Source of the DNA: an uncultured Desulfobacteraceae bacterium
GTDB lineage: Bacteria; Desulfobacterota; DSM-4660; Desulfatiglandales; HGW-15
Direction of reading: 5' to 3'
Assembly: GCA_964526655.1 (NCBI GenBank)
Contig: CAZGIZ010000001.1
Location: 6,220 to 70,219, forward strand
Length of the DNA stretch: 64,000 bases
Shown: piece by piece, positions 1-64,000 of the stretch
How the letters are laid out: every line of letters begins with the position of its first letter
How positions within the stretch are numbered: the stretch's first letter is position 1
The notes under the pieces: generated by a model
What the model saw: only the letters and a program-made list of their open reading frames with translations
Database searches by the model: none
What the model was told of the DNA's origin: nothing
Made by a program: the position numbers and the translations under genes

Positions 1-68
1 CTGGAAAATGATTAAACCACAAATCCTTACCCTGTAAAATGTCGTCTCCTATGCAACTTTAAAAAAAT

Positions 69-1103
69 TTACTTCGTCCATACAGGATAACCAAGGGGTA
101 GGCGTAATAGTTTTATGGCATTGTCCTGGAAGATCTTCCGTTTTTCCGCTTCACTCAGCCCCATGCCCTCCACGGCTTCAATGGCCTGACGTATGAGTCG
201 CCTGCCAAGCTGGCTTCCAAAGGGGACGTCTGTGCCAAACAGCATCTGGTCCGTGCCTGCGAACATATGCGTGCACTGAAGCGCTCCAATATTTCCACTC
301 ACCGCCGTATCATAGTAGAACCGGCGAAAGTAAACCAGCGCGTGCTCTTTTAAATCGATATCCCTGAGTCCCATAAGCGTTTCATTGACATCATCCGCCC
401 AGTCCAGGCGGCCTGCCAGGTATGGAATGATACCACCGCTATGATGGGTAATTATCTTCAATCCCGGGAACCTCTCCATAATGCCGCTATATACGAGGCG
501 GCACATGGCCAATCCGGTTTGATAGGGCCAGCCCAGTTTCGTCCAGAGCCGGTACTTCGAGAACTCCTCTCCTTCATAGTCCGGTTTGTTCATGAGACCC
601 CGCGGATGAATGAAAATGGGGCGGCCGAATTCCTCCATCTTCTCGTAAAGTGGAATAAATTCCGGGGAATCAAGGGGCTTTCCAAGGATATCCGTAAAGA
701 CCTCCACGCCTCGCAGCCGCAATTCCTTAATGGCCCTTTCCGCCTCGGCGACAGCGGCGTCGGGATCATTCATCGGGAGTGTGGCCACACCTGCTGCAAA
801 TCGGTCGGGATACTTATGTACCAGTTCTGCCAATTCATCGTTTGCAATCCTGGCCAGCTCAAGTGCCAGTGCCGGAGGCGCAAGGGAGTATGCAGGCGGG
901 GCAGCGACCGTTATTACCTGCAGGTATTCATCGAAGGCGTCCATAACTCGAAAACGGGTCTCAAGGTCAAGCAGGGGGGTAACAGTCCTGGACCAACCGG
1001 ACGAGGGAAGCGTCGCGTCACGGTTGGGGATTTTTTTCTCCAGGGTTTCCTGATACTTTTTGGGCAAAATGTGGTTATAGGCATCAATAATCATGTGATT
1101 CAC
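69..1103 (-). CDS. amidohydrolase-2 family metal-dependent hydrolase/decarboxylase (ACMSD-like)
   Basis: 344-aa ORF. N-terminal IDAYNHILP (His-x-His metal site) and C-terminal LFGTDVPFG are typical of TIM-barrel amidohydrolase-2 enzymes. Co-oriented with the TRAP genes. Confidence 0.7.
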   Translation of the reverse strand: MNHMIIDAYNHILPKKYQETLEKKIPNRDATLPSSGWSRTVTPLLDLETRFRVMDAFDEYLQVITVAAPPAYSLAPPALALELARIANDELAELVHKYPDRFAAGVATLPMNDPDAAVAEAERAIKELRLRGVEVFTDILGKPLDSPEFIPLYEKMEEFGRPIFIHPRGLMNKPDYEGEEFSKYRLWTKLGWPYQTGLAMCRLVYSGIMERFPGLKIITHHSGGIIPYLAGRLDWADDVNETLMGLRDIDLKEHALVYFRRFYYDTAVSGNIGALQCTHMFAGTDQMLFGTDVPFGSQLGRRLIRQAIEAVEGMGLSEAEKRKIFQDNAIKLLRLPLGYPVWTK

Positions 1104-1154
1104 CTCCTTTAAAATGTCAGATGGCCGTAATTCTCACCGGCCGATCCATAAAAA

Positions 1155-3035
1155 TCAAGTTACACTATCAAATCCCGCTGCTGCTATTTTCTTCTTTTTC
1201 TTTATGACCTGGTAGGCAAAGCCCAACGCCAGCAGCAGGACCCCTCCAGCCAACCAGGACATTTTTGTTGTGTAGATATGGCACAAGAGCAAACCGGAGG
1301 CAGCAAAGAAAACAACCCGCTCCAACAGAGTCAAATCACTGAGAAGATAGCCGACAAAAGCGGCTTGAAGCCCGACAAAAATGAGGGCACAGGCGAGCAA
1401 TCCGACAATAGCGAAAACCGGATCCGAGTAATCCCCCAAAAAAGCGGGGGACCAGATAATCATGAATGGCAGGACAAATCCGGCTATTCCCACTTTGACC
1501 GCTTCAAGACCGGTTCTCATATAAGATGCGCCTGCAAGCTGAGCGCCGAAAAGGGCCGCAATGGCCACCGGAGGTGTAATATATGAAAAATTGGCAAAAT
1601 AAAAGGCAAAAAGGTGTGCGGATAATAAAGCCACTCCCATATTAATCAAAAGAGGAGCGAGTACAATGGCGACCAGTAAATAAGCCGCCGAAGCCGGTAA
1701 TCCGATCCCGAGTATGATTGCTACAACCGCCGTCATAACCAACAACAATAATAGATTTTGACCACAGAAATCCCCGACAGCAACAGGGAGTTTTATGCCC
1801 AGGCCTGTGCCCGTAATCGTCGCCACGATGATTCCCAGGGTGGCACAGGTCACTGCAATACTGCTTCCCAGATAAGCACCGCGGACGAATCCGTTAATCA
1901 GCTTTCGCAGTGAGGGCCGTGTATTCTTTCTAAAAAGGCTAAGGAAGGTAATGGTGACACACGCCCAGAAACTGACATTGAGAGGGGTTCTTCCCAGCAC
2001 AAAAAGTCCGATGATAACCAGCAGGGAACCGAGAAATAGAGGGGATCGTAAAATCAACTCTCTATAATTGACTTCTTCGGCCTTGGGCACGATGTTCATT
2101 TTGGCAGCCTGAAACTGCACATATAGGGCACAGGAAAAAATATAAAACAATGCCGGTACCACAGCCACTGCGATAATTCTTCCATAGGATATGCCCGTCA
2201 TTGCCGTTATAAGGAAAGCTGCTACTCCCATGACCGGAGGAATGATTGGTCCTCCTGTGGATGCTGCCGCCTCGATAGCGCCGGCCTGGTGGGGTCGATA
2301 CCCTACGGCCTTCATTGCGGGTATGGTATAGGAACCGGTAATGGTTACATTGGCGCCGGCCTGACCAGTCACCGAGCCCATAAGACCGCTGGTTAACACG
2401 GCGGCAAGGGCCGGGCCGGCCTTAAAACGACGGGCAATGAACTTCCCGAGCTGATTAAAAAACTCGGTAGCTCCGCAAACTTCCACCAGAGCGGCGAATA
2501 TCATGAAGAGAAACATAAACACAGCCGATACTCTCAGGATGGGACCGAAGATTCCTGTGCCGGAAAAACCGATAGACAGATTTGATATAATGACATCCCA
2601 CGACATCGGTAATGTATGGAAGGTTCCTGGGATAAAAGGCCCAACAAAAGTGTAGGCGATGCACAAAAGGGCTAAGGCAGGGAGCACCGGCCCGAAACAT
2701 TGCCTTGTTGCTTCGAGGCAGAGCAGAATAAGTGCTACTCCGAAGGCAAGATCGATATACGACGCCTGATACATTCCATACAGCTCGAGTCTTTCAGCGG
2801 ACACCCGAAGAAAAATGAAGCATACCCCACTAAGTAGAAACGCGGCCAATTTTAGGGGCAAGTACCTTGGATTTTTCTGAGCGAACATTAAAAACAGAAG
2901 CACGAGAGCAAAACCGAGATGGAATATCTGATGCTCCTTGACTCCCTGCAGGTAAGTCTGGGCGTAAATGAGATGATATCCCACCATCGCAATGGCCACG
3001 GCACCGACGATTATATCCAGAGTACGTTTGAACAC
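1155..3035 (-). CDS. TRAP transporter fused (small+large) permease, TAXI-associated type
   Basis: 626-aa, highly hydrophobic, many predicted TM helices. Length and composition match fused DctQM-like permeases. Lies directly downstream of a TAXI receptor gene. Confidence 0.8.
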   Translation of the reverse strand: MFKRTLDIIVGAVAIAMVGYHLIYAQTYLQGVKEHQIFHLGFALVLLFLMFAQKNPRYLPLKLAAFLLSGVCFIFLRVSAERLELYGMYQASYIDLAFGVALILLCLEATRQCFGPVLPALALLCIAYTFVGPFIPGTFHTLPMSWDVIISNLSIGFSGTGIFGPILRVSAVFMFLFMIFAALVEVCGATEFFNQLGKFIARRFKAGPALAAVLTSGLMGSVTGQAGANVTITGSYTIPAMKAVGYRPHQAGAIEAAASTGGPIIPPVMGVAAFLITAMTGISYGRIIAVAVVPALFYIFSCALYVQFQAAKMNIVPKAEEVNYRELILRSPLFLGSLLVIIGLFVLGRTPLNVSFWACVTITFLSLFRKNTRPSLRKLINGFVRGAYLGSSIAVTCATLGIIVATITGTGLGIKLPVAVGDFCGQNLLLLLVMTAVVAIILGIGLPASAAYLLVAIVLAPLLINMGVALLSAHLFAFYFANFSYITPPVAIAALFGAQLAGASYMRTGLEAVKVGIAGFVLPFMIIWSPAFLGDYSDPVFAIVGLLACALIFVGLQAAFVGYLLSDLTLLERVVFFAASGLLLCHIYTTKMSWLAGGVLLLALGFAYQVIKKKKKIAAAGFDSVT

Positions 3036-3059
3036 GACTAACCTGTCCTTTTTATGGAC

Positions 3060-4103
3060 TTACTGTCCTACCTTCAGCCCCTTCTCCTCATAAAACCGGG
3101 CCGCCGCAGGATGAAAATCATCCTCCGGCACAGCCACGTCGGCCAACGTCTTTGGTGTAATCCCCTTTCCGCTGGCATGGTAAGTCACAAAGTCATTGGC
3201 GTGGTCATATAAGATGGAGCAGAGCTCAGCGACAACATCATCGGGCATGCTCTTGTAAACCCACCATGAATTGCTCCACCACATCCTGTTTCCACCGAAC
3301 GCGTCCGATTTTCCAAATGCTTTGGGTTCCGCCTTCAAATAATAGATAGGATAACCGCTCTTTTCCCTGGCCTTTTTATAAGCATCTGCTTCAATATCGA
3401 CAAGGTAGCATTTTTTCGTGGCCAGCAACTCCTCGGCGGCCGGGATGGGGACCCAATCTTTATACTCTCCCTCACCCCACATGGTGGAGGACTGCAATCC
3501 TGCGTCCACTGTACCGTCTATAAGGGCATTCTTTATGCCGTCAAAGGAGGAGTAGCTTACCTTCCCGATATCATTAAAAACGCCGCACCCGTAATCCAAG
3601 ATGAATCGCGGTATAAATTCGATGGTGATACCCTTTATTCCTAAACAGAGACTTCTGCCTTTCAAATCCTGAGGACTTTTAATGTCCGGATTTGTCGTCA
3701 CGATAAAGCCACAATTGTTTGCTATCACTGCAAGGGCTTTTAATCCCGTAAATGCAGTTTTAAAAGGAGGATCGGCCTTTGCGGCCTGGGTGATTGCAAA
3801 TGGATTTGCCACTATTATGGTGTTTTTCAGCGCATTTGGGTTCTTTTGGAGGTATAGAATATTTGCAGATGAGCCTTTTGATTCCACGCAAGTTGCATGG
3901 AGTCGCGTGGAGTTTTTATTAATAATCTCCGCAAGGGCAAAGGAGAGAACGTAGGTCGTGCCTCCGAAGGGGTTGGAGTAAATTTGTATTTCGGTTTTAT
4001 CTTTCGAGGGCTCCGATTGGGCATAAGCAGGTGGAAGACATAGAACGGTTAAAGATATTGCTATAAAAATAGCCGACCAAAGTATCAATGATTTATTTCT
4101 CAT
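3060..4103 (-). CDS. TRAP transporter solute receptor, TAXI family
   Basis: 347-aa with an N-terminal signal peptide (ISLTVLCLPPAYAQ). Size and sequence pattern fit TAXI/Imp-type periplasmic binding proteins. First gene of the permease operon. Confidence 0.75.
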   Translation of the reverse strand: MRNKSLILWSAIFIAISLTVLCLPPAYAQSEPSKDKTEIQIYSNPFGGTTYVLSFALAEIINKNSTRLHATCVESKGSSANILYLQKNPNALKNTIIVANPFAITQAAKADPPFKTAFTGLKALAVIANNCGFIVTTNPDIKSPQDLKGRSLCLGIKGITIEFIPRFILDYGCGVFNDIGKVSYSSFDGIKNALIDGTVDAGLQSSTMWGEGEYKDWVPIPAAEELLATKKCYLVDIEADAYKKAREKSGYPIYYLKAEPKAFGKSDAFGGNRMWWSNSWWVYKSMPDDVVAELCSILYDHANDFVTYHASGKGITPKTLADVAVPEDDFHPAAARFYEEKGLKVGQ

Positions 4104-4586
4104 TGGTAGCCTCCTTTCGGATGGTGTGTTTTGGTGTTGAAGCCTAAAAAAGGATTATTGAATATCTTATCTCCTTACTGAAAACGAGAATCACCTCCCT
4201 TCTTGTCGATCAAATGCTGTACCATTCACAGCTTCGTAACCCGTGTGCTTCTCCATGTCCATTTTCATATCCCTAAAAGTGCAATAGATGCTGGCATATG
4301 GGTTGATGTACAAAGGATTTCTTTTTGTAGTCGGAGCATAGGGATTTTTGTTTTGTGAGTCAAGGATAAACTCGACATTTCAAATGGTGAAAGAGTGCTC
4401 ATGCAAACTTGCGTTTCTATTTTTTTTGTGTTAATTTGTGGTCGGACCAAGGCAACTGATTGAAATAATTCGATTATTCTATGAAAATGGCCATTTAAGC
4501 CTTTAAAACGGCTATTTTTGGACAGATTCACAATGAATTTCAACAAGATAGCTTGGTCCAACCACGGCCCGTGAAAATGAGATACT

Positions 4587-4976
4587 ATGAAAATTGAGCA
4601 CGTTGCACTATGGGCAAAAAATATCGATAATTTAAAATCGTTCTATGAAAAATATTTTAATGCGAAATCGAGTATCAAATATACAAATCCAAGAAAAAAT
4701 TACTCATCCTACTTTCTTAGTTTTGATTCAGATACACGATTAGAGATTATGCAAATGCACTCAGTGCCGGCTTCGAAGGGTGATCGATATGACCAATTTC
4801 TTGGTTATATTCACTTGGCTTTTTCAGTGGGTTCTGAGGATAAAGTCAATGCACTGACATCAAAATTGGCAAATGATGGTTTTGAAGTTCTTGACGGTCC
4901 CAGAAGAACAGGGGATGGCTATTACGAAAGTGTGGTTTTAGATCCTGAAAATAATCGGATTGAAATTACTGTATAG
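4587..4976 (+). CDS. VOC/glyoxalase-bleomycin resistance family protein
   Basis: 129-aa. MKIEHVALW start and HLAF...DGYYESVVLDPENNRIEI end are typical of the paired beta-alpha-beta-beta-beta VOC fold. Confidence 0.7.
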   Translation: MKIEHVALWAKNIDNLKSFYEKYFNAKSSIKYTNPRKNYSSYFLSFDSDTRLEIMQMHSVPASKGDRYDQFLGYIHLAFSVGSEDKVNALTSKLANDGFEVLDGPRRTGDGYYESVVLDPENNRIEITV

Positions 4977-5124
4977 AAGTAAAACAAGGATTGCAGCGGC
5001 GGTTTCAGCCCTCGAGAAAGGACTCATCAACAGCAAAAATCTTAGGGTCATGTCGATAGAATGGCGTATGATCGAATCCCCAGGCTGATTGATTTCAAGC
5101 GATGGTTGATTGTTGTTGTGGCTG

Positions 5125-6195
5125 TTACTTGTTGCCCGATTTCAGATTGAATCGGTATACCGTTTCCGATCGATAGGTTTCGCCGGGATGAAGGATGGTT
5201 GAAGGGAAGCCCGGCTGGTTGGGGGAATTTGGAAAATGCTGGGTTTCGAGGCACAGTCCCTGACGACGTCGGTGCGCACTGCCGCTTTTTCCATGGAACA
5301 GGCTGTGCAGCGAATTACCCGAGTAAAACTGAAGACCCGGCTCACTGGTATGCACCTCCAGTAACCGGCCGCTGCCCTTATCATACACAGATGCCTGCAG
5401 TTTGATCTTCCCATCATGATCATTGAGGACCCAGTTGTGGTCGTATCCTCCGACCCGGGCCAATTGCGCGTCGCCGCCATTTATGCGCTTGTTAATGGCG
5501 GTTGGTTTGCGAAAGTCGAGAGGGGTGTCTGAGACCGGAGAGATTTCACCCGTAGGAATAAACTCCGAATCAACCGGCAGAAAATGATCCGCATTGATCC
5601 ATACAATATGAGAGTCAATTGCAGTGCTATGATTTCCGGACAGGTTGAAATAGCCGTGACTGGATAAATTGACCGGGGTAGGTCGATCCGTTTCAGCCAA
5701 GTATTGGATGCCGAGTTCATTGTCATTATTCAGGGAATATGTCACGGCAACCGTCAAATTGCCGGGATATCCTTCCTCTCCGTCTTCGCTGACACGTTTG
5801 AGTGTCAGGCTTAAGCGGTCCTCCCCTTCTACAGGGTCTGCATTCCATAACCGCTTATCAAACCCAATCGTTCCGCCATGCAGATGATGCGCGCCATGGT
5901 TTCGTGACAAGTTGTAGGAGATACCGTTGAGGGTGAATCGACCGTGGGCGATTCGATTGGCATAGCGGCCGATGACGGCTCCCATATAGTTCGTGTCGTG
6001 CAGGTATCCCTCAGCGTCGTTATATCCCAGGATTATATCATCAAAGGCACCGTAACGATCGGGCACAATAAAGGCCTGAACGGCCGCTCCCAGATTGATA
6101 ATGCTGACGCTGATTTTGCGATCGTTGTAAAGAGTGAAGCGTGTGACGGGATGCCCAAGGGGTGTGTCGCCGAAATGACTTTTTTCGATACGCAC
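5125..6195 (-). CDS. galM: aldose 1-epimerase (mutarotase)
   Basis: 356-aa. Motifs GYNDAEGY, GRYANRI, HHLHGG..GFDKRLW and ETQHFPNSPN match GalM-type mutarotases. Lies 4 bp downstream of the sugar ABC ATPase gene. Confidence 0.85.
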   Translation of the reverse strand: MRIEKSHFGDTPLGHPVTRFTLYNDRKISVSIINLGAAVQAFIVPDRYGAFDDIILGYNDAEGYLHDTNYMGAVIGRYANRIAHGRFTLNGISYNLSRNHGAHHLHGGTIGFDKRLWNADPVEGEDRLSLTLKRVSEDGEEGYPGNLTVAVTYSLNNDNELGIQYLAETDRPTPVNLSSHGYFNLSGNHSTAIDSHIVWINADHFLPVDSEFIPTGEISPVSDTPLDFRKPTAINKRINGGDAQLARVGGYDHNWVLNDHDGKIKLQASVYDKGSGRLLEVHTSEPGLQFYSGNSLHSLFHGKSGSAHRRRQGLCLETQHFPNSPNQPGFPSTILHPGETYRSETVYRFNLKSGNK

Positions 6196-6199
6196 GTGG

Positions 6200-6967
6200 T
6201 TATGCCGGTCTAACGGGTTCCGGAATTTTGCCCATTATAATCATGCCCAAGACTTCATCTTTGGTCACATCCTTGGTCCGCCTGGTTCCAATCAACTGGC
6301 CGTTTTTTAAAACCGACACACGGTCCGACAGGTCAAATACATCATGCAGGTCATGGCTTATCAGAAAGATACCGATCCCCTCGCTTTTAAGCTGTTTGAT
6401 TAACTCGGCTACCATGGCAGTCTCCTGGGGACCGAGGGCCGCAGTAGGCTCATCCATAATGAGTACCTTGGCATTGAAGTAAATGGCTCTGGCGATGGCC
6501 ACGGATTGTCGCTGCCCGCCGCTCATGTTTTTGACCGGATCCGTAATATTCTTGAAGTTGGGGTTGAGCCGTTCGATGACCTTGCGGGCCTCATTCTCCA
6601 TTGCGCGGTCGTTGAGGGTCCCGTATGCGGTCATAATTTCGCGGCCCAGGAATAAATTGCTGGGTGCATCGAGATTGTCGGCCAAGGCAAGGGTCTGATA
6701 AATGGTTTCAATACCGTATTTGCGGGCATCACGGGGAGAATCGATATTTACTTTTTTGCCATTGATGCGGATTTCGCCTTCATCGCAGGGAATAGCCCCG
6801 GACAGCGCTTTCATCAACACGGTTTTTCCAGCGCCATTGTGTCCTAGGATACCTGCGACCTCTCCGGGATATAGATCGATACTCACCCCCTGGACGGCAT
6901 GAACGCCACCGAACCGTTTGTGGATGTTGATCATTTCAACCAGTGGTGTTTCTGGTATTTGGTTCAT
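6200..6967 (-). CDS. xylG: sugar ABC transporter ATP-binding protein (single NBD)
   Basis: 255-aa. Walker A GHNGAGKT, signature MSGGQRQ, Walker [11 protein letters not shown]. Sits in the xylF-xylH operon. It has only one nucleotide-binding domain. Confidence 0.8.
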
Positions 6968-6978
6968 ACCCAGCCTTT

Positions 6979-8214
6979 CTAAGGTCGGTTTTTGTTATAA
7001 ACCACGTCGAACCACACGGCAAGGATCAGAACGGCCCCTATCACCACTTGGCGCACGGCACTTGAAATGCCCAGCAGAACCATCCCGCTATCCAGGCTCT
7101 GCATGATTACCGCACCCAAAATAGCACCGGTGATTGTGCCCTGGCCGCCTGCCAGTGATGTTCCGCCGATAACGGCCGCGGCGATGACGTTAAGCTCGGC
7201 CAAGGAACCCATGGAATTGGCCCCGGCGTTTAATCGTGCGGTTGTGATGACCGCAGCGACGCTGCAGAGAAGCCCCATGACCATAAACACGAGGGTTGTG
7301 ATCTTCTTAACCGCTATACCTGAAAGCTCGGCCGCCTCCGGGTTGCCCCCGATGGCAAACACGTAGCGGCCGAATCTGGTGACTCTGGCCAGCAGGCTCA
7401 TACCTACCACAACGCAAATCATGATCAGAACCGGTACGGGTATGCCACGGGATATCTCGGTTCTTGGTTTGTAATAGGAGTTCATTACCATGACAAACCC
7501 GCATACCAGGGCGATCCCGATAGCCAGAAACAGCAATTGGATCGCAAGCGGTTTGCCCCTGAAACCATATTTTCGGCAGCTTCTGCGGACCATAATGAAG
7601 TTGATTACCAGCGCGGCGATGGCCACCCCGGCCAGAATCCAGCTCCAGGTTGCGCCGATCGAACCGTCGATGCCGCCGCCCAAGATCTGATAAGTCTTGT
7701 CCATGGGCGCAACGGTCCTGCCGTCGGTAACCATATAGGCCGCGCCTCGAAACATCAACAGGCCCGCCAGTGTGGCCACGAAGGAGGGTATGCCGCGATA
7801 AGAAATCCACCAGCCCTGCCACAAACCGATAAGCCCGCCCAGGACCAGGCCGCAAAGGATCGTCAGAGGCCAGTTCCAGTAGGCGCCAAGGGGAAACACG
7901 TGGACCTGGAGAAACGCAATGACCATCCCTGTAAACCCAAGGATCGAACCGACAGATAAATCGATGTGTCGACAGACAATGACGAGAACCATGCCGGTCG
8001 CCATGATACCCACGACACTCGACTGCACTGCCAAATTATACAAATTCCTGGCCGTGAAAAAGATGCCGTCGGTCATGATATTGAGGATGACCCATATCAC
8101 CAAAAGGGCAATGATCATGGCCAGCATGCGATTATCGATATCGGCTTGCCTGAGGCATCTGGAAAGGACGTTTCCTTTTTCTTCGACCTGGCACTCCTGG
8201 TCGGGCATGCACAT
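6979..8214 (-). CDS. xylH: xylose/monosaccharide ABC transporter permease (CUT2 family)
   Basis: 411-aa. Recalled E. coli XylH aligns along its length (TDG..ARN..N, EIDLSVGS-like [15 protein letters not shown]). Confidence 0.8.
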
Positions 8215-8270
8215 ACCCCGTTGAGAATTAAAGATTAAGGATCATCTCCGAATTAGTTGATCGATGATCA

Positions 8271-8371
8271 GGATTCAAGGATTCCAGGGGTTGAGGGTTC
8301 CCCGCAAAAATCAGCGGGATCTTCGACAAGTGAAAGTCTTTATAATTACAATAACATGAATCCTTGAATCC
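8271..8371. repeat. perfect 14-bp inverted repeat (GGATTCAAGGATTC / GAATCCTTGAATCC) flanking 73 nt
   Basis: Arms at 8271-8284 and 8358-8371 are exact reverse complements. Located in the 277-bp xylF-xylH spacer. The loop contains the CGGGATCTTCGACA motif. Confidence 0.7.
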
Positions 8372-8445
8372 CAGAACCCTTGGCCACTTTCTCCTGCCAG
8401 TTGGAAGAAGAACCAAAATTAAAAATGATTGTTGTTCCGGCACAA

Positions 8446-8476
8446 GGGGCGTTCGACTATTTATAGAGAACGCCCC
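8446..8476 (-). other. stem-loop immediately after the xylF stop (GGGGCGTTC-N13-GAACGCCCC)
   Basis: 9-bp perfect stem 16 nt downstream of the xylF stop on the transcribed strand, with no clear U-run. Candidate partial terminator or mRNA stabiliser. Confidence 0.4.
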
Positions 8477-8491
8477 CTGGGAAAGCAAATT

Positions 8492-9538
8492 TTATTTACA
8501 CGCGGCGGGAGCCTTGGATGGGTCAACACCCTGGCAAACCACCTCCTTTTTCACCCAACCCGCTTTTATGACAACATCCAGGTTGTCTTTGGTGATGGGC
8601 ACTGGTTTGAGCAAAATCGCATTCATCTCGACGCCCTTGGGGCCATCGGACCATTTAATGGCATTTTTGACCTTTTCCCCCTTGGCAAGCGCCATGGCGA
8701 TGTCGGCTGCGGCCTTACCCAAATCACGGGCATCCTTCCAGACCGATACGGTCTGGGTACCCCGGGCGACACGGTTCAATGCGGCGTGGTCGCCGTCCTG
8801 ACCGGATACCGGTGTAATGCCTTCCATGCCTTGTGCGGTCAGGGCGGCAACTACTCCACCGGCGGTGCCGTCGTTTGAAGCCACAACTGCATCTACTTTA
8901 TTATTATTGGCGGTAAGGATTTGCTCCATGTTCTTTTGGGCGACTTCCGGTTTCCAACCCTCGGTATACTGCTCACCCACATTTTTAATCTTCCCGGCAT
9001 CCATGGCCTCTTTCAACACTTCGAGTTGTCCCTCATGCAGAAAATCCGCGTTGGGATCGGTGGGAGAACCCTTGATGAACACATAATTGCCTTCCGGCTT
9101 GACCTTGAATACTGCCCGGGCCTGCATCCGTCCCACCTCCTTGTTATCGAAGGTCAGATAAAAAGCATAGGGATCTTCGATGAGTCGATCATACCCGACA
9201 ACGGGGATGCCTTCGGCCTTGGCCTTCGCGATGGCCGGAGCAATGGCGTCGGCATCGTATGCCAAAATAATCAGTGCATCACAGCCCCGGGAGATGAGAT
9301 TTTCTACATCGGCGATCTGTTTGGTTGAGTCGGCCTGCGCATCGGCGCTGATATATTTGGCGCCCAATTTCTTCAGCTGGCCCTTCATGGCTGCTTCGTC
9401 GGTCTTCCAACGTTCTTCCTGGAAGTTTGACCAGCTCACACCTATGGTAAATGATTTTGCCAGGGCGGTACCGCTTACCATGGTAAGCAGGGCCATAGCC
9501 ATTACCATACAACCAATACCCATTAAACGCTTTTTCAT
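8492..9538 (-). CDS. xylF: D-xylose ABC transporter substrate-binding protein
   Basis: 348-aa with a signal peptide. Long collinear similarity to recalled E. coli XylF ([37 protein letters not shown]). Confidence 0.85.
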
Positions 9539-9741
9539 GTCGGACCTCCTTTTTGTTCTGTTTATGCAATTGTTTAGAGGAGAAATGGAATAAATTTCAC
9601 AGGCTTATCATTGCCTTGCGAGGGATTAATTCCATTTGTAAATTATTATTCCCATCCATGGCATACGTTGGTCCAATAGTCAATACTTTTTTGATTCCCA
9701 ATTGTTTTTTTCCTATTTTTTAAATGTGTTAGAAAAATCAG

Positions 9742-9769
9742 TTGACTTTAATACGAAAACTCCGATATT
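9742..9769 (+). promoter_or_regulatory. candidate sigma-70 promoter for xylR-xylAB
   Basis: TTGACT, 16 nt, GATATT in the AT-rich divergent xylF/xylR spacer. AT-rich palindromic stretches nearby (about 9820-9850) are candidate operators. Confidence 0.3.
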
Positions 9770-9858
9770 AGTTTATTACAAAAATAATATAAAGATTTTG
9801 GCCAATTATCAATTGGATTTATTGATTAATTAATATTTAAAAATATTAGGTATCTCAA

Positions 9859-11073
9859 ATGCCCATTCCTGTTCGGGATCTGATGCGGGTCATCAATCGA
9901 TCCAAAATCCTGGAGATCATCCGTACCGTCGGCATGATCTCGCGGGTTGATTTATCGCGTACCTCCGGATTGAGTCAGTCATTGATAACCGGATTGACCG
10001 CCGATCTGATCAATGAGGGTCTGATCATCGAAAAACAGTCCGGCAGGTATAAGGGTGGACGACGTCCCATGCTGTTGGCTCTGAATCCGGAAGGCGCCTT
10101 TGTCTTGGGCGTTAACCTTTCCTTAAGCGAAATCAGCGTGGTGATCGTTAACTTTCAAGGTACTGTCGTTGCGTCAAGGATCCAGCCACTGGCGCCGACT
10201 CATCATAGTGTATCGGAAATTACGGACAGCGTGGTGAGTGCTGCCCAGGCCTGCATTTGGGAGGCCAATTTTGCCAGAGAACAGATCAGCGGCATAGGGA
10301 TCGGGATCCCGGGATTGGTCAATCCCGATTCCGGCAATATCCGCTTCCTACCGAATTATGCCTGGGAGAATGTGAACCTGAAGGAAATGGTTCAAGATAG
10401 ACTTAAGCATCCATGCTATGTTGATAACAGCTCCAATACCCTGGCCCTTGCGGAGCAATGGTTTGGTGAAGGCAAGGGGATTGACAATTTTCTTGTCGTT
10501 ACAATCGAAAACGGCGTTGGTCTGGGCGCTGTTATCCATGGCCGAATTTACCGCGGTGAAGAAGGTGTCGCTGCAGAGTTCGGTCATATCACAATCGATC
10601 CGGAAGGTCCCGGATGCCGCTGCGGTAAAAAGGGATGTGTCGAAGCATTTGTCGGCAACATCGCCATTATGCGGGATGCCAAAGAGGCTGCGTTGAAAGG
10701 AAGATGGGGCTGTCCCAACCCGGATGAATTCACCTACAAGGAGGTGGTCAGGGCCGCGGAAAACGGTACCGAAGTACTGCTTCAGCTCTTCTCCCGTGCC
10801 GGCCGCGTTTTGGGGATCGGCGTTTCCCATTTGATTACGCTTTTTGACCCCAGAAAAATCATTATTACCGGACAGGGCGTACAGGCAGGTGAGCTGATTT
10901 TCAATGATATGTATGAGACGTTGGATCGATACGTTTCTCCGAAATTCGGTCGTCGGACCGTTGAAATAATTGTCAAGGAATGGACAGAGGAGGACTGGGC
11001 CAGGGGTGCCGGCGCGATGGTTTTGCAGGAATTATATAAATCGCCCGTCGGTCAGGTGGCGAGCAATCATTAG
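9859..11073 (+). CDS. xylR: ROK family transcriptional regulator (xylose repressor-like)
   Basis: 404-aa. N-terminal wHTH (NRSKILEIIRTVGMISRVDLSRTSGLSQ) plus a ROK sugar-kinase-like domain with Zn motif GHITIDPEGPGCRCGKKGCVE. Lies upstream of xylAB. Confidence 0.75.
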   Translation: MPIPVRDLMRVINRSKILEIIRTVGMISRVDLSRTSGLSQSLITGLTADLINEGLIIEKQSGRYKGGRRPMLLALNPEGAFVLGVNLSLSEISVVIVNFQGTVVASRIQPLAPTHHSVSEITDSVVSAAQACIWEANFAREQISGIGIGIPGLVNPDSGNIRFLPNYAWENVNLKEMVQDRLKHPCYVDNSSNTLALAEQWFGEGKGIDNFLVVTIENGVGLGAVIHGRIYRGEEGVAAEFGHITIDPEGPGCRCGKKGCVEAFVGNIAIMRDAKEAALKGRWGCPNPDEFTYKEVVRAAENGTEVLLQLFSRAGRVLGIGVSHLITLFDPRKIIITGQGVQAGELIFNDMYETLDRYVSPKFGRRTVEIIVKEWTEEDWARGAGAMVLQELYKSPVGQVASNH

Positions 11074-11159
11074 CCTTCACCCGCCACCACTTCGGAGGAA
11101 TTGCAGATAGCCACATTCGTGTCCGGATCTTTACACTATAAAAGTCAGGAGGAGATAAA

Positions 11160-12473
11160 ATGAAAACCTATTTTCCAGACGTCCTTTCACCCATCCCTTT
11201 TGAGGGGCGTGATTCAAAAAATCCTTTGGCTTTCAAATACTACGATGCCGAGAAGAAAGTGGCTGGAAAGACCATGGCGGGTCACCTGCGGTTCGCGGGG
11301 GCCTACTGGCACACCTTAAAAAGCACCGGACGCGATATATTCGGAGGAGATGTTTACAATCGGCCCTGGGACGCTGATGCGGACCCCATAAGCAAGGCAG
11401 AGGCCACCTTGCAGGCCGCCTTTGAATTCAGCCAGAAGTTAGGGCTGCGATACTATTGTTTTCATGACAGAGATCTGGCACCGGAGGGTGAGACTTTCGC
11501 AGAGTCCTGCCGCAACCTTGAAAAACTTGTGGATATGGCAGCGAAACTGCAAAAGCAGACTGGTATTCGTTTGTTATGGGGTACCGCCAACCTGTTCAGC
11601 CACCCGCGCTATACACACGGCGCGGCGACAAATCCCGATGCCCACGTGTTTGCCTATGCTGCGGCACAGGTGAAGCATGCTATCGCCGCGACCCATGAAT
11701 TGGGCGGCGAGAACTATGTATTTTGGGGTGGTCGGGAAGGATATGACACCCTGCTGAACACCGATATGCGGCGGGAGCAGGAGCAATTGGCCTGTTTTTT
11801 CCATATGGCCGTGGATTTTGCCCGCCAAATAGGATTCACGGGGCAGTTTCTCATCGAACCCAAACCCATGGAGCCGACCAAACACCAATATGATTTTGAT
11901 GCCGCCACCGTCCTGAATTTTCTGCGCCAATACGATCTGATTGATCATTTCAAACTCAATATCGAGGCCAACCACGCCACCCTGGCCGGCCACACCTTCG
12001 AACACGAACTCACTGTGGCGTCGAATGCCGGCAAACTGGGCAGTGTCGATATCAACCGGGGTGACAATTTGCTGGGATGGGACACGGACCAATTTCCCGT
12101 CGATATATACCAAACGACCTATGCCATGCTGGTAATCCTCGGCCAGGGCGGTCTAGGCAGCGGCGGGCTGAATTTCGATGCCAAACTGCGGCGCGGCTCC
12201 ACTGATTTAGAGGATCTGTTTCATGCCCACATCGGCGGGATGGACGCGTTTGCCCGAGGACTTATTACGGCACAGAAGATCATCGACGACGGATTGCTGA
12301 AAGAGTTCGTCGAGCAGCGCTATGCCAGCTATAGCAGTGATAGGGGTAAGAGGATTTTGAGCGGTGAAGCCGATTTCGACGAACTCGAAGCCTGGATTTT
12401 GGAGAAGGGAGAGCCGCATTTGATCAGCGGACGTCAGGAATACCTGGAAAACCTGATCAATACCTACCTCTAA
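11160..12473 (+). CDS. xylA: xylose isomerase
   Basis: 437-aa, near-collinear with recalled E. coli XylA ([64 protein letters not shown]). Confidence 0.95.
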
Positions 12474-12500
12474 TCTTATTTTGCGGAAGGGAAGCATATC

Positions 12501-14030
12501 ATGCCCCAGGATCAGCAATTCATAGGCATCGACAGCGGCACCCAGGGCACGAAAATCGTCATCCTCAGCCGTGAGCAAAAGCGACTGAAGGCGCAGGCCT
12601 ATGCGAGCCATGAGATCATCGAGACTTCTCTCGGCGGCCGCGAACAAGAACCCCTGTGGTGGACCTCCGCTTGCGAGCAGGCCATGCGCGAGCTCTTAAA
12701 GAACACGGATATCGACCGCGCGCAGATAAAAGGCATCGGGGTTTCCGGCCAGCAGCATGGTCTTGTACCCCTGGATGCCCGGGGAGAGGTAATTCGTCCC
12801 GCGAAACTCTGGTGTGATACGGAAACCGCTCTGCAGTGCCGCGTTTTAACAGAGCGTGTCGGCGGTGAGGAGGCGGTCTTGGCCGCTATCGGCAACCGCA
12901 TCTCCGCCGGGTATACCGCCTCCAAGGTGTTGTGGCTCAAGGAGCAGGAGCCGCAAAATTATGAACGGTTGGATAAAATACTACTGCCCCATGACTATTT
13001 GAATTACTGGCTGACCGGCGAGTGCAAGATGGAGTATGGAGATGCTTCGGGGACCGCCTTTTTTGACATCCGCCGACGCACCTGGTCGGATACGCTGTTG
13101 AACGCCATCGACGACAGCGGCCGACTCCAGACCTGCCTGCCTGAAATGATAGCGCCCAATGAGCCATGTGGAGAATTGCGCCCCGAACTGTCCAGTGCCT
13201 GGGGATTGCCCCGGGATGTATTGGTAGCCGCCGGAGGCGGAGACAATATGATGGCCGCTATCGGCACCGGTAATGTTCGCCGGGGATTGGTAACGGCCAG
13301 CTTGGGGACATCCGGCACAATATACGCTTTCAGTGAAATACCCGTCGTTGATCCCCAGGGCGAGTTGGCCGCTTTTTGCTCCAGCAGCGGGGGGTGGCTG
13401 CCGCTGGTATGCACCATGAATGTCACCGTTGCCACAGAACAAATACGCGTCCTGCTGGGGCTCGACATCGAAGGCTTCAACCGATGTGTCGAAATGGCGC
13501 CCCCCGGTGCGAACGGCCTTATACTACTTCCCTTTTTTAATGGCGAACGAACACCTGACCTGCCCATGGCAAAGGCATCATTAACAGGCATGACACCTGT
13601 GAATTTTACTTCTGAAAATCTGTCCAGGGCCAGCATGGAAGGCGCCACGCTGGGACTGCGATATGGATTATCCGTATTGGAGCGCAACGGCATTCATGCC
13701 GAAGAAATCAGGCTCGTGGGCGGCGGCGCCAAGAGCCGTGTGTGGCGTCAGATGGTGGCGGACATATTCGCGGTCCCCGTCGTGTCGCCAATGGAGACAG
13801 AAGCGGGGGCTCTGGGGGCGGCGCTGCAGGCCATGTGGTGTTATCGCAGTCAAAAGGAAGGTAAGACCGGCATCGAAGAAATTTGTGATAACTATATAGA
13901 CCTGGATCAAAATACTCGCACCTATCCCGATTCGCAAACATCAGCGGATTACAAGGCGCTGTATGGCTGTTATCTCAACACCGATAAGATACTGCGTCCT
14001 TTGAATCTGCCTATGATGCCTTTACAATGA
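12501..14030 (+). CDS. xylB: xylulokinase (FGGY family)
   Basis: 509-aa. IGIDSGTQGTK N-terminus, GVSGQQHG, GGGDN and GGGAKS motifs of FGGY carbohydrate kinases. Directly follows xylA. Confidence 0.9.
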   Translation: MPQDQQFIGIDSGTQGTKIVILSREQKRLKAQAYASHEIIETSLGGREQEPLWWTSACEQAMRELLKNTDIDRAQIKGIGVSGQQHGLVPLDARGEVIRPAKLWCDTETALQCRVLTERVGGEEAVLAAIGNRISAGYTASKVLWLKEQEPQNYERLDKILLPHDYLNYWLTGECKMEYGDASGTAFFDIRRRTWSDTLLNAIDDSGRLQTCLPEMIAPNEPCGELRPELSSAWGLPRDVLVAAGGGDNMMAAIGTGNVRRGLVTASLGTSGTIYAFSEIPVVDPQGELAAFCSSSGGWLPLVCTMNVTVATEQIRVLLGLDIEGFNRCVEMAPPGANGLILLPFFNGERTPDLPMAKASLTGMTPVNFTSENLSRASMEGATLGLRYGLSVLERNGIHAEEIRLVGGGAKSRVWRQMVADIFAVPVVSPMETEAGALGAALQAMWCYRSQKEGKTGIEEICDNYIDLDQNTRTYPDSQTSADYKALYGCYLNTDKILRPLNLPMMPLQ

Positions 14031-14034
14031 AGCT

Positions 14035-14086
14035 CCCCACCGCCCCGATAAGCCGGATCTACGCTTCGCTCCGACAAGCGGTGGGG
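14035..14086. repeat. GC-rich stem-loop (CCCCACCGC-N34-GCGGTGGGG), first of a palindrome cluster reaching about 14300
   Basis: Exact 9-bp arms at 14035-14043 and 14078-14086, 5 nt after the xylB stop. Further inverted repeats follow (CCCTGCGG 14193-14200 / CCGCAGGG 14242-14249, repeated CTTCGC/GCGAAG units). Confidence 0.6.
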
Positions 14087-14434
14087 TATCAAGCGGAATT
14101 CCGCCATAGCAACCCGGCTTCGCTTTTGCAAGCTTCGCCGTGGTTCACCTCGCCATCATGTCGGGTCGAAGCCTTTGGCGAAGACTGATCATCCCTGCGG
14201 CCCCGCAGAAACCGGCGGGATTTCCGCTTTGCTACAACAAGCCGCAGGGTATTCTGGCGAAGGCGAATAATCCGAACTATGATCCATCTGAAGACCTTCA
14301 AATTCTTAAGGAGTTATGGCTTGAAAAGTTAAAACCTTTTGGTGATAAGGGATATAATGAGCCGCCTCAAAATGTCACTCAGTCGGATAGACGGGGGACT
14401 TAGTCCCCTAGCCCCAACAACACTCCCGTCAAAT

Positions 14435-14465
14435 CGGGATCTTCAACATGCCGGTCACTGATCCC
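14435..14465. repeat. copy of the recurrent hairpin motif CGGGATCTTCRACATGCCGGTYA..GATCCC
   Basis: Near-identical to 62320-62351. A partial copy (CGGGATCTTCGACA) lies at 8315-8328. Confidence 0.65.
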
Positions 14466-14548
14466 TCTACCGGGGTCGTATACCAGGACATTGGACACCG
14501 ATCTCACTTCCTTTAATATGCTGCTTCGGCACTGCAAAATCGTGCCAC

Positions 14549-14908
14549 ATGTCAAAGCCACATTCTTATCCACATGTAAAAGCACTAGAAAATCTAATTG
14601 TTAATAGAGAGGATATCTGTATTTGCGGGATTATTTTGACCGAAGTGCTCAAAGGAATAAAAAAAGACAATGAATTTAGACGCACTCGGGATTTATTTAG
14701 TTCCTTAATTTTTTTGCCGATGCGGTACTCTTCTTTTTTACGATCAGCGGAGATCTATCGTAAACTTCGACGGAAAGGTATTACGATAAGAAAATCTTTG
14801 GATTGTATGATTGCCTCTATTGCTATTGAAAATGAAATCCCGCTTCTTCATAATGATAAAGATTTCTTACCAATTGAAAAAAGCTTCGGTTTAAAAAAAT
14901 ATAAATAG
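14549..14908 (+). pseudogene. PIN-domain (VapC-like) toxin gene, 5'-truncated
   Basis: 119-aa. Matches VapC from the central ..LTEVL.G.. segment to the C-terminal LHNDKDF. The N-terminal LDTN strand carrying the first catalytic Asp is missing. An in-frame stop lies at 14459-14461, with no alternative start and no upstream antitoxin ORF. Confidence 0.5.
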
Positions 14909-16010
14909 ACGAAGATAATCGAGTAGCTTGTGATTCGGGGTCAGACCACGGCAAGTAACTCATCAGGCTACGCCTTCGGCTACGACCCGACAGGCCGATG
15001 CCATAAGAGAGAATTCTTGATCAAATTCTCAAAGGAGAGGTATCTGCGATGGCTGTACCGGGGCGGAAAGCGCTTAACCGGTCTACCCTGACGTGAATGA
15101 AGTAGTAGTCATTAGGCTTTTGGGAAGAATGGCAACATTGTCAAAATCCCCACATGTCAAGGGGCGGTCAGGGATGAATCGGAAATAGAGGTTCTGTTAG
15201 GCCCGGGTTTGGACTCGTTAGATTAAGGGAAACCCTGGCCGGGGAGTCTCCTTTACAACGCAGTGAGCAGTACCGCGATTTTTCAGAGGCATTATGAATT
15301 GGTGGCCCAGGACATAGCCCGTTCTTGATGTACGATCCGGTACGCGACATGCAAAAAGCGATTTATGAGGATGTCCGGGCCCAGTTCGGCAGCTTGAGGT
15401 TAGCACTCTTGTGGCTGCATTCGTTCGAGGAGCCCTTTCTTGACGCTGAGGAGATGGATGCTTTGGGAAGGAGGACGGACTTCATAGTAGAAGGCACCCG
15501 GTTCACGGGGGCGCTCTGCTGTCTTGTGTTGAAAAAAATTGAGTAGAATAAATATCTCCAGATCCTGCTCAAGCCGAGAAACCAAGATGTTCGCATCTCA
15601 AATCAAATTATTCGTTATAGAGCATCCATAAATATATCATTGATCATGGAGAACTGGAGATTGTTGAATTTAAAAATCTCCAATTCTCAGCAGTGACATA
15701 TTGATTGACATAATAAATCTATAGGATTTCATGAATTCTCTCTCAGGTAGCCGCCGCATTTTTTTCAAGATGCGATTGATGAATATCTTAGAGAAATAGT
15801 CTATTTTCTTCCCTGACTATTCACCCACAATCAAGGAAAATGAGGATACCCTCCCCCACAGATCGGGGTTTTTTTCTTTGGAATTTTGTGATATGTTCTC
15901 ATAAAAAACTGGCCTGTTTTATAGTGCTTATGTATAAGGATATTCTGTCGTATTTTGAGAGACATCTAAAGGAACAGGGCCTTCGCCATGGGATAACACT
16001 GGTACTACTA

Positions 16011-17963
16011 ATGAATCATTCAGCGCGGATTCATATCTTCGTTCTGCTTATCGTTTTCCTCCAGCTTATCTACCTGCTCATACCCCCCCATTCCTGGAGC
16101 AGGGATGCCCTCAAAGTGGGCGTGCTTCGGTCCAATCCCCCTTTTTCTTTCATTGATAAGAATAACAATATTCTCAGGGGGTTTAGCGTGGACATAGCAA
16201 AACTGGTAGTAGGGACAATGGGATTCAACGCCGAGTTCTACGCCATGAACGGTTCGCGTTTGATGAAGGCCTTGAGCGATGGAAGGATCGATCTTATAAG
16301 CGGTATTATGATTAGCCCTGAAACTGCAAAAGATATCAATCTCATTGAAACGGGGATCCATGTCGAAAGAAAGTTCTTTGTGAGTCACGAATGCCTGACC
16401 ATCACCTGCTATAAAGACCTCCCCGGACATACCCTGGCCTTAGAGCGGGGACGGGATGTTTCGAGATACCTACCTTCCTTAGGAAAGGTAAGTTTTCTGG
16501 AAACGGGCTCCCAGGAAGAAGCGCTCACTTTCCTGAACTCAGGCCAGGCCCAGGTATATATATCGGATTGCAGTGTTTCCTCATTGTATATCATCCAGAA
16601 AAAGGGCCTGCAGAATATCAAAGAAGTAGGAATTCCCATAGAAACGGTTCCATTGGCTCTGGCCGTAAAAAAGGGGAACACGGAACTCCTCACCTCCCTG
16701 AGTGTTGCCTTTGGAAAAATTCTGGAAAACAAGAGTTACGATACCTTGTACAAGAAATGGATAGGCCGGGATATCCGATTCAATAAGTGGAGCGAATATA
16801 TCAGGTTTGTCCTGGCGGCCGTAGGGTTGACTCTCTTTGTTTTGCTTGGATTTATTTTCTGGAATCGCATGCTCAAGAGGAAGGTCCTTCATATAACCAG
16901 TGACCTCCAAAGATCGGAGCAAAAGTACAGGGACCTGATTGAATCATCTCCCGATATGATACATCTGATCTCGCCGGCCGGTGAGGTAAGACATGCAAAC
17001 AAGATTGCCTTATTGCACCTGGGGTATAGCGAAAACGAAATAACCACCCTTAGGATGCATGACCTGGTGTTGTCCCACCAGAAAGAGGATATGACGGAGT
17101 TTATAGATAAGGTCTTTCAAGCGGGATATTCAAATAAGGAATTCACTTTCAAGGCCAAGGAAGGAGATAAGGTCCATGTTGAGATGGTGGCGACCCTCGT
17201 GAAGGGATCTAACCGTTCCGAGGACCTCGCTTGCTGCTTCTCAAGGGATCTGACCGAACGAAAGCGGATAGAGGAGGATCTTATTCATTCGGACCGGCTG
17301 GCGATCATGGGGCAGATGGCGGCAGGAATCGCCCATGAAATCAATAATCCCCTGGGTATTATTTTGACCAACGCGGAAGATTTGCTCCACCATGAGCTCA
17401 AAGAGGAAGACTCCCATGAAAGTCTCAAATCCATAGAGAGAAATGCGCTCAGGGCGGGAAAAATCATCGAGGATCTGCTTACCTTCACACGTCCCACCCC
17501 TCCGGAAGTCACACCCATCGACCTTATACAGCTTATAGACAGCAGCCTGCTTTTCTTGAAACAAAGGCTCAAACAGAAGAGAATAAAGATCGAAAGATTC
17601 TATCCGGATGATATGATCTTGTTCAACGGCGATGAGAATTCGATCCAGCAATTATTGATAAACCTGATTTTAAACGCCATTCAGGCGATCAAAATAGAAG
17701 GCCGGATAACGATCCGTGTCAATACCCATGGAAGGAAAGATAACAGGCATGTGATCCTCAAAGTTGAGGATAACGGGATAGGGATTCCCGAAAAGGATCT
17801 TCCGAAAGTCTTTGATCCTTTTTTCACCTCACGAAAAGAAAAAGGGTTCGGACTGGGTCTATTTACTTCGAGAATTATTGTGGAAAAACATCACGGCTCC
17901 CTCACTGCGCAATCCAGTCCGGGAGAAGGGACTATAATGACTATAGAATTGCCCATAGGATAG
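16011..17963 (+). CDS. sensor histidine kinase with periplasmic SBP-type-3 domain, TM, PAS, HisKA and HATPase domains
   Basis: The ORF is open from 15840. I prefer ATG 16011 (MNHSARIHIFVLL.. signal anchor). Periplasmic LKVGVL..PPFSF..GFSVD.. solute-binding fold, H-box AHEINNPLG, N-box LILNAIQA, G-boxes EDNGIGIP and GFGLGL. Confidence 0.85.
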   Translation: MNHSARIHIFVLLIVFLQLIYLLIPPHSWSRDALKVGVLRSNPPFSFIDKNNNILRGFSVDIAKLVVGTMGFNAEFYAMNGSRLMKALSDGRIDLISGIMISPETAKDINLIETGIHVERKFFVSHECLTITCYKDLPGHTLALERGRDVSRYLPSLGKVSFLETGSQEEALTFLNSGQAQVYISDCSVSSLYIIQKKGLQNIKEVGIPIETVPLALAVKKGNTELLTSLSVAFGKILENKSYDTLYKKWIGRDIRFNKWSEYIRFVLAAVGLTLFVLLGFIFWNRMLKRKVLHITSDLQRSEQKYRDLIESSPDMIHLISPAGEVRHANKIALLHLGYSENEITTLRMHDLVLSHQKEDMTEFIDKVFQAGYSNKEFTFKAKEGDKVHVEMVATLVKGSNRSEDLACCFSRDLTERKRIEEDLIHSDRLAIMGQMAAGIAHEINNPLGIILTNAEDLLHHELKEEDSHESLKSIERNALRAGKIIEDLLTFTRPTPPEVTPIDLIQLIDSSLLFLKQRLKQKRIKIERFYPDDMILFNGDENSIQQLLINLILNAIQAIKIEGRITIRVNTHGRKDNRHVILKVEDNGIGIPEKDLPKVFDPFFTSRKEKGFGLGLFTSRIIVEKHHGSLTAQSSPGEGTIMTIELPIG

Positions 17964-17977
17964 AAGGAGAATGCTCC

Positions 17978-19345
17978 GTGAATGAAAGAATACTTATCGT
18001 CGATGACGAGCTTGAAATGCTGCAAGTTTTGAGCCGTCTTTTCTCGAGAAAAGGATACGAAGTCCATATTGCGGAAACCGGCGAGGAAGGGTGGAAGGCC
18101 ATAGAGGAGACCATGTTCGATCTTGTAATATCCGATATGGCCATGGAAGATTTGGATGGCCTCGAACTCCTGGACCGGGTTCGCTCAACGGATGCGACGA
18201 TCCCATTCATTATCATTACCGGAGTAGGCACCATCGAAAGTGCTGTCCAGGCCATCAAGATGGGTGCATTTCACTACATCACCAAACCTTTTAAGAACAG
18301 GGACATCGAGATCCTCGCCCAAAGGGCCCTGGAATACGGCAAGTTGCACCGAAAGCTCGATAATCTGCGTCTGCATGATGAAGATGGAAGTCTGCCTCAG
18401 ATGCTCATTGGAGCGAGCAAGAGCATGCATGACCTTATGCATTGCGTAGAAAAGGTCTCCGATTCCCTGGCACCCGTCCTGATTCAGGGTGAGACCGGAA
18501 CGGGTAAGTCTCTCCTGGCTGAAAAAATTCACGAGAATAGTTCTCGAAGAGAAAAGCCATTTCTTACGATTGACTGTGGCGCGCTCACCGAAACCCTGCT
18601 CGAGAGCGAGTTGTTCGGTCATGTGAGAGGGGCTTTTACCGGGGCCTTACGCGCCAAAAGAGGTCTTCTTGAAGAGACGCAAGGGGGAACTATCTTTCTT
18701 GATGAGATCTGTGAAATAACCCCTCCGACCCAGGTAAAGCTTCTCAGGGCCATTCAAGAAGGCGAGATAAAGCCTGTGGGCGGCAACAATACAGTCCGGA
18801 TTGATGTTCGATTCATCTCGGCCACAAGCCGTAACCTGGAAATGGAGGTTCAAATAGGTAACTTCCGTGAAGAACTCTACTACCGCCTCGCGGTTGTACC
18901 TCTTCACTTACCCCCACTGCGCGAACGGCGGGAAGACATACCCCTCCTTATCGATTTTTTTTTGAAAAAGTTTTGCAAGAGGTACAAAAAAAGGATTAGC
19001 CTCATCAAACCGGAGGTGTTGGAGATGTTTCTCCAATCTCTCTGGAAAGGCAACATCCGTGAATTGGCAAATATCCTGGAAAGGGGTGTGCTCCTTGCGG
19101 AAAACGAGGTCATTTCGATGGATTGTATCATGAGCACATATCCTCACGAGCGCCTCACCAAGAAACCGGGGCAGGAAAGTCCGGCATTACCCCTGAGACA
19201 GGTGGTTGAAGAAGCAGAGAAGAAGGCAATCATCCAGGCCCTTAAAAATGCCAACAACAACCGAAGTCAGACAGCCCGCCTCCTCGGGATCAGCCGGAGG
19301 GCACTCTACGATAAAATCGCAGCCTACAATCTGATGAAGGTTTGA
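17978..19345 (+). CDS. sigma-54-dependent response regulator (NtrC family: REC + AAA+ + Fis-type HTH)
   Basis: 455-aa. REC domain (ILIVDDE..DLVISDMAMEDLDG), Walker A GETGTGKS, sigma-54 contact motif GAFTGA, C-terminal HTH NRSQTARLLGISRRALYDKI. Confidence 0.9.
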   Translation: MNERILIVDDELEMLQVLSRLFSRKGYEVHIAETGEEGWKAIEETMFDLVISDMAMEDLDGLELLDRVRSTDATIPFIIITGVGTIESAVQAIKMGAFHYITKPFKNRDIEILAQRALEYGKLHRKLDNLRLHDEDGSLPQMLIGASKSMHDLMHCVEKVSDSLAPVLIQGETGTGKSLLAEKIHENSSRREKPFLTIDCGALTETLLESELFGHVRGAFTGALRAKRGLLEETQGGTIFLDEICEITPPTQVKLLRAIQEGEIKPVGGNNTVRIDVRFISATSRNLEMEVQIGNFREELYYRLAVVPLHLPPLRERREDIPLLIDFFLKKFCKRYKKRISLIKPEVLEMFLQSLWKGNIRELANILERGVLLAENEVISMDCIMSTYPHERLTKKPGQESPALPLRQVVEEAEKKAIIQALKNANNNRSQTARLLGISRRALYDKIAAYNLMKV

Positions 19346-19502
19346 CGGCGTGGGCGTTTGGATTCCCCCGGTGTGCAACCCTCATTACAATTGTAAAATA
19401 TTCTTCCCAAAGGTTTAAGGTGTAAAATATTTCGATTGTTTCGCTCTAAAAAAATAATTAATTATTCCATATAGTTATTTGAATGTTATGGCGTCCTGCT
19501 CC

Positions 19503-19518
19503 TGGCATGTTTTTCGCA
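19503..19518 (+). promoter_or_regulatory. weak second sigma-54-like element (TGGCAT-N5-TCGCA)
   Basis: GG/GC spacing is correct but the -12 box is degenerate, and it sits about 300 nt from the first gene. It may be fortuitous. Confidence 0.2.
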
Positions 19519-19702
19519 TTCTGGATTGGTCATATGAGACAAAAGTTAGGGAATTAGGGCCAATACCGCGAAGAGAGGGCTTTAACAGAGTGAAAAAAAA
19601 CCTGACACTAATGCTTTGAAAATATTGAGTGAAAAAGGTAGATATTGTGATTTTTTATCGCTTTTTCAGTCAGTTGATTAGGCGGTCCGACGATCCGGGT
19701 AC

Positions 19703-19718
19703 TGGCACAAAGGTTGCT
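19703..19718 (+). promoter_or_regulatory. sigma-54 (-24/-12) promoter
   Basis: TGGCAC-aaagg-TTGCT matches the consensus TGGCAC-N5-TTGCW exactly (GG 19704-05, GC 19716-17). It lies about 90 nt upstream of ATG 19809 and about 360 nt downstream of the activator gene. Confidence 0.7.
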
Positions 19719-19808
19719 GTTTGATAAGGGAGGGGTGGGAATATGGAGGTCCAGCGTAGATCTGGGGTCAATGAAACGCTAACTATAACTTCCCGGAGGT
19801 AATGAAAA

Positions 19809-20303
19809 ATGAGAATGAAAAAAACGACAGTGGTCTTCGCAATCCTGGCGATGATAATGGGCTTTGCATTCGCCCGGGCGGCGACGGGAGCGGATCTCAT
19901 CATCGTGGCCAGTAAGGCAACCCAGGAAGCTTCACAAAACTGGGTTGGATTTTTAAAGACAAGTGAGGTTCCCTTTAAGCTTGTTACGCCGCAGGAATTT
20001 GCAAATTATAAACAGCAGAAATACCTTTTTTTCCTGGGCGGCGTAGATGAAACGGAGGGCATCGCTGGTCCTGTGAAAGAGGCCCTCACCAAGGACGAGT
20101 TTCAGTGGGTCAGCCAGCCGGGCAATGGTAAATTGTATGTTAAATCCGATATATGGGCACCCGGGCAACGTATCGTTATTGTTGCAGGATCAGATTTAAA
20201 AGCTTCGGAAGAGGCCAGGAAAACCACGAGGGAGCAGTGGTTTGCAATACTCACCGATTGGTTTGACCTCGAACAAGGGCCTGGTGGACTCCATACCTAT
20301 TAG
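19809..20303 (+). CDS. exported hypothetical protein (orphan)
   Basis: 164-aa. GGAGG lies 9 nt upstream of the start. Signal peptide MRMKKTTVVFAILAMIMGFAFARA. No family recognised. Confidence 0.6.
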   Translation: MRMKKTTVVFAILAMIMGFAFARAATGADLIIVASKATQEASQNWVGFLKTSEVPFKLVTPQEFANYKQQKYLFFLGGVDETEGIAGPVKEALTKDEFQWVSQPGNGKLYVKSDIWAPGQRIVIVAGSDLKASEEARKTTREQWFAILTDWFDLEQGPGGLHTY

Positions 20304-20400
20304 AAACCTTTTTTTTGCCGCCGGTTCTTTTATGATAACGCCTATTTTTTGACCCGATGGTCGTGTGAAGAAATAATAGAACCGAAGCGATTTAAGGAGG

Positions 20401-21807
20401 TTGATTATGAAAAAGTTAATCTTTCAAATGATATTGTATGCATCCTTGTTTATTCCTGGAGGGCTCTTTGCCTTTCCGACGGTTTTTCCGCACGGCACCA
20501 CGATCTATAAGCCTGAAAAGTGTTACAGCGGTTTTACCATCCTGACGACCGAGGGCTATCAGACTATCCTCATCGACATGAACGGCAATGTGGTCCACCA
20601 TTGGGCAAATTTGTGCGATGAGGAACACCCCGCCAAACTCCTTCCGGGCGGATATGCCATGGGCGCCACGGGGGGGAGGGGGCGGTTATTCGGCAATGAG
20701 GACTCCAATGATCTTTCAGTGGTGGATTGGAATGGAAATATCGTCTGGACCTATAAAAAGGCCGGTGTTCATCATGACTTCGAGAGGGAGGGCAACCCTG
20801 TGGGATACTATGTCCCCGGTATGGATTCATACGTTGACAAGGGTAAGACCCTGATCCTTTCTCACAAAATCGTAAAAAATAAAAAAATCAGTGATAAACC
20901 CCTTTATGACGATTTCATTTTTGAGGTGGACTACAGCGGGAAGATCCTTTTTGAATGGCTGGCCAGCGAATACATTGATGAAATGGGATTTGATCGACTA
21001 GCCAGGATCGTCATGTACCGGTATCCAAACTATACCATGACACGGACACCCGGCGTTGTTGGGGGAGACTGGATCCATGTAAACACGGCTTCCTGGCTTG
21101 GCCCTAATAAATGGTATGATCAGGGGGACGATCGTTTCCATCCCGACAACATCATCTATGACGGCCGTCAAACCAATACCACCGGCATTATCGACAGGAA
21201 GACCGGTAAGCTCGTCTGGCACATGGGTCCTGATTTTCTTCAGAGCCGTGAATTGATGAAGCTGGGTGTCACCGTCGGCCTCCACCATGCGCATATGATT
21301 CCCAAGGGTCTGCCCGGAGATGGAAATATCATCCTTTTCGACAATGGGGGTTATGCGGGATTCGGTGAACCCAATCAGGCCTCCCCTTACGGCATGAATA
21401 ACGTCAGGAGGGACTATTCGAGGGTGATAGAATTCAACCCCGTAACCCTTGAGATGGTATGGGAGTACGACGCCCATAAAGCCGGGTATAGGGACATGTA
21501 CAAGTTCTATAGCGACTACGTCAGCTCTGCCCAGCGCCTGCCGAACGGAAATACCCTGATTGTAGAAGGCGCCTTGGGACGGATTTTTGAGGTAACTCCC
21601 CAATACGAGACGGTCTGGGAGTACGTCAGCCCCTATTACAACGAGAAGGAACACTTTAACCTGGTCTATCGTGCCTACAGGGTGCCCTATGATTATGTTC
21701 CCCAGTTGCAGAAGCCTGTGGAAAAGGCTGTGATTCCGCCTGAAAATTCTACCCTGAGACTGAAAGATCTGACCACGGCACCACCTGCTACACCTTTAGG
21801 GAAGTGA
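20401..21807 (+). CDS. arylsulfotransferase (ASST)-like exported beta-propeller protein
   Basis: 468-aa. AAGGAGG RBS and signal peptide. The N-terminal pattern Y.PEK.Y.G.T.L......T.LIDM.GNVVH.W and C-terminal RLPNGNTLI....GRIFEVT....VWEY are as I recall for ASST-family (PF05935/PF14269-type) proteins. Confidence 0.6.
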   Translation: MIMKKLIFQMILYASLFIPGGLFAFPTVFPHGTTIYKPEKCYSGFTILTTEGYQTILIDMNGNVVHHWANLCDEEHPAKLLPGGYAMGATGGRGRLFGNEDSNDLSVVDWNGNIVWTYKKAGVHHDFEREGNPVGYYVPGMDSYVDKGKTLILSHKIVKNKKISDKPLYDDFIFEVDYSGKILFEWLASEYIDEMGFDRLARIVMYRYPNYTMTRTPGVVGGDWIHVNTASWLGPNKWYDQGDDRFHPDNIIYDGRQTNTTGIIDRKTGKLVWHMGPDFLQSRELMKLGVTVGLHHAHMIPKGLPGDGNIILFDNGGYAGFGEPNQASPYGMNNVRRDYSRVIEFNPVTLEMVWEYDAHKAGYRDMYKFYSDYVSSAQRLPNGNTLIVEGALGRIFEVTPQYETVWEYVSPYYNEKEHFNLVYRAYRVPYDYVPQLQKPVEKAVIPPENSTLRLKDLTTAPPATPLGK

Positions 21808-21913
21808 ACAAATGGACGGCGAAGGGCAATGACCATCAAAGGCAAAATGGATGAAAATCATTGCAGAATTTCCGAGACGTATCATTACATTATCTTAAAA
21901 CGGGTTTGTTTTT

Positions 21914-22309
21914 ATGGGGGTAAAAGAAATGGCATACAGAAAGTTTTTTTATGTATTTTTAACTGTAATCATTTTCGGCCTGGTTTTGGCTTTCGCCGGG
22001 ACTGCCGGTGCGCAGCATGAAGGCGGGCTTGGCGTCAAAAAAATTCCCTTGAATATCGCAACTGTCGATCAGCTGATGAAGATTGACGGCATGACAGAAG
22101 AACTTGCAAAGGCGATCGTGGAATACCGGGAAAAATCGGGCTTTTTTAAAAAGCCTGAAGACCTTCTCAAAGTCCCGGGCGTGACAAAGGAAATTTATGA
22201 AAAACTCAAACCTCAGCAAGGTGTCGAAGGGGATATCTTTTGTGTCCCCAAGGAAGGCACGGAAGACGAGGAAGAGGAAGAACCTTTGTTGAGTCCTTCC
22301 AAGTGTTAG
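21914..22309 (+). CDS. exported ComEA-type helix-hairpin-helix protein with acidic tail and C-terminal Cys
   Basis: 131-aa (alternative start ATG 21929 gives MAYRKFFYVFL.. signal peptide). LNIATVDQLMKIDGMTEELAKAIVEYREKSGFFKKPEDLLKVPGVTKEIYEKLKP matches the ComEA C-terminal HhH domain. Ends ..EDEEEEEPLLSPSKC. Confidence 0.65.
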   Translation: MGVKEMAYRKFFYVFLTVIIFGLVLAFAGTAGAQHEGGLGVKKIPLNIATVDQLMKIDGMTEELAKAIVEYREKSGFFKKPEDLLKVPGVTKEIYEKLKPQQGVEGDIFCVPKEGTEDEEEEEPLLSPSKC

Positions 22310-22320
22310 GGGATCCAAGG

Positions 22321-22344
22321 GCATTTCGCAGGCGAAAGCTTTTT
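22321..22344 (+). terminator. weak intrinsic terminator/attenuator after the first three genes
   Basis: GCATTTCG-cagg-CGAAAGC stem (one mismatch) followed by TTTTT, 12 nt after the stop of the HhH gene. Confidence 0.35.
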
Positions 22345-22456
22345 CCCTCTTAAATTTCGACTGTTTCCCCTTCCCCGGATTCCTTGGGAGGCGCAGTGTG
22401 TCACCGCGGGCAGAACAGGCGACCTCGGGATGACAAACCCCTTTAAGGAGCCAAGA

Positions 22457-25324
22457 ATGTCGGAAAAAATTCATGGAAATAACGAGACGAACCTATTTCT
22501 CATTATCGGTCTCGTGATAGTGTTCGTTTTGTACGGCCCCTCTTTTTCATCCGGAGAAGAAAATCCAAGAGGCTTGGATCCATCACGGGAAGCCACCTAT
22601 ATCCCGGAATTAGGCGGGATCTTGAACAAGACCTATCACAATCAATATGGACAACAAAGAGACCTTGCCGAATGTCTCGTACTACGAGGGAGCAAAATAA
22701 AGGATGGGAAAGCTTACGTAGATGCCGGCGGGCTCTATTATGCCTCCGATACTTCCTATGATGCAAGGCCCTTTATGCGTGATCCCTTTCTCATTCTGGG
22801 AGAGCATGCTTATCTCCTCCGCCTCACGCCTGAGAAGGTTGTAAAAAAAAATATCCGGATCAAAAAAGGCGAAAAGGCCCTGGTGGATCCTTCCGGATAC
22901 CGGATCTGGTACGATTTCGCAACGGATCATTATGAAAAACCCTATGGTGAATTCGCTTTCATAGCGCCCTCAGGCGGATGGCCCATGGAATGGTCCGTGT
23001 CCACTTCCTTCCCTTCACCAACAGAGGTAAGGAATCTGAATCTCAAGGGAGGGATCCACCCACAGCTAAAACCCTACTTCAACAGCAATGCCCATATTTA
23101 CGGCGCCACGAAGATCATCGCAGAAAAAGTGACTTCGGAGGAGGCGGTATTTTCAACCGTGGAGTACCCGGCCATCAAAGAGGCCGTCTTTTCCATGGAC
23201 AGGCCCTGGGTGGTGGACATCCTCCAGGAGAGTTTCCGCTGGTATGGAAACAAGAGGATCTATGCCTTCAGAAAAGAAAAAGGCATCCTAGTGGAAGTCC
23301 GCGACTGGAAGGGAAAAAAGGTGCTGGCCTCCAAACTCATGAAACCCCCTACACAGCAGGAATACAAAGTGGCCCACCAGGATGAGATGTGTCTGACGCG
23401 GCTCGACCTGGATCTGCACATCGAATTGATCGTGGACCCCTCCTGGTACAAGGGTTCCGACTATGCACCCTGGGTCAATGAAGTCCCCTATGGGTGGAAG
23501 GAAGGGACCGTTGCCTTCGCCATCTATGATGACCTTATAAAGGTGGAAGACGGGAAACCCTGGCCGCATGACAATAGGTACATTGTACGCCTGGAACCGA
23601 ACCTGGAGACCGGAATGCTCAAGAGATTGGTCCTGGAAAACCGGGACCCTTTTATCCTGAGCAATGAAAACCAGAGCTATGACGGTCCCATAAAGATTTC
23701 CGAAGTCTGGGACCGAAAATACTTCACCGTGGTCGCGAAGGATTTCGAGAAAGATGTCGCGCACACCTCCTACGTACGGGACTCTTTTTTCCGGCGAACC
23801 GATAACCTCGTCCTCTGGAAATCGGGCCGGGAAAACATCGATTTTTTTATCGGGATGAGCCCTCTGGTCGTTTCGGTGATGGAAGACACTTTTCTCATGC
23901 GTCTGGCCGATCCATCCTATGGCGTTCCGGTGGTAAAGTCCAGATTCACCTCCTACCCGAGGGTCGTCCCCAACGCCAAATGGTTCGCCCCGGACCAGAC
24001 CGCCGCCTTTGTCCCCAAAATGAAAGGTTTCGTACGTAAGTATGTAAGAAACAGGAAAGATCACCGGCTTGTTGCCTCGGAAACCCTTGTGATCAGACAA
24101 AGCTATGTGGACTACAGAAAAGGAAAGATCATCATTCCTCCTGGAGGGCTTTACTACAGTACCCGAAACAGCAGGAACATCCGTCCGGGCGAACCCCTTG
24201 TCGTCCTCGGGAAAGACGCCTACCTGTTGAGGTTCAAGAGTTATCTGGTGGTTAAGAGAAACTTCCGGCTCGATCTCTGGAAGGAATATCCCATGGGGGA
24301 CGGGAATCCCCTTTTCTGGCAGGACGAACCCCTCGGCGATGGGAGTAAGGCCATTCGATACATGGGATCCTCGATTCTTTGGGGAAGGCCTGTTGGCCTG
24401 GTTCGAATAACCAAATACTCCGGGAATAACTGGGGCGCAAACCTTCTGGTTGCGGACGGATTTCACGGATACGGCGATATGGCCGAGGTGGACGCTCAGA
24501 AGGCCGGTGTTTCCCCTCAGGACTTTAACCTGTTCATACCAAATGAATTCGGCGATGGAGCGACCTATCTGATTCCGAAATTTATAGCACCTGATTTTGT
24601 TGAGGTTGAAGAAATGGGCACACCCGGTATGGATTCCTTTACGATTACCTATGAAGAGCCAAAAAGGGTCGTCCTTGAACCGGGGCAGGAGACCCCTGTG
24701 GGGAAATACCGGCTGCAGGTTAAGGAAGTAAACAAAGAGACCAAGAGGGTGACCCTCGTCCTCTTGAACGCCTCGGGCGAGACCGTGGCCGAAAAGGCCC
24801 TCGGACCGATTGACGAAGACCTCTATGGGACAATGCCCCAGTATGCCCCTTCCCAGGAAAAGGTCATCATGACCTACGAAGATATTCAGGTGGATCTGGA
24901 ACTTCCCTTTGATTTTGAGAAAAAGAAGGTCGCCCTCTGGATGGCGACGGGTGCAAGGACATTCGATCGGGATACCCCCTGGCCCGATGACACACGCTTT
25001 TTGATCAGGCCGGATGTCTGCGGCCACTGCTACCAGCTCAATGAGATTATCCTCGACAACAAGGATCCCATCATTCTGGACGGGAGGAACAACACCTTCA
25101 CGGGGCTGGACGGGTATTTCAAGATTGTCATAGATGATTTTGACGGGGAAGCGATCAATGCCTGGCATATCGAAGATCAATACGGGAAGACAACGCCGAA
25201 CCTGGCGGAATATCCAAGGGATAATCTCGACGTGATGGTCGGTGTCAACGGGACCACGGAGAGCTTCTTGCGAAAAACACTGCTTGAAAGACTTGCTTAC
25301 AGGGAAATTTGGAGACTGAAATAA
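22457..25324 (+). CDS. large membrane-anchored/exported protein with internal tandem duplication (orphan)
   Basis: The ORF is open from 22430. ATG 22457 follows AAGGAG by 6 nt. N-terminal hydrophobic anchor LFLIIGLVIVFVLYG. The two halves share GGLYY..(R)P....LG..AYLLR and PWP.D.R...R...L.N.DP.IL motifs at a constant offset of about 472 residues. Confidence 0.8.
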   Translation: MSEKIHGNNETNLFLIIGLVIVFVLYGPSFSSGEENPRGLDPSREATYIPELGGILNKTYHNQYGQQRDLAECLVLRGSKIKDGKAYVDAGGLYYASDTSYDARPFMRDPFLILGEHAYLLRLTPEKVVKKNIRIKKGEKALVDPSGYRIWYDFATDHYEKPYGEFAFIAPSGGWPMEWSVSTSFPSPTEVRNLNLKGGIHPQLKPYFNSNAHIYGATKIIAEKVTSEEAVFSTVEYPAIKEAVFSMDRPWVVDILQESFRWYGNKRIYAFRKEKGILVEVRDWKGKKVLASKLMKPPTQQEYKVAHQDEMCLTRLDLDLHIELIVDPSWYKGSDYAPWVNEVPYGWKEGTVAFAIYDDLIKVEDGKPWPHDNRYIVRLEPNLETGMLKRLVLENRDPFILSNENQSYDGPIKISEVWDRKYFTVVAKDFEKDVAHTSYVRDSFFRRTDNLVLWKSGRENIDFFIGMSPLVVSVMEDTFLMRLADPSYGVPVVKSRFTSYPRVVPNAKWFAPDQTAAFVPKMKGFVRKYVRNRKDHRLVASETLVIRQSYVDYRKGKIIIPPGGLYYSTRNSRNIRPGEPLVVLGKDAYLLRFKSYLVVKRNFRLDLWKEYPMGDGNPLFWQDEPLGDGSKAIRYMGSSILWGRPVGLVRITKYSGNNWGANLLVADGFHGYGDMAEVDAQKAGVSPQDFNLFIPNEFGDGATYLIPKFIAPDFVEVEEMGTPGMDSFTITYEEPKRVVLEPGQETPVGKYRLQVKEVNKETKRVTLVLLNASGETVAEKALGPIDEDLYGTMPQYAPSQEKVIMTYEDIQVDLELPFDFEKKKVALWMATGARTFDRDTPWPDDTRFLIRPDVCGHCYQLNEIILDNKDPIILDGRNNTFTGLDGYFKIVIDDFDGEAINAWHIEDQYGKTTPNLAEYPRDNLDVMVGVNGTTESFLRKTLLERLAYREIWRLK

Positions 25325-25364
25325 AGCAGTATCGTTCACTTGAGAAAAAAGAGGGAGAGAGTAA

Positions 25365-26525
25365 ATGACTACCGATGCAATTGCAGTGTCAAAGGGACTA
25401 AGCTTTAAAAAATCTTCCATGTGGAGTACCCTGCCCGGTTTTCATGAAAGCTACCCCGGGCTTTTGGCCCTCATTATCATAGCCGTTTTCTGCGGACTTC
25501 CAGGACTTTCATGGCCCATAACCATCCAGCATTTTTTGGAATATATTGATGAAGTTCTTCCTCCCATTTATGGAAAAGGGCTTTTTACCGACCTGCTGCA
25601 TTTTAATTATGTGGTGATCAGCCTGGCTGCGGGAATTCTGATCAGAAACGTCGCCGGTGTGCCGAAAAGTTGGGAAAAGGGCCTAAGCTACTATTCAGTC
25701 TTTCTGCATGCAGCCATTATTATGCTGGGTTCCCAGTACCTATTGAGAGACATGGTTAAGCTGGGCAGTCTCACTGTCATCATCATGGTCGTCTTTGTCT
25801 TCGGATCCTGTTCCCTCTTAATATGGCTGGGAAGACTTTTCAGACTGGAAGATTCTCTCTGTGGGATCCTGGCGGCAGGTTTCGGGATGTGCGGCGTAAC
25901 AGCTGCTGTAGCCACCGCCCCCATGGTGCGTGCCAGAAGCGAACAGATCACCTATGCCATCGCCGCTTCCGTCTCATTTGGTATCTTCTGTCTGGTCGGC
26001 CTGCCAGCCCTCGGACGGCTTTTGGAGATCACACAGAACTCCTTCGGCGTGGTCAGTGCAACAGGGGTTCCCAATTCCGCACAGGTCATTGCCACGGGGT
26101 TTATGTACGGGTTTGAAGCGGGGAAGGTCGCGGGCTTCGTGAACATCGGGCGGATAGTCCTCATACCGGCGGGGGCATTGTTCATCTATTTCTTTACGAT
26201 GACGCGTGATGTCCTGGCCTCGGAAAAGATCAGCATATTGCAAACGGTGAAGGAAAAATTCCCCATTTATGTTTTAGGGTTCATCATTGTTTGGGGAGCG
26301 AACTGCCTTCACCTTTTCCCGAAACCGGCGGTATTCGCCATGGAAAAAGTGATGATCTGGTTTTTCAGCCTCTCCTTTGTGGGCCTTGGGCTCCAGACCA
26401 AACTATCGGATGTCAGGAAGGCCGGAATTAAGGGCGCCATTGTAGGCTATATGGCAGGCGCCATCAAACTGATATTTGCTCTCATCGTCATCGTTTTCCT
26501 GATGAGACAGGGTTTCTTGAGATGA
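25365..26525 (+). CDS. YeiH/UPF0324 (putative sulfate exporter, PSE) family membrane protein
   Basis: 386-aa polytopic protein. LAAGFGMCGVTAAVATAPMVRA and GLGLQTKLSDVRKAGIKG align with E. coli YeiH IGAGSSICGAAAVLATEPVVKA and ALGLTTHVSALKKAGAKP. Confidence 0.7.
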   Translation: MTTDAIAVSKGLSFKKSSMWSTLPGFHESYPGLLALIIIAVFCGLPGLSWPITIQHFLEYIDEVLPPIYGKGLFTDLLHFNYVVISLAAGILIRNVAGVPKSWEKGLSYYSVFLHAAIIMLGSQYLLRDMVKLGSLTVIIMVVFVFGSCSLLIWLGRLFRLEDSLCGILAAGFGMCGVTAAVATAPMVRARSEQITYAIAASVSFGIFCLVGLPALGRLLEITQNSFGVVSATGVPNSAQVIATGFMYGFEAGKVAGFVNIGRIVLIPAGALFIYFFTMTRDVLASEKISILQTVKEKFPIYVLGFIIVWGANCLHLFPKPAVFAMEKVMIWFFSLSFVGLGLQTKLSDVRKAGIKGAIVGYMAGAIKLIFALIVIVFLMRQGFLR

Positions 26526-26539
26526 GGAAGGAATAAAAT

Positions 26540-26704
26540 ATGGCGCAAGATTCAAAAGATAAACTTGAAGAAGAGAGAGGAAAAATAAAGGCGCAAACAG
26601 AAGCTCAAATGATGCGATCGCGAGTCAATGACTACGTGGCCATCATTTTGGCCCTCGGCACGGTCTTTCTCCTCTGGATTCTACAGTTGATGGGGTTTTA
26701 TTGA
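26540..26704 (+). CDS. 54-aa micro-protein with C-terminal TM helix (not in the ORF track)
   Basis: My own translation: MAQDSKDKLEEERGKIKAQTEAQMMRSRVNDYVAIILALGTVFLLWILQLMGFY. GAGGAAGGA RBS lies about 7 nt upstream. The stop TGA 26702-04 lies inside the ORF-track TTG-26701 frame and 2 nt upstream of the preferred ATG 26707. Confidence 0.35.
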   Translation: MAQDSKDKLEEERGKIKAQTEAQMMRSRVNDYVAIILALGTVFLLWILQLMGFY

Positions 26705-26706
26705 TT

Positions 26707-27228
26707 ATGGCCGAAAAAGTCCTTCTGCTTTTGGGCATCGCAGACGCGGAAGAAGCCGGCATATACATCAAAAAGGAATCCCATCGCCGTGACGTTAGGG
26801 TAAAGGGCGAGGGCAGACAGCATGAGGAAAATGCGGTCGAGGAGGCCTTCAACTATGCTCGATCGAAGTCAAAATCCGTTGTCGCCGTTCAGGTCCTTTA
26901 CTCCGACCTGTACCATTATGGACATACTGACCTCCTTCTCCCGGGACCCGGGAAAAAACGTTTCCTACTCTACGTCAGGGATGAGGTGCTGAAACAGGCC
27001 ATGGGAAGGGAAAAGGCCCTCCGGGAAAGGGCGCGGAGGCAAGGCATAGCCCTTGAGGTAAGATCGGTTGAATCGCAGGATCCCGCTTCAACCGCCGTTG
27101 AAGAGGCGAAAAAGGGCTACGATGCGATCTTTTTGCCGAAGGAGAGGAAAAGACGATTCCCCCTCTTGAAAAGGAACGTTGAGCAACAATTGCGGAAGCA
27201 GGTACTGACCCCCATCATAAGCTGCTGA
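26707..27228 (+). CDS. universal-stress-protein-like (USP fold) protein lacking the ATP motif
   Basis: About 173 aa (the track starts at TTG 26701). The layout VLLLLG...VVAVQVLY...EVRSVESQDPASTAVEEAKKGYDAIFLP resembles UspA-fold proteins. No G-x2-G-x9-G(S/T) motif is present. Confidence 0.45.
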   Translation: MAEKVLLLLGIADAEEAGIYIKKESHRRDVRVKGEGRQHEENAVEEAFNYARSKSKSVVAVQVLYSDLYHYGHTDLLLPGPGKKRFLLYVRDEVLKQAMGREKALRERARRQGIALEVRSVESQDPASTAVEEAKKGYDAIFLPKERKRRFPLLKRNVEQQLRKQVLTPIISC

Positions 27229-27330
27229 TGAAAAGAAGGGTAGTCCCTTTTGCCCAGGGCGGGTCACCGCACCCGCTCAATCGGGTTGATGCGTTTCTCG
27301 ACCCTGCGGTGCTCGTTGATTGGAAGAAAA

Positions 27331-29493
27331 ATGCCGAAAATCAGTCGTCGTGATTTTATGAAGATGGGTGCCCTGGCCGTGGGCGGAGGGCTGCTATCAC
27401 CCGCTTTGGGCAAGGAAAAACTGATATTCGGCGCCCCCCTGCCCTCGAAATATGTGGATCGGGAAGTGGACAGTTGCTGTCAATTCTGTCAAGTGCGCTG
27501 TACGACGAAGGTCCAGATCAAAAGTGACCGGGTTGTGAACGTCTACGGAAATCCGGAAAATTTCTGGACCGGGGGCGCCATGTGTGCCAAGGGAAAGTCC
27601 ATGGTGGAATTGACCTATAGCCCCTATCGCATTCTGCATCCCCTCCTGCGTGAAGGCGGTGGCTGGAAGCGAATATCCTATCCGCAAGCCCTTAATATGG
27701 TGGCCGAGCGAATCCTCAAGGTTAAAAAAGATTTCCCCGATGACTATGCCCACAGGGTCGCGTTATTTGAACCCCTGTGGGAGTCCAGGGAAAGTGAACT
27801 GGCAGCAGAGGCGGCTTTTCGGCTGGCAGGGTTTCCCGATCTTTGTTCCCCGGGTGACGGCTGCATCGGAAATTCCGCCACTGCGCTTAGTATTTGCCTG
27901 GGCAGCCCGATCTCCCCGACCACTTTAGATGAAGTTCTTAATGCCGAAAAGGTTGTCCTGTTCGGGGCGAACATCGCCGAAATGTATCCGGTCTATGTTC
28001 GCTGGCTCCATCAGGCACGTGAAAAGGGGGTGGAATTGATCTATCTCGATCCTCGCATTACCCCGACGGCCAACTTTTGTAACAAACAGTATCAACCAAG
28101 ACCCGGAACCGATGGCGCCCTGGTTCTTGGAATCATTCGGTTCCTAATAAAGGAAGACCTCTATAACCACGACTATGTCACCTTACACGTAAACGGCTTT
28201 GATGATCTGGCAAAGGCGGCCGACCCCTACACCCCTGAAAGGACGGCCGAAATCACGGGCCTGCCCGTGAAGGAGGTGGTGTTATTGGCCGGGGACCTTG
28301 GCAGGAGCACAAAGACCCTCCTCTGGATGGGAGGCTCTATCTCCCGTTATACCAATGCTATTCAGACGGTTCGCGCCATGATTGCATTGCAGGCAATCAC
28401 GGGAAACCTTTCCGGCCCGGGCAAAGGGATCATGAACGTCCAGGGGGGCAAGCCCGGGGGGGGTGAAAAATTCGAAGAGACCTACCGGTATCCCAAGCTT
28501 TCCTATAGCCTGAATTTCAGAAAGGTGCTCTACAACATGAAACGCGGCATGCTCGACGTGCTTCTTCTGAACTCCAGTTACCGTCGCTACCCGGATGCAA
28601 ACAGGGTCAAAGAGGCTATTTCAAACGTCGGTTTCGTTGTATACCGCGGGTTTTTCATGGACGAGGAGGCGAAACTGGCCCACCTGATCATTCCAGGGAC
28701 CATGGTCTTCGAGAGTGAAGGATCTCAATACGGGGCTCAGCGCCAAGTAGTATGGCGCAACAGGGCCATTCCGAGACCCGGGGAGACGGTTGAAGACTGG
28801 CGCTTCTATTCCGACCTGGGCAAAAAGATATGCGGCGGGGCGTACCCCCCCGTGAACAGCGCCGAAGAAATCTATGAACTGTTCAGAAAATATGCACATA
28901 CCTGGAATGGACTCACCCTGGAACGCTTGAAAAAGACCCCGACAGGGCTCACCTGGCCCTGGCCGTCGACGGATAGACCGGAAGCGAGAGGGACCCTTTA
29001 CCCCGGTGACCGCTTCCTGACCCAGGATGGGAAGGTCGAGCTTCGCTCGCCGGTCCTTGGGCTTATCCGGTGGACTCAGCCGAAGGGGAGCCCCGAAGGT
29101 AACGGCAAAGGAAAGGAGGGATTTCCCCTGATATTTACGCAGGGTAAAGTGGCTTGGCACTGGCAGCATACCTACACCAACTGGTCCTCTTTTATGGGGC
29201 AGTTCTCCAAAGGAAATTATGTCCAGGTCCATCCGGAAACCATTCAGGATCTTCAGATCAAGGACGGCGACTGGGTCTACCTGGAGACGCAGGTAAACAA
29301 AATCAAGGCCAGGGTACAAATATCGGAAGCCATTTTACCCGGTGTCATCTGGACGCCATCGCATCCCGAACCCGATAGCCCCATTCAGGGGAATGCTGGT
29401 CAGTCCATCAACACCATCATCCCCAATTATTGGGATAAGGTCTCGGCCCAGTTCAACGGGTTTGGATGCAGGCTGACCAAAGCGAATATATAA
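27331..29493 (+). CDS. Tat-exported molybdopterin (bis-MGD) oxidoreductase catalytic subunit, Psr/Phs/Arr-like
   Basis: The ORF is open from TTG 27250. ATG 27331 gives MPKISRRDFMKMGALAVGGGLL, a twin-arginine signal. N-terminal FeS motif CCQFCQVRC...CAKG. MopB-family collinearity (GANIAE..P, LIYLDPR.T.TA, PRPGTDGAL). Confidence 0.85.
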   Translation: MPKISRRDFMKMGALAVGGGLLSPALGKEKLIFGAPLPSKYVDREVDSCCQFCQVRCTTKVQIKSDRVVNVYGNPENFWTGGAMCAKGKSMVELTYSPYRILHPLLREGGGWKRISYPQALNMVAERILKVKKDFPDDYAHRVALFEPLWESRESELAAEAAFRLAGFPDLCSPGDGCIGNSATALSICLGSPISPTTLDEVLNAEKVVLFGANIAEMYPVYVRWLHQAREKGVELIYLDPRITPTANFCNKQYQPRPGTDGALVLGIIRFLIKEDLYNHDYVTLHVNGFDDLAKAADPYTPERTAEITGLPVKEVVLLAGDLGRSTKTLLWMGGSISRYTNAIQTVRAMIALQAITGNLSGPGKGIMNVQGGKPGGGEKFEETYRYPKLSYSLNFRKVLYNMKRGMLDVLLLNSSYRRYPDANRVKEAISNVGFVVYRGFFMDEEAKLAHLIIPGTMVFESEGSQYGAQRQVVWRNRAIPRPGETVEDWRFYSDLGKKICGGAYPPVNSAEEIYELFRKYAHTWNGLTLERLKKTPTGLTWPWPSTDRPEARGTLYPGDRFLTQDGKVELRSPVLGLIRWTQPKGSPEGNGKGKEGFPLIFTQGKVAWHWQHTYTNWSSFMGQFSKGNYVQVHPETIQDLQIKDGDWVYLETQVNKIKARVQISEAILPGVIWTPSHPEPDSPIQGNAGQSINTIIPNYWDKVSAQFNGFGCRLTKANI

Positions 29494-29567
29494 CTCGTAT
29501 GCCATTAAAAAAGACATGATTGTCGTTTCAGAAATCATAGGCGTTCAATGAAGGAGGTTTATCTATA

Positions 29568-29912
29568 ATGAAAAAACAATATACTTTGACGATCTTGAGT
29601 TTCAGAACATTAACCTGTTTCTTCCTTTTTATTTTTTCCCTGCTCGCCCTCGGGCCAGCCGGCCTTGCGCAGGAGCAAAAACTCAAAGGCAAGACGGTCA
29701 ATATTAACACGGCCACGCTGGAGCAACTGGAGAAGGTCCCCCTCATGACCAAGGAACTGGCTGAGGGCATCATCAACTATCGCGAAGAAAATGGTGATTT
29801 TCAAGTTTTGGAAGAGCTGCTTCAGGTCCCGGGATTTACACGTGAATTGCTCAGAAAGATGAAGCCCTTCCTGCTGCTGGAAGGCTTGGGCGGCGAGGAA
29901 TGTACCTGCTGA
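29568..29912 (+). CDS. exported ComEA-type helix-hairpin-helix protein ending in Cys-Thr-Cys
   Basis: 114-aa. AAGGAGG RBS and signal peptide ..LLALGPAGLAQE. VNINTATLEQLEKVPLMTKELAEGIINYREENGDFQVLEELLQVPGFTRELLRKMKP matches the HhH domain. Ends GGEECTC. Confidence 0.65.
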   Translation: MKKQYTLTILSFRTLTCFFLFIFSLLALGPAGLAQEQKLKGKTVNINTATLEQLEKVPLMTKELAEGIINYREENGDFQVLEELLQVPGFTRELLRKMKPFLLLEGLGGEECTC

Positions 29913-29954
29913 TACCTTTTACCTGGAATAATCAGGAAGTAAGGGAATCGGGAT

Positions 29955-30587
29955 ATGCGACCGAAATATGGGATGGTAATCGATGCCTCAATCTGCATTA
30001 ACTGTAGGGCATGTATCGTTGCCTGCCAGTTAGAGAATGGAGTTCCACCAGATTTCACACGGGCCTGGATTAAAGAGACTTCTTTAAATAATGGGACGAA
30101 AGTGAATTTTCAACCGGGTAATTGCATGCAGTGCGACATGCCGACCTGTGTGGATGCCTGCCCGGTCAATGCCACCTATAAGGGTAAAGACGGGAGAGTA
30201 ATCATCGATCCTTTACTCTGCATCGGTTGTGGGCTCTGTATTCCCGCTTGCCCCTATGGCGCACGGTTTCTCCACCCATATAGGGATATCGCAGATAAAT
30301 GCGACTTTTGTGGCCACCGATTGAAACGAGGTTTGGAGCCGGCCTGCGTGGTGACCTGCCCTACTGGTGTGCGCCTATTCGGAGATTTCAACGATCCTTC
30401 GAGCAAAGTCAGCCGGCTTGTGAAGCAAGGAGGCCTCGTTCGAGTGGTCAATACCAAAGTCGATACGAAACCAAACATCTACTATTTCAAAAACACGGCC
30501 CCGCTTGACTGGCCGGAGGATCCGGAACTTCCAGATCCGGACGAACTGGAGGAGATCCGTAAGATGAATATTGATGAAAGAGGATGA
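29955..30587 (+). CDS. 4Fe-4S dicluster-domain electron-transfer subunit (PsrB/DmsB/NrfC type, four clusters)
   Basis: 210-aa. Cys groups CINCRACIVAC, CMQCDMPTCVDACP, CIGCGLCIPACP and CDFCGHR..(N)..CVVTCP. No signal peptide, which fits Tat hitch-hiking with the catalytic subunit. Confidence 0.85.
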   Translation: MRPKYGMVIDASICINCRACIVACQLENGVPPDFTRAWIKETSLNNGTKVNFQPGNCMQCDMPTCVDACPVNATYKGKDGRVIIDPLLCIGCGLCIPACPYGARFLHPYRDIADKCDFCGHRLKRGLEPACVVTCPTGVRLFGDFNDPSSKVSRLVKQGGLVRVVNTKVDTKPNIYYFKNTAPLDWPEDPELPDPDELEEIRKMNIDERG

Positions 30588-30775
30588 ATATATTCTATCC
30601 TGGCCGGTCAACCATGTAAAGGTGAGAGTCCATCTGGGCAATCTCTTGTCTGATCGGGGCTCGCGTATTGGAAGTCTCAATTATTTCTCAGGTGGGAAGG
30701 AGGTGAAAAAAGGATTTACCATAGGGAATTGTTGTTAATCCAATTCTTCAACACTGTTTAATAAAGGAGGATAAG

Positions 30776-32140
30776 ATGAAAAAAACATTGAGTCTGCTAT
30801 TCGTTGTTTTCTTTGTGACGGTATGCTTTGGCTCCGCGCTTGCCTATGAAGCCATAGTCGGTCCAACAGGGGTCCTCAAATACGACAGGGAGAAATCCTA
30901 TGGCGGTTATACCCTGTTTGCTCCCATGATCGGTTGTAAAACAACATACCTCATCGACATGGAGGGAGACCTGATCCACAAATGGGAATCAGAATATCCC
31001 CCGGGATTCTATGCTATGCTGCTACCCAATGGCAATCTGCTCCGAGGTGGCAACATGGCGCAAAAGGGAGACAATAAATGTAACATCGGTGGCGCGGCCG
31101 GCACCGTGCAGGAGATCGATTGGGACGGCAATGTGGTTTGGGAGTATAAAATGAACACCCCAACGGAGGTCCAGCACCATTGCTTCGATAGAATGCCCAA
31201 TGGCAATACCCTGATACTTGGCTGGGAGAAAAAGACACGGGATGAATGGATTGCCAAGGGACGCAACCCAGAATCTATCCCCACATCATGTTTCTACCAT
31301 GGATTTCGCTTCATGGACCTTTGGGTGGATTTTGTCCGCGAGGTCGATAAAAATGGTATGACGGTCTGGGAGTGGCATGTATGGGATCATATCGGGCCGG
31401 GCCCCCATCAATTCAACGTCAATTACCAACTCCCTAAGGGTGTCGGAGATTATGAGTGGAATTACGATTGGACCCACTTCAATACATGCGAGTACATTCC
31501 GGAGAATGACTGGCTCCTCCTGAACTCACGTAATTTCAGTGAGTTTTATATTATCGATCACAAGACCGGCCAAATGCTCTATCGATGGGGCAATCCCAGC
31601 ACCTATGGTCAGGGAAGGAGGCCCTCCTGGTTAGATAATGGCGACCAGAAGGTCTTCGGGAACCATAATGCCACATGGTTGGGGAAAAATCGCGTACAGT
31701 TGTTCGATAACGGCTCCGAACGCGCGGAGGGCAACCGCTCGGCGGTAATGGAAATCGACATTACAACAAATAAAATCGTCTGGGAGTACGAGACCAAGAC
31801 ATCCAACAGCTTTTTTTCCTACCGCCAGGGGGCCGCGCAAAGACTGCCTAATGGAAATGTACACGTAACATCCACCCATGGCGGACATCTGTTCGAGGTG
31901 ACCCAGAAAGGGGAGGTAGTGTGGGATTTCGTAAGTCCAGTACGCCTGGGCAAAATGCATTGCTTCTTTGAAGATGGCGACTCGCCCAACGGCATGTTCA
32001 ATATGATCCATAGATCCTATCGCTATGGCGCAGATTATTCAGGCCTGAAGGGCAAGGATTTGAGCAAGAAGGGGCCATTAACCGAGTGTCCCAAGTTTTT
32101 TGAAACCTATAAAACAGATGTAATAGAGAAAAAGAAATAA
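30776..32140 (+). CDS. arylsulfotransferase (ASST)-like exported beta-propeller protein, divergent paralog
   Basis: 454-aa. AAGGAGG RBS, signal peptide ending SALA-YE. Shares YGGYTLFAP....TYLIDMEGDLIHKW and RLPNGN......GHLFEVT..GEVVWDF with the 20401 gene but is otherwise divergent. Confidence 0.6.
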   Translation: MKKTLSLLFVVFFVTVCFGSALAYEAIVGPTGVLKYDREKSYGGYTLFAPMIGCKTTYLIDMEGDLIHKWESEYPPGFYAMLLPNGNLLRGGNMAQKGDNKCNIGGAAGTVQEIDWDGNVVWEYKMNTPTEVQHHCFDRMPNGNTLILGWEKKTRDEWIAKGRNPESIPTSCFYHGFRFMDLWVDFVREVDKNGMTVWEWHVWDHIGPGPHQFNVNYQLPKGVGDYEWNYDWTHFNTCEYIPENDWLLLNSRNFSEFYIIDHKTGQMLYRWGNPSTYGQGRRPSWLDNGDQKVFGNHNATWLGKNRVQLFDNGSERAEGNRSAVMEIDITTNKIVWEYETKTSNSFFSYRQGAAQRLPNGNVHVTSTHGGHLFEVTQKGEVVWDFVSPVRLGKMHCFFEDGDSPNGMFNMIHRSYRYGADYSGLKGKDLSKKGPLTECPKFFETYKTDVIEKKK

Positions 32141-32148
32141 TCCCATAT

Positions 32149-32185
32149 GAAGGCCCTGAGCATGCATGGCATGGTCAGGGCCTTC
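32149..32185. terminator. bidirectional stem-loop between convergent genes (GAAGGCCCTGA-N15-TCAGGGCCTTC)
   Basis: 11-bp perfect arms at 32149-32159 and 32175-32185. The 3' arm plus flank (TCAGGGCCTTCATT) is repeated directly at 32191-32204. Confidence 0.5.
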
Positions 32186-32237
32186 ATTCGTCAGGGCCTT
32201 CATTCCCACGCCCGGCCTGGATATCTACGATTTCCTT

Positions 32238-33269
32238 TTAATCCGAGCTTTTGGGATCAAGCGTAAAGGTCATACCGTCTTCTCCCATCACGACCTCTCC
32301 GTCGTATACATCACCGACTCCTTTCATGAACATTCTTTTAAGGATAAAGTTGGTAACCGGCGGGACAATGTGGGCCAGCACAAGCGTCTTGGCACCGGCT
32401 TCCTTTGCCACTTCCGCGGCTTGAACAGGATCCATCAGATACTCCATGATGTCTTTGGTTATTTTGGCGAGCCGCGGCCTGTTATTCTCCATTGCGGTCT
32501 TTGAGATGGTTTCCACGAGATTGAATGAAAGGGCGTTACTGATCAGGATATCGGCATTTTTGGATTGTTTTATCAAGTTGGGGGTTTTCTTCGTATCCCC
32601 TGAAATGACAACCCTGTTACCTTTATATTCAAAACGATATCCAAAGGCCGGCTCTACCGGATAATGATCGACCATGAATGCAAATACCTTCAAGCCGTTT
32701 CTCTCGAAAACCAGTTCCGCACCGTCAGGATTTTCTATTATAACGGTCCTGCTGACAGGTACGGCGGCCGCCGGTTTGAGAACGGATTCACCGTGATGAG
32801 CGATTCTGTATTTTGTATCCAGGGCATAGGCCATGGTAAAGCCACTTACCACCTGTTCCACACCCTCCGGACCGTAGATCTCAAGGCTCTTCTCTCTTCC
32901 CGCGACCCATGATCCGAAATTCGCCTCTCCAAGATCACCGATATGATCAGAATGAAAATGCGTCAGCAAGATCGTACTCAAATTGCCCAAAGGCAGATTT
33001 AACAAATCCGCGTTCCTCCAGGTGCCCGGGCCGACGTCGACCAACAGAAAGGTGCCCCCGGCGATAATCGCTGTGCTGGTGGCGACCCTTTCCGAATTGT
33101 TGATAGGCCCCCCAGAACCAACCAGAAATACATGCATTTTATCATCCTTGAGGATCTCCAGTTTCTGCCGGTTCAGCCCTTTTATTATACGATTTTCAAC
33201 GATTTTCTGGCAGGATAACAGGGTAGAAGTCATCACAACCAGGACGATATAAATCATAACCCTTTTCAT
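32238..33269 (-). CDS. MBL-fold metallo-hydrolase (RNase Z/BN-like), probable lipoprotein
   Basis: 343-aa. Lipobox LLSC and the THFHSDHIGD metal motif. Confidence 0.75.
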   Translation of the reverse strand: MKRVMIYIVLVVMTSTLLSCQKIVENRIIKGLNRQKLEILKDDKMHVFLVGSGGPINNSERVATSTAIIAGGTFLLVDVGPGTWRNADLLNLPLGNLSTILLTHFHSDHIGDLGEANFGSWVAGREKSLEIYGPEGVEQVVSGFTMAYALDTKYRIAHHGESVLKPAAAVPVSRTVIIENPDGAELVFERNGLKVFAFMVDHYPVEPAFGYRFEYKGNRVVISGDTKKTPNLIKQSKNADILISNALSFNLVETISKTAMENNRPRLAKITKDIMEYLMDPVQAAEVAKEAGAKTLVLAHIVPPVTNFILKRMFMKGVGDVYDGEVVMGEDGMTFTLDPKSSD

Positions 33270-33380
33270 TGAATACCTCCATTATGGATGGCATGAAAAA
33301 TACGCCTTTTTCCATAAGCCGCAGGTCTATAATAAAATGGACTTAAAAACCAGCTAAACGTTTTAATATCCCAATATCTT

Positions 33381-33638
33381 TTGGATGATATGTCACGGAA
33401 ATTTAAACATCCTATAGAAGTGGCACCCATCGACACTATAACGAGGAAGGCATTCAGACTATTACGGCATATCAAGTCGGTGACCTTCACGATGGTAAAT
33501 GAGGGTTATCTTACTGCCAGGATCACAGACATAATGATCGAGGAAGAAGACGGCTTTTATTTTCTATTCGCCAGAGGAAATCCTTTTTTTAAACAGCTAA
33601 ATGAGAATCTGAGAATTGCAATCTGCACCCCATGTTGA
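33381..33638 (+). pseudogene. possible remnant of a PNPOx-like/flavin-binding split-barrel gene
   Basis: The 85-aa fragment resembles the N-terminal half of pyridoxamine-5'-phosphate-oxidase-family proteins. A C-terminal-like piece (LYPGEKRNILEAFQF) continues in another frame after the stop. Confidence 0.3.
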
Positions 33639-33774
33639 ATGACCTCTATCCCGGTGAAAAGCGTAATATCCTTGAAGCGTTTCAATTTAGATATTTCTAC
33701 ACAAAGAAAAAGGGGTCTTAGATATGCTAAAACCCCTTGATTTCTATGGTTTTTAATATTATAAAACTACGCGT

Positions 33775-33859
<85 letters not shown>

Positions 33860-33866
33860 GAAAAAT

Positions 33867-34124
33867 CTACTTTTCCTCCTCTGCCACGCATTTCAGTGCA
33901 AAACATTTGTCAACAATATGATCCTTCTCATCCATCATCTGGACAAGAAATTCATGTACCTTCTGCTCTTCCCTCAAAAATCCTTCCATTTCCCTAATAT
34001 TTCTTTCCCTCACGCTGTTTATGACGGACATTAGCTTCATGGCCGCGTCCCTGAAAGAATTATATGTTCTTAAGAATTCTTGGGTCGCCAAGTCGAGTTC
34101 ATCATCAATTTTTTTTCTGTTCAT
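33867..34124 (-). CDS. hypothetical coiled-coil protein
   Basis: 85-aa charged helical ORF in an AT-rich region next to the tRNA. No family recognised. Confidence 0.3.
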   Translation of the reverse strand: MNRKKIDDELDLATQEFLRTYNSFRDAAMKLMSVINSVRERNIREMEGFLREEQKVHEFLVQMMDEKDHIVDKCFALKCVAEEEK

Positions 34125-34432
34125 TATTCCACCTCATAAACAGCAGTTAATCGCTTCCAATTCGACCCCATGGACATATTTACAGACGTTATGATAGATA
34201 AGATTATATTGTATGTCAACAAGAAAATAACACAATATATTGTATTTATTCCCTTTTGTTTGCTGTTTTTTAATATGGTCAGTAATTTTTTTTCGTTTAT
34301 AATCGGCGTCAATTCATTTTCAAATTCAGGATGAAATTGAGATGAATAAGGCTATTGTTGCGGTGGCCCTGCTGGTCAGGAGCTTCAGCCATATTTCCGG
34401 AAGGCTCCGCTACAAATTCTAATGACCACATT

Positions 34433-34461
34433 TTGACAAAGGAACTTAGGTGGGATATCAT
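34433..34461 (+). promoter_or_regulatory. candidate sigma-70 promoter
   Basis: TTGACA, 17 nt, TATCAT, about 90 nt upstream of the small ORF at 34550. Confidence 0.35.
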
Positions 34462-34549
34462 TGTATAGCTTTCGACATCCAGCTAATTAAAGATTATGAT
34501 ATAAATATATGTAACCGCTTAACGACAAAAAAGATGAGGAATAAATTAT

Positions 34550-34723
34550 ATGCTTGAACCGGGAACCAGGATTGAGATGACAAAGGGATACAAAGAAGTC
34601 AAGGGAGTTATCAATGAGCTCACTGACTCCGATTACGAGTTTTATGTAGTGGCCCTTGACAACGGGATCAATATCATCGCCGGACCGTCCGCTTTTGTAC
34701 CGGAACCGGACAAAGGTGAATAA
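34550..34723 (+). CDS. 57-aa hypothetical protein (not in the ORF track)
   Basis: My own translation: MLEPGTRIEMTKGYKEVKGVINELTDSDYEFYVVALDNGINIIAGPSAFVPEPDKGE. GAGGAA RBS. A CCCCTGC/GCAGGGG hairpin follows the stop. The annotated antisense 97-aa ORF looks spurious. Confidence 0.35.
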   Translation: MLEPGTRIEMTKGYKEVKGVINELTDSDYEFYVVALDNGINIIAGPSAFVPEPDKGE

Positions 34724-34940
34724 AGCCCCCTGCCGGTACAGCAGGGGATTAGACCCTAATGGAATGTTAAACGGAATCACTTGAGCTCACTCAGAGTAAA
34801 ATCAACTTGACAATCATTATTAAGAGTTGTAATTTGTAAAGAATCGAAGTGACTGCTAATTTGGATGGGCCCGGCCCTTCGACAGCAGGCTGAGGGACCT
34901 GACTCTTCACGAACCCAAATGTTTTAAGGGGTGTCTGCCA

Positions 34941-36059
34941 ATGAAAAAGGGATATATCACTTTCATGCTCCTCCTGACTATCGTCTCCTTATTATTCGCT
35001 CCTCCATTAATCCGGGCACGGACCCTAACTCACATTGTTGAAAAGGGTGATACGCTCTGGGATTTATGTGAAAAATACTATGGCGATCCCGAATTGTGGC
35101 CAAAGCTCTGGCAAATGAACCCCTTCATCACCAATCCCCACCTCCTGAACCCCGGTGATGTCATCACTCTCTTTGAGGAACCCCCCGTAAAAGAGACCAA
35201 ACCGCCTGAGGTCGCGGAGGAGGTGCCACCCGCTATACCAACTGAGCCTGAGCCCGAGGTGATGGGAATCGGTTTGGAAGGACTCACGGAAGTAAACGCC
35301 CTCGGTTATCTCTCCCATAAAAAAATCCGGCCCTGGGGTACAATCTTCGCCACTGATAGCAGCAGGATATTATTAAGCGGTGGCGATATCGTATTTGTGA
35401 TCTTTGATGAATCCAGGCAGATAATCGCAGGAGATGAATTTTCCATCGGCAACGTCTCTCCCCTGCTCAAACATCCCATAACAGGGGAGAATCTGGGATA
35501 TGTGTTTACGATTTGCGGCCGTCTGACCGTTGAAAAACGCCTCGGCCTGGCCCATCGGGATAAGAGGTTTTATAATAAACAGAATGTGTACCAGGCCAGG
35601 ATCATCGAGGCATTTGAACCTATACAGATTGATCAAGTTGTCATGCCCTTCAGGCCCCTGTCCCAATGCGTAATGCCGGTCCACTATTCCGGGGAACTGG
35701 TTACTAATATTGTTGCGTCAAGGGGTACGCAGATAATTCTTAAGAAGAACTCGGTCGTATATATCGATGCAGGGTCTAATCAGGGGGTCGCCAGGGGCAA
35801 TATCTTTCAGGTGGTCAAGACAAACCTGGTCCCTGACCCCAAGCCCGAAGAAGAGGATATTTTTGAGCCCGAGGGCAGGTTAATACTCCCAGACATACCA
35901 ATCGGCACGATCCTGGTCCTGGAATCCATGCCCAATACTTCCACCGCGCTGGTGCTGTCCGCCACCGAACCCTTTTCAACCGGGGCATACGTCAAAAATA
36001 TGGCCTGGCCGGAGACGCGTGATTTAATTTCGAGCAGGCTGAACTGCCCGGTTGACTGA
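34941..36059 (+). CDS. LysM domain-containing exported protein
   Basis: 372-aa. Signal peptide and a LysM motif HIVEKGDTLWDLCEKYYGDPELWPKLWQMNP...PGDVITL. Confidence 0.75.
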   Translation: MKKGYITFMLLLTIVSLLFAPPLIRARTLTHIVEKGDTLWDLCEKYYGDPELWPKLWQMNPFITNPHLLNPGDVITLFEEPPVKETKPPEVAEEVPPAIPTEPEPEVMGIGLEGLTEVNALGYLSHKKIRPWGTIFATDSSRILLSGGDIVFVIFDESRQIIAGDEFSIGNVSPLLKHPITGENLGYVFTICGRLTVEKRLGLAHRDKRFYNKQNVYQARIIEAFEPIQIDQVVMPFRPLSQCVMPVHYSGELVTNIVASRGTQIILKKNSVVYIDAGSNQGVARGNIFQVVKTNLVPDPKPEEEDIFEPEGRLILPDIPIGTILVLESMPNTSTALVLSATEPFSTGAYVKNMAWPETRDLISSRLNCPVD

Positions 36060-36157
36060 CACCACACAGGCGGATAAATCTCAATAAAAGACTTGACTAT
36101 TGCCTTTTGCTCTGTTTTATATTCCCGCCGTATCCAGTAAAAACCGGATCGGAAATC

Positions 36158-37261
36158 ATGCCCATTTGGTCGGATAAAAGATGCGGCTGGCTCGCCCTTT
36201 ATATGATCCCGGGCCTGGGGAACATCGCCTGTAAGAACCTGTTGGAGAAGTTTGGCGATCCCGAAGGGGTCTTTCAAGCATCCGTATCCGAATTGACCGA
36301 TGTCGAAGGCATTCGAAAAGAGACGGCCCTTGATATCCAGGGGAAGAGATATCAGGGTGATCCCCAGGAAGAGCTCAAAAAGGCGGAGGAGCAAGGCGCC
36401 AGGATCGTTACCCTTGCGGACCCAATCTACCCCAAGGCCTTGAAAGAGATACATGACCCCCCCATGCTCTTGTTCATGAAGGGGAAGGATATCCCGGGCA
36501 ATGTGACCTTCATCGCCATGGTCGGATCAAGAAACGCAACCCATTATGGAATGAAGGCCGCCCAGAAGATCGGACAGGGTCTTGCGAGACGAGGATTCGG
36601 GGTTGTGAGCGGCATGGCAAGGGGCATAGATTCCGCGTCCCACTGGGGCTGCCTGTCCGGCAAGGGATTTACCATTGCGGTTCTTGGGACTGGAATAGAT
36701 ATCGTCTATCCGCCATCCAACAGGAAACTGATCCGGGAGATCATTCAGGAAGGGGCTGTGATCTCTGAATTCCCGATGGGAACTCCGCCCACGCCGACCA
36801 ATTTTCCCATACGGAATAGAATAATAAGCGGACTCAGCAGGGGCGTGGCCGTTATTGAGGCGACCAAAAAAAGCGGTTCCCTTATCACCGCGTCCCTGGC
36901 CCTTGAGCAGGGTCGTGAAGTATTCGCCGTGCCGGGGAGCATTGACTCCTTCAAAAGCACAGGGACCCATTTTCTTATCAAACAGGGTGCCAGGCTGATA
37001 GAGAATTCCGATGACATACTCGAAGAGTTGGGCTTTAATTATCCCTACGCACCCAAGACCGACACCTTCAAACAGGGACCGCTGCCTCCCATGGACGAAT
37101 CGGAAAAAACCATCTTCGATATGGTTGGAGATTATCCCATGCATATCGACCAGATAGCGAGACAATGCCGCCTGGAACCGGGCGCCGTATCGAGCGCCCT
37201 ATTGCGGATGGAGTTAAAGGGTATTATAAGGCAGTTGCCAGGTAAGATGTTCATCCGCTGA
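36158..37261 (+). CDS. dprA: DNA-processing protein DprA/Smf
   Basis: The ORF is open from 36107 and ATG 36158 is preferred. Motifs MVGSRNAT.YG, SGMARGIDSASH, LGTGIDIVYP and GSLITA are typical of DprA. Confidence 0.85.
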   Translation: MPIWSDKRCGWLALYMIPGLGNIACKNLLEKFGDPEGVFQASVSELTDVEGIRKETALDIQGKRYQGDPQEELKKAEEQGARIVTLADPIYPKALKEIHDPPMLLFMKGKDIPGNVTFIAMVGSRNATHYGMKAAQKIGQGLARRGFGVVSGMARGIDSASHWGCLSGKGFTIAVLGTGIDIVYPPSNRKLIREIIQEGAVISEFPMGTPPTPTNFPIRNRIISGLSRGVAVIEATKKSGSLITASLALEQGREVFAVPGSIDSFKSTGTHFLIKQGARLIENSDDILEELGFNYPYAPKTDTFKQGPLPPMDESEKTIFDMVGDYPMHIDQIARQCRLEPGAVSSALLRMELKGIIRQLPGKMFIR

Positions 37262-37296
37262 TAAAAAGTTAAAGGACTCCCATTTGTGATTGATAA

Positions 37297-39882
37297 TTGA
37301 TTAATATGGAAAAGAAGAAGCAGAAGAGCCAACCGGCCAAGGCCGGAAAGACATCCAGCCCCTCGGGGAAACAGCTCGTCATCGTCGAGTCACCGGCCAA
37401 GGCGCGGACAATCAATAAGTACCTTGGGAAAGATTACGTTGTTATGGCCTCGGTCGGACACGTCAGGGACCTGCCTGACAAAAACCCCAAGGGCGTCAAG
37501 GACCCCGTGCCCGGGGTCGATCTGGAACATGACTTTAGACCGACCTATCAGGTCATCAAGGGCAAAGGCTCCACAGTCAAGGAATTGAAAAAGGCCGCGA
37601 CCGCAGCCTCAGGGATATGGCTTGCCACGGACCTCGACCGGGAGGGAGAGGCCATAGCCTGGCACCTCACGGAAGCCCTGGGTGTCAGGCCGGAGGAAGC
37701 CAAAAGGGTCGTTTTCAACGCCATCACCAAAAAGGAGATCGAAAGGGCCTTCAGCCAGCCCCGCCTTATTGACATAGACAAGGTAAACGCCCAGCAGGCG
37801 CGCCGCATCCTTGACAGGATTGTGGGTTATCAGGTTTCACCGCTCCTGTGGAAAAAGGTGGCAGGGGGTTTGAGCGCGGGACGAGTCCAGTCTGTCGCCG
37901 TCAGGCTTCTTGTGGAACGGGAGCGTGAGATCGAGGCCTTCATCCCAAGGGAATACTGGAGACTGACAGGTTTCTTTACCGCGTCCCTGAATGAGGCCTC
38001 TTCCCTGGCCATGGAGTTTCGGAAATGGATGGAGGAGGCCCAGGTAAAAGAGAAGGGAGGCAGGCCGAAGGGCAGGAGTGTCCATGAGAGAAACGAATGG
38101 CTCTCAAGGCGCAACAGCCTTGCCGCTGAATTGATCGAAATTGACGGCAATAAATTCGGGCCTACCAATGAAGGTGAGGCCCTGGAAGCGTCCGAATTAG
38201 CGGGTTTCAGCCTGGATCAGAGGATAGAGGAGAAAACCCAGGGCCCCAACGGGAAATTGACAGGGACTGTTGTTTTAAAGGGCCATGTGTCTGGCGGTCC
38301 CGACTGGCAGGTCAAATCCATACAGACCAAGCGCACAAAGAGCCGTCCCTCAGCCCCCTTTATCACCAGCACCCTGCAGCAGGCGGCCGCAAACCAGTTA
38401 GGTTTCACCACACAGACCACCATGCGTATAGCCCAGGCCCTGTACGAGGGCGTCACCCTGGAAAAAATGGGATCAGTCGGCCTGATCACCTACATGAGGA
38501 CCGACTCGACAAATATTTCCCCTGACGCGATCAATATGGCAAGGGAATACATCCATGAGAGGTTCGGCGATAAATACCTTCCCTCAAATCCTAACTATTT
38601 TACCACTTCCACAAAGGGCGCCCAGGAGGCCCACGAGGCGATCCGCGCCACGGACGTAAACCTGACTCCCGAGAGTGTTCGCTCATCATTGACAGATCAA
38701 CAGTATAAACTCTACAGAATAATCTGGGAAAGATTCATCGCCTGTCAGATGAAAGACAGCCAGTGGGATCAGACGACCGTCCTGATTTCGGGCCATGCCA
38801 ATGGCAGGGAGCTGCTGTTTCGTGCCACAGGCCGGGTCCTGGTATTTGACGGCTATTACAGGGTTACGGGCGTCCCAAACAATTTGGAGGAAGCCACTCT
38901 TCCCGGCCTCAAGGAAACACAGCCCCTCGCGGCGATTCACATGGATCCGACCCAGAACTTCACCTCCCCCCCTCCGAGATACACGGAGGCGTCGCTGGTA
39001 AAAAAATTAGAGGCCGAGGGGATCGGTCGTCCAAGCACCTATTCCCAGATCATCCAGGTCATCCAGGGCCGCAAATACGCCGAAAAGATCGGGAATCGAT
39101 TCCATGCCACGGATTTAGGCAAGGTCGTTACTGACAAACTTATTGAGGCATTCCCTGAAATACTCCAGGTTAGCTATACACGCGACATGGAGCAGCAGCT
39201 TGACAATATCGAAGAGAAACACTCCGACTGGGTCCAGATGCTTCGGGAGTTCTACGGGCCTTTCAAGGAGGGTCTGGAGGCCGCTTACCAGGAAATGGGG
39301 CACGCCAAGGCCGAGACCCGGCCCGCTCCCCACAAATGCCCTCAATGCGGCGGGGGGACTGTCTACAGGTTCGGCCGCAACGGCATGTTCCTCAGCTGTT
39401 CAAATTACCCCCAATGCAAGTTTGCCTCGCCCATTGACCAGGAGGGAAACCCTGTGGCGCCCGAGCAGACCGATATCTCATGTCCCAAGTGCGGGGATCC
39501 CATGTTACTGAAGAAAGGCCGTTTCGGGCCCTTTCTGAGCTGCGTCAAATACCCCGCGTGCGACGGAATCATTAACCTCGATAAAAAAGGCGCCATCATC
39601 GCCCCGAAGGTCCCTCCCCTGGTCACGGATCTCAAGTGCCCCAAATGCGATGCCCCCCTTAACATAAGACGAGGAGAGCGCGGGCCCTGGCTGAGCTGCT
39701 CGAAATTTCCCAAGTGCCGCGGGAGGCTGGGCTGGGTTTCTCTCGACGGCCGGACAAAGGAAAAGTGGGAGAAGGCCCTCGATGAGCACGAAAAAGAGCA
39801 CCCCAAACCGGTAATCTTAAACCTGGACGGGGAGCCTGTCGGTGACGGCTACAGGCCCCTGACATCAGGCGCAGATGATTAA
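37297..39882 (+). CDS. topA: DNA topoisomerase I
   Basis: 861-aa. Toprim LVIVESPAKARTINKYLG, DREGEAI, catalytic region ITYMRTDS, and four C-terminal C4 zinc ribbons (CPQCGG.., CPKCGD.., CPKCDA..). Confidence 0.95.
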   Translation: MINMEKKKQKSQPAKAGKTSSPSGKQLVIVESPAKARTINKYLGKDYVVMASVGHVRDLPDKNPKGVKDPVPGVDLEHDFRPTYQVIKGKGSTVKELKKAATAASGIWLATDLDREGEAIAWHLTEALGVRPEEAKRVVFNAITKKEIERAFSQPRLIDIDKVNAQQARRILDRIVGYQVSPLLWKKVAGGLSAGRVQSVAVRLLVEREREIEAFIPREYWRLTGFFTASLNEASSLAMEFRKWMEEAQVKEKGGRPKGRSVHERNEWLSRRNSLAAELIEIDGNKFGPTNEGEALEASELAGFSLDQRIEEKTQGPNGKLTGTVVLKGHVSGGPDWQVKSIQTKRTKSRPSAPFITSTLQQAAANQLGFTTQTTMRIAQALYEGVTLEKMGSVGLITYMRTDSTNISPDAINMAREYIHERFGDKYLPSNPNYFTTSTKGAQEAHEAIRATDVNLTPESVRSSLTDQQYKLYRIIWERFIACQMKDSQWDQTTVLISGHANGRELLFRATGRVLVFDGYYRVTGVPNNLEEATLPGLKETQPLAAIHMDPTQNFTSPPPRYTEASLVKKLEAEGIGRPSTYSQIIQVIQGRKYAEKIGNRFHATDLGKVVTDKLIEAFPEILQVSYTRDMEQQLDNIEEKHSDWVQMLREFYGPFKEGLEAAYQEMGHAKAETRPAPHKCPQCGGGTVYRFGRNGMFLSCSNYPQCKFASPIDQEGNPVAPEQTDISCPKCGDPMLLKKGRFGPFLSCVKYPACDGIINLDKKGAIIAPKVPPLVTDLKCPKCDAPLNIRRGERGPWLSCSKFPKCRGRLGWVSLDGRTKEKWEKALDEHEKEHPKPVILNLDGEPVGDGYRPLTSGADD

Positions 39883-39956
39883 TATATAGGTGATCAGGAG
39901 ATTTCCTAAAAAAGGTTTTTTGGGTTTTTATTTGTGAAATATATTACAATTCCATC

Positions 39957-39985
39957 TTGACACAGAAAAAAACAACTGATAGAAA
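39957..39985 (+). promoter_or_regulatory. candidate sigma-70 promoter for sat
   Basis: TTGACA, 17 nt, TAGAAA(T), about 75 nt upstream of the sat ATG. Confidence 0.3.
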
Positions 39986-40060
39986 TCTCCACGCCTAAGT
40001 TTAAATAGCGTACGGAATAAAAATATATAAATCTTTAACCATACCACAGGAGGAATAAAC

Positions 40061-41251
40061 ATGATTAAGCCGCATGGATCGGATAAGTTGAATCCGCTGT
40101 ATGTCCTGGATGATAAAAAACGCGCGGACCTGATTAAAGAAGCAGAAGGCCTGCCTTCAATTATCGTCAGTTCAGCTGCCGCCGCAAACGCGGTTATGCT
40201 GGGCGGGGGCTATTTCAACCCCCTTAAGGGATACATGAACGTCGCCGACGCCGTGAGCGTGTCCGAAAAGATGCAGACCGTTAACGGTCTGTTCTGGCCC
40301 ACGCCCGTACTTAACGTTGTAGAGGACGCCTCGGCCATAAAGGGCGCCAAAAGGGTCGCCCTTCGCGATCCGAATGTAAAGGGAAACCCTGTCCTGGCGA
40401 TCCAGGAGGTAGAGGCAATCGAGGAGATCAGTGACGATCAGATGAAGCTGATGACCAAAGATATTTTCAGGACCGATGATATGGAACACCCGGGTGTAAA
40501 GGCCTTCAACACCGTGGGTAAGACAGCCATTTCAGGCCCCATCGATGTGCTCAATTACTCCTATTTCGCGACCGAATTCCCGGAGACTTATAGGACCGCC
40601 TATGAGATCAGGGACGAGATGTCAAAATTGGGATGGGAAAAGGTTGTTGCCTTCCAGACACGAAATCCTATGCACCTTGCCCATGAGGAACTCTGCCGCA
40701 TGGCCTACAAGGCCGTAAACGCGGACGGCATCCTTATCCACATGCTGTTGGGCAAGCTGAAACCAGGGGACATTCCTGCCGATGTGCGTGACGCCGCCAT
40801 CCGCAAGATGGCCGAGATCTATTTTGAACCCAACACAGTCCTTATCACAGGATATGGTTTTGATATGCTGTACGCAGGCCCCAAGGAGGCGGTTCTCCAC
40901 GCCGTTTTCCGCCAGAACGCCGGTTGTACGCACCTGATCGTGGGCAGGGACCACGCGGGCGTAGGCGACTATTACGGTCCCTTCGATGCGCAGGCAATCT
41001 TTGACGAAATTCCAAAGGACGCGCTCAAGATCGAAATCTTCAAGGCAGACCACACGGCCTGGTCCAAAAAACTTGGCAAGGTTGTCATGATGCGGGATGT
41101 CCCGGACCATACAAAGGAAGACTTCATCCTTCTTTCAGGTACAAAGGTCCGGGCCATGCTCTCAAACGGCCAGGCCCCGCCGAAGGAGTTTTCACGTCCT
41201 GAAGTGGCCAAGATACTGATGGACTACTACCAGTCGATCAAGGACGAATAG
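40061..41251 (+). CDS. sat: sulfate adenylyltransferase (ATP sulfurylase)
   Basis: 396-aa. AGGAGG RBS. Motifs FQTRNPMHLAHE and VGRDHAG are characteristic of homo-oligomeric ATP sulfurylases. Confidence 0.9.
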   Translation: MIKPHGSDKLNPLYVLDDKKRADLIKEAEGLPSIIVSSAAAANAVMLGGGYFNPLKGYMNVADAVSVSEKMQTVNGLFWPTPVLNVVEDASAIKGAKRVALRDPNVKGNPVLAIQEVEAIEEISDDQMKLMTKDIFRTDDMEHPGVKAFNTVGKTAISGPIDVLNYSYFATEFPETYRTAYEIRDEMSKLGWEKVVAFQTRNPMHLAHEELCRMAYKAVNADGILIHMLLGKLKPGDIPADVRDAAIRKMAEIYFEPNTVLITGYGFDMLYAGPKEAVLHAVFRQNAGCTHLIVGRDHAGVGDYYGPFDAQAIFDEIPKDALKIEIFKADHTAWSKKLGKVVMMRDVPDHTKEDFILLSGTKVRAMLSNGQAPPKEFSRPEVAKILMDYYQSIKDE

Positions 41252-41326
41252 AGGAAAATATCCCCTAAGCCGGATAGGCATGAGAGGGCTCTTTGACGCC
41301 CGGCTTTTGCCGGTCCACTGATTCAG

Positions 41327-41357
41327 GCCCGCTTCATCCAAGAAGCGGGCTTTTTTT
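41327..41357 (+). terminator. rho-independent terminator of sat
   Basis: GCCCGCTTC-atccaa-GAAGCGGGC followed by TTTTTTT. Confidence 0.75.
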
Positions 41358-41403
41358 ACTGTCACAAAAAAATGGCATAAGTAGGTCAAGGCCTGGAGTG
41401 AAG

Positions 41404-42177
41404 ATGACGAATATCAGGCTTATAATCCTTGGTTCCGGCACCAGCATACCCCTGCCCTACAGGGCCTCTCCCTCCATTGTCATGATAAGGGAGGACAATG
41501 CGGTCCTCTTTGATATGGGTCCCGGGACCCTGCGCCAGCTTGCAAGGATGGGCATCAGCAGCAATAGGATCGAGCATATTTTTATAACCCACTTCCACGC
41601 GGACCATACGGCAGACCTGATCCACTTTCTATTTGTCACGCGAAATCCTTCGGTTTTTGAGGCAAGGAGGCCCTTTCTCATTACGGGACCGACCGGATTG
41701 AAGGGGTTCATCAAAGATCTGCAGGAATCCTACAGGGGGTGGCTGGACATCCCTTCCCCCTTAATGGAGATCGAGGAACTGGATCCGGGCAAGCCTGAGA
41801 AGAGGTCCTACAAAAATTTTGATGTCAGGACTCAGGCCCTGGGACACACCCCCAACAGCCTCGCCTACAGGGTTTATCATGGAGACGACAGGAGTTTTGT
41901 CTATTCGGGTGACACGGGATTCTGCGAGGAGATCGTGACCTTTTCAAAGGAGGCGGATGTCCTGATCCTTGAATGCTCTTTTCCCGACGGGGAAGCCGTG
42001 GAAGGGCACCTGACCCCTTCACAGGCGGGCCGTGTCGCCACCCTGGCAAATGTGAAAAAGCTTGTGCTGATTCACTTCTATCCCGAGGTCCTAAGAGTGG
42101 ACATCGCAGGTCAATGCCGCGGGAGCTATCAGGGGGAGCTTGTCCTGGGAAGGGATATGCTTGAGATAGTGCTGTAG
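41404..42177 (+). CDS. MBL-fold metallo-hydrolase (RNase Z-like)
   Basis: The track ORF begins at TTG 41293, inside the sat terminator. ATG 41404 follows GGAG. Motifs ILGSGTS and ITHFHADHTADL. Confidence 0.7.
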   Translation: MTNIRLIILGSGTSIPLPYRASPSIVMIREDNAVLFDMGPGTLRQLARMGISSNRIEHIFITHFHADHTADLIHFLFVTRNPSVFEARRPFLITGPTGLKGFIKDLQESYRGWLDIPSPLMEIEELDPGKPEKRSYKNFDVRTQALGHTPNSLAYRVYHGDDRSFVYSGDTGFCEEIVTFSKEADVLILECSFPDGEAVEGHLTPSQAGRVATLANVKKLVLIHFYPEVLRVDIAGQCRGSYQGELVLGRDMLEIVL

Positions 42178-42189
42178 ATCGAGGTCTAT

Positions 42190-43236
42190 ATGTCAAACAA
42201 ATTCAAGTCATCGGGTAAAATAATCACGATCGACCAGGCTGTCGGCACGGTCCTGGCCCACGATATCACTGAGATAAGGGCCGGGCAGTTCAAGGGGGCC
42301 GCCTTTAAAAAGGGACAGATCATTAGGGAGGAGAATCTTGAGCACCTCAGGCGGCTGGGCAAGGAGCACCTTTTTGTACTGGAGATCGGCCCGGGGGAGG
42401 TCCATGAAGATGACGCAGCCGTCAGGCTCGCCGAGGCCCTTTCAGGACCCGGCATTATTTTTGATAGGAGACCCTCTGAAGGAAAGATAAGCCTCAGATC
42501 CGCCTTCAGGGGGCTTTTCAAGGTAAAGGTCGATGCGCTCAAGGAATTTAATATGGTCCCCGAAATTTCCTGCGCCTCCAGGCACAACAACCTGCTGGTT
42601 GACGAAGGAGAGATAATTGCCGCCACAAGGGCGATCCCCCTTATTATTGAAGAGGAATTGCTTATAAGGGCTGAAAAGATAGCCAGGGAAGCGGGAGGGA
42701 TATTTTCCATCAAGGAACTGTCCAGACCCGATGCGGGATTGATCGTAACAGGAAACGAGGTTTATACGGGGAGAATTGAAGACAAATTCGCGCCCATAAT
42801 CAGGAAAAAACTGGATTTTTTCGGATGCCGATTAAGGGAGACCGTCTTTTTACCTGATGACAAGGAAAAGATCCTTAAGGGGATAAGAGATTTTTTGGAC
42901 AAGGGATTAGGGCTCATTATAGTCACCGGTGGCATGAGCGTTGATCCCGACGATGTGAGCAGGATGGCGATCCTTGAGGCCGGGGCTGATGATGTTCTAT
43001 ACGGCACGCCTGTGCTGCCGGGCGCCATGTTCCTTTACGGCCGTCTGGGACGCGTTCCCATCGTGGGCCTGCCGGCCTGTGTGTTATATTACAGGGCCAC
43101 GGTCTTTGATCTCGTTTTTCCCCGCATCCTGGCGGGCGAACACATAACAAGGGAGGATATCGCGTCAATGGCCCATGGGGGATTGTGCCTCAATTGCGAT
43201 CAATGCAGGTATCCGGTATGCCCCTTCGGCAAGTAG
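42190..43236 (+). CDS. molybdopterin-binding (MoeA/MoCF-biosynthesis-domain) protein with Cys-rich C-terminus
   Basis: 348-aa. IIVTGGMSVDPDD..GTPVLPGAMF...VGLP matches the MoCF_biosynth fold. C-terminal CLNCDQCRYPVCPFGK. Confidence 0.55.
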   Translation: MSNKFKSSGKIITIDQAVGTVLAHDITEIRAGQFKGAAFKKGQIIREENLEHLRRLGKEHLFVLEIGPGEVHEDDAAVRLAEALSGPGIIFDRRPSEGKISLRSAFRGLFKVKVDALKEFNMVPEISCASRHNNLLVDEGEIIAATRAIPLIIEEELLIRAEKIAREAGGIFSIKELSRPDAGLIVTGNEVYTGRIEDKFAPIIRKKLDFFGCRLRETVFLPDDKEKILKGIRDFLDKGLGLIIVTGGMSVDPDDVSRMAILEAGADDVLYGTPVLPGAMFLYGRLGRVPIVGLPACVLYYRATVFDLVFPRILAGEHITREDIASMAHGGLCLNCDQCRYPVCPFGK

Positions 43237-43246
43237 ATAATTACTG

Positions 43247-44224
43247 TTAAAAATTCCTCGTTGCTATATATTCGTTAAGGGCGATAAGGTCTTCCTTATA
43301 AGTTGATTCAGGGAAGATATCTAAAAATCCGGCCGCCTTTTTCACGTATCCCTTTGCCTCGGCCCTGATTCTCTCAATGGCATCGCTCTCCCTGACGGCC
43401 CTGATGAGTTCCCCATAGTCCTCGTCACTCGCTCTATGATTTTCAAACAGGGCCCTGAGCCTTTCAGATTCTTTCTTGTCCATGCCGGATAAAGAATAAA
43501 TAAGGGGCAGAGTGGTTTTGCCCTCCCGCAGGTCCTTGCCCACAGGTTTTCCAAATTCACCCTTTGACAGGGCGTAATCCAGGAGGTCGTCTACCAGTTG
43601 GAAGGCGATACCAAGATTGAGCCCGAAATTTTTAAGATTCTCCACGGCCTCTTTCCCTGCTTCCGCCATTACGGCGCCGCATGAACAGGCCGCGGACATC
43701 AGCACAGCAGTCTTGGAGACAATGATCTCCATATAATCTTCCTTGCTTGTATCCCAGTTGTCTGTGTGCATCATCTCCAAAAACTGGCCCTCCACCATGC
43801 GGGTCCCCGTATCGATTGCTATCCTTAATATCTCCATTTTTTTTGTGCTCAGGGCAATGGAGGCCGCCTTTGAAGAGAGATAATCTCCAGTCAGGATTGC
43901 CGCATGGTTTCCCCAGACATTGCTTGCAGAGGGCTTGTTCCTCCTCATGTCTGCGTTGTCTATTACATCGTCATGGAGGAGGGATGCGTTATGGATATAC
44001 TCAAACATGGTTGAATAATAGTAGACATCTTCTCCCTGGTAGCCGCACAACCTGCTTGATAGCATGAAAAGAAGAGGCCTGATCCTCTTTCCTTCTCCCA
44101 GCAGTGCGTGCCTCCCAATATCCTCGATGATAGGTATGCGGGAACCGAAGGTCCTGATCAGTTCCTTGTCTATCTCCTTAAAGTGCCGGTCGAACTTCTC
44201 TAAAAAACTCCTGTCCGAATCCAC
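43247..44224 (-). CDS. polyprenyl diphosphate synthase (long-chain, IspB-like)
   Basis: 325-aa. First and second Asp-rich motifs LLHDDVIDNADMRR and FQLVDDLLD. Confidence 0.85.
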   Translation of the reverse strand: MDSDRSFLEKFDRHFKEIDKELIRTFGSRIPIIEDIGRHALLGEGKRIRPLLFMLSSRLCGYQGEDVYYYSTMFEYIHNASLLHDDVIDNADMRRNKPSASNVWGNHAAILTGDYLSSKAASIALSTKKMEILRIAIDTGTRMVEGQFLEMMHTDNWDTSKEDYMEIIVSKTAVLMSAACSCGAVMAEAGKEAVENLKNFGLNLGIAFQLVDDLLDYALSKGEFGKPVGKDLREGKTTLPLIYSLSGMDKKESERLRALFENHRASDEDYGELIRAVRESDAIERIRAEAKGYVKKAAGFLDIFPESTYKEDLIALNEYIATRNF

Positions 44225-44390
44225 GGAATTAATCCTCCTGGCATCGTGATTTGGGATGCCTAGTGCTCATCCATAAACTAACGTTTTTGGATTTCCATCC
44301 TCCATATCAGGCTAATGCGGAGGATGGTCGCGATTTCATTAAAGGCAGGAAACTTAGCATTTAGTTGACTATTATTCAACATTAGAATTG

Positions 44391-45731
44391 TTACCTCTTA
44401 ATTTCACCGATCAGATCATGTTCATAGGCCTCTTTTATGAGTACGGGAGCAATCTCTCCCACTATACCCTGCCCCTTGTTTATCAGGACCTGGCCGTCCA
44501 CATCCGGCGCCATTGCTGCCGTACGGCCCCTCAGAAGGAGATCGGTCTCATGTGAGAAGCCCTCGATCAGGACCGGGACTGTCCTGTTAACCATCTCCAG
44601 GTTCTTTCTCCTGGATATCTCTGACTGTAGAGTCATGATTTCTTCAAGCCTCTCCTCTGAAATCCGGTGCTCTGGCATACCTTTCATGCGGGCCGCCCTG
44701 GTCCCCTTTTCCGGGCTGAATATGAATGCCCCGAGGCGCTCAAACCGGGCCGCCTCCACAAACTCATAGAGTTCCCTGAAGATATCGTCAGTCTCTCCAG
44801 GGAACCCCAGCATCAGGGTCGTCCTGATGCCCACTCCACGTTTAAGGGATCTTATCCTTTCAATAAGTTTGAGGGGATCTCCTCCAGAGTATGGCCTGCC
44901 CATCGCATTAAGGATCATTCTATTCACGTGCTGGATCGGCAGGTCCAGATAGGGGCACAACTTCTCTTCTTTTTCCATGAGTCCCAGGAGCCGGTCCGAT
45001 ATCCGGGATGGATGGGCGTAAAGGATCCTGATCCATTTGAGTCCCTTGACCAGGAGCAGTCCCTCGATGAGGTCCTCCAGGCGGATATTCCCATCAAGGT
45101 CCCTCCCGTACATGGAAGTGTCCTGGGCGACCAGGTTTATCTCCTTTACGCCTCTGGCCGCCATCTCTTCGGCCTCCCTGATGAGAGACTCCTTCTCCCT
45201 GCTCCTGAAAGGACCCCTTAATGCCGGTATGGCGCAAAATGTGCAGCCGTGGGAACATCCTTCCGCGATCTTGAGATATGCGCTGTAAAAGGGTGTGGTA
45301 TGAATCCTCGGGGTATTGTGATCGGCCAGATATCCCGGCCTGCCTATGAAAAAGGAGGGGTGTCGATCGCCCTTTCCTTCCAGGAGATCCGCGATCCTGT
45401 GGATCTCTCCTGTTCCCAGCCACCCGTCCACCTCAGGGATTTCCCTCTGGATCTTATAGCCGTAACGCTGGACAAAACACCCGGCCACAATAACTCTTTC
45501 AACCTGGCCCTTCTCTTTCAGTGCTATCACCTCAAAGATGGTGTCAATGCATTCTTCCACGGCCGGCTGTATAAAACCGCATGTGTTTATGACGGCGATA
45601 TCCGCAGTCTCAAGGGTCGATGTTATAGAAAATCCCCTCTCCTTCAGGAGACCGAGCATGTTTTCGCTGTCAACAAGATTTTTCGCGCATCCAAGACTTA
45701 TTAAAAAGACCTTTTTTTTCTCTGAACCCAC
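44391..45731 (-). CDS. rimO: ribosomal protein S12 methylthiotransferase
   Basis: The ORF is open to 45788 but that overlaps the upstream gene by 41 nt. GTG 45731 follows a GAGAGGGA RBS. Motifs FLISLGCAKNLVDSE, radical-SAM CSHGCTFC, and a C-terminal TRAM-like end. Confidence 0.8.
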   Translation of the reverse strand: MGSEKKKVFLISLGCAKNLVDSENMLGLLKERGFSITSTLETADIAVINTCGFIQPAVEECIDTIFEVIALKEKGQVERVIVAGCFVQRYGYKIQREIPEVDGWLGTGEIHRIADLLEGKGDRHPSFFIGRPGYLADHNTPRIHTTPFYSAYLKIAEGCSHGCTFCAIPALRGPFRSREKESLIREAEEMAARGVKEINLVAQDTSMYGRDLDGNIRLEDLIEGLLLVKGLKWIRILYAHPSRISDRLLGLMEKEEKLCPYLDLPIQHVNRMILNAMGRPYSGGDPLKLIERIRSLKRGVGIRTTLMLGFPGETDDIFRELYEFVEAARFERLGAFIFSPEKGTRAARMKGMPEHRISEERLEEIMTLQSEISRRKNLEMVNRTVPVLIEGFSHETDLLLRGRTAAMAPDVDGQVLINKGQGIVGEIAPVLIKEAYEHDLIGEIKR

Positions 45732-45747
45732 ATCCCTCTCTTTTTTG

Positions 45748-46371
45748 TTAATCTCGCCCGGCCGCTTCCCCGAACAGTTTTGGCACATCCAGTTCGTTCA
45801 CCGAGTCAGTAAAGACATCGCTCATGACAACATCCGCCTGGTCCTGCCCAAACAGCTTCAGGCGCTCAGCCTCGCCCTGGATGGTCTGCCTGGACAGGGT
45901 TTTACCCGATTTTTCCGCCCTGGCCTCGTAACTCATCCGGGCGGTCCATTTTCTGTCGGTCAGGTCGAGACTGAATTCCGTGAGGGCGATAACAAGCTCG
46001 ATGTCACTCTTGTCCCTTTCTGAAACGACAGTGACTCCAAGATCTCCCAATCTCCTGTCAAAGGCCTCTATAAATATAGAGCGGAGGTCCAGCAATCCCA
46101 TCAGGAATCCTTTCTCCTGGTCCCTTGCCAGGTAGAAGGAGATGTTTCCTGAAAAATTCCTGAAATCATCCAGCGCACCGCCAACCAGTATGCTTTTGTT
46201 CTCCCTCATGTCCTTAAAATCCAGGAAAACACTTTTCCCCCGCAATTCATCCGTTCCCGGGGGAAGACGATAAGTCATCTTAATGTCATGGATGGTGGCG
46301 CAGGAAGACAGGGCAGCGACAATCATTAGAATTCCCAAGATGCTTAATAGATTTCGACCTGGTAATCTCAT
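45748..46371 (-). CDS. putative lipoprotein
   Basis: 207-aa. Signal peptide with lipobox LSSC. No confident family assignment. Confidence 0.55.
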   Translation of the reverse strand: MRLPGRNLLSILGILMIVAALSSCATIHDIKMTYRLPPGTDELRGKSVFLDFKDMRENKSILVGGALDDFRNFSGNISFYLARDQEKGFLMGLLDLRSIFIEAFDRRLGDLGVTVVSERDKSDIELVIALTEFSLDLTDRKWTARMSYEARAEKSGKTLSRQTIQGEAERLKLFGQDQADVVMSDVFTDSVNELDVPKLFGEAAGRD

Positions 46372-46545
46372 CTGCTATACCTCCTTGAAATTTAATTTGT
46401 GTTTGATTCCTGGGCTTTCCCGGCATAGCGGGATCACAGACTGGCCTAATCGCCGATCCCGATCATCGTGAGTCAAAGTTGTTAGACCCTGCCTGAATGT
46501 GAATTGGCCCAGTTACAATGTAACGAGATGTACAAATATAATAGC

Positions 46546-46677
46546 GGCGCAGGGCACAGGGCTCAAGGCGCAAGGAAAGAAAGACAAAGTCATGTTTTAC
46601 CTTAGACCCTGAGCCTTGCGCCTTACGCCTTATTATGAATATCCCCTTGAAGAGAAATATAGTACAGGATCTCCACC
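46546..46677. repeat. dispersed intergenic repeat, copy A (with an upstream inverted arm forming an 11-bp stem)
   Basis: 46613-46677 aligns with 58490-58569 (GCCTTGCGCCTT..ACGCCT..TTAT..ATATCCCCTTGAAGAGA..GTAC.GGA.CTCCACC). AAGGCGCAAGG (46565-46575) pairs with CCTTGCGCCTT (46614-46624). Confidence 0.7.
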
Positions 46678-46692
46678 CCGTTCATCAGATGA

Positions 46693-48060
46693 TTATCCTT
46701 TCAGGCAGAAGGGTAGCATGCCCTTTTCACCCATCTCTTTTAGTATGGCCCTTAATTCCTTTTCCGTGTTCATTTCAGGATTGTCGGTCACCTTTTCCAT
46801 CAATATCCTGAGAACCCTGCCCACATCAGGCCCTGGAGAGAGCCCTAATATATCCATAACCGCTTTCCCGTCCACGGCAAGGTCGCGAGTGTCTCTGATG
46901 AAGTCCTTTTTCATCAAATCCCCTACCCTCTTCTCAAGCCCTGATATGAGATCGATCCCCTTTCCCCGGGTCCCATGTGCCATAATGTCCGCCTTTCTGA
47001 AGGATAACAGAAGATTCACGTTATCGGGACCGACCCGGCGGATAAAACGTCTTACGGCCCCGTCTCCCCAGGCAGGGTCATAGTCCACCATGTGGTGCCG
47101 GATAAGATTTACGACCCTCTCGGTCACCTCCCTGCTGATCATAAGACGCCCCATGATCTCGCTGGAGAGAAGGGCGCCGGCCTCTGCGTGTCCGAAGAAC
47201 CTGAACTCCCCTTTTATCCTTTTCCGGACCCGGGGCTTTGCAATGTCATGAAACAGGGCGGTCAGTCTCATGACCGGATCCGGCTCCACCATGTCAAGGG
47301 TCTCCATTGCGTGCCTCAAGATGGTATACCTGTGGGGCGGCCGCTGCCTCTTCATGTCTCCTTCGAGCAATTCGGGGATCAGCTCCCTTAAGAGACCGGA
47401 CCTCTTCATGAGCCTGAATCCCATGGAAGGATTCTTGCTCAGGAGGATCTTCATAACCTCATCCCTGATCCTTTCAACTGCCACAAGGCCTAACTGGTCC
47501 GACATATCGCGAAGGGCCACCATAGTCCCTGTATCCATGGAGAAGCCCAATTCATTGGCGATTCTTACGGCCCTGAGCAGACGAACCGGATCTTCCCTGA
47601 AACGCTCATAGGGATCATCCACTGCCCTTACAACCTTCATGTCAAGATCTTTCCCGCCGCCGGCGGGGTCCAGAAGGACTTTCCGGGCAGAGTCGTAGGC
47701 CATGGCGTCTATGGTAAAGTCCCGATGGCCAAGGTCTTCCAGTATGTCTTGCCCGGAATCTCCTGATCCCCTCAAGGTTGTGACCTCATACAGCTTTCCT
47801 GAATCAACAAGGGTGACCGTCTGGTGGTTCAGGGAAAAATTCCTGACGTCATGAAAAAGGGACCTGATCTCTCCGGCCGGCGCGGATGTCGCGATGTCCC
47901 AGTCCGTGACAGGACGATCCAGGAGCGCATCCCGAACAGCGCCTCCAACCACGTAGGCCTGAAACCCGGCGTTTTGCAGCCTGTCAATAAGGGACGACAC
48001 GAATCCGGGTATCTCCACAGGGAATGAGCGGACTGAAATCCCTTTTTCCCGGTCAGTCAT
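46693..48060 (-). CDS. cca: CCA-adding enzyme / poly(A) polymerase-family tRNA nucleotidyltransferase with HD domain
   Basis: 455-aa. Head domain VVGGAVRDALLDRPVTDWDIAT, RDFTIDAMA, and an HD-domain FHDIAKP. Confidence 0.8.
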   Translation of the reverse strand: MTDREKGISVRSFPVEIPGFVSSLIDRLQNAGFQAYVVGGAVRDALLDRPVTDWDIATSAPAGEIRSLFHDVRNFSLNHQTVTLVDSGKLYEVTTLRGSGDSGQDILEDLGHRDFTIDAMAYDSARKVLLDPAGGGKDLDMKVVRAVDDPYERFREDPVRLLRAVRIANELGFSMDTGTMVALRDMSDQLGLVAVERIRDEVMKILLSKNPSMGFRLMKRSGLLRELIPELLEGDMKRQRPPHRYTILRHAMETLDMVEPDPVMRLTALFHDIAKPRVRKRIKGEFRFFGHAEAGALLSSEIMGRLMISREVTERVVNLIRHHMVDYDPAWGDGAVRRFIRRVGPDNVNLLLSFRKADIMAHGTRGKGIDLISGLEKRVGDLMKKDFIRDTRDLAVDGKAVMDILGLSPGPDVGRVLRILMEKVTDNPEMNTEKELRAILKEMGEKGMLPFCLKG

Positions 48061-49159
48061 TTTCTTTCTTTTCCCTTGTCACGCAGTAAAGTCCCTTTCC
48101 CGATATGGCCCCTTTCAGGCAGAGGCCGTCTGAGTTGCATTCCGCCCTTCGCCTGTCACCGGATTCCCAGCGGGCAATGAGACCTGGCTCACAGATAAAG
48201 GGCCTGCTCATGGAGATATAGTCCGCATATCCCTCCCTGATAAGCCTTTCCGCAATTGAAAAGGAGCGTATGCCCCCCACCAGGATCAATGGAACCTGGA
48301 TATGTTCCTTGAATGCCTTGGCCTCTTCCCTGAAATAGGCCTCATCCTTTTCGGAATTGATTCCGCTCCTTATGGGACCCAGCCTTCCCGATGCGAGACT
48401 TCCGCCGCTCAATTCAATGGCGTCAACCCCCTGTGCCTGGAGCATCCCGCCCACCTCAAGGGAATCCCCCAATTCCAGGCCTCCATCCTGAAAATCGCGG
48501 CAGTTGAGCTTCACAAGGACCGGGAAATCCTGCCCGAGATAGGCCTTGACGCGATCGATTATTTCAAGCAGGAGCCTCGCCCTGTTCTCAACAGGACCCC
48601 CGTACCGGTCTGATCGCCTGTTAAAGGCAGGGGACAGGAACTGGTTAAGGAGGTAGCCGTGGGCCGAATGAATCTGGACCCCGTCGAAACCGGCTTCCCT
48701 GGCCCGCAGAGCGGCACGGCCGAAGGACTCTATCACCTCCCGGATATCTTTTTCTTCCATGGACCTGCAGGGATGGACGGTAAAGCCTTCCACCCGTGAA
48801 GGGACAAGAGGAACCTGATTGGTCAGGCGGGTGCTGGCGAAATACCCACCATGCGCCAACTGGGCGACGATCCTGCAACCTCTATTGTGCACATTCCTCG
48901 TCATTTGGAGGAGCCCCTCAATCAGGGAATCATTGTCAATTCCAAGCTGGCCGGGGCCTGCCTGCCCGTCTTTCCTGACATAGGCGTGGCTGCTTATTAT
49001 GAGCCCCACTCCCCCCTCTGCGACCCCTGCAACCAGATTTATTAACTCCATGGTGCAGGACCCGTCCTCCGCGGCCATACCCTCGTATGTGGCTGAACGT
49101 ATGAAACGATTTCGTATGATCAGATTGTTGATCCTGGACGGCTCGAACATCCCTTGCAT
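48053..49159 (-). CDS. NADH:flavin oxidoreductase (Old Yellow Enzyme family)
   Basis: 368-aa. Motifs HSAHGYLLNQFLSP..N.R.D.YGG and the TIM-barrel FMN layout. 8-nt overlap with cca. Confidence 0.8.
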   Translation of the reverse strand: MQGMFEPSRINNLIIRNRFIRSATYEGMAAEDGSCTMELINLVAGVAEGGVGLIISSHAYVRKDGQAGPGQLGIDNDSLIEGLLQMTRNVHNRGCRIVAQLAHGGYFASTRLTNQVPLVPSRVEGFTVHPCRSMEEKDIREVIESFGRAALRAREAGFDGVQIHSAHGYLLNQFLSPAFNRRSDRYGGPVENRARLLLEIIDRVKAYLGQDFPVLVKLNCRDFQDGGLELGDSLEVGGMLQAQGVDAIELSGGSLASGRLGPIRSGINSEKDEAYFREEAKAFKEHIQVPLILVGGIRSFSIAERLIREGYADYISMSRPFICEPGLIARWESGDRRRAECNSDGLCLKGAISGKGLYCVTREKKEND

Positions 49160-49287
49160 TCAAACCTCCCTCTTAGGAACTTAGGGGCTTCGCCCCAATT
49201 GGAATGTTGGAATACTGGAGTTCTGGAATAATGCCTGAATAAAAATCTCCTAACATCGAGGAGTTGCAAAATTTCCGAGATGTTAAA

Positions 49288-49551
49288 TCAGTCTTGGATG
49301 ACCGACTCCCAGGACCCCATGGCCCCATAATCCGTGGAGCGGATGATTGTCCCGTTTCCAGCGGCATACACGTACTTGCCGTCACCGCTGCACGTTATGC
49401 TGACCCCGTTTCCCCTGAACATAAACTTCTGAGCTGTCTCGGCGGCCGCCTCCGGCTCGATGAACGAAGATATCTGTCCCCTGAAGAGATTCATCAGGAG
49501 AAGCGCCGCAATAACGACCAACATCACCCTGAGAAAGCTTCTTTTTGCCAT
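49288..49551 (-). CDS. small exported hypothetical protein
   Basis: 87-aa with a signal/anchor MAKRSFLRVMLVVIAALLLMNL. No family recognised. Confidence 0.4.
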   Translation of the reverse strand: MAKRSFLRVMLVVIAALLLMNLFRGQISSFIEPEAAAETAQKFMFRGNGVSITCSGDGKYVYAAGNGTIIRSTDYGAMGSWESVIQD

Positions 49552-49678
49552 AATTTAGTCCTCCATTCCCTTAGATCTTTCCTTGATTTATGTTGCCGGT
49601 TAAAAATGTTATCATTATCTCGCTATAATTGCCAGTAATGTTGCTCCTGAATTGTTGATGGATACAATCAAAATTACT

Positions 49679-49707
49679 TTGACTAAACAAGGGCACTTAT
49701 CTATATT
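49679..49707 (+). promoter_or_regulatory. candidate sigma-70 promoter
   Basis: TTGACT, 17 nt, TATATT, about 50 nt upstream of ATG 49759. Confidence 0.4.
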
Positions 49708-49758
49708 AACCTTCATTACTCCCGAGCCAGTTGTTAGCGGATAGGAGCACTTAAAAGC

Positions 49759-50838
49759 ATGTTAAAAGGTTCAACCCCCAAACTCTTCCTTTTCATCCTA
49801 ATAGGCTTTATCTTCCTCCTCTTCTGGCTCTTCTGGGCATACTTCTCCTCAATCATTTTAGCTCTCTTCATCGCGAGCGCCTTCTATCCCCTCTATTCCC
49901 GTGTGCAAAGGCTCTTTAAGGGCAGGGATCATGCCGCGTCCCTGACCATGACGCTATTGATACTCCTGATCCTGATCATACCCGTGGGCGGCTTTATAGG
50001 GACCCTTTCCAATGAGGCCCTGGACTTTTATATCAGGACAAGGGGCTCGGTATCACTGACAAAGATCAAGGAGGGCATCCAGGGCGACTCCATTTGGGCC
50101 AAAAGGATCAGGAAGGCCGGGGACTTGGTAAATATCCAATTGACCCCTGAAGGGATTGAGGAGCTCGCGGCATCGATAGGAAAGAATGTCGGGCTTTTTC
50201 TCTCAAGGCAATTGAGTTCCATAGCCTCCAACCTCCTGAGCTTCCTTGTACACTTTTTTCTGATGATGCTGATCATCTATTATATCTTTTTACACGGGAA
50301 ATCTCTCAAGGAATATATCTCTGAAGTCCTTCCCTTCCCTTCTAAGCAACAGGAACTCATAGTGGACAAATTTCGGGAGATGGGAAGGGCCGTCATAGCG
50401 GGCAACGCGCTTTCAGGCCTTATACAGGGCGTAATCGGCGGCTTCGGATTTTTTATTTTCGGACTGGGGTCCCCATTCCTGTGGGGCACCGTCATCGGGT
50501 TTATGGCCTTTCTCCCGATTATAGGCGCGTTTGCGGTCTTTATCCCCGCGACCGCGATCCTCTTCATCCAGGGAAAGATCGGGATGGGCGTTGGTTATCT
50601 GGCATATAACCTGTGTTACAGTTCCCTGGTGGAGTATCTTATCAAACCCAGGCTCATCGGCAAAGGCATGCACATGAGCCCGATTCTTATCTTTATAGGC
50701 ATCCTGGGCGGCATGAAGCTGTTCGGGATACTGGGGATCATATACGGCCCCCTGATTATGACCATCTTTTTTACTCTATTGGAGATTTACAGGCTGGAAT
50801 ACAGGGAGACCGGTCGAATACCGGTTGACCAGGGGTGA
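49759..50838 (+). CDS. AI-2E family transporter (PerM/UPF0118)
   Basis: 359-aa polytopic membrane protein with the typical AI-2E layout (..AGNALSGLIQGVIGG.., ..FLPIIGA..). Confidence 0.8.
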   Translation: MLKGSTPKLFLFILIGFIFLLFWLFWAYFSSIILALFIASAFYPLYSRVQRLFKGRDHAASLTMTLLILLILIIPVGGFIGTLSNEALDFYIRTRGSVSLTKIKEGIQGDSIWAKRIRKAGDLVNIQLTPEGIEELAASIGKNVGLFLSRQLSSIASNLLSFLVHFFLMMLIIYYIFLHGKSLKEYISEVLPFPSKQQELIVDKFREMGRAVIAGNALSGLIQGVIGGFGFFIFGLGSPFLWGTVIGFMAFLPIIGAFAVFIPATAILFIQGKIGMGVGYLAYNLCYSSLVEYLIKPRLIGKGMHMSPILIFIGILGGMKLFGILGIIYGPLIMTIFFTLLEIYRLEYRETGRIPVDQG

Positions 50839-50858
50839 CTGACACAGAAAGGAGAGAT

Positions 50859-51887
50859 ATGATGACTGGAAGAGTGGGCACTACCATTACCCAGCATATT
50901 CTGAATCAACAGCGCGAAAACCCGGAGGCGACAGGGGCCTTCACCATCCTTTTATATGAGCTGATCGTGGCCGCCAAGGTCATATCAAAGGAGGTCAACA
51001 AGGCTGGGTTGGCTGATATTCTGGGGGCAACCGGGGAGGTCAATATCCAGGATGAACAGGTACAGAAGCTGGACGAATACGCCAACAAGATTATTATCGA
51101 GAGGATGCAGCACATAGGACAGCTTTGCTGCATGGGTTCCGAGGAGATCGCCGACCTGATCGATATCCCCTCCAAATACCCCAAGGGCAATTATATACTT
51201 CTCTTTGATCCCCTGGACGGTTCCTCAAATATCGACGTGAACGTAAGTATAGGGACTATATTCGGGATATACAGGAAACAGAGCGAAGAGACGGATATCA
51301 ATTTTCTGCTCAACGAGGTCCTTCAGCCCGGAAAAAACCTGGTGGCCGCGGGCTATTTTATTTACGGGTCCAGCACCATTATGGTCTATACCACGGGAAA
51401 CGGGGTACACGGTTTTACCCTGTATCCGAGTGTCGGCGAATTTCTGCTCTCCCACGAGAACATACGCATCCCGGAGAAGGGAAAGATATACAGCGTAAAC
51501 GAGAGCAACTATCAATACTGGGATGAAAAGACCAGGGCCCTGATTGACTACTTCAAGACCAGGAGCAAGGAGACCGGAGGTCCATACACGGCCAGGTATG
51601 TGGGAAGCCTTGTTGCGGATTTTCACAGGAACCTGCTCAAGGGCGGGATATTCATGTATCCCGCAGACCTGAAGGACCCCAAAAAGCCGACGGGAAAACT
51701 CAGGCTGATGCTGGAGGCAAACCCCCTCTCAATGGTCGTAGAGCAGGCGGGGGGATATGCCAGCAATGGTTACGGCCCGATCCTCGAGGTTCAGCCCGAT
51801 GAATTGCACCAGAGGGTCCCTTTATATATCGGCAGCAGAAAAGATGTGGAACTGGCCGAGGAGTTCATAAAAGGGGAAAGGACTTGA
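50859..51887 (+). CDS. fbp: fructose-1,6-bisphosphatase class 1
   Basis: The ORF is open from GTG 50835. ATG 50859 follows AAGGAGAG. Motifs LFDPLDGSSNIDVNVSIGTIFGIY, RYVGSLVADFHRNLLKGGIF.YPAD and LRLMLEANP. Confidence 0.9.
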   Translation: MMTGRVGTTITQHILNQQRENPEATGAFTILLYELIVAAKVISKEVNKAGLADILGATGEVNIQDEQVQKLDEYANKIIIERMQHIGQLCCMGSEEIADLIDIPSKYPKGNYILLFDPLDGSSNIDVNVSIGTIFGIYRKQSEETDINFLLNEVLQPGKNLVAAGYFIYGSSTIMVYTTGNGVHGFTLYPSVGEFLLSHENIRIPEKGKIYSVNESNYQYWDEKTRALIDYFKTRSKETGGPYTARYVGSLVADFHRNLLKGGIFMYPADLKDPKKPTGKLRLMLEANPLSMVVEQAGGYASNGYGPILEVQPDELHQRVPLYIGSRKDVELAEEFIKGERT

Positions 51888-51919
51888 GTCCAAACCGGAA
51901 ACAGGTCCCATTGACCCTG

Positions 51920-52558
51920 TCAGGCCTTCACTGAATGGAATTTCACGCCCGGAATTTCAAGACATGTCAATCTGTTGCCGTATACGGCGCCCGTATCCAG
52001 CCCTATCTTATTATCCATCACAAGGGGAACGGAAAAGGGGGTGTGCCCGAAGATGACCCTTTTGCCGAAATCGTAATCTGAATGGATAAAGGGCTCCCTG
52101 ATCCACAGGAGATCATGGGTTGACTGTTCGCGGATATCGACCCAGGGCCGGAACCCGGCGTGGACCAGGAGATAATCATCAAGCTCGATAATGAGCTTAA
52201 GGGATCTTAAAAAATCCAGATGTTCCTGGGATATGTCGGCTCCGTCATAGATCCCGTAACTCTTGAGGGTTGTCCCTCCCCCGTTGAAGAGGTAGAGACT
52301 CAGGTCTCCGCCCTCGAGATAGTTCAGGAAGAGATCCTCATGGTTTCCCATAAGGCACTGGACATGGGGAGACATGGACGACAGCCTGATCAAGAAATCT
52401 ATCACCCCCTTGGGATCCCTTCCCCGGTCAATGTAATCCCCTATAAAGATGAGGCCGTCCCTTTCGGGGTCCCAATCGATCTTGTCCATAAGCCTCTGTA
52501 ACGCCCCGAGGCAGCCGTGGATGTCTCCTATTATAAAAATCCTTTCGCTCTCAGTCAT
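51920..52558 (-). CDS. metallophosphoesterase (PPP-family Ser/Thr phosphatase / ApaH-like)
   Basis: 212-aa. Motifs GDIHG, GDYIDRG, GNHE and GHT. Confidence 0.75.
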   Translation of the reverse strand: MTESERIFIIGDIHGCLGALQRLMDKIDWDPERDGLIFIGDYIDRGRDPKGVIDFLIRLSSMSPHVQCLMGNHEDLFLNYLEGGDLSLYLFNGGGTTLKSYGIYDGADISQEHLDFLRSLKLIIELDDYLLVHAGFRPWVDIREQSTHDLLWIREPFIHSDYDFGKRVIFGHTPFSVPLVMDNKIGLDTGAVYGNRLTCLEIPGVKFHSVKA

Positions 52559-53487
52559 AATCCAAGAATCAATCGGACACGGTCCCTTGGATCGAGTCTC
52601 GAGAGTCCGGCCTCCCTGGCCGCGTCCATGGCCTCCCTGAATTCCCTTGCATCGAGACGGCGGTTTATATATTCGTCCCCCTGAGCCATGCCGCAGGGCC
52701 TGTACTGATCCATCACATTCACGTAACTGTTTAATGATATCTCTTCCGCTATAAATCCCATTATATCCGATGTCCCTGCGATATTATTGGGCATTACCAG
52801 GTGTCTTATCAGGAGCCCTCTTTCGGCGAGGCCCTGTTCATTGATCATCAGATCCCCTGTCTGTCTGTGCATCTCCCTTATGGCGGCCGTGGCCCTTTTC
52901 CTGTAATCCGGGGCGCAGCAGTATCTATCCGCCCATTTCTCCTCCCAGAACTTGAAATCCGGCATGTAGATGTCGAAGACGCCCTCCAGCATCCTCAGCG
53001 TCTCCACCTTTTCGTATCCGCCGCCGTTGTAGACAAGTGGGATCTTAAGTCCACCGTCTATGGCGATAATCAGTGATTCGAGCACCTGGGGTATGACATG
53101 GGTGGGTGTGACAAAATTGATGTTGTGACAGCCCCTTTCCGCTAACTGGAGCATCATCCCGGCGATTTCTTCGGGCCCGGTTTCAACCCCTTCCCCCAGA
53201 TGGCTTATTTCATAGTTCTGACAAAAATTGCAGAGGAGATTACACGAGCTGAAGAAGATCGTTCCGGAGCCGTATCTTCCCACAAGGGGCGACTCCTCGC
53301 CAAAATGGGCGTTATAGCTGGCGACCTTTGCCCTCCTGCCCGTCCTGCAATACCCGGTCTCGCCCTCCAGGCGATTGACTCCGCATTCCCTGGGGCACAG
53401 GCAACAGGATTCAAGGCCTTCCAGGGCCTTTTCCGCCCTTGCCGCAAGGGTCCCCATTCTATGTAACTCCAGGTAGGAAGGCTTCAT
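52555..53487 (-). CDS. radical SAM protein (PflX-like activase family)
   Basis: 310-aa. CNLLCNFCQN is the CxxxCxxC cluster motif. 4-nt overlap with the downstream phosphoesterase gene. Confidence 0.8.
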   Translation of the reverse strand: MKPSYLELHRMGTLAARAEKALEGLESCCLCPRECGVNRLEGETGYCRTGRRAKVASYNAHFGEESPLVGRYGSGTIFFSSCNLLCNFCQNYEISHLGEGVETGPEEIAGMMLQLAERGCHNINFVTPTHVIPQVLESLIIAIDGGLKIPLVYNGGGYEKVETLRMLEGVFDIYMPDFKFWEEKWADRYCCAPDYRKRATAAIREMHRQTGDLMINEQGLAERGLLIRHLVMPNNIAGTSDIMGFIAEEISLNSYVNVMDQYRPCGMAQGDEYINRRLDAREFREAMDAAREAGLSRLDPRDRVRLILGL

Positions 53488-53586
53488 AATTTTTTATCCC
53501 TGGAAACAAAATCCCCCTTTCAGGCCTCGGAAATCCTGTCAGGGGGACGTTTTTCGAATATACAGGACCGGTCCCTGGGATGGAAT

Positions 53587-54294
53587 CTAATCCCTGCCCT
53601 GCCCGAAAATCCTGAGGAGCATGAGGAAAAGGTTGATAAAATCGAGATAGAGGGAGAGTGCGCCCAGTATGGCCCCTTTTCTGATCACGGCGCCGTCCAG
53701 GCCGTCCGGTTGGGTGAGGGCCATATTTTTCAGCCTCTGGGTGTCGTATGCCGTCAGACCCACAAACACGAGAACCCCGATATAGCTCACGATCACGCTC
53801 ACGGCGCTGCTTCGAATGAACATATTGACAAGGGATGCGATGATAATTCCTATCAGCCCCATAAAGAGAAAGCTGCCCCAGGAAGTAAGGTCCTTCTTTG
53901 TCCTCCAGCCATAGACGCTGAATGCCAGGAAGGTGGCGGCGCAGATGAAAAATGTGCTCACTATGGAGGCGCGGGTGTACACCAGAAATATGAATGAGAG
54001 GGTCACGCCGTTAAGCGCCGAATAAACGACGAAGAGGGCCGTGGCCGTTCCGGCGCTCATCCTGTTCACCATACCGCTTATGGAAAACACGAGGGCCAGT
54101 TCCACTATTATCAGACCGAAAAAGATCATCCGGTTTGCAAAAACAAGGCGTAAAATAGCCTCATTGCCGGACACAAAGAGGGCCATAAGTCCTGTGAGTC
54201 CCAGGCCTATAGCCATCCAGTTGTACACGCTCCTTATGAATTCATTGACACGGACTTCCGCCCTCTGTCCTGTATAATAAACCGGTTGTTGCAT
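53587..54294 (-). CDS. Bax inhibitor-1/YccA family membrane protein
   Basis: 235-aa, seven hydrophobic segments, typical N-terminal ..FIRSVYNWMAIGLGLTG.. and C-terminal YLDFINLFL..L. Confidence 0.85.
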   Translation of the reverse strand: MQQPVYYTGQRAEVRVNEFIRSVYNWMAIGLGLTGLMALFVSGNEAILRLVFANRMIFFGLIIVELALVFSISGMVNRMSAGTATALFVVYSALNGVTLSFIFLVYTRASIVSTFFICAATFLAFSVYGWRTKKDLTSWGSFLFMGLIGIIIASLVNMFIRSSAVSVIVSYIGVLVFVGLTAYDTQRLKNMALTQPDGLDGAVIRKGAILGALSLYLDFINLFLMLLRIFGQGRD

Positions 54295-54392
54295 CTAATC
54301 ATCCTCCTGTTTGAAGACATGAAGTTCTATTGTTAACATAATTATACATTATAATCCCAAGAAACATAATTGCAAGTAGATCCTCAACCTGC

Positions 54393-55661
54393 CTATGAAT
54401 CCCGGACCTGACCGGACCACTTTTCAAGATTCCTGATCCTCTCAAGGAGCGGGGGATGGGAATAATGGAACTTGATATACAAGGGATGGGGCCGGAGGTT
54501 GGACATGTTATCCCTGGCCATCTTTTTCATGGCGCTTATCAGGGAGCCGCCCCTTTCCATGGTCCTGCAGACATACTGATCCGCCTCCCCTTCGAACCTC
54601 CTTGAGACCCACATGGCGAGAGGCGACAGAAAAAATCCCACCGGTTCCCAGATTATGGCGATCAGGAACAGCCCCACATATTCCGGAGCATGATGTGAAA
54701 ACCCGAAACCCTCGTACATGAGATCCCATGTCATCATCCTTGAAGCGATAAAAAAGAGGGCCAGGGAGGCAATACCCATAAGAAAAAGCTGCTTCCTTAT
54801 ATGACCTTCCTTCAGATGACCTATCTCATGGGCCAGGACTGCCATTATCTCGTCGTTTCTGTGGGCCTCCAGCAGGGTGTCGTACAGGACGATCCTCTTT
54901 GTCTTTCCCAGCCCCGCAAAGTAGGCGTTGGTATGCCCGCTTCTCCGGCCCGCGTCCATCTGAAAAACCCCCTTGACCGAAAGGCCCTCCCTCTTTGCAA
55001 GATCCCTTATCTCCTTATCCAATTCACCGTCTGCCACGGGGGTAAACTTGTTAAAAATCGGTGCTATTACGGTTGGATAAATAATTGATAATATTATCTG
55101 AAATGCGAAAAAAGCAACCCAGGCCCAGAGCCACCACGTCCTTCCCAGGTGTTTGACAGTTAACATGAGGAGGGTCAGGAGGAGCCCACCCAGGATGACC
55201 GATATTATGAGGGATTTAAGGAGATCGGAAACCCAGGTCGTGATTGTCCTTTTGTTAAACCCGTACCTCTCTTCTATCCGGAAGATCTGGTAATAGTCAA
55301 AGGGGAGATCGACCAGGGCGCCGGCAACACCGGGAATGGCGAAGAAGATCAGTCCGGCCGGTATATAATAAAAATTCCCGACTAACCCTGAAAGCCACGG
55401 CAGAAGGCCGGAGAGAATTATAAAGAGCAAAAGTAGTTTGCCTGCTATTGTCCTCACAACACCGAACCTGGTGTTGTCAATGTTGTAGTTATTGATTTCC
55501 TTCAGTTTTTCCCCGTCTATCCATTCCTTGAATTCATCGGGCACCACATTCCCGTACCTTTTGAAATGACCCTCATTAATGAGATCTATCAGGATCTCCA
55601 TGATGGAGCTTATCAGGAAGACGGCAAGATAGGCATATAAAAAATTGTTGATAGTTATCAT
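54393..55661 (-). CDS. M48 family (Ste24/HtpX-like) zinc metallopeptidase
   Basis: 422-aa multi-TM protein with an HEIGH zinc motif and Ste24-like architecture. Confidence 0.8.
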   Translation of the reverse strand: MITINNFLYAYLAVFLISSIMEILIDLINEGHFKRYGNVVPDEFKEWIDGEKLKEINNYNIDNTRFGVVRTIAGKLLLLFIILSGLLPWLSGLVGNFYYIPAGLIFFAIPGVAGALVDLPFDYYQIFRIEERYGFNKRTITTWVSDLLKSLIISVILGGLLLTLLMLTVKHLGRTWWLWAWVAFFAFQIILSIIYPTVIAPIFNKFTPVADGELDKEIRDLAKREGLSVKGVFQMDAGRRSGHTNAYFAGLGKTKRIVLYDTLLEAHRNDEIMAVLAHEIGHLKEGHIRKQLFLMGIASLALFFIASRMMTWDLMYEGFGFSHHAPEYVGLFLIAIIWEPVGFFLSPLAMWVSRRFEGEADQYVCRTMERGGSLISAMKKMARDNMSNLRPHPLYIKFHYSHPPLLERIRNLEKWSGQVRDS

Positions 55662-55854
55662 GATTTCATCATATTATGACATGGTTTTTAAAATAATCTC
55701 GTCGCTGATTTTTGATTCAAGCCTTAAATCAGGTCAGGATTTAATTAGATGATTTTCTGGAGTAATGGGGCGTTGGAGTACTGTTTTGTTATTTTTTTTC
55801 ATCACTTCATCATTCCAGTACTCCAGGTCTTCAATATGCCGTTTTTGTACTCCT

Positions 55855-57069
55855 ATGAAAAATGATAAACTATATATAGTCATGGTCGGCCTCCCCGCAA
55901 GGGGAAAATCGACTCTGGCGACAAAAATAAGGGATGATCTGATAAATGATTCCGTAAAGACCAGGATCTTCAACAACGGGGACCTCAGGCGGAAGCTGAT
56001 TCCTAACAATACCTCATTTGCCGAGTTCTATGACCCTGGCAACAATAAAGGCATGGCAACCAGGGAGAGAATTGCCCAGATCAACATAGAAAAGGCGAAG
56101 GCCTATCTCGGGAGAGGAGGCAATGTCGCTGTCCTGGACGCAACCAATGTGAGCCTGGCAAGGAGAAAGAAAGTCCTGGATCATCTGAACGACCACACTA
56201 TTCTGTTCATCGAATGCATCAATAATAACGAAGAGATCCTGGAGGCGAGCATACTCAGGAAGATCGAGACCACTGAATTCGCCCACTTGACCAGGGAAGA
56301 AGCCATCAGGAGTTTCAGGAAAAGGATCTCCTATTACATGCCCATCTACGCTTCCCTTAAAAATGAAAGAAACTATGTCAAGCTCGATTCCCTGAATAAA
56401 AAAGTCCTCAAAGAAGAGATAAAGGATAACATCCCCTATTATGACCAGGTGAGGGACTTTCTGGTCACGGATACCATAAAGGACCTCTACCTCATACGTC
56501 ACGGAGAGACCTTTTTCAACCTTGAGGACAGGATCGGAGGCGATTCCGTGCTGACCGAAAATGGCCTGTTGCAGGCCCGGGCCCTTGCCGAATATTTCAG
56601 CAATAAGGAGATACCTCTAATCTTTACCAGCCAGAAAAAAAGGACCATTCAGACCGCGGAGCCCATAAAGGAACTGCAGAATAAATGCTCCATCATACCC
56701 CTGAAGGAATTCGACGAGATCGACAGCGGGGTGTGCGAATGCATGAGTTACGAAGAGATCAGGAGGGAGATGCCCCAGGTCTACACTGCACGGAAAAAGG
56801 ATAAATACAATTATATCTATCCCGAGGGGGAGGGCTACGCCAGCATGAAGGAGAGGATCGATCTGGGCATCAACAAGGTCCTCTATCTAAGCAATACCTC
56901 TAAAAAAATCATGATTATTGGGCACAGGGCCGCTAATCGTATGATCCTGTCACATTTCCTCTTCAGGAGAGAGGAAGATGTCCCCTATATCTATATTCCC
57001 CAGGATAAGTTTTACTATATCTCCGTAACCCAGAACAGAAAGCTGTTCCAGTTGAAAAAATACCAGTAA
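55855..57069 (+). CDS. 6-phosphofructo-2-kinase / fructose-2,6-bisphosphatase-like bifunctional protein
   Basis: The ORF is open from 55765 and ATG 55855 is preferred. IVMVGLPARGKSTLATKI matches the PFKFB kinase P-loop IVMVGLPARGKT. LYLIRHGETFFNLEDRIGGDSVLTENG matches the RHGE histidine-phosphatase motif of FBPase-2. Confidence 0.75.
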   Translation: MKNDKLYIVMVGLPARGKSTLATKIRDDLINDSVKTRIFNNGDLRRKLIPNNTSFAEFYDPGNNKGMATRERIAQINIEKAKAYLGRGGNVAVLDATNVSLARRKKVLDHLNDHTILFIECINNNEEILEASILRKIETTEFAHLTREEAIRSFRKRISYYMPIYASLKNERNYVKLDSLNKKVLKEEIKDNIPYYDQVRDFLVTDTIKDLYLIRHGETFFNLEDRIGGDSVLTENGLLQARALAEYFSNKEIPLIFTSQKKRTIQTAEPIKELQNKCSIIPLKEFDEIDSGVCECMSYEEIRREMPQVYTARKKDKYNYIYPEGEGYASMKERIDLGINKVLYLSNTSKKIMIIGHRAANRMILSHFLFRREEDVPYIYIPQDKFYYISVTQNRKLFQLKKYQ

Positions 57070-57079
57070 TTCAAGCCTT

Positions 57080-58276
57080 TTACCTTGTATCCAGGCCTTC
57101 TCCCCTGGACTGCAAGATCCTTTTGTAGACGGATAAAGTGTCCTCGGTCGTCCTTTCCCATGTCAGGTCCCTGGCCAGACTCCGGCCCCTTGCCCCCAGA
57201 TCTTTTCTGAGGTCCTTATCCATTAACCTGGACAGGGCCTCCGCAATTTCTTTGGGCTGATCAGGGTTCTCCAAGATAATCGCCTCCCTGTTTTTTATAA
57301 GCTCAGAGCTTCCCGCGTATTTTGGGCTGCTCAGGACGGTGGGCAGGCCCGCTGCCATGGCCTCCATGGGAGACATCCCCGCGGGCTCGGAAAGGGTGGG
57401 CAGTATATAGATGTCGGATATTGCATAGACATTTTCAATACCCTCAACCAGCCCGAGGAATATCACCCTGTCCTCAATCCCCAACCTCCTTGCCGCTTTT
57501 AAATATTCCCTTTGGTCTCCGCCGCCGGCAATGAGGAGTTTCGTGTCATTTCGGCTAATTAATGAGAATCCCTCAAGCAGCGCATCAAGCCCCTTTCTCT
57601 TAAACTCTGTCCCCACAAACAGGATGACCAGATCATCCTTGTCAATTCCCAGTCCTGACCGCTTGGTTTCTCGATTCTCCTCATTATAGCGCTTTTTCAT
57701 GAGGTCCATGTCAACCCCTGGATATGCCAGGCCGAAACATTTATCGGGGAGATTATAATTTTTCTGAACGTTTTTCCTTACCTTATCCGATACCGCTATC
57801 CATATCCTATTCCCGTTGTCTCTGAATTGTCTCTTCTCAAGCCACATATAGGTCATCTTTCTGGGGCTCGTAGCCACTGATACCCAGAGGATCAGCCTTT
57901 TCCACCAGATCTCCTGTTCCGTGATAAATGTCCGGAAACAGGGACAATGCACGGTCAATGTGTCAAAATGGGTGACGCGTTCGTGTGAATGGACAATATC
58001 AAAGGATTCGTCCAGATATTTGCGCGTGTAATGGGAAAAGACGAGAAGGTTCAAGACGCTGGGCCTTGTGAAATACTTTGGGATCCTGTGAAAAGTAATA
58101 TCCTCATCACCATCCCAAGACCTTTCCTGGCAAAAGACATGCACGTCATGCTGCCTGGCCAGACGGCGTGTCACCTCAACCACATACCTCTCCATGCCCC
58201 CCGTTGTGATGAAACGCCTCACGAGCACCGCGATCTTGAGTCTGTTTTTAGTTTTCACATTTTGTGGATCGTCCAC
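57080..58276 (-). CDS. glycosyltransferase family 4 (GT-B)
   Basis: 398-aa. C-terminal EP.G..P.EAMA.G.PV motif (SEPAGMSPMEAMAAGLPTV). Confidence 0.8.
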   Translation of the reverse strand: MDDPQNVKTKNRLKIAVLVRRFITTGGMERYVVEVTRRLARQHDVHVFCQERSWDGDEDITFHRIPKYFTRPSVLNLLVFSHYTRKYLDESFDIVHSHERVTHFDTLTVHCPCFRTFITEQEIWWKRLILWVSVATSPRKMTYMWLEKRQFRDNGNRIWIAVSDKVRKNVQKNYNLPDKCFGLAYPGVDMDLMKKRYNEENRETKRSGLGIDKDDLVILFVGTEFKRKGLDALLEGFSLISRNDTKLLIAGGGDQREYLKAARRLGIEDRVIFLGLVEGIENVYAISDIYILPTLSEPAGMSPMEAMAAGLPTVLSSPKYAGSSELIKNREAIILENPDQPKEIAEALSRLMDKDLRKDLGARGRSLARDLTWERTTEDTLSVYKRILQSRGEGLDTR

Positions 58277-58489
58277 TTCTTTGGCCCTTAAAATTTAATG
58301 TCGTGGCATCGTTCATAAATGTCGGCATGATGATAAATACCGTGTTTAGCCAATTTGTCCGGCTATACCTGTTGCTTCAAGACTATATCTACCTAACTCT
58401 CAGGACGTGGCCGAATATTTGAGGTTTGGCATGAATAGTTGCCGATTCTAAGGACAAACCCGAAAACTTTTCTCCCGTATTCAGAGTAT

Positions 58490-58569
58490 GCCTTGCGCCT
58501 TGTGCCCTATGCCTTACGCCTGACTTATCAATATCCCCTTGAAGAGAGACACGGTACCGGACCTCCACC
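58490..58569. repeat. dispersed intergenic repeat, copy B
   Basis: Aligns with 46613-46677 and carries an extra 14-nt unit (GTGCCCTATGCCTT). Same orientation and the same context as copy A (just downstream of a minus-strand gene). Confidence 0.7.
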
Positions 58570-58665
58570 TTTGAACTCAGAAAATAAAAAAACAACCATA
58601 GCAGAGGCATGAACCTAAATAATCAATCAAATCAACTAATTTCATGTATTGATTTAACCTGGGAT

Positions 58666-59442
58666 TCAGCCTTTATCAGGTGGATTCTCCCAACCCGATT
58701 GCGTTTCCAGGAGCTTGGCATAGCGGTAGAATGTCCCCTCAAAGTTGCCCAGGGCGATCACAAAACCTGCCCAGCCGTCGAGGAATCCCCTCTTGAGCAC
58801 ATAGATCTGGAGGAAAGAAGCCAATCCGTGGGCAAAGGCCTTGGCCATACTCCCCCTGATGTTGCGGCGTTCCAGTTTAAGTGCCCCCAGTGATGAATAG
58901 CGGTTGGCCTTTTCCATCAATTGCTCCAGGTTTCTAAAGGGGAACTGCCAGATGGGGTTTTTCAGATAACCGGCACGGCCAAGGAGCCGGTAACCTTCAT
59001 GTACCTCGTCCTCCTCCGTGAAGTTCAGGGCGGCCTTACGGAAGAGCTGGGGCTGCCTATAGTCAGGGTACCAGCCCGAGTGTCGGATCCAGCGCCCCAT
59101 GAACCAGTTTCGCCGGGGAACAAAATAGGCGTCCGCAGGAGCCGGGCCCTCTATAATCTCTCGTATCTCTGAGGCCGTCTCCGGGGTGCAGCGTTCATCC
59201 GCGTCCAGGCTGAAGATCCAGTCATGACTGCAGGCCGCAATGGCGCTGTTCCGCAGCCGGCCGAATCCTTCAAACTCTACGTTCACTATCCTTGCCCCGA
59301 GCCCCTTGGCGATCGACACCGTATTATCCGTACTGTTGGAATCAACCACAAGGATTTCATCGGCCCAGGCGATGCTCCTAATGGCGTCTTCTATTTTGGC
59401 TTCCTCATTATAGGTGAGGATGTAAACGGAAAGTCTGGACAT
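58666..59442 (-). CDS. glycosyltransferase family 2
   Basis: 258-aa. LSVYILTYNEE...VVDSNSTD...DADE is typical of the GT-A fold. Confidence 0.8.
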   Translation of the reverse strand: MSRLSVYILTYNEEAKIEDAIRSIAWADEILVVDSNSTDNTVSIAKGLGARIVNVEFEGFGRLRNSAIAACSHDWIFSLDADERCTPETASEIREIIEGPAPADAYFVPRRNWFMGRWIRHSGWYPDYRQPQLFRKAALNFTEEDEVHEGYRLLGRAGYLKNPIWQFPFRNLEQLMEKANRYSSLGALKLERRNIRGSMAKAFAHGLASFLQIYVLKRGFLDGWAGFVIALGNFEGTFYRYAKLLETQSGWENPPDKG

Positions 59443-59528
59443 GGGCGGATCCTAAAAATTGTAAAAAATTAAGTAGTTATCAGTGGGAATATAGGAAAAA
59501 GGCCATTGACTGTCAATAACAATGACCA

Positions 59529-60251
59529 CTATTCGCCTGTCCTTTTTAAGAGGATTTCATCTTCTGTCACAAGGAGGTAGAATGCCGGAGATTCGGTCCA
59601 GGCCCCGGTGTTTATGTACCTGACACCATTGAAGACCTGGTCTTCCGGCCAGTGGGTATGTCCGCAGGCAACGGCCTCAAATCCGTTTTCCAGGGCGCAG
59701 TTAGTCGCGTTCATCATTACGTTTTTACGGAGGACCTTATAGAAATATACCCACTTTTTGGCGTACTGAGCCACATGCACCGGTTTTGCCCCCAGCTTTA
59801 CCCTCAACTCATGCAGGATCTTAAAGGCCTTCATGAACGTCCGGTTCCTGGGCATTATCTCATCGAAATCGTCCCCATGGACGATTAAGAGTCTTTTTCC
59901 GATATTAAAGCGGCCCTTGAAACTGACCTTTCCGAGGCCTCCCGGGACATAGCCGTTGTCATGGTTCCCCCTTAACCATATTACCTCCTGACGATTTGAG
60001 ACCTTTTCAAGAAGGTCCATGATCCTCCTATCAGGTTCCCCCATCCTTCCATAGGGGCTATCGACAATATCTCCGTTCAGAATGAGCCTATAATCTCCAT
60101 TAAGATTTTCAAGAAACCTGCCGAATTGATTATATAAAAAATACTTTGAACCGATATGGAGATCACTGACGATGATCGTGTCTTTTGAATTGGACAATGA
60201 CTGATTCAAAACCCTTGCTCCCTTTTTTCCGGCCAGCATTCCGTATCTCAA
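59529..60251 (-). CDS. LpxH-like metallophosphoesterase (UDP-2,3-diacylglucosamine hydrolase family candidate)
   Basis: 240-aa. Motifs DLHIG, NGDIVD, GNHD, HGD and GHTH in LpxH-like order. Confidence 0.6.
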   Translation of the reverse strand: MRYGMLAGKKGARVLNQSLSNSKDTIIVSDLHIGSKYFLYNQFGRFLENLNGDYRLILNGDIVDSPYGRMGEPDRRIMDLLEKVSNRQEVIWLRGNHDNGYVPGGLGKVSFKGRFNIGKRLLIVHGDDFDEIMPRNRTFMKAFKILHELRVKLGAKPVHVAQYAKKWVYFYKVLRKNVMMNATNCALENGFEAVACGHTHWPEDQVFNGVRYINTGAWTESPAFYLLVTEDEILLKRTGE

Positions 60252-60299
60252 TGTATCGGGATTGGCGGCCTCCGAACGGGGCCGGTTAATTCAATTCCC

Positions 60300-61253
60300 T
60301 TAAAAAAGGTACTCAAGGCTGAGAAAGACCGACTTCTGGTCCGACCATACGCTCACCCCATTGTCCCAGGTGTAGTCGATGCCCCGACTATTATATAGCA
60401 AACAGTGGGAACCCTTGGTGCGAATCCTAAGGTACTCAGCCTCCATGCCGAGCGTCCAATCCGGACCCAATCCGGCCCGCAGGCCCAGGGTGCCGTGCCA
60501 GGCGTCGCCGGTAGTATCCTCCAGGGTGATGCGGTCGCCTCTCAGCAGGTGATGGTCCTCATTGTGGGCATCGACATAGGCCCAGTCCACCTGGGCCTTC
60601 AGTTCCAGCAGGGGCAGCCCCTTCTTCGGCCCTAGGTCAAATCGGCATCTGAGCCCCAGCAGATATTGCCAGTAGGTCTGTTCAAAGGTAAGTGTGTCTC
60701 CTGCCAGATAAATGGTAGGTGTCACGCCCGTGAGATCCCATTGCGTCGTGTCGTGGGCAACCAGGTCAAAGTAATGGTAGCGGACCCCCACCAGGGGAGC
60801 CAGGGAGATCCAGGCCGGCAAATTGAGCCATTCTCCAACCTGCAGGTCCACATCGGCCAGGGCTTGGTAACTGGGATCGATGCGGCACCCTGATTCCGAA
60901 TAGGTGGTTTTTATTCGGGGTAAGTTTCCGTTCTCCCAGTCCGAGTCCTTCATCATCCCGTCCGCCTCCCCGCACAGGTTGCTCAGAACTTCCAGGTTGA
61001 ACGACCAAAGGCTGGATGTCCGGCTGACCCCTATTCCGCCCCACCAGGAGTCCAGGGGAAACTCCAGACGACTTAGCGGCACTTGCCCCGGGGGAAGGGG
61101 GTTGCCAAATTCAAAGGACGTATGGGAGTTGATGAGCCTTTTCAGCTTGGCGGCCACCGACCACTGGGCCGGGACATCGGTTTGAGCCGAGACGGAAAGG
61201 GGGAGCAGAAAAATAAGGATGAATCCTAAAAGACACATCCGCAAGCGGGCCAT
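60300..61253 (-). CDS. outer-membrane beta-barrel protein, omptin (peptidase A26)-like
   Basis: 317-aa. Signal peptide ..SVSAQ and a C-terminal aromatic ..LEYLF. DSDW aligns with OmpT DQDW (Asp83/Asp85). HNEDHH..GDRIT aligns with OmpT DNDEHY..GKRIT (Asp210/His212 region). Confidence 0.5.
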   Translation of the reverse strand: MARLRMCLLGFILIFLLPLSVSAQTDVPAQWSVAAKLKRLINSHTSFEFGNPLPPGQVPLSRLEFPLDSWWGGIGVSRTSSLWSFNLEVLSNLCGEADGMMKDSDWENGNLPRIKTTYSESGCRIDPSYQALADVDLQVGEWLNLPAWISLAPLVGVRYHYFDLVAHDTTQWDLTGVTPTIYLAGDTLTFEQTYWQYLLGLRCRFDLGPKKGLPLLELKAQVDWAYVDAHNEDHHLLRGDRITLEDTTGDAWHGTLGLRAGLGPDWTLGMEAEYLRIRTKGSHCLLYNSRGIDYTWDNGVSVWSDQKSVFLSLEYLF

Positions 61254-61429
61254 GGAGTGCTCCTTTTGTACGAATTAAGGGCTGCCGTCTGCGGACTGCC
61301 CAATCATGGATCGCGGACTGCCTTTAATCGGTTAATCAAATTATAAGCACTTGATATCTCGAAGGTAAGGTATGACAAGAAGGCGATTGTTTGTCAAGGA
61401 AAAGACACCACTGCATAACGATTTCATAC

Positions 61430-61457
61430 ACACGGCGCATAAATTTATGCGCCGTGT
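61430..61457. repeat. perfect 28-bp palindrome ACACGGCGCATAAA|TTTATGCGCCGTGT
   Basis: Exact 14+14 inverted repeat with no spacer, about 180 bp upstream of the omptin-like gene start. Confidence 0.7.
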
Positions 61458-61853
61458 TGAGAAAAGCTTGAAAAATCTCCCCAAGACTTTGAAATGGCTA
61501 CCTTTTTTAAAAAAGTCCTTTCAATTTAAGTGAACTTTTAACAACTGCCTCTCGCCATTTATCATAAAAGGCAATATGGCCAAAAATAATAAATATTAAA
61601 TTGGAATGGTGTTTCACCACCTCCCGGGTTGATGTAAAAAATGATCGGACCAGGCCGATAGCCTGCCCACCCTTCTCCACCTGTCCCTTGATTTTTCTTT
61701 TTCTATTGAAAAATCCTGGATTTTATCTTTAAATAAATCTTTCTTTTCACCGATAACCAATCTCAATTCAGTAATGACAGCGTGCCAGTTCAAAAATCGT
61801 GGTTAAATTCCCGGCTTACCGCCCTGCGTGATAAAAAAAGACAAATAACCGTC

Positions 61854-61885
61854 ATTCCGGCCGCAGCGGAGCGGAGGGCCGGAAT
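61854..61885. repeat. REP-like hairpin ATTCCGGCC-N14-GGCCGGAAT
   Basis: 9-bp perfect arms. The surrounding GTCATTCCGG....CCGGAATCCAG resembles a widespread class of small bacterial palindromic repeats. Confidence 0.5.
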
Positions 61886-61990
61886 CCAGAAAAGTCGCTT
61901 TAAAAGTTCCTATTCGTTTTATTAAGTAGATACGATATTGTATCGGAAACACGCCGAAAATGTGAGATTTAAAAACCTATAAAAGGGGCA

Positions 61991-62182
61991 GTGCAAAATA
62001 TGGATGACCAAGACGAACGAATTGTATCAATTTTTAACGTGGATGAAGTCCCCGAAGTTAGCGATGAAACATTGAGGGCGTATCTTAAATTTATCAGAGA
62101 TAATGTAGATACAGCATCTGAGATAACTGACATTGAAGATTTCGAATGGGAAGAATACTATTTTCTATCATCGACACATTAA
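61991..62182 (+). CDS. small acidic hypothetical protein, possibly a truncated gene
   Basis: 63-aa. It ends abruptly just before the repeat/hairpin region. No confident family assignment. Confidence 0.3.
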   Translation: MQNMDDQDERIVSIFNVDEVPEVSDETLRAYLKFIRDNVDTASEITDIEDFEWEEYYFLSSTH

Positions 62183-62307
62183 CCGGATTTGCGTATAGTT
62201 GACTTTCCTTACCCTGAGAAGGGTCAAAGGGGCACCCCATAAGCCCTTCGGGCTTGAGACCTGTCGACGAGCTTAGGTCGAGTCGCTTAGGGCCGAAAGG
62301 TTCACGC

Positions 62308-62360
62308 CCCCCGATAAGCCGGGATCTTCGACATGCCGGTTATAGATCCCGCATCGGGGG
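62308..62360. repeat. long compound hairpin containing the recurrent CGGGATCTTCGACATGCCGGTTA motif
   Basis: Outer stem CCCCCGAT/ATCGGGGG and inner stem GC(C)GGGATCT/AGATCCCGC. The core matches 14435-14465 and 8315-8328. The left flank CCCCGATAAGCCGG also occurs at 14043-14056. Confidence 0.65.
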
Positions 62361-62470
62361 CGTACACATGCCGATTTACCAGCCTAAATCTTTCCATGAG
62401 CCTCCGGCTCATTCTCAGATTTCGCTGGCGATCCGCAGTCCATTGGGCAAATATACTCAAAGGAGGAATC

Positions 62471-62740
62471 ATGCCTGTAATCTCAATGTTCTATGGTATT
62501 ATGATCTTGATGTTTTATTTCGATAACAAGAAGCACAATCTTCCCCACATTCACGCCCAGTATGCTGAGCATGAAGCTATCATTGGAATTGACGATGGGG
62601 AAATTCTGGAAGGTAGCCTGCCGAAGCCAAAGATGAGATTGGTTCAGGCGTGGATCGAAATCCGTAGAGATGATTTGTTGGCCAACTGGAAATTGGCGGT
62701 TGAAGGCCAACAGCCTTTTAAAATAGAACCACTACGATGA
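62471..62740 (+). CDS. DUF4160 family protein
   Basis: ATG 62471 follows AGGAGG (the track ORF starts further upstream at 62333). MPVISMFYGI.I.MFY.D...H..PH.HA.Y....A...I..GEILEG.LP matches the DUF4160 signature. Confidence 0.75.
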   Translation: MPVISMFYGIMILMFYFDNKKHNLPHIHAQYAEHEAIIGIDDGEILEGSLPKPKMRLVQAWIEIRRDDLLANWKLAVEGQQPFKIEPLR

Positions 62741-62749
62741 GGTGAGAGT

Positions 62750-62980
62750 ATGGTAAAGGTCATATCTGTTGATGCGATGGACGATTATAAACTTAGAGTA
62801 GAGCTTTCAAATGGACGGAAAGGCGTATTTGACGTCTCGCCGTATATCGAAAAGGGTGTATTTGTCGAACTCAAAGACAAGGCATACTTTCGTTCTGTCA
62901 GGGCTGCTTTTGGGGGCATTATATGGCCCCATGAACAGGATTTCAGTCCTGAGACCATAGAAAATGAAATGCGAGAATGA
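62750..62980 (+). CDS. DUF2442 family protein
   Basis: 76-aa. The pattern V..V......L.V.L.NG..G..D........F..L.D...F..V......I.WP...D..PE is typical of DUF2442. Lies 9 nt after the DUF4160 gene. Confidence 0.75.
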   Translation: MVKVISVDAMDDYKLRVELSNGRKGVFDVSPYIEKGVFVELKDKAYFRSVRAAFGGIIWPHEQDFSPETIENEMRE

Positions 62981-63087
62981 TTGCCCAACTTGTCATTTCA
63001 CCGGATCGCCCAAATTGCGGGCTCCGGGTGAATTCCGCGTTGGTGTTCTGAAACTGCTTTTACGGAGTACTGTCTGGGAGATAATCC

Positions 63088-63711
63088 ATGGGCCTGCTCA
63101 GTCTGTTGCTTAAAAATCCGCTTGAGTTCATCCTTATCGCCATACCGCTCTTGTATTCCATCATTTTTCATGAGTTGGCGCATGGCTGGGTAGCCTATCT
63201 CATGGGTGATCCGACAGCCAGGTCTCTCGGCCGTCTAAGCCTAAATCCGCTCAAACACCTCGACCCTATAGGCACCATCATGCTCTTTATTTTCGGGTTT
63301 GGCTGGGCAAAGCCGGTGCCTGTGAATTTCAACCAACTGCGTAATAGGCACATGGGGATGATATTGGTCTCTTCCGCAGGGATTATCACGAACATGCTGT
63401 TGGCGTTTTGTGCCCTTTTTTTGAATCGGTTGCTGTCCCTTTCGCCGTCAAGTATACCGGCGGAGCTTCTCTATTATCTGGCGCAGATCAACATCATCCT
63501 GGCCGCTTTTAATTTGATTCCACTGCCGCCTCTCGACGGGTCTAAAATTCTTATGGGCTTCGTATCGCCAAGCGTCCAAAATTTCCTTTTCCGTCTTGAG
63601 CGGTATGGATTTTTTATTATCATTGCGCTGCTTTATTTGGGTGTTCTTAACCCTGTAATTCGCTTTTTCCAATGGATGATTCTATCGCTTATCAAACTGT
63701 TGTTGCCATAA
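63088..63711 (+). CDS. site-2 protease family (M50) membrane metallopeptidase
   Basis: 207-aa multi-TM protein. HELAHG zinc motif and the downstream NL.PLPPLDGS motif. Confidence 0.75.
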   Translation: MGLLSLLLKNPLEFILIAIPLLYSIIFHELAHGWVAYLMGDPTARSLGRLSLNPLKHLDPIGTIMLFIFGFGWAKPVPVNFNQLRNRHMGMILVSSAGIITNMLLAFCALFLNRLLSLSPSSIPAELLYYLAQINIILAAFNLIPLPPLDGSKILMGFVSPSVQNFLFRLERYGFFIIIALLYLGVLNPVIRFFQWMILSLIKLLLP

Positions 63712-63803
63712 ATGTCAGCAGGCTTTCCAGAGTTGAAGGGTTTGCCGATACTATCTTGGTGATGTGACATGTTCGTGGAATTTATAATGAAAAGAGGATA
63801 CAA

Positions 63804-64000
63804 GTGCCCGGTTTCTTAGCCAATCTTTTCGGGATTACCGCCCGCCGCCGTCAACGGCTGCGCGCTCAGCCTTTTCCGCAGGCCTGGCTTGCCATCCTCC
63901 AGAAAAATGTACCCTATTACGCAAAACTGCCGGAAGAGGACCGGAAGGAACTTGAGGGGCATATCCAGGTGTTGGTGGCGGAAAAGAACTTTGAAGGTTG
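63804..64000 (+). CDS. M90 (MtfA-like) zinc-dependent peptidase, N-terminal part (runs off the window)
   Basis: GTG 63804 follows AGAGGA. RRRQRLRAQPFPQAWLAILQKNVPYYAKLPEEDRKELEGHIQVLVAEKNFEG resembles the conserved N-terminus of MtfA-family proteins. Confidence 0.6.
   Translation, partial: MPGFLANLFGITARRRQRLRAQPFPQAWLAILQKNVPYYAKLPEEDRKELEGHIQVLVAEKNFEG

Follow-up and report, generated by a model that had tools for sequence, protein, structure and literature searches.

The 64-kb window, by which we mean the whole stretch of DNA analyzed, contains on its + strand a sensor histidine kinase, an NtrC-type activator, an exact -24/-12 promoter, and then 11 genes plus one micro-ORF, and the gene order, positions and strand claimed in the preliminary description were confirmed for every listed gene. 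The locus is a genuine gene cluster, kept widely among sediment bacteria of the sulfate-reducer type, and no prior description of it was found in the literature searched. Its core is syntenic in 27 loci from at least five lineages, including Desulfatiglandales, Desulfobacterales, Desulfarculales, Smithella and Acidobacteriota, and the neighbourhood check thus bears out the view of the cluster as one functional unit. The invariant core comprises an aryl-sulfotransferase-like protein (ASST), the HhH protein ending in PSKC, the giant protein p964 and a YeiH-family transporter, and all loci with both core flanks covered also have either MopB-FeS or a tetrahaem cytochrome beside an HhH protein ending in C-x-C. 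A chance juxtaposition of unrelated units, in favour of which only the heterogeneous domain content speaks, was ruled out because the same gene set and adjacency recur in all of these loci across distant lineages. An ATP sulfurylase is encoded in the same genome as the window, which is consistent with a sulfate reducer, though non-specific.

The sensor histidine kinase (15840..17963, +; Pfam SBP_bac_3, PAS, HisKA and HATPase) has a periplasmic SBP_bac_3 domain and a TM segment. The NtrC-type sigma-54 enhancer-binding response regulator (17978..19345, +; Pfam Response_reg, Sigma54_activat and HTH_8) gave a Sigma54_activat match of 218 bits in Pfam, and GAFTGA is present in its translation. Immediately 3' of the activator gene and 92 nt 5' of the first ATG, the motif search located the sigma-54 promoter TGGCACAAAGGTTGC (19703..19717, +; TGGCAC-N5-TTGC, with -24 GG and -12 GC), which is the sole exact match to TGGCAC-N5-TTGC in 64 kb, against 0.16 expected; the kinase, activator and consensus promoter reported upstream of the cluster were all verified. 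The repeat search further revealed the direct repeat TGTAAAATATT, in two copies 29 nt apart (19392..19431), as a candidate activator-binding site, and the inverted repeat TGAGTGAAAAAG / CTTTTTCAGTCA (19626..19672), with the -24 element 30-80 nt downstream, as a candidate UAS or IHF region. Among the related loci, kinase orthologs adjoin the cluster in L010, L012, L019, L022 and L024, activator orthologs were found in 7 loci, and comparable -24/-12 motifs lie 5' of the cluster in L006, L012, L013, L014, L019 and L022. Desulfatiglans-type loci have a GntR-family regulator instead (family assigned by sequence inspection), and a -24/-12 motif was looked for upstream of the cluster in these loci and not found. 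Sigma-54 control is predicted for this locus and is a lineage-specific trait, confined to loci with the kinase/activator pair, rather than a general one. In this genome, the solute-sensing kinase and the NtrC-type activator would switch on expression via the sigma-54 promoter.

Two secreted aryl-sulfotransferase-like beta-propellers are encoded, ASST1 (20401..21807, +; PF05935, 80 bits) and ASST2 (30776..32140, +; PF05935, 82 bits), both matched against a cut-off of 24 bits, and ASST2 represents a second paralog family with 27% identity to the first. Residues H234, N236, R252 and H297 of ASST2 are invariant and align to H356, N358, R374 and H436 of E. coli ASST in a profile match to 3elq that is weak (E 3e-5) but in full register, and the invariant H226, N228, R256 and H295 of ASST1 align by hhalign to ASST2 and to the catalytic residues of the E. 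coli enzyme. In E. coli ASST, the sulfo-histidine and sulfuryl-binding residues are H436, H356, N358 and R374 (PMC13426309). Judged by these alignments, both families keep the positions aligned to the E. coli His/Asn/Arg/His catalytic set. The likeness to E. coli AssT (with DsbL/DsbI), of the PAPS-independent ASST family, covers the secreted beta-propeller (PF05935/PF14269), the conserved residues aligned to this catalytic set and genes adjoining thiol-disulfide proteins. However, the proteins here are only about 450 aa, the N-terminal part of EcAST is without detectable sequence similarity, and here two divergent paralog families lie in a cluster of 12 genes that also encodes carriers, a transporter and a redox module. 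The secreted 164-aa protein p164 (19809..20303, +; signal peptide seen in translation), with an aromatic H-x-Y at its C-terminal end, is kept in 16 loci, mostly immediately 5' of an ASST gene. It matched no Pfam family at the gathering cut-off, with a sub-threshold S_layer_C match of 17 bits against a cut-off of 23.9, and its AF2 model (pLDDT 46) was unusable.

Both HhH proteins were identified by Pfam as secreted HHH_3 proteins. HhH1 (21914..22309, +) has an acidic tail followed by a terminal PSKC-COOH, and PSKC is the C-terminal end in 120/120 homologs and in 25/25 copies among related loci. HhH2 (29568..29912, +) ends in GGxxCTC-COOH, and CTC or CNC forms the C-terminus in all 25 copies; the CTC end is found in 16 of 16 MopB-FeS-linked loci, a strict pairing, and the 9 copies with the CNC end are all linked to the tetrahaem cytochrome. 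The hairpins of HhH1 are G-h-T, not G-h-G, and in essentially all HhH members neither hairpin has the second Gly of the G-h-G that canonically contacts DNA; because of this, the HhH proteins appear to be carriers with a Cys arm and not DNA binders. SoxYZ offers a parallel, as a small periplasmic protein with a reactive Cys on a glycine-containing extreme C-terminal arm (GGCGG in SoxY, GGxxCTC or PSKC here) that is served by several partner enzymes; the SoxY fold is Ig-like and not HhH, no Sox enzymes occur here, and the carrier role here would be a putative one. The preliminary description had noted that ComEA-type HhH domains bind DNA, and the corresponding reading, which makes these proteins genuine DNA receptors of the ComEA kind and the locus a means of taking up or catabolising extracellular DNA, agrees with the HHH_3/TIGR00426 matches, with the ComEA-like names given to them in databases and with Tat-exported phosphoesterase-like genes in some relatives. 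We regard it as very improbable, given that the Gly-h-Gly hairpins are missing, that invariant C-terminal cysteines are foreign to ComEA, that genes for ComEC, nucleases or pili are absent, and that ASST, MopB and YeiH would be left without explanation. The proposal that the locus was built from a duplicated module did not survive, since the ASST and HhH paralog pairs are old orthologous groups with distinct functions and not a recent module duplication.

The giant 964-aa protein p964 (22430..25324, +) is periplasmic and all-beta, with an N-terminal anchor and a tandem duplication; its AF2 model has a pLDDT of 80.8. Its suggested internal duplication was recovered with 23% identity over about 460 aa (E 2e-32); zero family matches were obtained against Pfam, and the label "orphan" was not upheld, as at least 245 homologs exist. 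A CGHC motif lies in the C-terminal repeat and is present in 119/120 homologs. Directly after p964, both in the window and in 25/25 related loci with sequence beyond p964, lies a YeiH/PSE-family (TC 2.A.98) membrane transporter (25365..26525, +; Pfam PF03601, 159.5 bits). In Salmonella, YeiH is the main sulfite-stress determinant and is tied to sulfite resistance (PMC12880088). The locus YeiH differs from this family in falling below the TIGR00698 cut-off, in being preceded by p964, and in being followed by p54 and a USP-like protein. The 54-aa micro-ORF p54 (26540..26704, +) is a genuine gene, as the preliminary description had supposed, with a pattern of R-x-x-x-D-E-Y, a C-terminal TM helix that makes it a tail-anchored micro-protein, and the end G-[LF]-Y, kept in about 20 related loci immediately 3' of YeiH. 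The cytoplasmic USP-like protein (26701..27228, +; weak Pfam Usp match, E 0.007) has a conserved LYHYGH motif, usually Cys as its last residue, and is kept in 21 loci 3' of YeiH-p54.

Methanosarcina acetivorans MA0829, an S-layer protein with tandem DUF1608 domains, shares with p964 a tandem all-beta duplication and a local fold match, in which Foldseek gave p964 against 3u2g (DUF1608 S-layer domain) a probability of 1.0 with a TM-score of only 0.12/0.31. One sub-threshold Pfam S-layer match was found in a distant p964 relative, and p964 may be called S-layer-like on this match and the single local Foldseek match of low TM-score. An envelope structure, in which p964 forms a periplasmic or surface S-layer-like lattice, ASST adds sulfate to components of the envelope and the HhH proteins act as disulfide-tethered lattice adaptors, could draw on these matches, on that of p164 and on the resemblance of the tandem repeats to MA0829. 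We consider it improbable, because the TM-score is low (0.31 on target), strict coupling to YeiH and a redox module is unusual among structural proteins, and inducible sigma-54/GntR regulation suggests substrate-dependent expression. In addition, p964 differs from MA0829 in having no detectable sequence similarity, repeats of about 450 aa against about 260 aa, a didermic bacterial host, the N-terminal anchor and the CGHC motif.

The Tat-exported molybdopterin oxidoreductase MopB (27250..29493, +; Pfam, NCBIfam, PDB) likely has its true start at the Met at 27331 (MPKISRRDF...), and its Tat motif, FeS-0 cysteines and ligand Cys were found in 15 of 15. It is Cys-ligated, with the Fdh catalytic residues absent, and its best matches are FdhF/NasC/NapA-like and under every curated or equivalog cut-off (NCBIfam, PDB); by sequence it is Fdh/Nas-like, and a Psr/Phs/Arr-type assignment was not sustained. 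Its partner is a four-cluster [4Fe-4S] electron-transfer subunit, TtrB/DsrO/NrfC-like (29955..30587, +; Pfam Fer4_11, NCBIfam), without the C-terminal TM helix found in 251-aa TM-bearing orthologs. No quinol-oxidising membrane anchor for MopB-FeS was found in the window (the locus and part of the rest searched against Pfam), and no ORF with two or more CxxCH was found in the whole 64 kb. In relatives, MopB-FeS is adjoined by NrfD, cytochrome b561 or an NrfD-multihaem fusion, so the "anchor-less" molybdoenzyme applies to the window and not as a general feature; the missing anchor is a lineage-specific trait, peculiar to this genome.

MopB, the four-cluster subunit and the NrfD or cytochrome b anchors of relatives would make up a standard complex iron-sulfur molybdoenzyme (CISM), and the locus could accordingly centre on an ordinary respiratory CISM-type reductase with or without anchor, acting on inorganic or small organic acceptors such as thiosulfate, polysulfide, tetrathionate, selenate or arsenate, with HhH2-CTC as a possible Sud-like substrate-delivery subunit and the ASST-like, HhH and p964 proteins accessory or unrelated but co-regulated. 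PsrABC, PhsABC and TtrABC likewise combine a Tat-exported MopB, a four-cluster FeS subunit and an NrfD anchor (here in relatives only), and as with Sud a small periplasmic Cys protein may deliver substrate here, whereas the present MopB is closer to FdhF/NasC/NapA, the window yielded no anchor, and the module is dispensable in some loci. MopB-FeS is absent, with the rest kept, from at least seven loci (L001-L003, L019, L022, L023 and the L027/L011 pair, both from one MAG), where a tetrahaem cytochrome adjoins the C-x-C protein in its place; MopB is therefore not part of the invariant core, which is ASST, HhH-PSKC, p964 and YeiH. These absences, that core and the equivalog scores make the CISM-type reading unlikely.

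The cluster most likely functions in handling sulfate esters or sulfite on protein-bound thiols. Of the earlier proposal of a periplasmic redox or organosulfur machine, the periplasmic and membrane location stood, all soluble parts having signal peptides or a Tat signal apart from the cytoplasmic USP-like protein, and so did the link to sulfur-oxyanion and aryl-sulfate chemistry, which is backed by the kept ASST residues aligned to the catalytic set and by a YeiH family tied to sulfite. As the best model, we infer a single co-inherited periplasmic and membrane machine of four modules, in which the roles of p164, p54, the USP-like protein and p964 are drawn solely from position and conservation. 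The first module would be the two PAPS-independent sulfotransferase-like propellers with p164 as a small secreted partner, the second the small HhH-fold proteins with a flexible C-terminal Cys arm (PSKC in HhH1, C-x-C in HhH2), the third a membrane complex of p964 with its CGHC, the YeiH-family transporter, p54 and the USP-like protein, and the fourth an electron-transfer module, consisting of Tat-MopB and the four-cluster ferredoxin in this genome, while in others this pair has an anchor of the NrfD, cytochrome b or multihaem type and/or there is a tetrahaem cytochrome c.

We tentatively favour, at somewhat less than an even chance, a relay in which sulfuryl groups pass from aryl sulfates to carrier cysteines and sulfite is freed by thiol/redox chemistry. 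The sulfuryl group of an aryl or organic sulfate ester would be taken up by the catalytic histidine of the ASST enzymes and handed on to a carrier arm, whose terminal cysteine would become S-sulfocysteine; MopB or another thiol (C-x-C or CGHC) would cut the S-S bond to release sulfite, the redox module would regenerate the carrier thiols, and YeiH would carry sulfite over the cytoplasmic membrane. If the relay is true, a sulfate reducer would gain sulfite without ATP-dependent sulfate activation. As analogies only, SoxY and DsrC bear sulfur intermediates on a C-terminal GGCGG arm and a C-terminal Cys arm, respectively, in PAPS reductase an S-sulfocysteine arises on the C-terminal tail and is resolved by thioredoxin, which frees sulfite, the MopB enzyme Psr receives sulfur from Sud, and S-S bond cleavage is common to Psr, Phs and Ttr. 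PAPS/APS reductase (CysH) with thioredoxin resembles the relay in its proposed chemistry, in which a CxxC dithiol acts on the C-terminal-tail S-sulfocysteine, but it is a cytoplasmic, nucleotide-dependent single enzyme with no homology to any locus protein. Against the relay, we know of no experiment or described homolog in which an ASST transfers a sulfuryl group to a thiol, and the MopB substrate is not readable from homology because the enzyme is Fdh/Nas-like rather than Psr/Phs-like. The lack of a quinol-oxidising anchor for MopB-FeS in the window also speaks against it, as such an anchor would have supplied the electrons. Tat-exported phosphoesterase-like genes of some relatives are left unaccounted for by the relay.

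The same parts list would serve a machine running in reverse, as a device that detoxifies or oxidises sulfite. Sulfite from outside, or exported through YeiH, would open a carrier disulfide (C-x-C or CGHC) by sulfitolysis to S-sulfocysteine, ASST would discharge the group onto phenols or water, and electrons would pass from the carrier thiols through MopB-FeS or cytochrome to quinone. C-x-C and CGHC are typical redox-active disulfide motifs, and export is the simplest account of the sulfite resistance given by Salmonella YeiH. We nevertheless hold this direction to be rather doubtful beside the forward relay, as known ASST donors are aryl sulfates and not thiosulfonates, and the hosts are mostly sulfate/sulfite reducers, in which sulfite is consumed in the cytoplasm.

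All of the genes listed in the preliminary description of the locus were found by ORF listing together with Pfam and NCBIfam scans. Downstream of a sensor kinase and an NtrC-type activator, 11 genes and one micro-ORF, all on the forward strand, extend to position 32140, with gaps of 14-188 bp or overlaps between them. Using p964 (a protein of 964 aa) as query, 27 related loci were fetched from one-genome-per-species contigs, and their synteny was derived from tblastn, clustering and a synteny table. The hosts were Desulfatiglandales, Desulfobacterales/Desulfobacteraceae, Desulfarculus, Smithella and MAGs of Acidobacteriota; protein search recorded a p964 homolog in Tectomicrobia as well, and no cultured carrier of the cluster was identified. 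The nearest locus, from a Guaymas-type Deltaproteobacteria MAG, showed 77% identity in p964. The core order was (p164)-ASST1-HhH1-p964-YeiH-p54-USP, plus ASST2, where p164 and p54 are proteins of 164 and 54 aa, ASST1 and ASST2 are arylsulfotransferase-like propellers and HhH1 is a secreted HHH_3 protein. The neighbourhood search thus bore out the treatment of these genes as one unit, since recurrence of the syntenic core in 27 loci excludes a chance juxtaposition. In 16 loci the core is joined by MopB-HhH2-FeS, namely a Tat-exported molybdopterin oxidoreductase, a second HHH_3 protein and a four-cluster ferredoxin subunit; in loci without MopB-FeS it is adjoined by a trio of an HhH protein ending in CNC, a tetrahaem cytochrome c554-like protein and a DUF1573 protein. 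The two modules occur together in 2 loci. Since one or the other accompanies the core in every locus whose sequence covers both of its flanks, a redox module of either kind appears to be obligatory. In Desulfatiglans-type loci, two more conserved genes lie past the HhH(CNC)-cytochrome-DUF1573 operon (3725-4936 in L001, and about 7 others), encoding a secreted protein of 190 aa and a cupin-like one of 179 aa whose C-terminus is rich in Cys.

Both HhH proteins of the window have a Sec signal peptide and match PF12836 (HHH_3) with 66.8 and 69.3 bits; against TIGR00426, HhH2 scored 56 bits, above the cut-off of 53.1, and HhH1 scored 48.9, below it. PSKC-COOH, preceded by an acidic stretch, terminates HhH1 in 25/25 locus copies and 120/120 database homologs, and a second Cys lies 21 residues upstream in 105 of the 120 homologs. 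The C-terminus of every HhH2-type locus copy reads GGx[ED]CTC-COOH or GCNC/DCNC-COOH; the CTC copies occur only beside MopB-FeS (16/16) and the CNC copies beside the tetrahaem cytochrome. The preliminary description had cited ComEA-type DNA binding for such domains, and the database names of the HhH and p964 homologs are all "hypothetical" or "ComEA-like". The consensus HhH hairpin, Gly-hydrophobic-Gly, contacts the DNA backbone. Its second Gly is replaced in the hairpins of both families, which read G-M-T in 119/120 and G-[IM]-T in 116/120 HhH1 homologs, and P-L-I-T and G-F-x, or G-x-N/D, in HhH2. Neither the cluster nor the 27 loci contain competence genes, and dprA at 36107, 4 kb away, is not part of the cluster synteny. 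The degenerate hairpins, the invariant C-terminal cysteines and the strict CTC/MopB and CNC/cytochrome pairing argue against a ComEA-like DNA receptor, and this reading was given a smaller weight.

SoxY (GGCGG), DsrC and the tail of PAPS reductase are characterized by a flexible C-terminal arm with a reactive Cys at its tip. By analogy with these proteins, HhH1 and HhH2 are read as carrier or shuttle proteins that may offer their partner enzymes a thiol or a C-x-C dithiol/disulfide. The likeness to SoxY lies in the position of the reactive Cys, PSKC, CTC or CNC being placed at the extreme C-terminus of all HhH1/HhH2 members; however, SoxY has an Ig-like fold instead of HHH_3, and no Sox genes were present in any locus, so the analogy is functional only. 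SoxYZ, DsrC, CysH-thioredoxin and Sud-Psr are the closest functional analogies, and none is homologous to the carriers described here. The HhH1 tail is not regarded as a target of tyrosine sulfation, as its aromatic position is Phe in 38/120 homologs, including the window copy. Besides PSKC, a second conserved feature of HhH1 (window 21914-22309, homologs P0121-P0240) is its predicted mature N-terminus, a near-invariant Q-H-E-G-G-L-G with H35, G37, G38, L39 and G40 retained in 120/120, possibly a metal or partner-binding site.

Both propellers matched PF05935 well above the gathering cut-off of 24.2 (ASST1, 80.2 bits; ASST2, 82.4 bits), and with 27% identity to each other they fall into two separate orthologous groups. 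The ASST2 profile aligns with the structure of E. coli AssT (3elq, E 3e-5), and its invariant H234, N236, R252 and H297 fall on H356, N358, R374 and H436 of the E. coli enzyme; H226, N228, R256 and H295 of ASST1 occupy the same columns in an hhalign profile-profile alignment. In the E. coli enzyme, His356, Asn358 and Arg374 bind the sulfuryl group and His436 is transiently sulfated (2026 review, PMC13426309); the same review describes the roles of ASSTs and their natural substrates as unknown. As the catalytic set is retained, ASST1 and ASST2 are probably active sulfuryl transferases. A conserved HH pair (H124/H125 in ASST1, H134/H135 in ASST2) is a candidate equivalent of E. coli His252, the alignment with 3elq covering the C-terminal half only. 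For p164, encoded upstream of ASST1, a word-based search detected only 2 close homologs, and an AF2 model built from 3 sequences (pLDDT 46) was discarded.

At least 245 homologs of p964 were detected in a set of 5.8 billion proteins, all of them unnamed and none with a Pfam domain; an exhaustive HMMER search over 1.84 billion representatives yielded only 167 clusters. Neither Pfam (no match) nor a profile search against PDB sequences (noise only) assigned p964 itself to a family. A confident AlphaFold model, based on 33 homologs (pLDDT 80.8, pTM 0.78), starts with a helix and continues with two all-beta repeats that each close with a helix; the two repeats are homologous (E 2e-32). The sole high-probability Foldseek match was 3u2g (DUF1608, PF07752; probability 1.0, E 2.6e-5, TM only 0.12/0.31), the DUF1608 domain of the Methanosarcina acetivorans S-layer protein, and a distant single-repeat relative (P0279) matched PF07752 at E 0.0015, below the cut-off. 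Given the low TM of the one and the sub-threshold score of the other, a relationship of p964 to the S-layer DUF1608 is suggestive, not established, and the reading of the cluster as an envelope structure, on which this match bears, was likewise assigned a smaller weight. The motif CGHC, confined to the C-terminal repeat, was found in 119/120 p964 homologs; C-G-H-C is the active-site sequence of protein disulfide isomerase. Distant single-repeat relatives of 380-530 aa (P0261, P0266, P0279 and P0290, in L028-L032) lie outside the cluster; some of them carry a CxxC (CAEC or CSSC) in place of CGHC or are anchored by a C-terminal TM segment. On their short contigs the neighbours were ferredoxin, Meth_synt_2 and cytochrome c, and no ASST was seen. 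A 710-aa antisense ORF within the p964 gene (reverse strand, window 23288-25420) most likely arises from the codon composition alone.

YeiH lies directly 3' of p964 in the window and in all 25 related loci whose sequence reaches past p964, and is followed by a tail-anchored protein of 54-57 aa and a cytoplasmic USP-like protein. The window YeiH matched PF03601 with 159.5 bits (cut-off 24.5) and TIGR00698 with 88.5 bits, below the cut-off of 232.6. In Salmonella, resistance to sulfite stress was recently shown to depend mainly on YeiH (PMC12880088). From the fixed gene order we infer a membrane complex of p964, YeiH, the tail-anchored protein and the USP-like protein. The USP-like proteins (window 26701-27228, and orthologs) mostly end in Cys (...ISC, ...IAC or ...VVC) and have a common LYHYGH motif.

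The Tat RR motif, the N-terminal 4Fe-4S cysteines and the Mo-ligand Cys of MopB were conserved in 15/15 sequences. Assignment of MopB to the Psr/Phs/Arr type did not hold: no equivalog-level match to PhsA, PsrA, TtrA or ArrA was obtained (211 bits vs a cut-off of 694 for PhsA, 62 vs 1750 for TtrA and 50 vs 1600 for ArrA), and the best matches in NCBIfam and PDB were FdhF-type formate dehydrogenases, NasC and NapA, all below every curated cut-off (285 bits for TIGR01591, cut-off 666). Formate dehydrogenase was rejected in turn, as the catalytic His and Arg are missing: Cys occupies the position of FdhH Sec140, but His141 is replaced by Ile/Val in 15/15 and Arg333 by Gln in 12/15, including the window copy. 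This excludes a formate dehydrogenase, and homology does not reveal the substrate of MopB. The FeS subunit matched Fer4_11 with 79 bits, its best NCBIfam matches being TtrB, DsrO and NrfC, all below cut-off.

The preliminary description had also called the molybdoenzyme anchor-less. This stands for the window, where the FeS subunit has no C-terminal TM helix, the cluster has no membrane anchor, and the 64 kb, of which Pfam covered only part outside the locus, contain no multihaem ORF (at least two CxxCH). It does not extend to the relatives, among which an NrfD protein follows MopB-FeS in L006, L008 and others; five loci (L005, L007, L015, L016 and L020) have a cytochrome b561 of the Ni_hydr_CYTB family together with an FeS subunit bearing a C-terminal TM helix; and L024, the closest relative, has a HybA-like FeS protein and a 1105-aa NrfD-multihaem fusion. 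In the window, then, the anchor has either been lost locally or is encoded elsewhere. A conventional MopB respiration, in which the other genes would encode accessory proteins, is regarded as rather unlikely.

A role in sulfuryl or sulfite chemistry is suggested by three independent components, namely the catalytic residues of the ASST pair, YeiH and an S-S-cleaving kind of redox module, and the three invariant thiol motifs (PSKC, CxC and CGHC) suggest intermediates bound to protein thiols. What is observed comprises the parts list and how it is conserved, the rules of pairing and the preserved catalytic residues; from these we infer every chemical step of a family of sulfuryl-relay mechanisms, offered tentatively and at somewhat less than an even chance. 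In the most economical relay of this kind, the ASST His would accept SO3 from an aryl sulfate, and a carrier Cys would take over the sulfuryl group as S-sulfocysteine. The S-S bond would then be resolved by a second thiol or by MopB, freeing sulfite; MopB-FeS or the cytochrome would re-reduce the carrier and YeiH would move the sulfite. This route would yield sulfite without the ATP cost of sulfate activation. The same parts, YeiH included, might run in the reverse direction and capture sulfite, a reading that we consider improbable, to a degree similar to conventional MopB respiration. Extended to a complete periplasmic organosulfate respiration in sediment sulfate reducers and their relatives, from ASST through the HhH Cys arms to sulfite released by thiol or molybdoenzyme chemistry, then through YeiH-p964 to cytoplasmic Dsr, the sulfuryl relay is considered unlikely as a whole. 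The window also encodes ATP sulfurylase (Sat), a second MBL-fold protein and a MoCF_biosynth (molybdopterin-binding, MoeA/MogA-like) protein, in this order, at 40061-43236; Sat and MoCF_biosynth are consistent with a sulfate reducer making molybdenum cofactor and are not specific.

Several neighbouring genes were recorded in addition. Tat-exported ester hydrolases, which the sulfuryl-relay model leaves unexplained, are inserted in some relatives (L006 3653-5542, L008 2040-4169, L017 and L025; L012 7831-9255; L024 22420-end); one type is alkaline-phosphatase-superfamily-like (629-709 aa, weak Metalloenzyme match only) and the other a calcineurin/PhoD-like metallophosphoesterase. In the window, the end of the cluster at 32140 is followed by a convergent gene for a metallo-beta-lactamase (MBL)-fold lipoprotein (32238-33269, reverse strand, signal ...LLSC) and then by the housekeeping genes LysM, dprA and topA. 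In L025, from Acidobacteria, a gene about 1.5 kb downstream of the cluster encodes a homolog of the lipoprotein with 32% identity. Alkyl and aryl sulfatases are known among the MBL-fold enzymes; a link of the lipoprotein to cluster function is possible, though unsupported.

Although the parts are drawn from known families (ASST, HHH_3, CISM MopB/FeS, YeiH and NtrC/sigma-54), the full-text literature searched and the database names gave no description of this gene combination, of C-terminal cysteines in HhH proteins or of a p964 family, and the literature gave nothing relevant on organosulfates in sulfate reducers or on arylsulfotransferase with molybdopterin, HhH, Desulfatiglans or Desulfobacter. 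Across many uncultured sediment lineages, the cluster places ASSTs and YeiH, newly tied to sulfite, in a fixed genetic partnership with a redox module and two previously unrecognised families, the Cys-ending HhH proteins and the giant p964. If the relay is true, organic sulfate esters would have a new entry into the anaerobic sulfur cycle by way of a new type of protein-bound sulfur carrier. If organosulfate respiration is true, ATP-dependent sulfate activation would be bypassed, ASST enzymes would gain a first physiological role, and the HhH proteins would join SoxY and DsrC as a third type of sulfur carrier with a Cys arm. Should the model prove wrong, the invariance of PSKC, CxC and CGHC and the strict CTC-MopB pairing would still offer sharply testable handles on a cluster without a described counterpart.

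Regulation was found to vary among the loci. In the window, the sensor kinase (15840-17963, forward strand; SBP_bac_3, PAS, HisKA and HATPase domains) and the NtrC-type activator (17978-19345, forward strand; Sigma54_activat 218 bits, GAFTGA visible in translation) are followed by a 463-bp intergenic region. This region contains TGGCACAAAGGTTGC (19703-19717, forward strand), the sole exact TGGCAC-N5-TTGC in 64 kb (1 match observed vs 0.16 expected in the motif scan), 92 nt upstream of the first ATG. An AAA+ activator with GAFTGA and a promoter with -24 GG and -12 GC upstream of the operon point, at the level of sequence, to an NtrC-type two-component sigma-54 regulon. The sigma-54 control previously proposed is accordingly retained for the window but limited to some of the lineages bearing the kinase and activator: only L006, L012, L013/L014, L019 and L022 combine the pair with a -24/-12 motif beside the cluster, whereas L010 and L024 have the pair with no such motif within one mismatch, and in 8 Desulfatiglans-type loci a GntR-family regulator, recognized by sequence inspection, replaces the pair directly upstream. 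Scans of the intergenic gaps for terminators and sigma-70 promoters gave nothing above background. Short direct and inverted repeats upstream of the promoter are candidate activator or IHF sites. A second, weaker -24-like element, CTGGCATGTTTTTCGC (window 19494-19517), was noted 200 nt farther upstream than the consensus promoter; it is part of a direct repeat (14 nt) of the promoter's 5' flank. Upstream of the sensor kinase, an AT-richer spacer separating it from an FGGY sugar kinase (12501-14030) encodes a toxin-like PIN-domain protein (14549-14908).

Follow-up and report, generated by a model that had tools for sequence, protein, structure and literature searches.

Two secreted ComEA-like HhH proteins with invariant C-terminal cysteines and their proposed role in a periplasmic enzyme system of Desulfobacterota

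A gene cluster with two HhH proteins

The window, by which we mean the whole 64-kb stretch of DNA that was analysed, contains a gene cluster that includes two small secreted HhH proteins, HhH-1 and HhH-2. No further HhH proteins are encoded within the window. The regulators, the cluster genes and a promoter-like element are all on the forward strand:

15840-17963, forward strand: sensor histidine kinase with periplasmic SBP_bac_3, PAS, HisKA and HATPase domains (Pfam)
17978-19345, forward strand: sigma-54-dependent response regulator with the motif GETGTGKS (also supported by synteny)
19703-19718, forward strand: putative sigma-54 -24/-12 box, TGGCACAAAGGTTGCT, ~90 bp ahead of where the cluster's first gene starts
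19809-20303, forward strand: s164, small secreted protein of unknown fold ending in GGLHTY (weak Pfam S_layer_C match)
20401-21807, forward strand: ASST1, secreted arylsulfate-sulfotransferase-like beta-propeller (Pfam, above cut-off)
21914-22309, forward strand: HhH-1, 131 aa, ending in EDEEEEEPLLSPSKC, stop codon TAG at 22307-22309; aa 1-33 are the signal peptide, the mature protein starts with Q-HEGGLG, aa 43-101 (nt 22040-22216) form the HHH_3 domain, and an acidic linker leads to the tail EEPLLSPSKC, whose terminal Cys codon is at 22304-22306
22430-25324, forward strand: big964, anchored in the membrane by a TM helix (aa 18-35); its large periplasmic part is all-beta
25365-26525, forward strand: YeiH-family (PF03601) inner-membrane transporter (Pfam E 1.2e-46)
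26540-26704, forward strand: 54-aa protein with one C-terminal TM helix (ORF, conserved in the cluster)
26701-27228, forward strand: usp175, cytoplasmic Usp-like protein ending in PIISC (weak Usp match)
27250-29493, forward strand: MopB, catalytic subunit of a TAT-exported molybdopterin oxidoreductase (Pfam)
29568-29912, forward strand: HhH-2, 114 aa, ending in GGEECTC, stop codon TGA at 29910-29912; aa 1-34 are the signal peptide, aa 41-102 (nt 29688-29873) form the HHH_3 domain, and the Cys of the tail LLLEGLGGEECTC are encoded at 29901-29903 and 29907-29909
29955-30587, forward strand: four-cluster FeS subunit, TtrB/DsrO/NrfC-like (Fer4_11 E 3.4e-22)
30776-32140, forward strand: ASST2, second secreted ASST-like beta-propeller, which closes the cluster (Pfam, synteny)

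The histidine kinase is the probable regulator of the cluster. Homologues of the response regulator carry Response_reg, Sigma54_activat and HTH_8 domains, and homologous pairs of kinase and sigma-54 response regulator lie upstream of the cluster in other loci (L008, L017, L025, L030, L043 and L070). The box at 19703-19718 is the sole zero-mismatch match to TGGCAC-N5-TTGCW in the 64-kb window, which suggests that it works as a sigma-54 promoter. The window also encodes Sat.

Both HhH proteins belong to Pfam family HHH_3 (PF12836), with 66.8 bits (E 1.9e-18) for HhH-1 and 69.3 bits (E 2.9e-19) for HhH-2 against a gathering cut-off of 27 bits. Read from sequence, both have Sec-type signal peptides with a basic n-region and a hydrophobic core, and cleavage sites AGA|QH or GLA|QE. 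The signal peptide carries a helix (residues 12-27) in the AF2 model of HhH-2. Foldseek aligned the HhH domain with ComEA (8dss) at an rmsd of 1.0 Å over 63 residues with 46% identity, and ComEA is also a PDB sequence match (E 1.4e-15). Signal peptides and ComEA-like tandem HhH domains, together with a C-terminal Cys in each protein, had been described in an earlier sequence-only reading of the window and are confirmed here. No SoxY/SoxZ Pfam match and no rhodanese (PF00581) match was detected in either protein. Neither has a thioredoxin fold or CxxC: the fold is HhH and the C-terminal motif is C-x-C or a single Cys.

The two ASST-like proteins match PF05935 and PF14269 (E 1.9e-22 and 1.3e-11 for ASST1, 4.3e-23 and 6.3e-16 for ASST2), and the closest solved relative of ASST1 is the sulfotransferase Cpz4 (9kf4, E 1.2e-9). 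Residues H124, H125, H295, R256 and R424 of ASST1 are invariant and H226 is present in at least 90% of the sequences; the ASST-like proteins have no invariant Cys. In the loci compared, the s164 gene always adjoins an ASST-like gene.

The periplasmic part of big964 (~960 aa in all) consists of two DUF1608/S-layer-like halves. The protein has no Pfam family, and its homologues (n = 245) share 57-77% identity across lineages and invariably keep C82 and the C-G-H-C motif of aa 864-867. Its AF2 model (pLDDT 79.5, pTM 0.76) gave one confident fold match, the DUF1608 domain of an M. acetivorans S-layer protein (3u2g, probability 1.00). The CGHC motif sits in a beta-hairpin of this model, and a thioredoxin-like site is unsupported. 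Of the smaller parts, the transporter is kept in all loci and, at 88.5 bits, falls short of the 232.6-bit cut-off of TIGR00698 ("YeiH family putative sulfate export transporter"). Genes for proteins of 55-66 aa occupy the position of the 54-aa protein in L001-L006, L025 and L028. The terminal Cys of usp175 is present in 11 of 13 loci, and also in L028, L074 and L039.

The true start of MopB is probably M28 (nt 27331), just ahead of its SRRDFMK motif, and Cys205 in D-x-C-I-G is the likely Mo ligand. Its closest PDB sequences are FdhF and Nap, and its sequence is closest to Fdh, Nap and Nas, not to Phs/Psr. All NCBIfam equivalogs fall below cut-off; PhsA ranks third (210.9 bits), and there are weak matches to ArrA and YnfE/F. 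Identification as a formate dehydrogenase was rejected, given that Ile comes after the ligand Cys, leaving no Sec/Cys-His pair, and that the equivalogs are far below cut-off. The FeS subunit (TtrB 159 bits, DsrO 147 bits, both below cut-off) lacks its own signal peptide and is presumably co-exported with MopB. The window's own cluster has no membrane quinol-oxidising subunit.

Synteny of the cluster is conserved in >40 loci from Desulfatiglandales, other Desulfobacterota and one Tectomicrobia MAG, in line with the expectation of the sequence-only reading that orthologues would share a gene context and not be scattered. The hosts are Desulfobacterota and Tectomicrobia MAGs, the Desulfobacterota ones from sulfidic sediments; our scan of genome contigs for hosts used tail patterns specific to architecture A and covers hosts of that architecture. 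The host cluster comprises 12-14 genes and turns up widely in metagenomes from sediment, wetland and peat. Two to four ASST-like genes are constantly present. In architecture A, the gene for the PSKC-ended protein (HhH-1 type) follows ASST1. In metagenome loci, the gene after the PSKC protein encodes an AP-superfamily enzyme in 30 of 55 and big964 in 9 of 55, and in L028 an SdsA1-type alkylsulfatase follows. The PSKC type adjoins enzymes of the sulfuryl-transfer type: ASST, AP-superfamily enzyme or alkylsulfatase. Genes for CxC-ended proteins (HhH-2 type) are always in a MopB-FeS(-NrfD/CytB) operon or beside a tetrahaem cytochrome. The core cluster also occurs without MopB (L005-L007, L009, L011 and L016), and in MopB-less loci HhH-3, with a CNC tail, occurs with a tetrahaem cytochrome. 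We found no sox genes in the cluster and no description of the HhH proteins or their cluster in the literature. Identity with the "MOLY" sulfur-disproportionation cluster was rejected: MOLY consists of MolyA/MolyB and a TorD chaperone, without HhH or ASST (PMC12998232).

DNA-contact residues and C-terminal tails

We assessed whether the ComEA label is appropriate for these proteins. In ComEA-Gs, the K166A substitution abolished binding in EMSA, and the equivalent substitution in Bs (K164A) lowered transformation >100-fold (PMC9747964). The corresponding position (Gs K166 = Bs K164 = Vc K63, after hairpin 1) is L, I or M in all 245 HhH-1, HhH-2 and HhH-3 members. At the second Gly of hairpin 1, 236 of the 245 have T, D, S or N instead, and at that of hairpin 2 all 245 do; in HhH-2 the first Gly of hairpin 1 is also L or M. 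The Lys and all hairpin Gly are retained in the three ComEA controls. These counts extend the earlier reading of the hairpins as IDGMTEE/VPGVTKE in HhH-1 and VPLMTKE/VPGFTRE in HhH-2, which we reread as claimed. Loss of the second Gly does not by itself prove loss of nucleic-acid binding, because human EEPD1, the top PDB sequence match, also has HhH motifs of the G-V-T type. Net charge and pI were rejected as a test of DNA binding, since a canonical ComEA HhH domain (L024) is equally acidic.

Both proteins fail the NCBIfam comEA model TIGR01259 (49.4 and 55.8 bits for HhH-1 and HhH-2, cut-off 152.35). With the ComEA HhH-repeat model TIGR00426 (cut-off 53.1), HhH-1 is below (48.9) and HhH-2 marginally above (56.0). 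No competence genes, comEC or pilus genes were found in the neighbourhoods listed. Judged from their sequences, which have lost the DNA-contact residues, neither HhH-1 nor HhH-2 is likely to be a DNA receptor for competence. Public data contain 395 homologues of HhH-2 and 214 of HhH-1, plus architecture-B tails (>600 proteins), which are named "ComEA family DNA-binding" or "competence ComEA-like". This annotation is probably wrong, because the DNA-contact residues are lost and the proteins belong to an enzyme operon. A search with an HhH-2 profile against 1.84 billion representatives had its top ranks swamped by multi-repeat HHH_3 proteins, and the full-length CxC type collapsed to ~6 representatives.

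The sequence-only reading had proposed conservation of the terminal Cys among orthologues as a check, and it is complete among the matches listed. All 120 HhH-1 homologues among the matches listed end in E-E-P-x-L-[SA]-P-S-K-C (112 SPSKC and 8 APSKC). HhH-2 tails are of the G-G-x-x-C-[TS]-C type, and 120 of 120 among the matches listed end in C-x-C (111 CTC, 6 CSC, 3 other C-x-C). An invariant Cys therefore lies on a C-terminal extension outside the folded domain in 240 of 240 homologues among the matches listed. Only 138 of 3744 mechanical ORFs of the same loci (3.7%) end in Cys, and the pattern in the listed homologues is far beyond chance. The stop codons after PSKC are mixed (32 TAA, 31 TGA, 21 TAG), so the terminal Cys is the true C-terminus, with no selenocysteine read-through. 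A TrxR-like GCUG tail was rejected accordingly: the three stops are similarly frequent and the downstream frames are unconserved. Tyrosine sulfation in the HhH-1 motif EGDxYC was also rejected: its aromatic residue varies between Y and F, the copy in the window has F, and architecture B lacks it.

The tail is not confined to HhH proteins. A tail of the form EEEPSLRPSKC or EDEPSLKPSKC ends both a 95-aa low-complexity secreted protein without HhH (L025) and a monohaem cytochrome c (L072). A parallel E-V-K-L-P-R-Y tail occurs on HhH-4 proteins and on an ASST-like enzyme itself, and s164 ends in Tyr in 33 of 33 distinct homologues. The portable, conserved element is the tail, and the tail rather than the HhH domain is the functional module, because PSKC is also found on a non-HhH protein and a cytochrome c and sister proteins end in Tyr. 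The emphasis of the sequence-only reading on the HhH domain as the key element does not stand. Its broader suggestion, that these are accessory, docking or thiol-carrier subunits and not DNA receptors, is partly supported, by the substitution of the K166 equivalent, the invariant Cys and the kept gene context. HhH-1 proteins have a long acidic linker, with a median of 9 acidic residues in the last 25. In the AF2 model of HhH-2, residues 111-113 form a short strand beside residues 40-42 (pLDDT 69-82), so the HhH-2 tail may be partly packed instead of being a free arm.

A proposed sulfuryl relay and alternative explanations

HhH-1 and HhH-2 most likely serve a periplasmic enzyme system as carrier or adaptor subunits that bear a tail. 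The neighbouring ASST, AP-superfamily and SdsA1-type alkylsulfatase genes and the invariant Tyr-ended sister proteins point to transfer of a sulfuryl group (SO3) over the Sud-type persulfide transfer that had been suggested at the outset. The cluster has a sulfur theme in its ASST families (above Pfam cut-off), its YeiH member and the rhodanese of L001.

We propose that the ComEA-derived (HhH)2 domain, without DNA contacts, serves as a scaffold that probably docks on the neighbouring membrane-anchored, DUF1608-like big964. The tail would present a nucleophile together with a free alpha-carboxylate, as a single Cys in HhH-1 and a Cys-x-Cys pair in HhH-2. Sulfuryl groups from organic sulfate esters would be passed to the terminal thiol of HhH-1, giving a covalent S-sulfocysteine, by neighbouring group-transfer enzymes. 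In the window these would be the ASST-like propellers; sister loci have an AP-superfamily enzyme or an alkylsulfatase for the task. The Tyr-ended s164 and HhH-4 may be phenolic intermediates. The CxC-tailed HhH-2 and the TAT-exported MopB/FeS(/NrfD) would then release sulfite reductively and regenerate the thiols, electron flow being assumed to run in that direction. In MopB-less loci, CNC-tailed HhH-3 and the tetrahaem cytochrome would take the place of HhH-2 and MopB. The chemical logic would be that of PAPS reductase with thioredoxin, or of thiosulfate reductase acting on R-S-SO3-, and the YeiH-family transporter would carry the sulfur oxyanion across the inner membrane.

Several of these steps have known counterparts. 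Covalent carriage on a C-terminal Cys arm is established for SoxY (GGCGG) and DsrC, the PAPS-reductase intermediate is an S-sulfocysteine on a C-terminal tail, and ASST enzymes use a sulfo-histidine ping-pong mechanism onto phenolic acceptors. Counting against the proposal, we know of no thiol acceptor described for ASST enzymes and of no precedent for MopB acting on a protein-bound thiosulfonate or disulfide, and by sequence MopB is nearer Fdh/Nap/Nas than Phs/Psr. The possibly packed HhH-2 tail and the lack of a membrane quinol-oxidising subunit in the window's own cluster also count against it. In its favour, a life on sulfate esters has already been proposed for uncultivated Desulfatiglans (PMC6129605). 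Taken as a whole, the explanation of an HhH scaffold with thiol-carrier tails in a sigma-54-controlled periplasmic sulfuryl relay that releases sulfite is tentative, and we put it slightly short of an even chance. The specific version, a tethered periplasmic relay from esters via Tyr to Cys tails and on to sulfite through the CxC protein and the molybdoenzyme or cytochrome ("organosulfate respiration"), is rather unlikely.

The proteins could instead be docking or structural subunits only, similar to PsbU, whose C-termini plug into pockets of the enzymes or of big964 and carry no group. The free carboxylate and the Cys or Tyr side chain, possibly as a disulfide or metal ligand, would then assemble a multi-enzyme complex. 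The four invariant motifs (PSKC, CTC/CNC, KLPRY and xHxY) each pair with different neighbour genes, as docking tags would. The HhH gene is directly upstream of big964 in nearly all loci, and the two overlap by 4-7 nt in L025, L028 and L074, which suggests a stoichiometric complex; C82 and CGHC of big964 could form disulfides with the tails. The partly ordered HhH-2 tail, the PsbU chains among the fold matches and a secreted PDZ protein also encoded in L001 are consistent with docking. However, the terminal nucleophiles fit the chemistry of the adjacent enzymes (for example, a phenol tail on an aryl-sulfotransferase-like enzyme itself), the long acidic HhH-1 linker resembles a tether and not an interface, and one tail occurs on three unrelated scaffolds. 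We consider docking alone to be on the unlikely side, although a serious contender.

Sulfane-sulfur carriage of the Sud or SoxY kind, the version put forward by the sequence-only reading, would have a persulfide on the terminal Cys bring S0 to a Psr-like MopB that forms sulfide. The MopB-FeS-NrfD or CytB architecture is that of PsrABC, PhsA is the third-best NCBIfam match of MopB, and the Desulfobacterota hosts come from sulfidic sediments. Locus L001 encodes a single-domain rhodanese with a signal peptide and a CRSGSRG loop directly upstream of MopB, which keeps the sulfane option alive, although it is the only locus with a rhodanese. This explanation leaves the 2-4 ASST-like genes, the AP-superfamily and alkylsulfatase genes, the Tyr-ended proteins and the YeiH transporter unaccounted for, and the core cluster also exists without MopB. 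We regard it as distinctly unlikely.

A dedicated periplasmic thiol-disulfide relay, in which the tails are redox shuttles for the cluster enzymes and MopB or the cytochrome is the electron sink or source, seems quite improbable. Its models would be DsbL/DsbI for E. coli AssT and the C-terminal shuttle tails of Erv2 and TrxR. A C-terminal CxC is a known shuttle-disulfide format, E. coli has assT-dsbL-dsbI, and big964 has its invariant CGHC. In addition, the G. metallireducens ASST lies in a Dsb gene cluster, Gmet_1380-1384 (PMC2700814). Here, however, the ASST-like proteins have no invariant Cys and therefore no disulfide to make, which disfavours Dsb-like maturation; the CGHC is in a beta-hairpin and not in a thioredoxin fold, and the Tyr-ended proteins are unexplained.

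Metal or metalloid chaperones, with tails that bind As(III), Sb(III), Se, Cu(I) or Mo/W thio-species and deliver them to or from MopB, are less probable again. Vicinal or terminal Cys with acidic runs are typical of metallochaperones, MopB enzymes reduce arsenate, selenate and tellurate, and there are the weak ArrA and YnfE/F matches. The metalloid-reductase equivalogs are nevertheless all far below cut-off, ars, cop and mod genes are absent from all neighbourhoods, and the ASST and sulfatase-type enzymes and Tyr tails have no place. The annotation by NCBI and JGI as genuine ComEA-type DNA receptors for natural transformation is the least credible explanation: ComEA is the closest relative in fold and sequence, HhH-2 just passes TIGR00426 and dprA lies 4 kb downstream in the window, but the essential Lys and hairpin Gly are lost, TIGR01259 is failed widely, the genes are part of an enzyme operon in >40 loci and have neither comEC nor pilus genes near them, unrelated genes on both strands lie between the cluster and dprA-topA, which are not syntenic with it in other loci, and the same tail occurs on proteins without an HhH domain.

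The tail principle is new: a short invariant end in Cys, Cys-x-Cys or Tyr has moved among HhH proteins, a low-complexity protein, a cytochrome c and an ASST enzyme. It carries the swinging-arm idea of SoxY and DsrC over to a new fold and may also bring in the chemistry of sulfuryl groups and phenols. The large cluster itself, including a big964 without a Pfam family, was previously undescribed. If the sulfuryl relay is correct, the tails would be a new portable carrier module, and sediment Desulfobacterota would gain a respiratory electron acceptor while sparing the ATP that sulfate activation costs. Much sulfur is stored in organic sulfate esters, and work cited in PMC6129605 proposes them as the fuel for a substantial share of the sulfate reduction in sediments low in sulfate. 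If there is a dedicated anaerobic route from ester to sulfite, it would alter the understanding of organic sulfate ester flux.

Comparison with known systems

We compared HhH-1 and HhH-2 with known systems. The nearest relative is ComEA (8dss, 8dfk, 2duy), which is small and exported and has the same fold, a homologous two-HhH domain without connector helix. In contrast to ComEA, HhH-1 and HhH-2 have L, I or M for Gs K166/Vc K63, their G-h-G hairpins have become G-h-T, L-h-T or G-h-D/N, they add an invariant Cys or CxC tail, and their genes are in an enzyme operon and not with competence genes.

PsbU, the 12-kDa subunit of PSII, is likewise an HhH protein that assists a redox enzyme on the exoplasmic side without binding DNA, and the P-G-L-T-E of its second hairpin is similar to the V-P-G-[IVM]-T-K of the HhH proteins. 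As a precedent raised by the sequence-only reading it holds at the level of fold analogy (PsbU chains match at TM 0.40-0.52), but not at family level: HhH-1 scores 19.6 bits against the PF06514 cut-off of 24.5 and HhH-2 has no match. PsbU also lacks a terminal Cys tail, its host and partner enzymes differ, and HhH-1 and HhH-2 are far nearer ComEA.

Sud of Wolinella, a small protein of the periplasm with a single Cys, supplies a PsrABC-type MopB, and the sister locus L001 has a periplasmic rhodanese beside MopB. Sud is, however, a rhodanese with its Cys in the active-site loop, whereas the HhH proteins have no rhodanese domain and a C-terminal Cys. The E. coli AssT/DsbL/DsbI and G. metallireducens ASST-DsbA/B/E/D systems also encode an ASST with small Cys-containing periplasmic proteins (PMC2700814). 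There, thioredoxin-fold partners make the disulfide of the ASST, whereas here the partners have the HhH fold and the ASST-like proteins have no conserved Cys.

Three systems share the principle of a reactive C-terminal Cys. In CysH (PAPS/APS reductase), the Cys of the ECGLH tail takes the sulfuryl as S-sulfocysteine and a dithiol partner releases sulfite, although CysH is cytoplasmic, uses nucleotide-activated sulfate, has the tail within the enzyme itself and is not homologous to the HhH proteins. DsrC/TusE carries a Cys pair on a flexible C-terminal arm, is a co-substrate of a sulfur reductase (DsrAB) and is re-reduced by the membrane complex DsrMKJOP, which holds a DsrO-type FeS protein that the FeS subunit of the cluster matches (147 bits, below cut-off). 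It differs from the HhH proteins in being cytoplasmic, in its unrelated fold and in a 10-residue Cys spacing, compared with C-x-C in HhH-2. SoxY has a single Cys on a Gly-flanked C-terminal arm that carries sulfur species, including Cys-S-SO3-, between enzymes, among them the molybdoenzyme SoxCD. It is Ig-like and needs SoxZ, whereas the Cys of the HhH proteins is the last residue and would act as a carrier by our proposal; the two share the Gly-flanked C-terminal Cys, with G-G-x-x-C-T-C in HhH-2 and GGCGG in SoxY.

Two ComEA-derived proteins and their C-terminal tails

We analyzed two small secreted helix-hairpin-helix (HhH) proteins:

21914-22309, plus strand: HhH-1, 131 aa
29568-29912, plus strand: HhH-2, 114 aa

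The features described in the sequence-only reading were reproduced exactly: both ORFs, signal peptides (Sec-type by inspection of the sequence; ...LAFAGTAGA ahead of QHEGG in HhH-1; ...LALGPAGLA ahead of QEQK in HhH-2), hairpins reading IDGMTEE/VPGVTKE and VPLMTKE/VPGFTRE, and Cys-bearing ends (...EDEEEEEPLLSPSKC, then TAG; ...GGEECTC, then TGA). An HMM scan of all ORFs of the window detected no further HhH protein. The proposed ComEA-like tandem-HhH domain was borne out by Pfam HHH_3 scores of 66.8 bits (HhH-1) and 69.3 bits (HhH-2) against a cut-off of 27, and by an AF2 model of HhH-2 (pLDDT 82.5, core 93-97) whose fit to Geobacillus ComEA (8dss) covers 63 residues at 1.0 A and 46% identity. 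As fold matches, PsbU chains rank after ComEA (TM about 0.4-0.5).

In ComEA-Gs, the K166A variant shows no DNA binding in EMSA, and in B. subtilis the corresponding K164A cuts transformation >100-fold; no ComEA residue is better conserved than this Lys, K63 in V. cholerae (PMC9747964). Our alignment set 245 family members against three ComEA controls. The K166 equivalent is L, I or M in 245/245 members and K in 3/3 controls. Hairpin glycines kept in the controls are replaced in the family, namely the second Gly of hairpin 1 (236/245), the second Gly of hairpin 2 (245/245) and, in HhH-2, the first Gly of hairpin 1 (L or M), although human EEPD1, the top PDB match by sequence, has G-V-T hairpins too. 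The NCBIfam comEA model scored 49-56 bits, below its cut-off of 152. Net charge is not a discriminator of DNA binding here.

The terminal Cys proved to be conserved among orthologues. Among the matches listed, 120/120 HhH-2 homologues (n=395) end in C-x-C (111 CTC, 6 CSC, 3 other) after an FLLLEG[IL]GG stretch, and 120/120 HhH-1 homologues (n=214) end in [SA]PSKC (112 SPSKC, 8 APSKC) after an acidic run. By comparison, the share of Cys-ended sequences among mechanical ORFs of these loci is just 3.7%. HhH-1 can dispense with its internal Cys, which is present in 105 of the 120 homologues listed and missing from one whole sub-family. Stop codons after PSKC are mixed (TAA 32, TGA 31, TAG 21), which rules out selenocysteine read-through and leaves a free carboxylate on the Cys.

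The tail [DE]n-E-P-x-L-x-P-S-K-C also ends two proteins without an HhH domain, both encoded upstream of the same TAT-exported AP-superfamily enzyme:

L025 (Tectomicrobia locus) 3308-3595, plus strand: 95-aa Lys/Glu-rich low-complexity secreted protein, ...EEEEEPSLRPSKC
L072 1469-1900, plus strand: monohaem cytochrome c, CSSCH ... EDEPSLKPSKC

Further proteins are defined by their ends:

window 19809-20303, plus strand: s164, small secreted Tyr-ended protein at the head of the cluster
window 26701-27228, plus strand: cytoplasmic Usp-like protein, ...PIISC
L043 6956-7282 (minus), L030 2922-3275 (minus), L045 457-786 (plus): HhH-4, a fourth HhH family, ...KLPRY
L030 4900-6399, minus strand: 499-aa arylsulfate-sulfotransferase (ASST)-like enzyme, ...GEVKLPRY

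A C-terminal Tyr is present in 33/33 distinct s164 homologues (...EGFHVY, ...GGLHTY, ...SMPMAY), and for the ASST-like enzymes s164 is a possible phenolic partner. HhH-4 ends in ...E-[VT]-K-L-P-R-Y; the L030 enzyme shares this extension, which makes it an aryl-sulfotransferase-like protein with its own tethered terminal tyrosine. Usp-like homologues carry a terminal Cys in 11/13 loci, plus L028, L074 and L039. Given the portability of PSKC and these other tail-defined proteins, the system is built on small proteins with a terminal nucleophile (thiol or phenol) on a C-terminal extension. The alignments show HhH-1 and HhH-2 to be ComEA-derived proteins with their DNA contacts lost and with invariant, portable Cys or CxC tails. 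The earlier suggestion that they are not DNA receptors holds as to the DNA-contact residues, but the key element needs restating: the tail, rather than the HhH domain, is the predicted conserved functional unit. We regard the HhH proteins as very probably dedicated tail-bearing subunits of an enzyme system, not DNA receptors.

Gene neighbourhoods and partner proteins

Orthologues occur in two conserved cluster architectures, in line with the expectation of a shared gene context, and no competence genes were found in any neighbourhood of these loci. Architecture A (the window and L002-L023) runs s164, ASST1, HhH-1 (PSKC), big964 (a membrane-anchored DUF1608-like protein), YeiH, a ~55-aa TM protein, Usp-like, an optional module of TAT-exported molybdopterin oxidoreductase (MopB), HhH-2 (CTC) and FeS (with or without NrfD/cytochrome or CytB), then ASST2. 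Architecture B (L025, L028, L043, L045, L074, L085 and others) has a histidine kinase (HK) and sigma54 response regulator (RR) and, further on, ASST, s164, (HhH-4), HhH (...EPSLKPSKC), a TAT-exported AP-superfamily enzyme (PF01663/PF00884), MopB, FeS, NrfD, HhH (...GGKDCTC), big964, YeiH, a small TM protein and Usp-like. The clusters come from uncultured hosts, namely MAGs and a SAG assigned to Desulfatiglandales, Desulfatiglans and Desulfobacteraceae, together with Syntrophales and one Tectomicrobia MAG; the genome scan used patterns that favoured architecture-A tails. Additional elements are:

window 19703-19718, plus strand: sigma-54 -24/-12 box TGGCACAAAGGTTGCT, exact consensus
window 22430-25324, plus strand: big964, 964 aa, without a Pfam family
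window 26540-26704, plus strand: 54-aa ORF with a single C-terminal TM helix, between YeiH and Usp-like
L006 6815-7114, minus strand: HhH-3, a third HhH family (99-105 aa, ...LDGCNC), in a divergent operon with neighbours at 4167-6796 (minus)
L025 3835-5901, plus strand: TAT-exported AP-superfamily enzyme, PF01663 with a weak PF00884 match; also in 30 metagenome loci

The box is the sole zero-mismatch match in the window and lies about 90 bp upstream of s164, downstream of the HK/sigma-54 RR pair. A metagenome scan for the tail retrieved 55 PSKC-ended ORFs; 54 carry an HhH domain, and the next gene encodes an AP-superfamily enzyme in 30 and big964 in nine. In architecture B the AP-superfamily enzyme (about 65% identity; invariant G-L-D-S near the N-terminus, S-D-H later) is always directly downstream of the PSKC-tailed protein, and in L028 an ASST and an SdsA1-type alkylsulfatase flank the PSKC protein. 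The HhH-3 operon, whose other products are a tetrahaem cytochrome c, a DUF1573 protein and a pair of unknown ~178-aa proteins, diverges from the main cluster and is seen also in L005, L007, L009-L012 and L016. Most of its loci have no MopB module; L010 contains both. Gene order shows the PSKC type to be genetically tied to sulfuryl-/phosphoryl-transfer-type enzymes, and the CxC type to redox modules.

ASST1 and ASST2 both pass both ASST Pfam models. Homologue comparison found invariant His and Arg but no invariant Cys in the ASST-like proteins, whose nearest solved relative is the PAPS-independent sulfotransferase Cpz4. MopB has an invariant Cys205 in D-x-C-I-G, a likely ligand; its closest sequence relatives are Fdh, Nap and Nas, it has no Sec/Cys-His pair of the formate dehydrogenase kind, and its subunit partners are Psr-like. 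No recognisable quinol-oxidising subunit was found in the window's own cluster. The family of YeiH is named 'putative sulfate export transporter' by NCBI, with a score here below cut-off. A 55-66 aa gene occupies the place of the 54-aa ORF in all related loci.

big964 shows 57-77% identity across 245 homologues, with invariant C82 and a C-G-H-C (aa 864-867) in a beta-hairpin. According to its AF2 model (pLDDT 79.5, pTM 0.76), big964 has a TM anchor at the N-terminus and is otherwise made of two all-beta halves, a tandem DUF1608, archaeal S-layer-like fold; the only confident structural match is the M. acetivorans DUF1608 S-layer domain (3u2g, prob 1.00). Because the gene immediately before big964 encodes an HhH protein in nearly all loci (with an overlap of 4-7 nt in L025, L028 and L074), we infer that the HhH domain would dock on big964. 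Minus-strand ORFs overlapping big964 (23288-25420, 710 aa) and HhH-1 (21959-22474, 171 aa) most likely do not code for protein and just shadow the strongly conserved genes of the plus strand.

Other genes surround these clusters. At the cluster edge in L002-L004 (L002 18427-19644, minus strand) is a radical-SAM/SPASM gene, of anaerobic sulfatase-maturase type by domain content, which is absent from the window. Just after ASST2 the window has a convergent secreted metallo-beta-lactamase (MBL)-fold lipoprotein (32238-33269, minus strand; signal ...LLSC); the L028 alkylsulfatase is a true SdsA1-type enzyme (MBL fold plus Alkyl_sulf domains). Xylose-related genes (8492-14030: sugar-binding protein, ROK regulator or kinase, xylose isomerase, xylulokinase) and a following PIN-domain toxin gene (14549-14908) are unrelated to the cluster. 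Downstream are:

36107-37261, plus strand: DprA (PF02481, E 1.5e-76)
37297-39882, plus strand: topoisomerase I
40061-41251, plus strand: ATP sulfurylase (Sat), counted as a sulfur link

dprA is transformation-associated, yet lies outside the cluster and has no synteny with it in other loci.

Candidate roles of the tails

We tentatively favor a thiol carrier with sulfuryl as cargo, a reading that is plausible though short of probable. Enzymes of the ASST, AP-superfamily or alkylsulfatase type would hand a sulfuryl group to the single-Cys tail, forming S-sulfocysteine. Because ASST chemistry runs from sulfo-His to phenol, the Tyr-ended proteins are possible phenolic intermediates of this transfer. 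Sulfite release and thiol regeneration would fall to the CxC protein together with either MopB/FeS/NrfD or the tetrahaem cytochrome, a step with parallels in PAPS reductase plus thioredoxin and in thiosulfate reductase on an R-S-SO3- analogue. YeiH could carry the oxyanion across the inner membrane. Sulfuryl carriage would fit ecologically with a published proposal of sulfate-ester use by uncultivated Desulfatiglans (PMC6129605).

That the tails are docking peptides only is rather unlikely, although each of four tail types has its own type of partner, four in all, and AF2 models the HhH-2 tail as partly ordered. Persulfide carriage in the style of Sud or SoxY is improbable: the Psr-like architecture and a signal-peptide-bearing rhodanese adjoining MopB in L001 agree with it, but it leaves the ASST and sulfatase-type enzymes, the Tyr tails and the MopB-less loci unexplained. 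ASST-Dsb clusters are known in E. coli and G. metallireducens; a Dsb-like redox relay is nevertheless very improbable here, where the ASST-like proteins have no conserved Cys. Cys motifs and acidic runs are compatible with metal or metalloid chaperones, which lack supporting genes or equivalog scores and seem still less credible. Genuine ComEA, the nearest relative in fold and sequence, can be practically discounted given the lost DNA-contact residues.

Relation to known systems

Full-text literature searches found no description of the HhH proteins or the cluster, which is distinct from the 'MOLY' disproportionation cluster. We rate the HhH proteins as candidate swinging-arm carriers or adaptors on a new scaffold, in an undescribed system; that they form a categorically new protein-tethered sulfuryl relay is doubtful. 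By homology HhH-1 and HhH-2 belong to the ComEA/HHH_3 superfamily, but they lack three of the ComEA-defining features tested. Their working logic resembles that of SoxY and DsrC, with C-terminal Cys arms, of Sud, a feeder for Psr-type MopB, and of PsbU, an HhH fold serving as an extrinsic subunit, although they are members of none of these families.

Follow-up and report, generated by a model that had tools for sequence, protein, structure and literature searches.

A two-unit secreted protein with CGHC in one unit, related to predicted UxxC selenoproteins and encoded in a conserved gene cluster

Here we describe a secreted protein of two homologous units whose C-terminal unit alone carries a CGHC motif, at a site occupied by selenocysteine in predicted selenoprotein relatives. 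Its gene lies in a 64,000-nucleotide stretch of DNA (referred to as the window) from an uncultured Desulfobacteraceae bacterium. The protein stands about an even chance of being a periplasmic thiol/disulfide redox or sulfur-relay protein in a conserved sulfur-metabolism cluster, rather than an orphan surface protein. Indeed, because only the C-terminal unit keeps an invariant CGHC, with selenocysteine in relatives, such a role seems the most likely. The interpretation in the original prediction, which had been made from the sequence alone, is partly supported. The features discussed below are collected in Table 1.

Table 1. Features of the target gene and its surroundings, with positions in the window
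Feature	Position	Strand	Basis or remark
Sensor kinase with a periplasmic SBP_bac_3 domain and PAS, plus sigma-54-dependent response regulator	15840..19345	+	Co-located in most related loci
Sigma-54 promoter consensus TGGCACAAAGGTTGCT	19703..19718	+	~90 nt upstream of operon's first gene
Small secreted protein, family ending in C-terminal Tyr	19809..20303	+	Y end in 22/24 homologues
ASST-like beta-propeller, paralogue 1	20401..21807	+	PF05935 80 bits, PF14269
Secreted HhH_3 protein, acidic tail, PSKC-COOH end	21914..22309	+	
Target gene, secreted protein of two homologous units, 955 aa	22457..25324	+	ORF, Shine-Dalgarno sequence, homologues, AF2 model
Probable cleavable Sec signal peptide, residues 10-42	22457..22555	+	Inferred from 39 family N-termini
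N-terminal unit, degenerate copy without CxxC	22556..23914	+	NLET at homologous place
C82 in N-terminal unit	22673..22675	+	Invariant in window's clade, Ala in more distant clade
C-terminal unit, copy nearest single-unit (seleno)protein relatives	23915..25321	+	Half comparisons, separate AF2 model
CGHC motif, C864-G-H-C867	25019..25030	+	TGC GGC CAC TGC; absent from N half
YeiH-family (PF03601) membrane transporter	25365..26525	+	Next gene after target
Conserved 175-aa protein, weak Usp similarity	26701..27228	+	
Tat-exported molybdopterin oxidoreductase, Fdh/Nap/Psr/Phs branch	27250..29493	+	
Second secreted HhH_3 protein, GGEECTC-COOH end (CxC tail)	29568..29912	+	
Four-cluster ferredoxin subunit, TtrB/DsrO-like	29955..30587	+	
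ASST-like beta-propeller, paralogue 2	30776..32140	+	

A duplicated protein with one CGHC site

The open reading frame runs from 22430 to 25324 (+) and comprises 964 codons, and residue numbers given here follow this frame. The start at 22457 (955 residues) in the original prediction is nevertheless the better one, because the Shine-Dalgarno sequence AAGGAG lies 7 nt before its ATG. When residues 1-495 were compared with residues 496-964 by BLASTP, the halves gave one collinear alignment of 473 columns with 23% identity (E = 3e-32). GGLYY at G100 pairs with GGLYY at G573 and PWP at 377-379 with PWP at 850-852, and the offset is therefore 472-473, as first proposed. In addition, single-unit relatives match both halves separately (N half, E about 1e-16 to 1e-24; C half, E about 1e-30 to 1e-57). 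A search for single-unit paralogues in the two-unit loci and in the window returned none. Judged from these alignments, the protein appears to be a fused pseudo-dimer of two units of ~460 residues, with the reactive site kept only in the C-terminal one. CGHC had been noticed as a feature of the second half only; this holds, and its invariance in 74/74 two-unit loci and its alignment with selenocysteine support its importance. C82 was also considered as a universal third reactive cysteine, a candidate that was rejected since Ala takes its place in 34/73 loci.

Among 39 family members the hydrophobic N-terminal stretch is short, preceded by K/R and terminated by small residues (SSA, ASA, SSG), directly after which follows a conserved EENPRGL. 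Such an arrangement fits a cleavable Sec signal peptide rather than a membrane anchor, and cleavage would probably fall before EENPRGL. These N-termini support the predicted export of the protein; of its supposed membrane anchor, the hydrophobic stretch is real but is probably removed as a signal peptide.

Predicted selenocysteine codons in single-unit relatives

In 68 of the 72 single-unit metagenome loci, an in-frame TGA (TGA-xx-TGY, or UxxC) takes the place of the C864 codon, the remaining four having TGC. UxxC is also found in loci L079-L082, L162 and L163. The 72 relatives belong mostly to human-gut Desulfovibrionaceae, with others in Bacillota, and about 100 homologous codons continue in frame downstream of the TGA. 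RNA hairpins were scored per sequence by energy, with Cys forms of equal GC as controls. After the UGA of the selenocysteine forms the mean dG was -17.3 kcal/mol, with 94% at -10 or lower, as compared to a mean of -9.2 and 42% at -10 or lower for the controls. The hairpin loops are A-rich and lie ~34 nt downstream of the UGA, while RNAalifold yielded no aligned consensus SECIS. Together, the in-frame TGA, the xxC that follows, the homologous codons beyond it and the stable hairpin argue for a UxxC selenoprotein. The single-unit relatives are predicted UxxC selenoproteins that databases cut short at the UGA, and NCBI entries call the truncated products 'hypothetical protein'. The target, with a TGC codon of its own, reads as the Cys form of this Sec/Cys homologue pair.

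The protein had been described as an orphan, which it is not, because more than 245 homologues (42-81% identity) are present in 77 genomes. The family is widespread and unnamed, with a mean column identity of 66% among 39 members from several phyla. The target has no Pfam or NCBIfam match at E <= 0.01, and neither Pfam nor NCBIfam has a model for any homologue. Searches of Pfam, NCBIfam and PDB sequences with the protein, a family profile and a mixed-unit profile gave nothing usable. Likewise, neither the read-through selenocysteine forms nor the Cys forms matched NCBIfam (release 20.0) or Pfam, including the curated known selenoprotein families, taken as the models listed in PMC13188914. Literature searches covering ASST in sulfate reducers, sigma-54 and selenoprotein lists turned up no account of this family. 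It shares several properties with the prokaryotic UxxC/CxxC selenoprotein families (thioredoxin-, DsbA-, DsrE-like and others; PMC13188914), namely the Sec/Cys swap at the first position, UGA-truncated database entries and occurrence in selenocysteine-rich anaerobes (Desulfobacterota, Clostridia). A further likeness is the proximity of another selenoprotein gene, a UGSC-family (seleno)protein adjoining the unit gene in locus L111. In contrast to those families, it matches no model and has a large beta-sandwich-type unit instead of a thioredoxin fold, and the target joins two units in a single Cys-form protein, one of whose sites is dead.

Several predicted selenoprotein families use CxxC and UxxC motifs to bind soft metals (table in PMC13188914), which favors a reading in which the protein binds or handles a metal or metalloid (Se, Hg, As, Cu, Mo/W) through CxxC/UxxC as ligand, in molybdoenzyme service or detoxification. 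A molybdoenzyme does adjoin the gene. Furthermore, in a second group of single-unit relatives C-P-x-G-H replaces CxxC, so that not all members of the wider family possess the second Cys, and this combination of Cys and His could be a metal site; the gene context of the group gave no informative pattern. However, metal transporter or resistance genes are not conserved in the loci, and the conserved partners that can be named (YeiH, DsrC, DsrE, ASST-like) point to sulfur. We therefore regard metal handling as quite unlikely.

An all-beta model weakly resembling an S-layer domain

The full-length AF2 model is all-beta (pLDDT 79.5, pTM 0.76; pLDDT 72.9 for the C-terminal unit alone) and places CGHC between two strands. 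Thus the CxxC motif of the thioredoxin family is present (CGHC, 864-867), while the AF2 models have no thioredoxin fold around it and no thioredoxin-family Pfam match was found. For both the full and the C-half models the sole consistent Foldseek match was 3u2g (E = 5.6e-6 and 2e-5, prob 1.00), a weak match with a TM score of 0.33-0.36 and 11-13% identity. 3u2g is the DUF1608 domain of the Methanosarcina acetivorans MA0829 S-layer protein. A segment flagged in the original prediction as reminiscent of archaeal S-layer domains also has a match to a repeat of an archaeal PGF-CTERM protein. That hunch was right in direction, but the DUF1608 HMM is unmatched: neither half matches PF07752 or TIGR01567 at E <= 10. 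Membership was rejected, as only one of 17 relatives (P0153) matches PF07752, below threshold with 18.1 bits against a cut-off of 30; precomputed faint matches to PF05123 exist on two relatives.

The likeness to the MA0829 DUF1608 domains extends to an all-beta unit, a tandem duplication and export, and the linker and C-terminal transmembrane anchor of MA0829 are like those of some single-unit relatives, which have Ala/Pro-rich linkers and C-terminal transmembrane anchors. On the other hand, the target unit has ~460 residues as compared to ~260 for DUF1608, and the target has the tandem pair of DUF1608 proteins but not their tether and C-terminal membrane anchor, ending instead in a helix (941-963) with neither linker nor transmembrane segment. 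Further differences are its Cys/Sec redox motif and the metabolic operon to which its gene belongs.

The protein might accordingly be a structural envelope or scaffold protein akin to those of archaeal S-layers. It would then organise the periplasmic enzymes encoded at the locus while performing no chemistry itself, and CGHC would be a structural disulfide. The top rank of 3u2g for both models, the sub-threshold PF07752 and faint PF05123 matches, the surface-protein-like architecture of the anchored single-unit relatives and the resemblance of the duplication to that of the Methanosarcina protein all speak for this. Yet exchange with selenocysteine in 68/72 relatives is unexpected for a structural disulfide, conservation is far above what is usual for S-layer proteins, and the target lacks an anchor or tether and leaves the family HMMs unmatched. 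The plain surface or scaffold role first suggested fits poorly with 66% identity across phyla and a Cys/Sec-exchangeable CxxC, and we consider it unlikely.

A conserved gene neighborhood with probable sulfur-related partners

The link with ASST-like and HhH neighbors, part of the original prediction, is conserved in 77 genomes. TGGCACAAAGGTTGCT is the only zero-mismatch sigma-54 match in the window, and an activator and histidine kinase lie directly upstream. The adjacent two-component system appears to switch on the operon through this promoter. Small secreted proteins ending in invariant CxC, SKC or Tyr recur in the cluster, and those with a Cys at the tail are either HhH_3 (ComEA-like) proteins or low-complexity lipoproteins. 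The SKC tail occurs in 51/79 two-unit loci and in 0/83 one-unit loci. Proteins with a CxC-COOH tail occur in 66/79 two-unit loci, including non-HhH versions with an EEEDCGC end.

Both ASST-like paralogues score well above the PF05935 cut-off of 24 (80 and 82 bits), and their only PDB sequence match is weak (E = 0.0017). Their families have invariant His/Arg clusters. In E. coli, assT has a Dsb pair of its own encoded beside it. This precedent, and a CGHC motif identical to that of protein disulfide isomerase, could suggest that the target serves as a disulfide oxidoreductase devoted to folding the ASST-like enzymes, much as DsbL/DsbI do for E. coli AssT. However, no Cys is conserved at >=95% in either ASST-like family, which led us to disfavor such a maturation factor; the model has no thioredoxin fold, and single-unit forms occur without ASST-like genes. 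This role is extremely improbable.

The target gene is strictly followed by the YeiH-family gene in all two-unit loci with downstream DNA. PF03601 also flanks the selenocysteine form in Paradesulfitobacterium (L162), beside DsrC, DsrE and a PsrABC-like set. The target could hence be an extracytoplasmic substrate-capturing partner of the transporter, its CGHC only tuning or gating the hand-over. Most single-unit relatives have no nearby PF03601, though, and a Sec/Cys site suggests that the protein does chemistry and not only binding, so that we consider this very unlikely.

A molybdoenzyme and FeS subunit, with NrfD (L003, L162) or cytochrome b (L111, L163), adjoin the unit gene in its one-unit as well as its two-unit form, among Desulfobacterota and among Bacillota. 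No gene for a membrane anchor accompanies the copy in the window. All NCBIfam scores of the catalytic subunit are far below cut-off, and it fits no characterised enzyme. Many loci of the more distant clade lack a molybdoenzyme within 10 kb, and most single-unit loci lack ASST-like and YeiH genes. Because these genes are missing from the loci of many relatives, the partner set is not fixed.

Proposed function

Returning to a thiol/disulfide redox or sulfur-relay role, the target probably acts on the CxC-COOH and SKC-COOH tails of the adjacent small secreted proteins. The ASST-like propellers and/or the Psr/Phs-like molybdoenzyme may work together with it. The sulfur product would be handed over to the YeiH-family transporter or received from it, with sulfite as the most plausible candidate. 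In Salmonella it is YeiH that drives resistance to sulfite stress (PMC12880088), and sulfite as the probable transported species rests on this one distant family member. The reading is supported by the duplication, the strong conservation across phyla, the invariant CGHC, the Sec/Cys pairing with its hairpin, the UGSC-family neighbor in L111, the recurring YeiH and molybdoenzyme genes, the CxC tails and the sigma-54 promoter. Several observations weaken it: the fold is not that of thioredoxin and comes closest to a structural S-layer domain, the C-P-x-G-H group lacks the second Cys, RNAalifold gave no SECIS consensus while the hairpin loops are A-rich, and the set of partners varies.

A more specific scheme, which we find rather improbable, is a periplasmic ATP-independent 'sulfo-relay' from sulfate esters to sulfite for respiration. 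The ASST-like enzymes would move sulfuryl groups from aryl or organic sulfates to the C-terminal Tyr or Cys of the carriers, and the CGHC of the target (UxxC in relatives) would reductively free sulfite from S-sulfocysteine. Thioredoxin plays a comparable reductive role for PAPS reductase. Sulfite would then enter through the YeiH-family carrier for use by DsrAB, and the disulfide would be reduced again by the Mo/FeS module, whereby sulfate reducers would bypass the ATP cost of sulfate activation.

If the preferred reading is true, a large selenoprotein family has been missed that is common among human-gut Desulfovibrionaceae and has further members in Moorella- and Desulfitobacterium-type Bacillota, being systematically truncated and labelled hypothetical. 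CxxC/UxxC chemistry on an S-layer-like beta scaffold instead of a thioredoxin fold would represent a new scaffold, two copies of which would be joined in the window's protein as a pseudo-dimer whose one site is dead. The cluster, combining ASST-like propellers, Tyr/Cys-tail carriers, a Psr/Phs-like molybdoenzyme, a sulfite-linked transporter and sigma-54 control, would be a concrete candidate for a so far undescribed way in which sulfate reducers of sediments and the gut use sulfur compounds in the periplasm.

Known periplasmic sulfur carriers offer partial parallels. SoxYZ has a C-terminal GGCGG arm, DsrC has C-terminal cysteines, and Sud serves polysulfide reductase. The cluster is alike in placing small proteins with C-terminal Cys beside a molybdoenzyme and a reactive-Cys protein, and one related locus contains both DsrC and DsrE; the tail proteins, however, have no homology to these carriers and are putative carriers themselves. 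Comparison with PsrABC/PhsABC likewise reveals that the unit gene has beside it genes for a Mo-bisPGD subunit exported by Tat, for a four-cluster ferredoxin and for either NrfD or cytochrome b, but the window's copy differs in its missing anchor gene and in a Mo subunit that matches no characterised enzyme. We know of no Psr or Phs operon that contains a target-like protein. The anchor-less Mo/FeS pair also resembles the MOLY cluster of sulfur disproportionators (PMC12998232).

A duplicated, secreted protein with many uncharacterized relatives

The open reading frame of the two-unit protein encodes 964 residues, whose numbering is used here, and an AAGGAG at proper spacing precedes the start at nt 22457, which would give the originally proposed product of 955 residues. 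When residues 1-495 were compared with residues 496-964 by BLASTP, a single collinear alignment of 473 columns was obtained (23% identity, E = 3e-32), in which the motifs quoted in the original prediction line up 472-473 residues apart. Two homologous halves, with a CGHC confined to the second, were thus correctly foreseen. The predicted membrane anchor probably does not hold up: the N-termini of 39 family members carry a short hydrophobic stretch after K/R that ends in small residues (ASA, SSA or SSG) and is directly followed by a conserved EENPRGL. This is the pattern of a putative cleaved Sec signal peptide, suggesting that processing probably yields a soluble periplasmic protein with no anchor. 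Nor is it an orphan, as had been supposed. A search of 5.8 billion proteins returned 245 relatives, the best 120 of which are all ~950 residues long, 57-77% identical and named "hypothetical" wherever the source gives a name. When a single genome of each species was scanned, the gene turned up in 77 loci, with identities that group at 57-81% and at 42-49%, from Desulfatiglandales, Syntrophales, Desulfosarcina variabilis, strain NaphS2, Pseudodesulfovibrio, Desulfovibrio, Desulfomicrobium, gut Mailhella, Acidobacteriota, Methylomirabilota and Tectomicrobia. Mean column identity was 66% across the 39 members; the family has no model in Pfam or NCBIfam, and no solved structure matched it by sequence. 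One homologue (locus L061) was recovered by tblastn in two overlapping pieces, which suggests a frameshift or assembly error in that MAG. An antisense frame of 710 codons spans most of the gene in the window and most likely arises as an incidental effect of coding-strand composition.

Features of the two-unit locus and of related loci (window coordinates unless a locus is named)
Feature	Location	Strand	Remark
Two-unit protein ORF	22430..25324	+	964 aa
CGHC (TGC GGC CAC TGC)	25019-25030	+	C864-C867
S447 and A525 codons	23768-23770; 24002-24004	+	Cys at both in 27/39 members
Antisense ORF	23288-25420	-	710 aa
Sigma-54 promoter consensus	19703-19718	+	TGGCACAAAGGTTGCT; only zero-mismatch match in the 64-kb window
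164-aa small secreted protein	19809-20303		before first ASST-like gene; end ...GGLHTY
Secreted HhH_3 (ComEA-like) protein	21914-22309		tail ...EEEEEPLLSPSKC-COOH
Secreted HhH_3 (ComEA-like) protein	29568-29912		tail ...GGEECTC-COOH
Mo-oxidoreductase, HhH and FeS genes	27250-30587		HhH gene between the other two
Single-unit relatives with in-frame TGA	L111 9950-11425; L162 9001-10608; L163 9001-10446		examples from L079-L163
UGSC-family (seleno)protein gene	L111 11557-12279		NF041046, 169 bits
NrfD	L003 8538-9431		membrane anchor
Cytochrome b561	L111 8777-9517		membrane anchor
Neomoorella lipoprotein	L163 8357-8857		non-HhH; long Ser/Thr/Pro linker, end EEEDCGC
Split homologue	L061 10001-12881		pieces 10001-11191 and 11178-12881

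Single-unit relatives probably carry selenocysteine at the CGHC site

An exhaustive profile search also revealed single-unit relatives of ~440-560 residues, together with a large set of ~380-residue proteins all ending in RF(I/L)ARP(D/E)T, that is, at the residue before the CGHC. In the DNA of the latter an in-frame TGA, at the C864 position, is followed by xxC and ~100 codons homologous to the two-unit protein; read through, one example gives RPDT-U-STC-SLPIELMLENIDPIVLDG...GYF.IV.D.FDG...AW. Gene callers split such forms into products of ~380 and ~100 residues, which NCBI records label hypothetical. Of 79 loci from metagenomes, the majority of them human-gut, 68 had TGA-xx-Cys at the homologous position and 4 had TGC-xx-Cys; the former arrangement also occurs in the Bacillota Paradesulfitobacterium aromaticivorans and Neomoorella glycerini. 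Downstream of the UGA, Sec forms have a stable hairpin averaging -17.3 kcal/mol (94% at or below -10), with its apical loop ~34 nt after the UGA, as compared to -9.2 kcal/mol and 42% at the homologous place in Cys forms of equal GC; RNAalifold gave no aligned consensus hairpin there. In the commonest gut locus a UGSC-family gene directly follows the Sec gene. The single-unit proteins match no NCBIfam or Pfam model, and the table of known selenoprotein families in a 2026 review, most of which have such models, lists nothing comparable (PMC13188914). Therefore, the single-unit proteins are probably an unrecognized family of UxxC selenoproteins, abundant in metagenomes from the human gut, of which the two-unit protein looks like a fused Cys form.

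Each of the 74 two-unit genes whose sequence covers the region encodes the CGHC without change. The N unit lacks a cysteine at the corresponding position, so that the fused protein is a predicted pseudo-dimer with a single live site. C82 never varies within the window's clade but is replaced by Ala in the other one. In the majority of relatives the positions equivalent to S447 and A525 are cysteines, a pair that may link the two units by a disulfide; the window's protein has lost both. In another single-unit group C-P-x-G-H replaces CxxC, and many of its proteins have Ala/Pro-rich linkers and C-terminal anchors.

Fold and a possible S-layer link

An AlphaFold2 model built on the family alignment was all-beta (pLDDT 79.5, pTM 0.76; pLDDT 72.9 for the C half modelled separately). 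For both models the top Foldseek match in the PDB was 3u2g, the DUF1608 domain of an S-layer protein from Methanosarcina acetivorans (E = 5.6e-6 and 2e-5, probability 1.00), at TM-scores of only 0.33-0.36 and 11-13% identity. The original hunch of an archaeal S-layer resemblance points the same way. Sequence support is thin, comprising a sub-threshold PF07752 match in one single-unit relative, faint precomputed PF05123 matches on two relatives, and a match between the segment that prompted the hunch and a repeat of an archaeal PGF-CTERM protein. A purely structural, S-layer-like role would fit this fold match but is unlikely, being at odds with the Sec/Cys exchange and with the conservation.

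Gene neighbourhood and a putative periplasmic relay

The context was surveyed by tblastn of the window's neighbour genes onto all loci. A PF03601/YeiH-family transporter gene always directly follows the two-unit gene; that the protein acts as a lid for this transporter seems quite improbable. In E. coli/Salmonella, it is the member of this transporter family that chiefly determines resistance to sulfite stress (PMC12880088). Nearly all two-unit loci hold ASST-like beta-propeller paralogues, accompanied by a histidine kinase and sigma-54 response regulator, and many hold a Tat-dependent molybdopterin oxidoreductase and a four-cluster ferredoxin. The promoter consensus is situated past the response regulator gene and upstream of the gene that opens the row.

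Small secreted proteins encoded in these loci are invariant in their C-terminal residues. An HhH_3 protein of one type, with an acidic stretch and a PSKC-COOH end, occurs in 51/79 two-unit loci and no one-unit locus; the second, ending (D/E)C[T/N/S]C-COOH, occurs in 66/79 two-unit and 36/83 one-unit loci, many of these being short contigs. The CxC tail is retained on non-HhH, low-complexity versions. The 164-residue protein's family ends in Tyr-COOH in 22/24 members (background 1.6%), a suggestive terminal phenol beside a phenol-sulfotransferase-like enzyme.

Alternation of Cys and Sec at one site is characteristic of residues that are redox-active or nucleophilic. Together with the neighbours (Cys-tailed small proteins, a Psr/Phs-like molybdoenzyme, sulfotransferase-like propellers and a sulfite-linked transporter family), this site makes a periplasmic thiol-based redox or sulfur-relay protein the reading with the best support; the chemistry, partners and transport direction are all inferred, and we give it about an even chance. 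Its exchange partners would be the cysteine tails of the small proteins, and it would contribute to producing or handling sulfite or sulfane sulfur. Metal handling is a rather unlikely role. A DsbL-like role in folding ASST is very improbable because the ASST-like families, which have invariant His/Arg clusters, have no conserved cysteine. That the whole locus passes sulfo groups from sulfate esters to Tyr and Cys tails and on to sulfite, bypassing ATP-dependent sulfate activation, is an unlikely further reading. Reactive-cysteine relays serving periplasmic sulfur enzymes are already known as a kind of function; the scaffold, fused pseudo-dimer, tail proteins and selenoprotein relatives appear to be new, and we found no literature description of the unnamed family or of the cluster.

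Gene order is Mo enzyme, FeS, cytochrome b (PF01292), small protein, unit at single-unit Sec genes, and Mo enzyme, FeS, NrfD, HhH, two-unit gene, YeiH in some two-unit loci; the Paradesulfitobacterium locus additionally holds DsrC, DsrE and PF03601. The membrane anchor in related loci is NrfD (L003, L162) or cytochrome b561 (L111, L163). In the window an HhH gene separates the Mo-oxidoreductase and FeS genes and there is no anchor gene; this anchor-less pair is reminiscent of the MOLY cluster, which has been put forward for sulfur disproportionation (PMC12998232). In three loci from Mailhella and gut Desulfovibrionaceae (L055, L053 and L077) the trio of two-unit, YeiH and HhH genes is preceded by a stack of as many as five ASST-like paralogues, which suggests that donor or acceptor specificity has diversified in gut strains.
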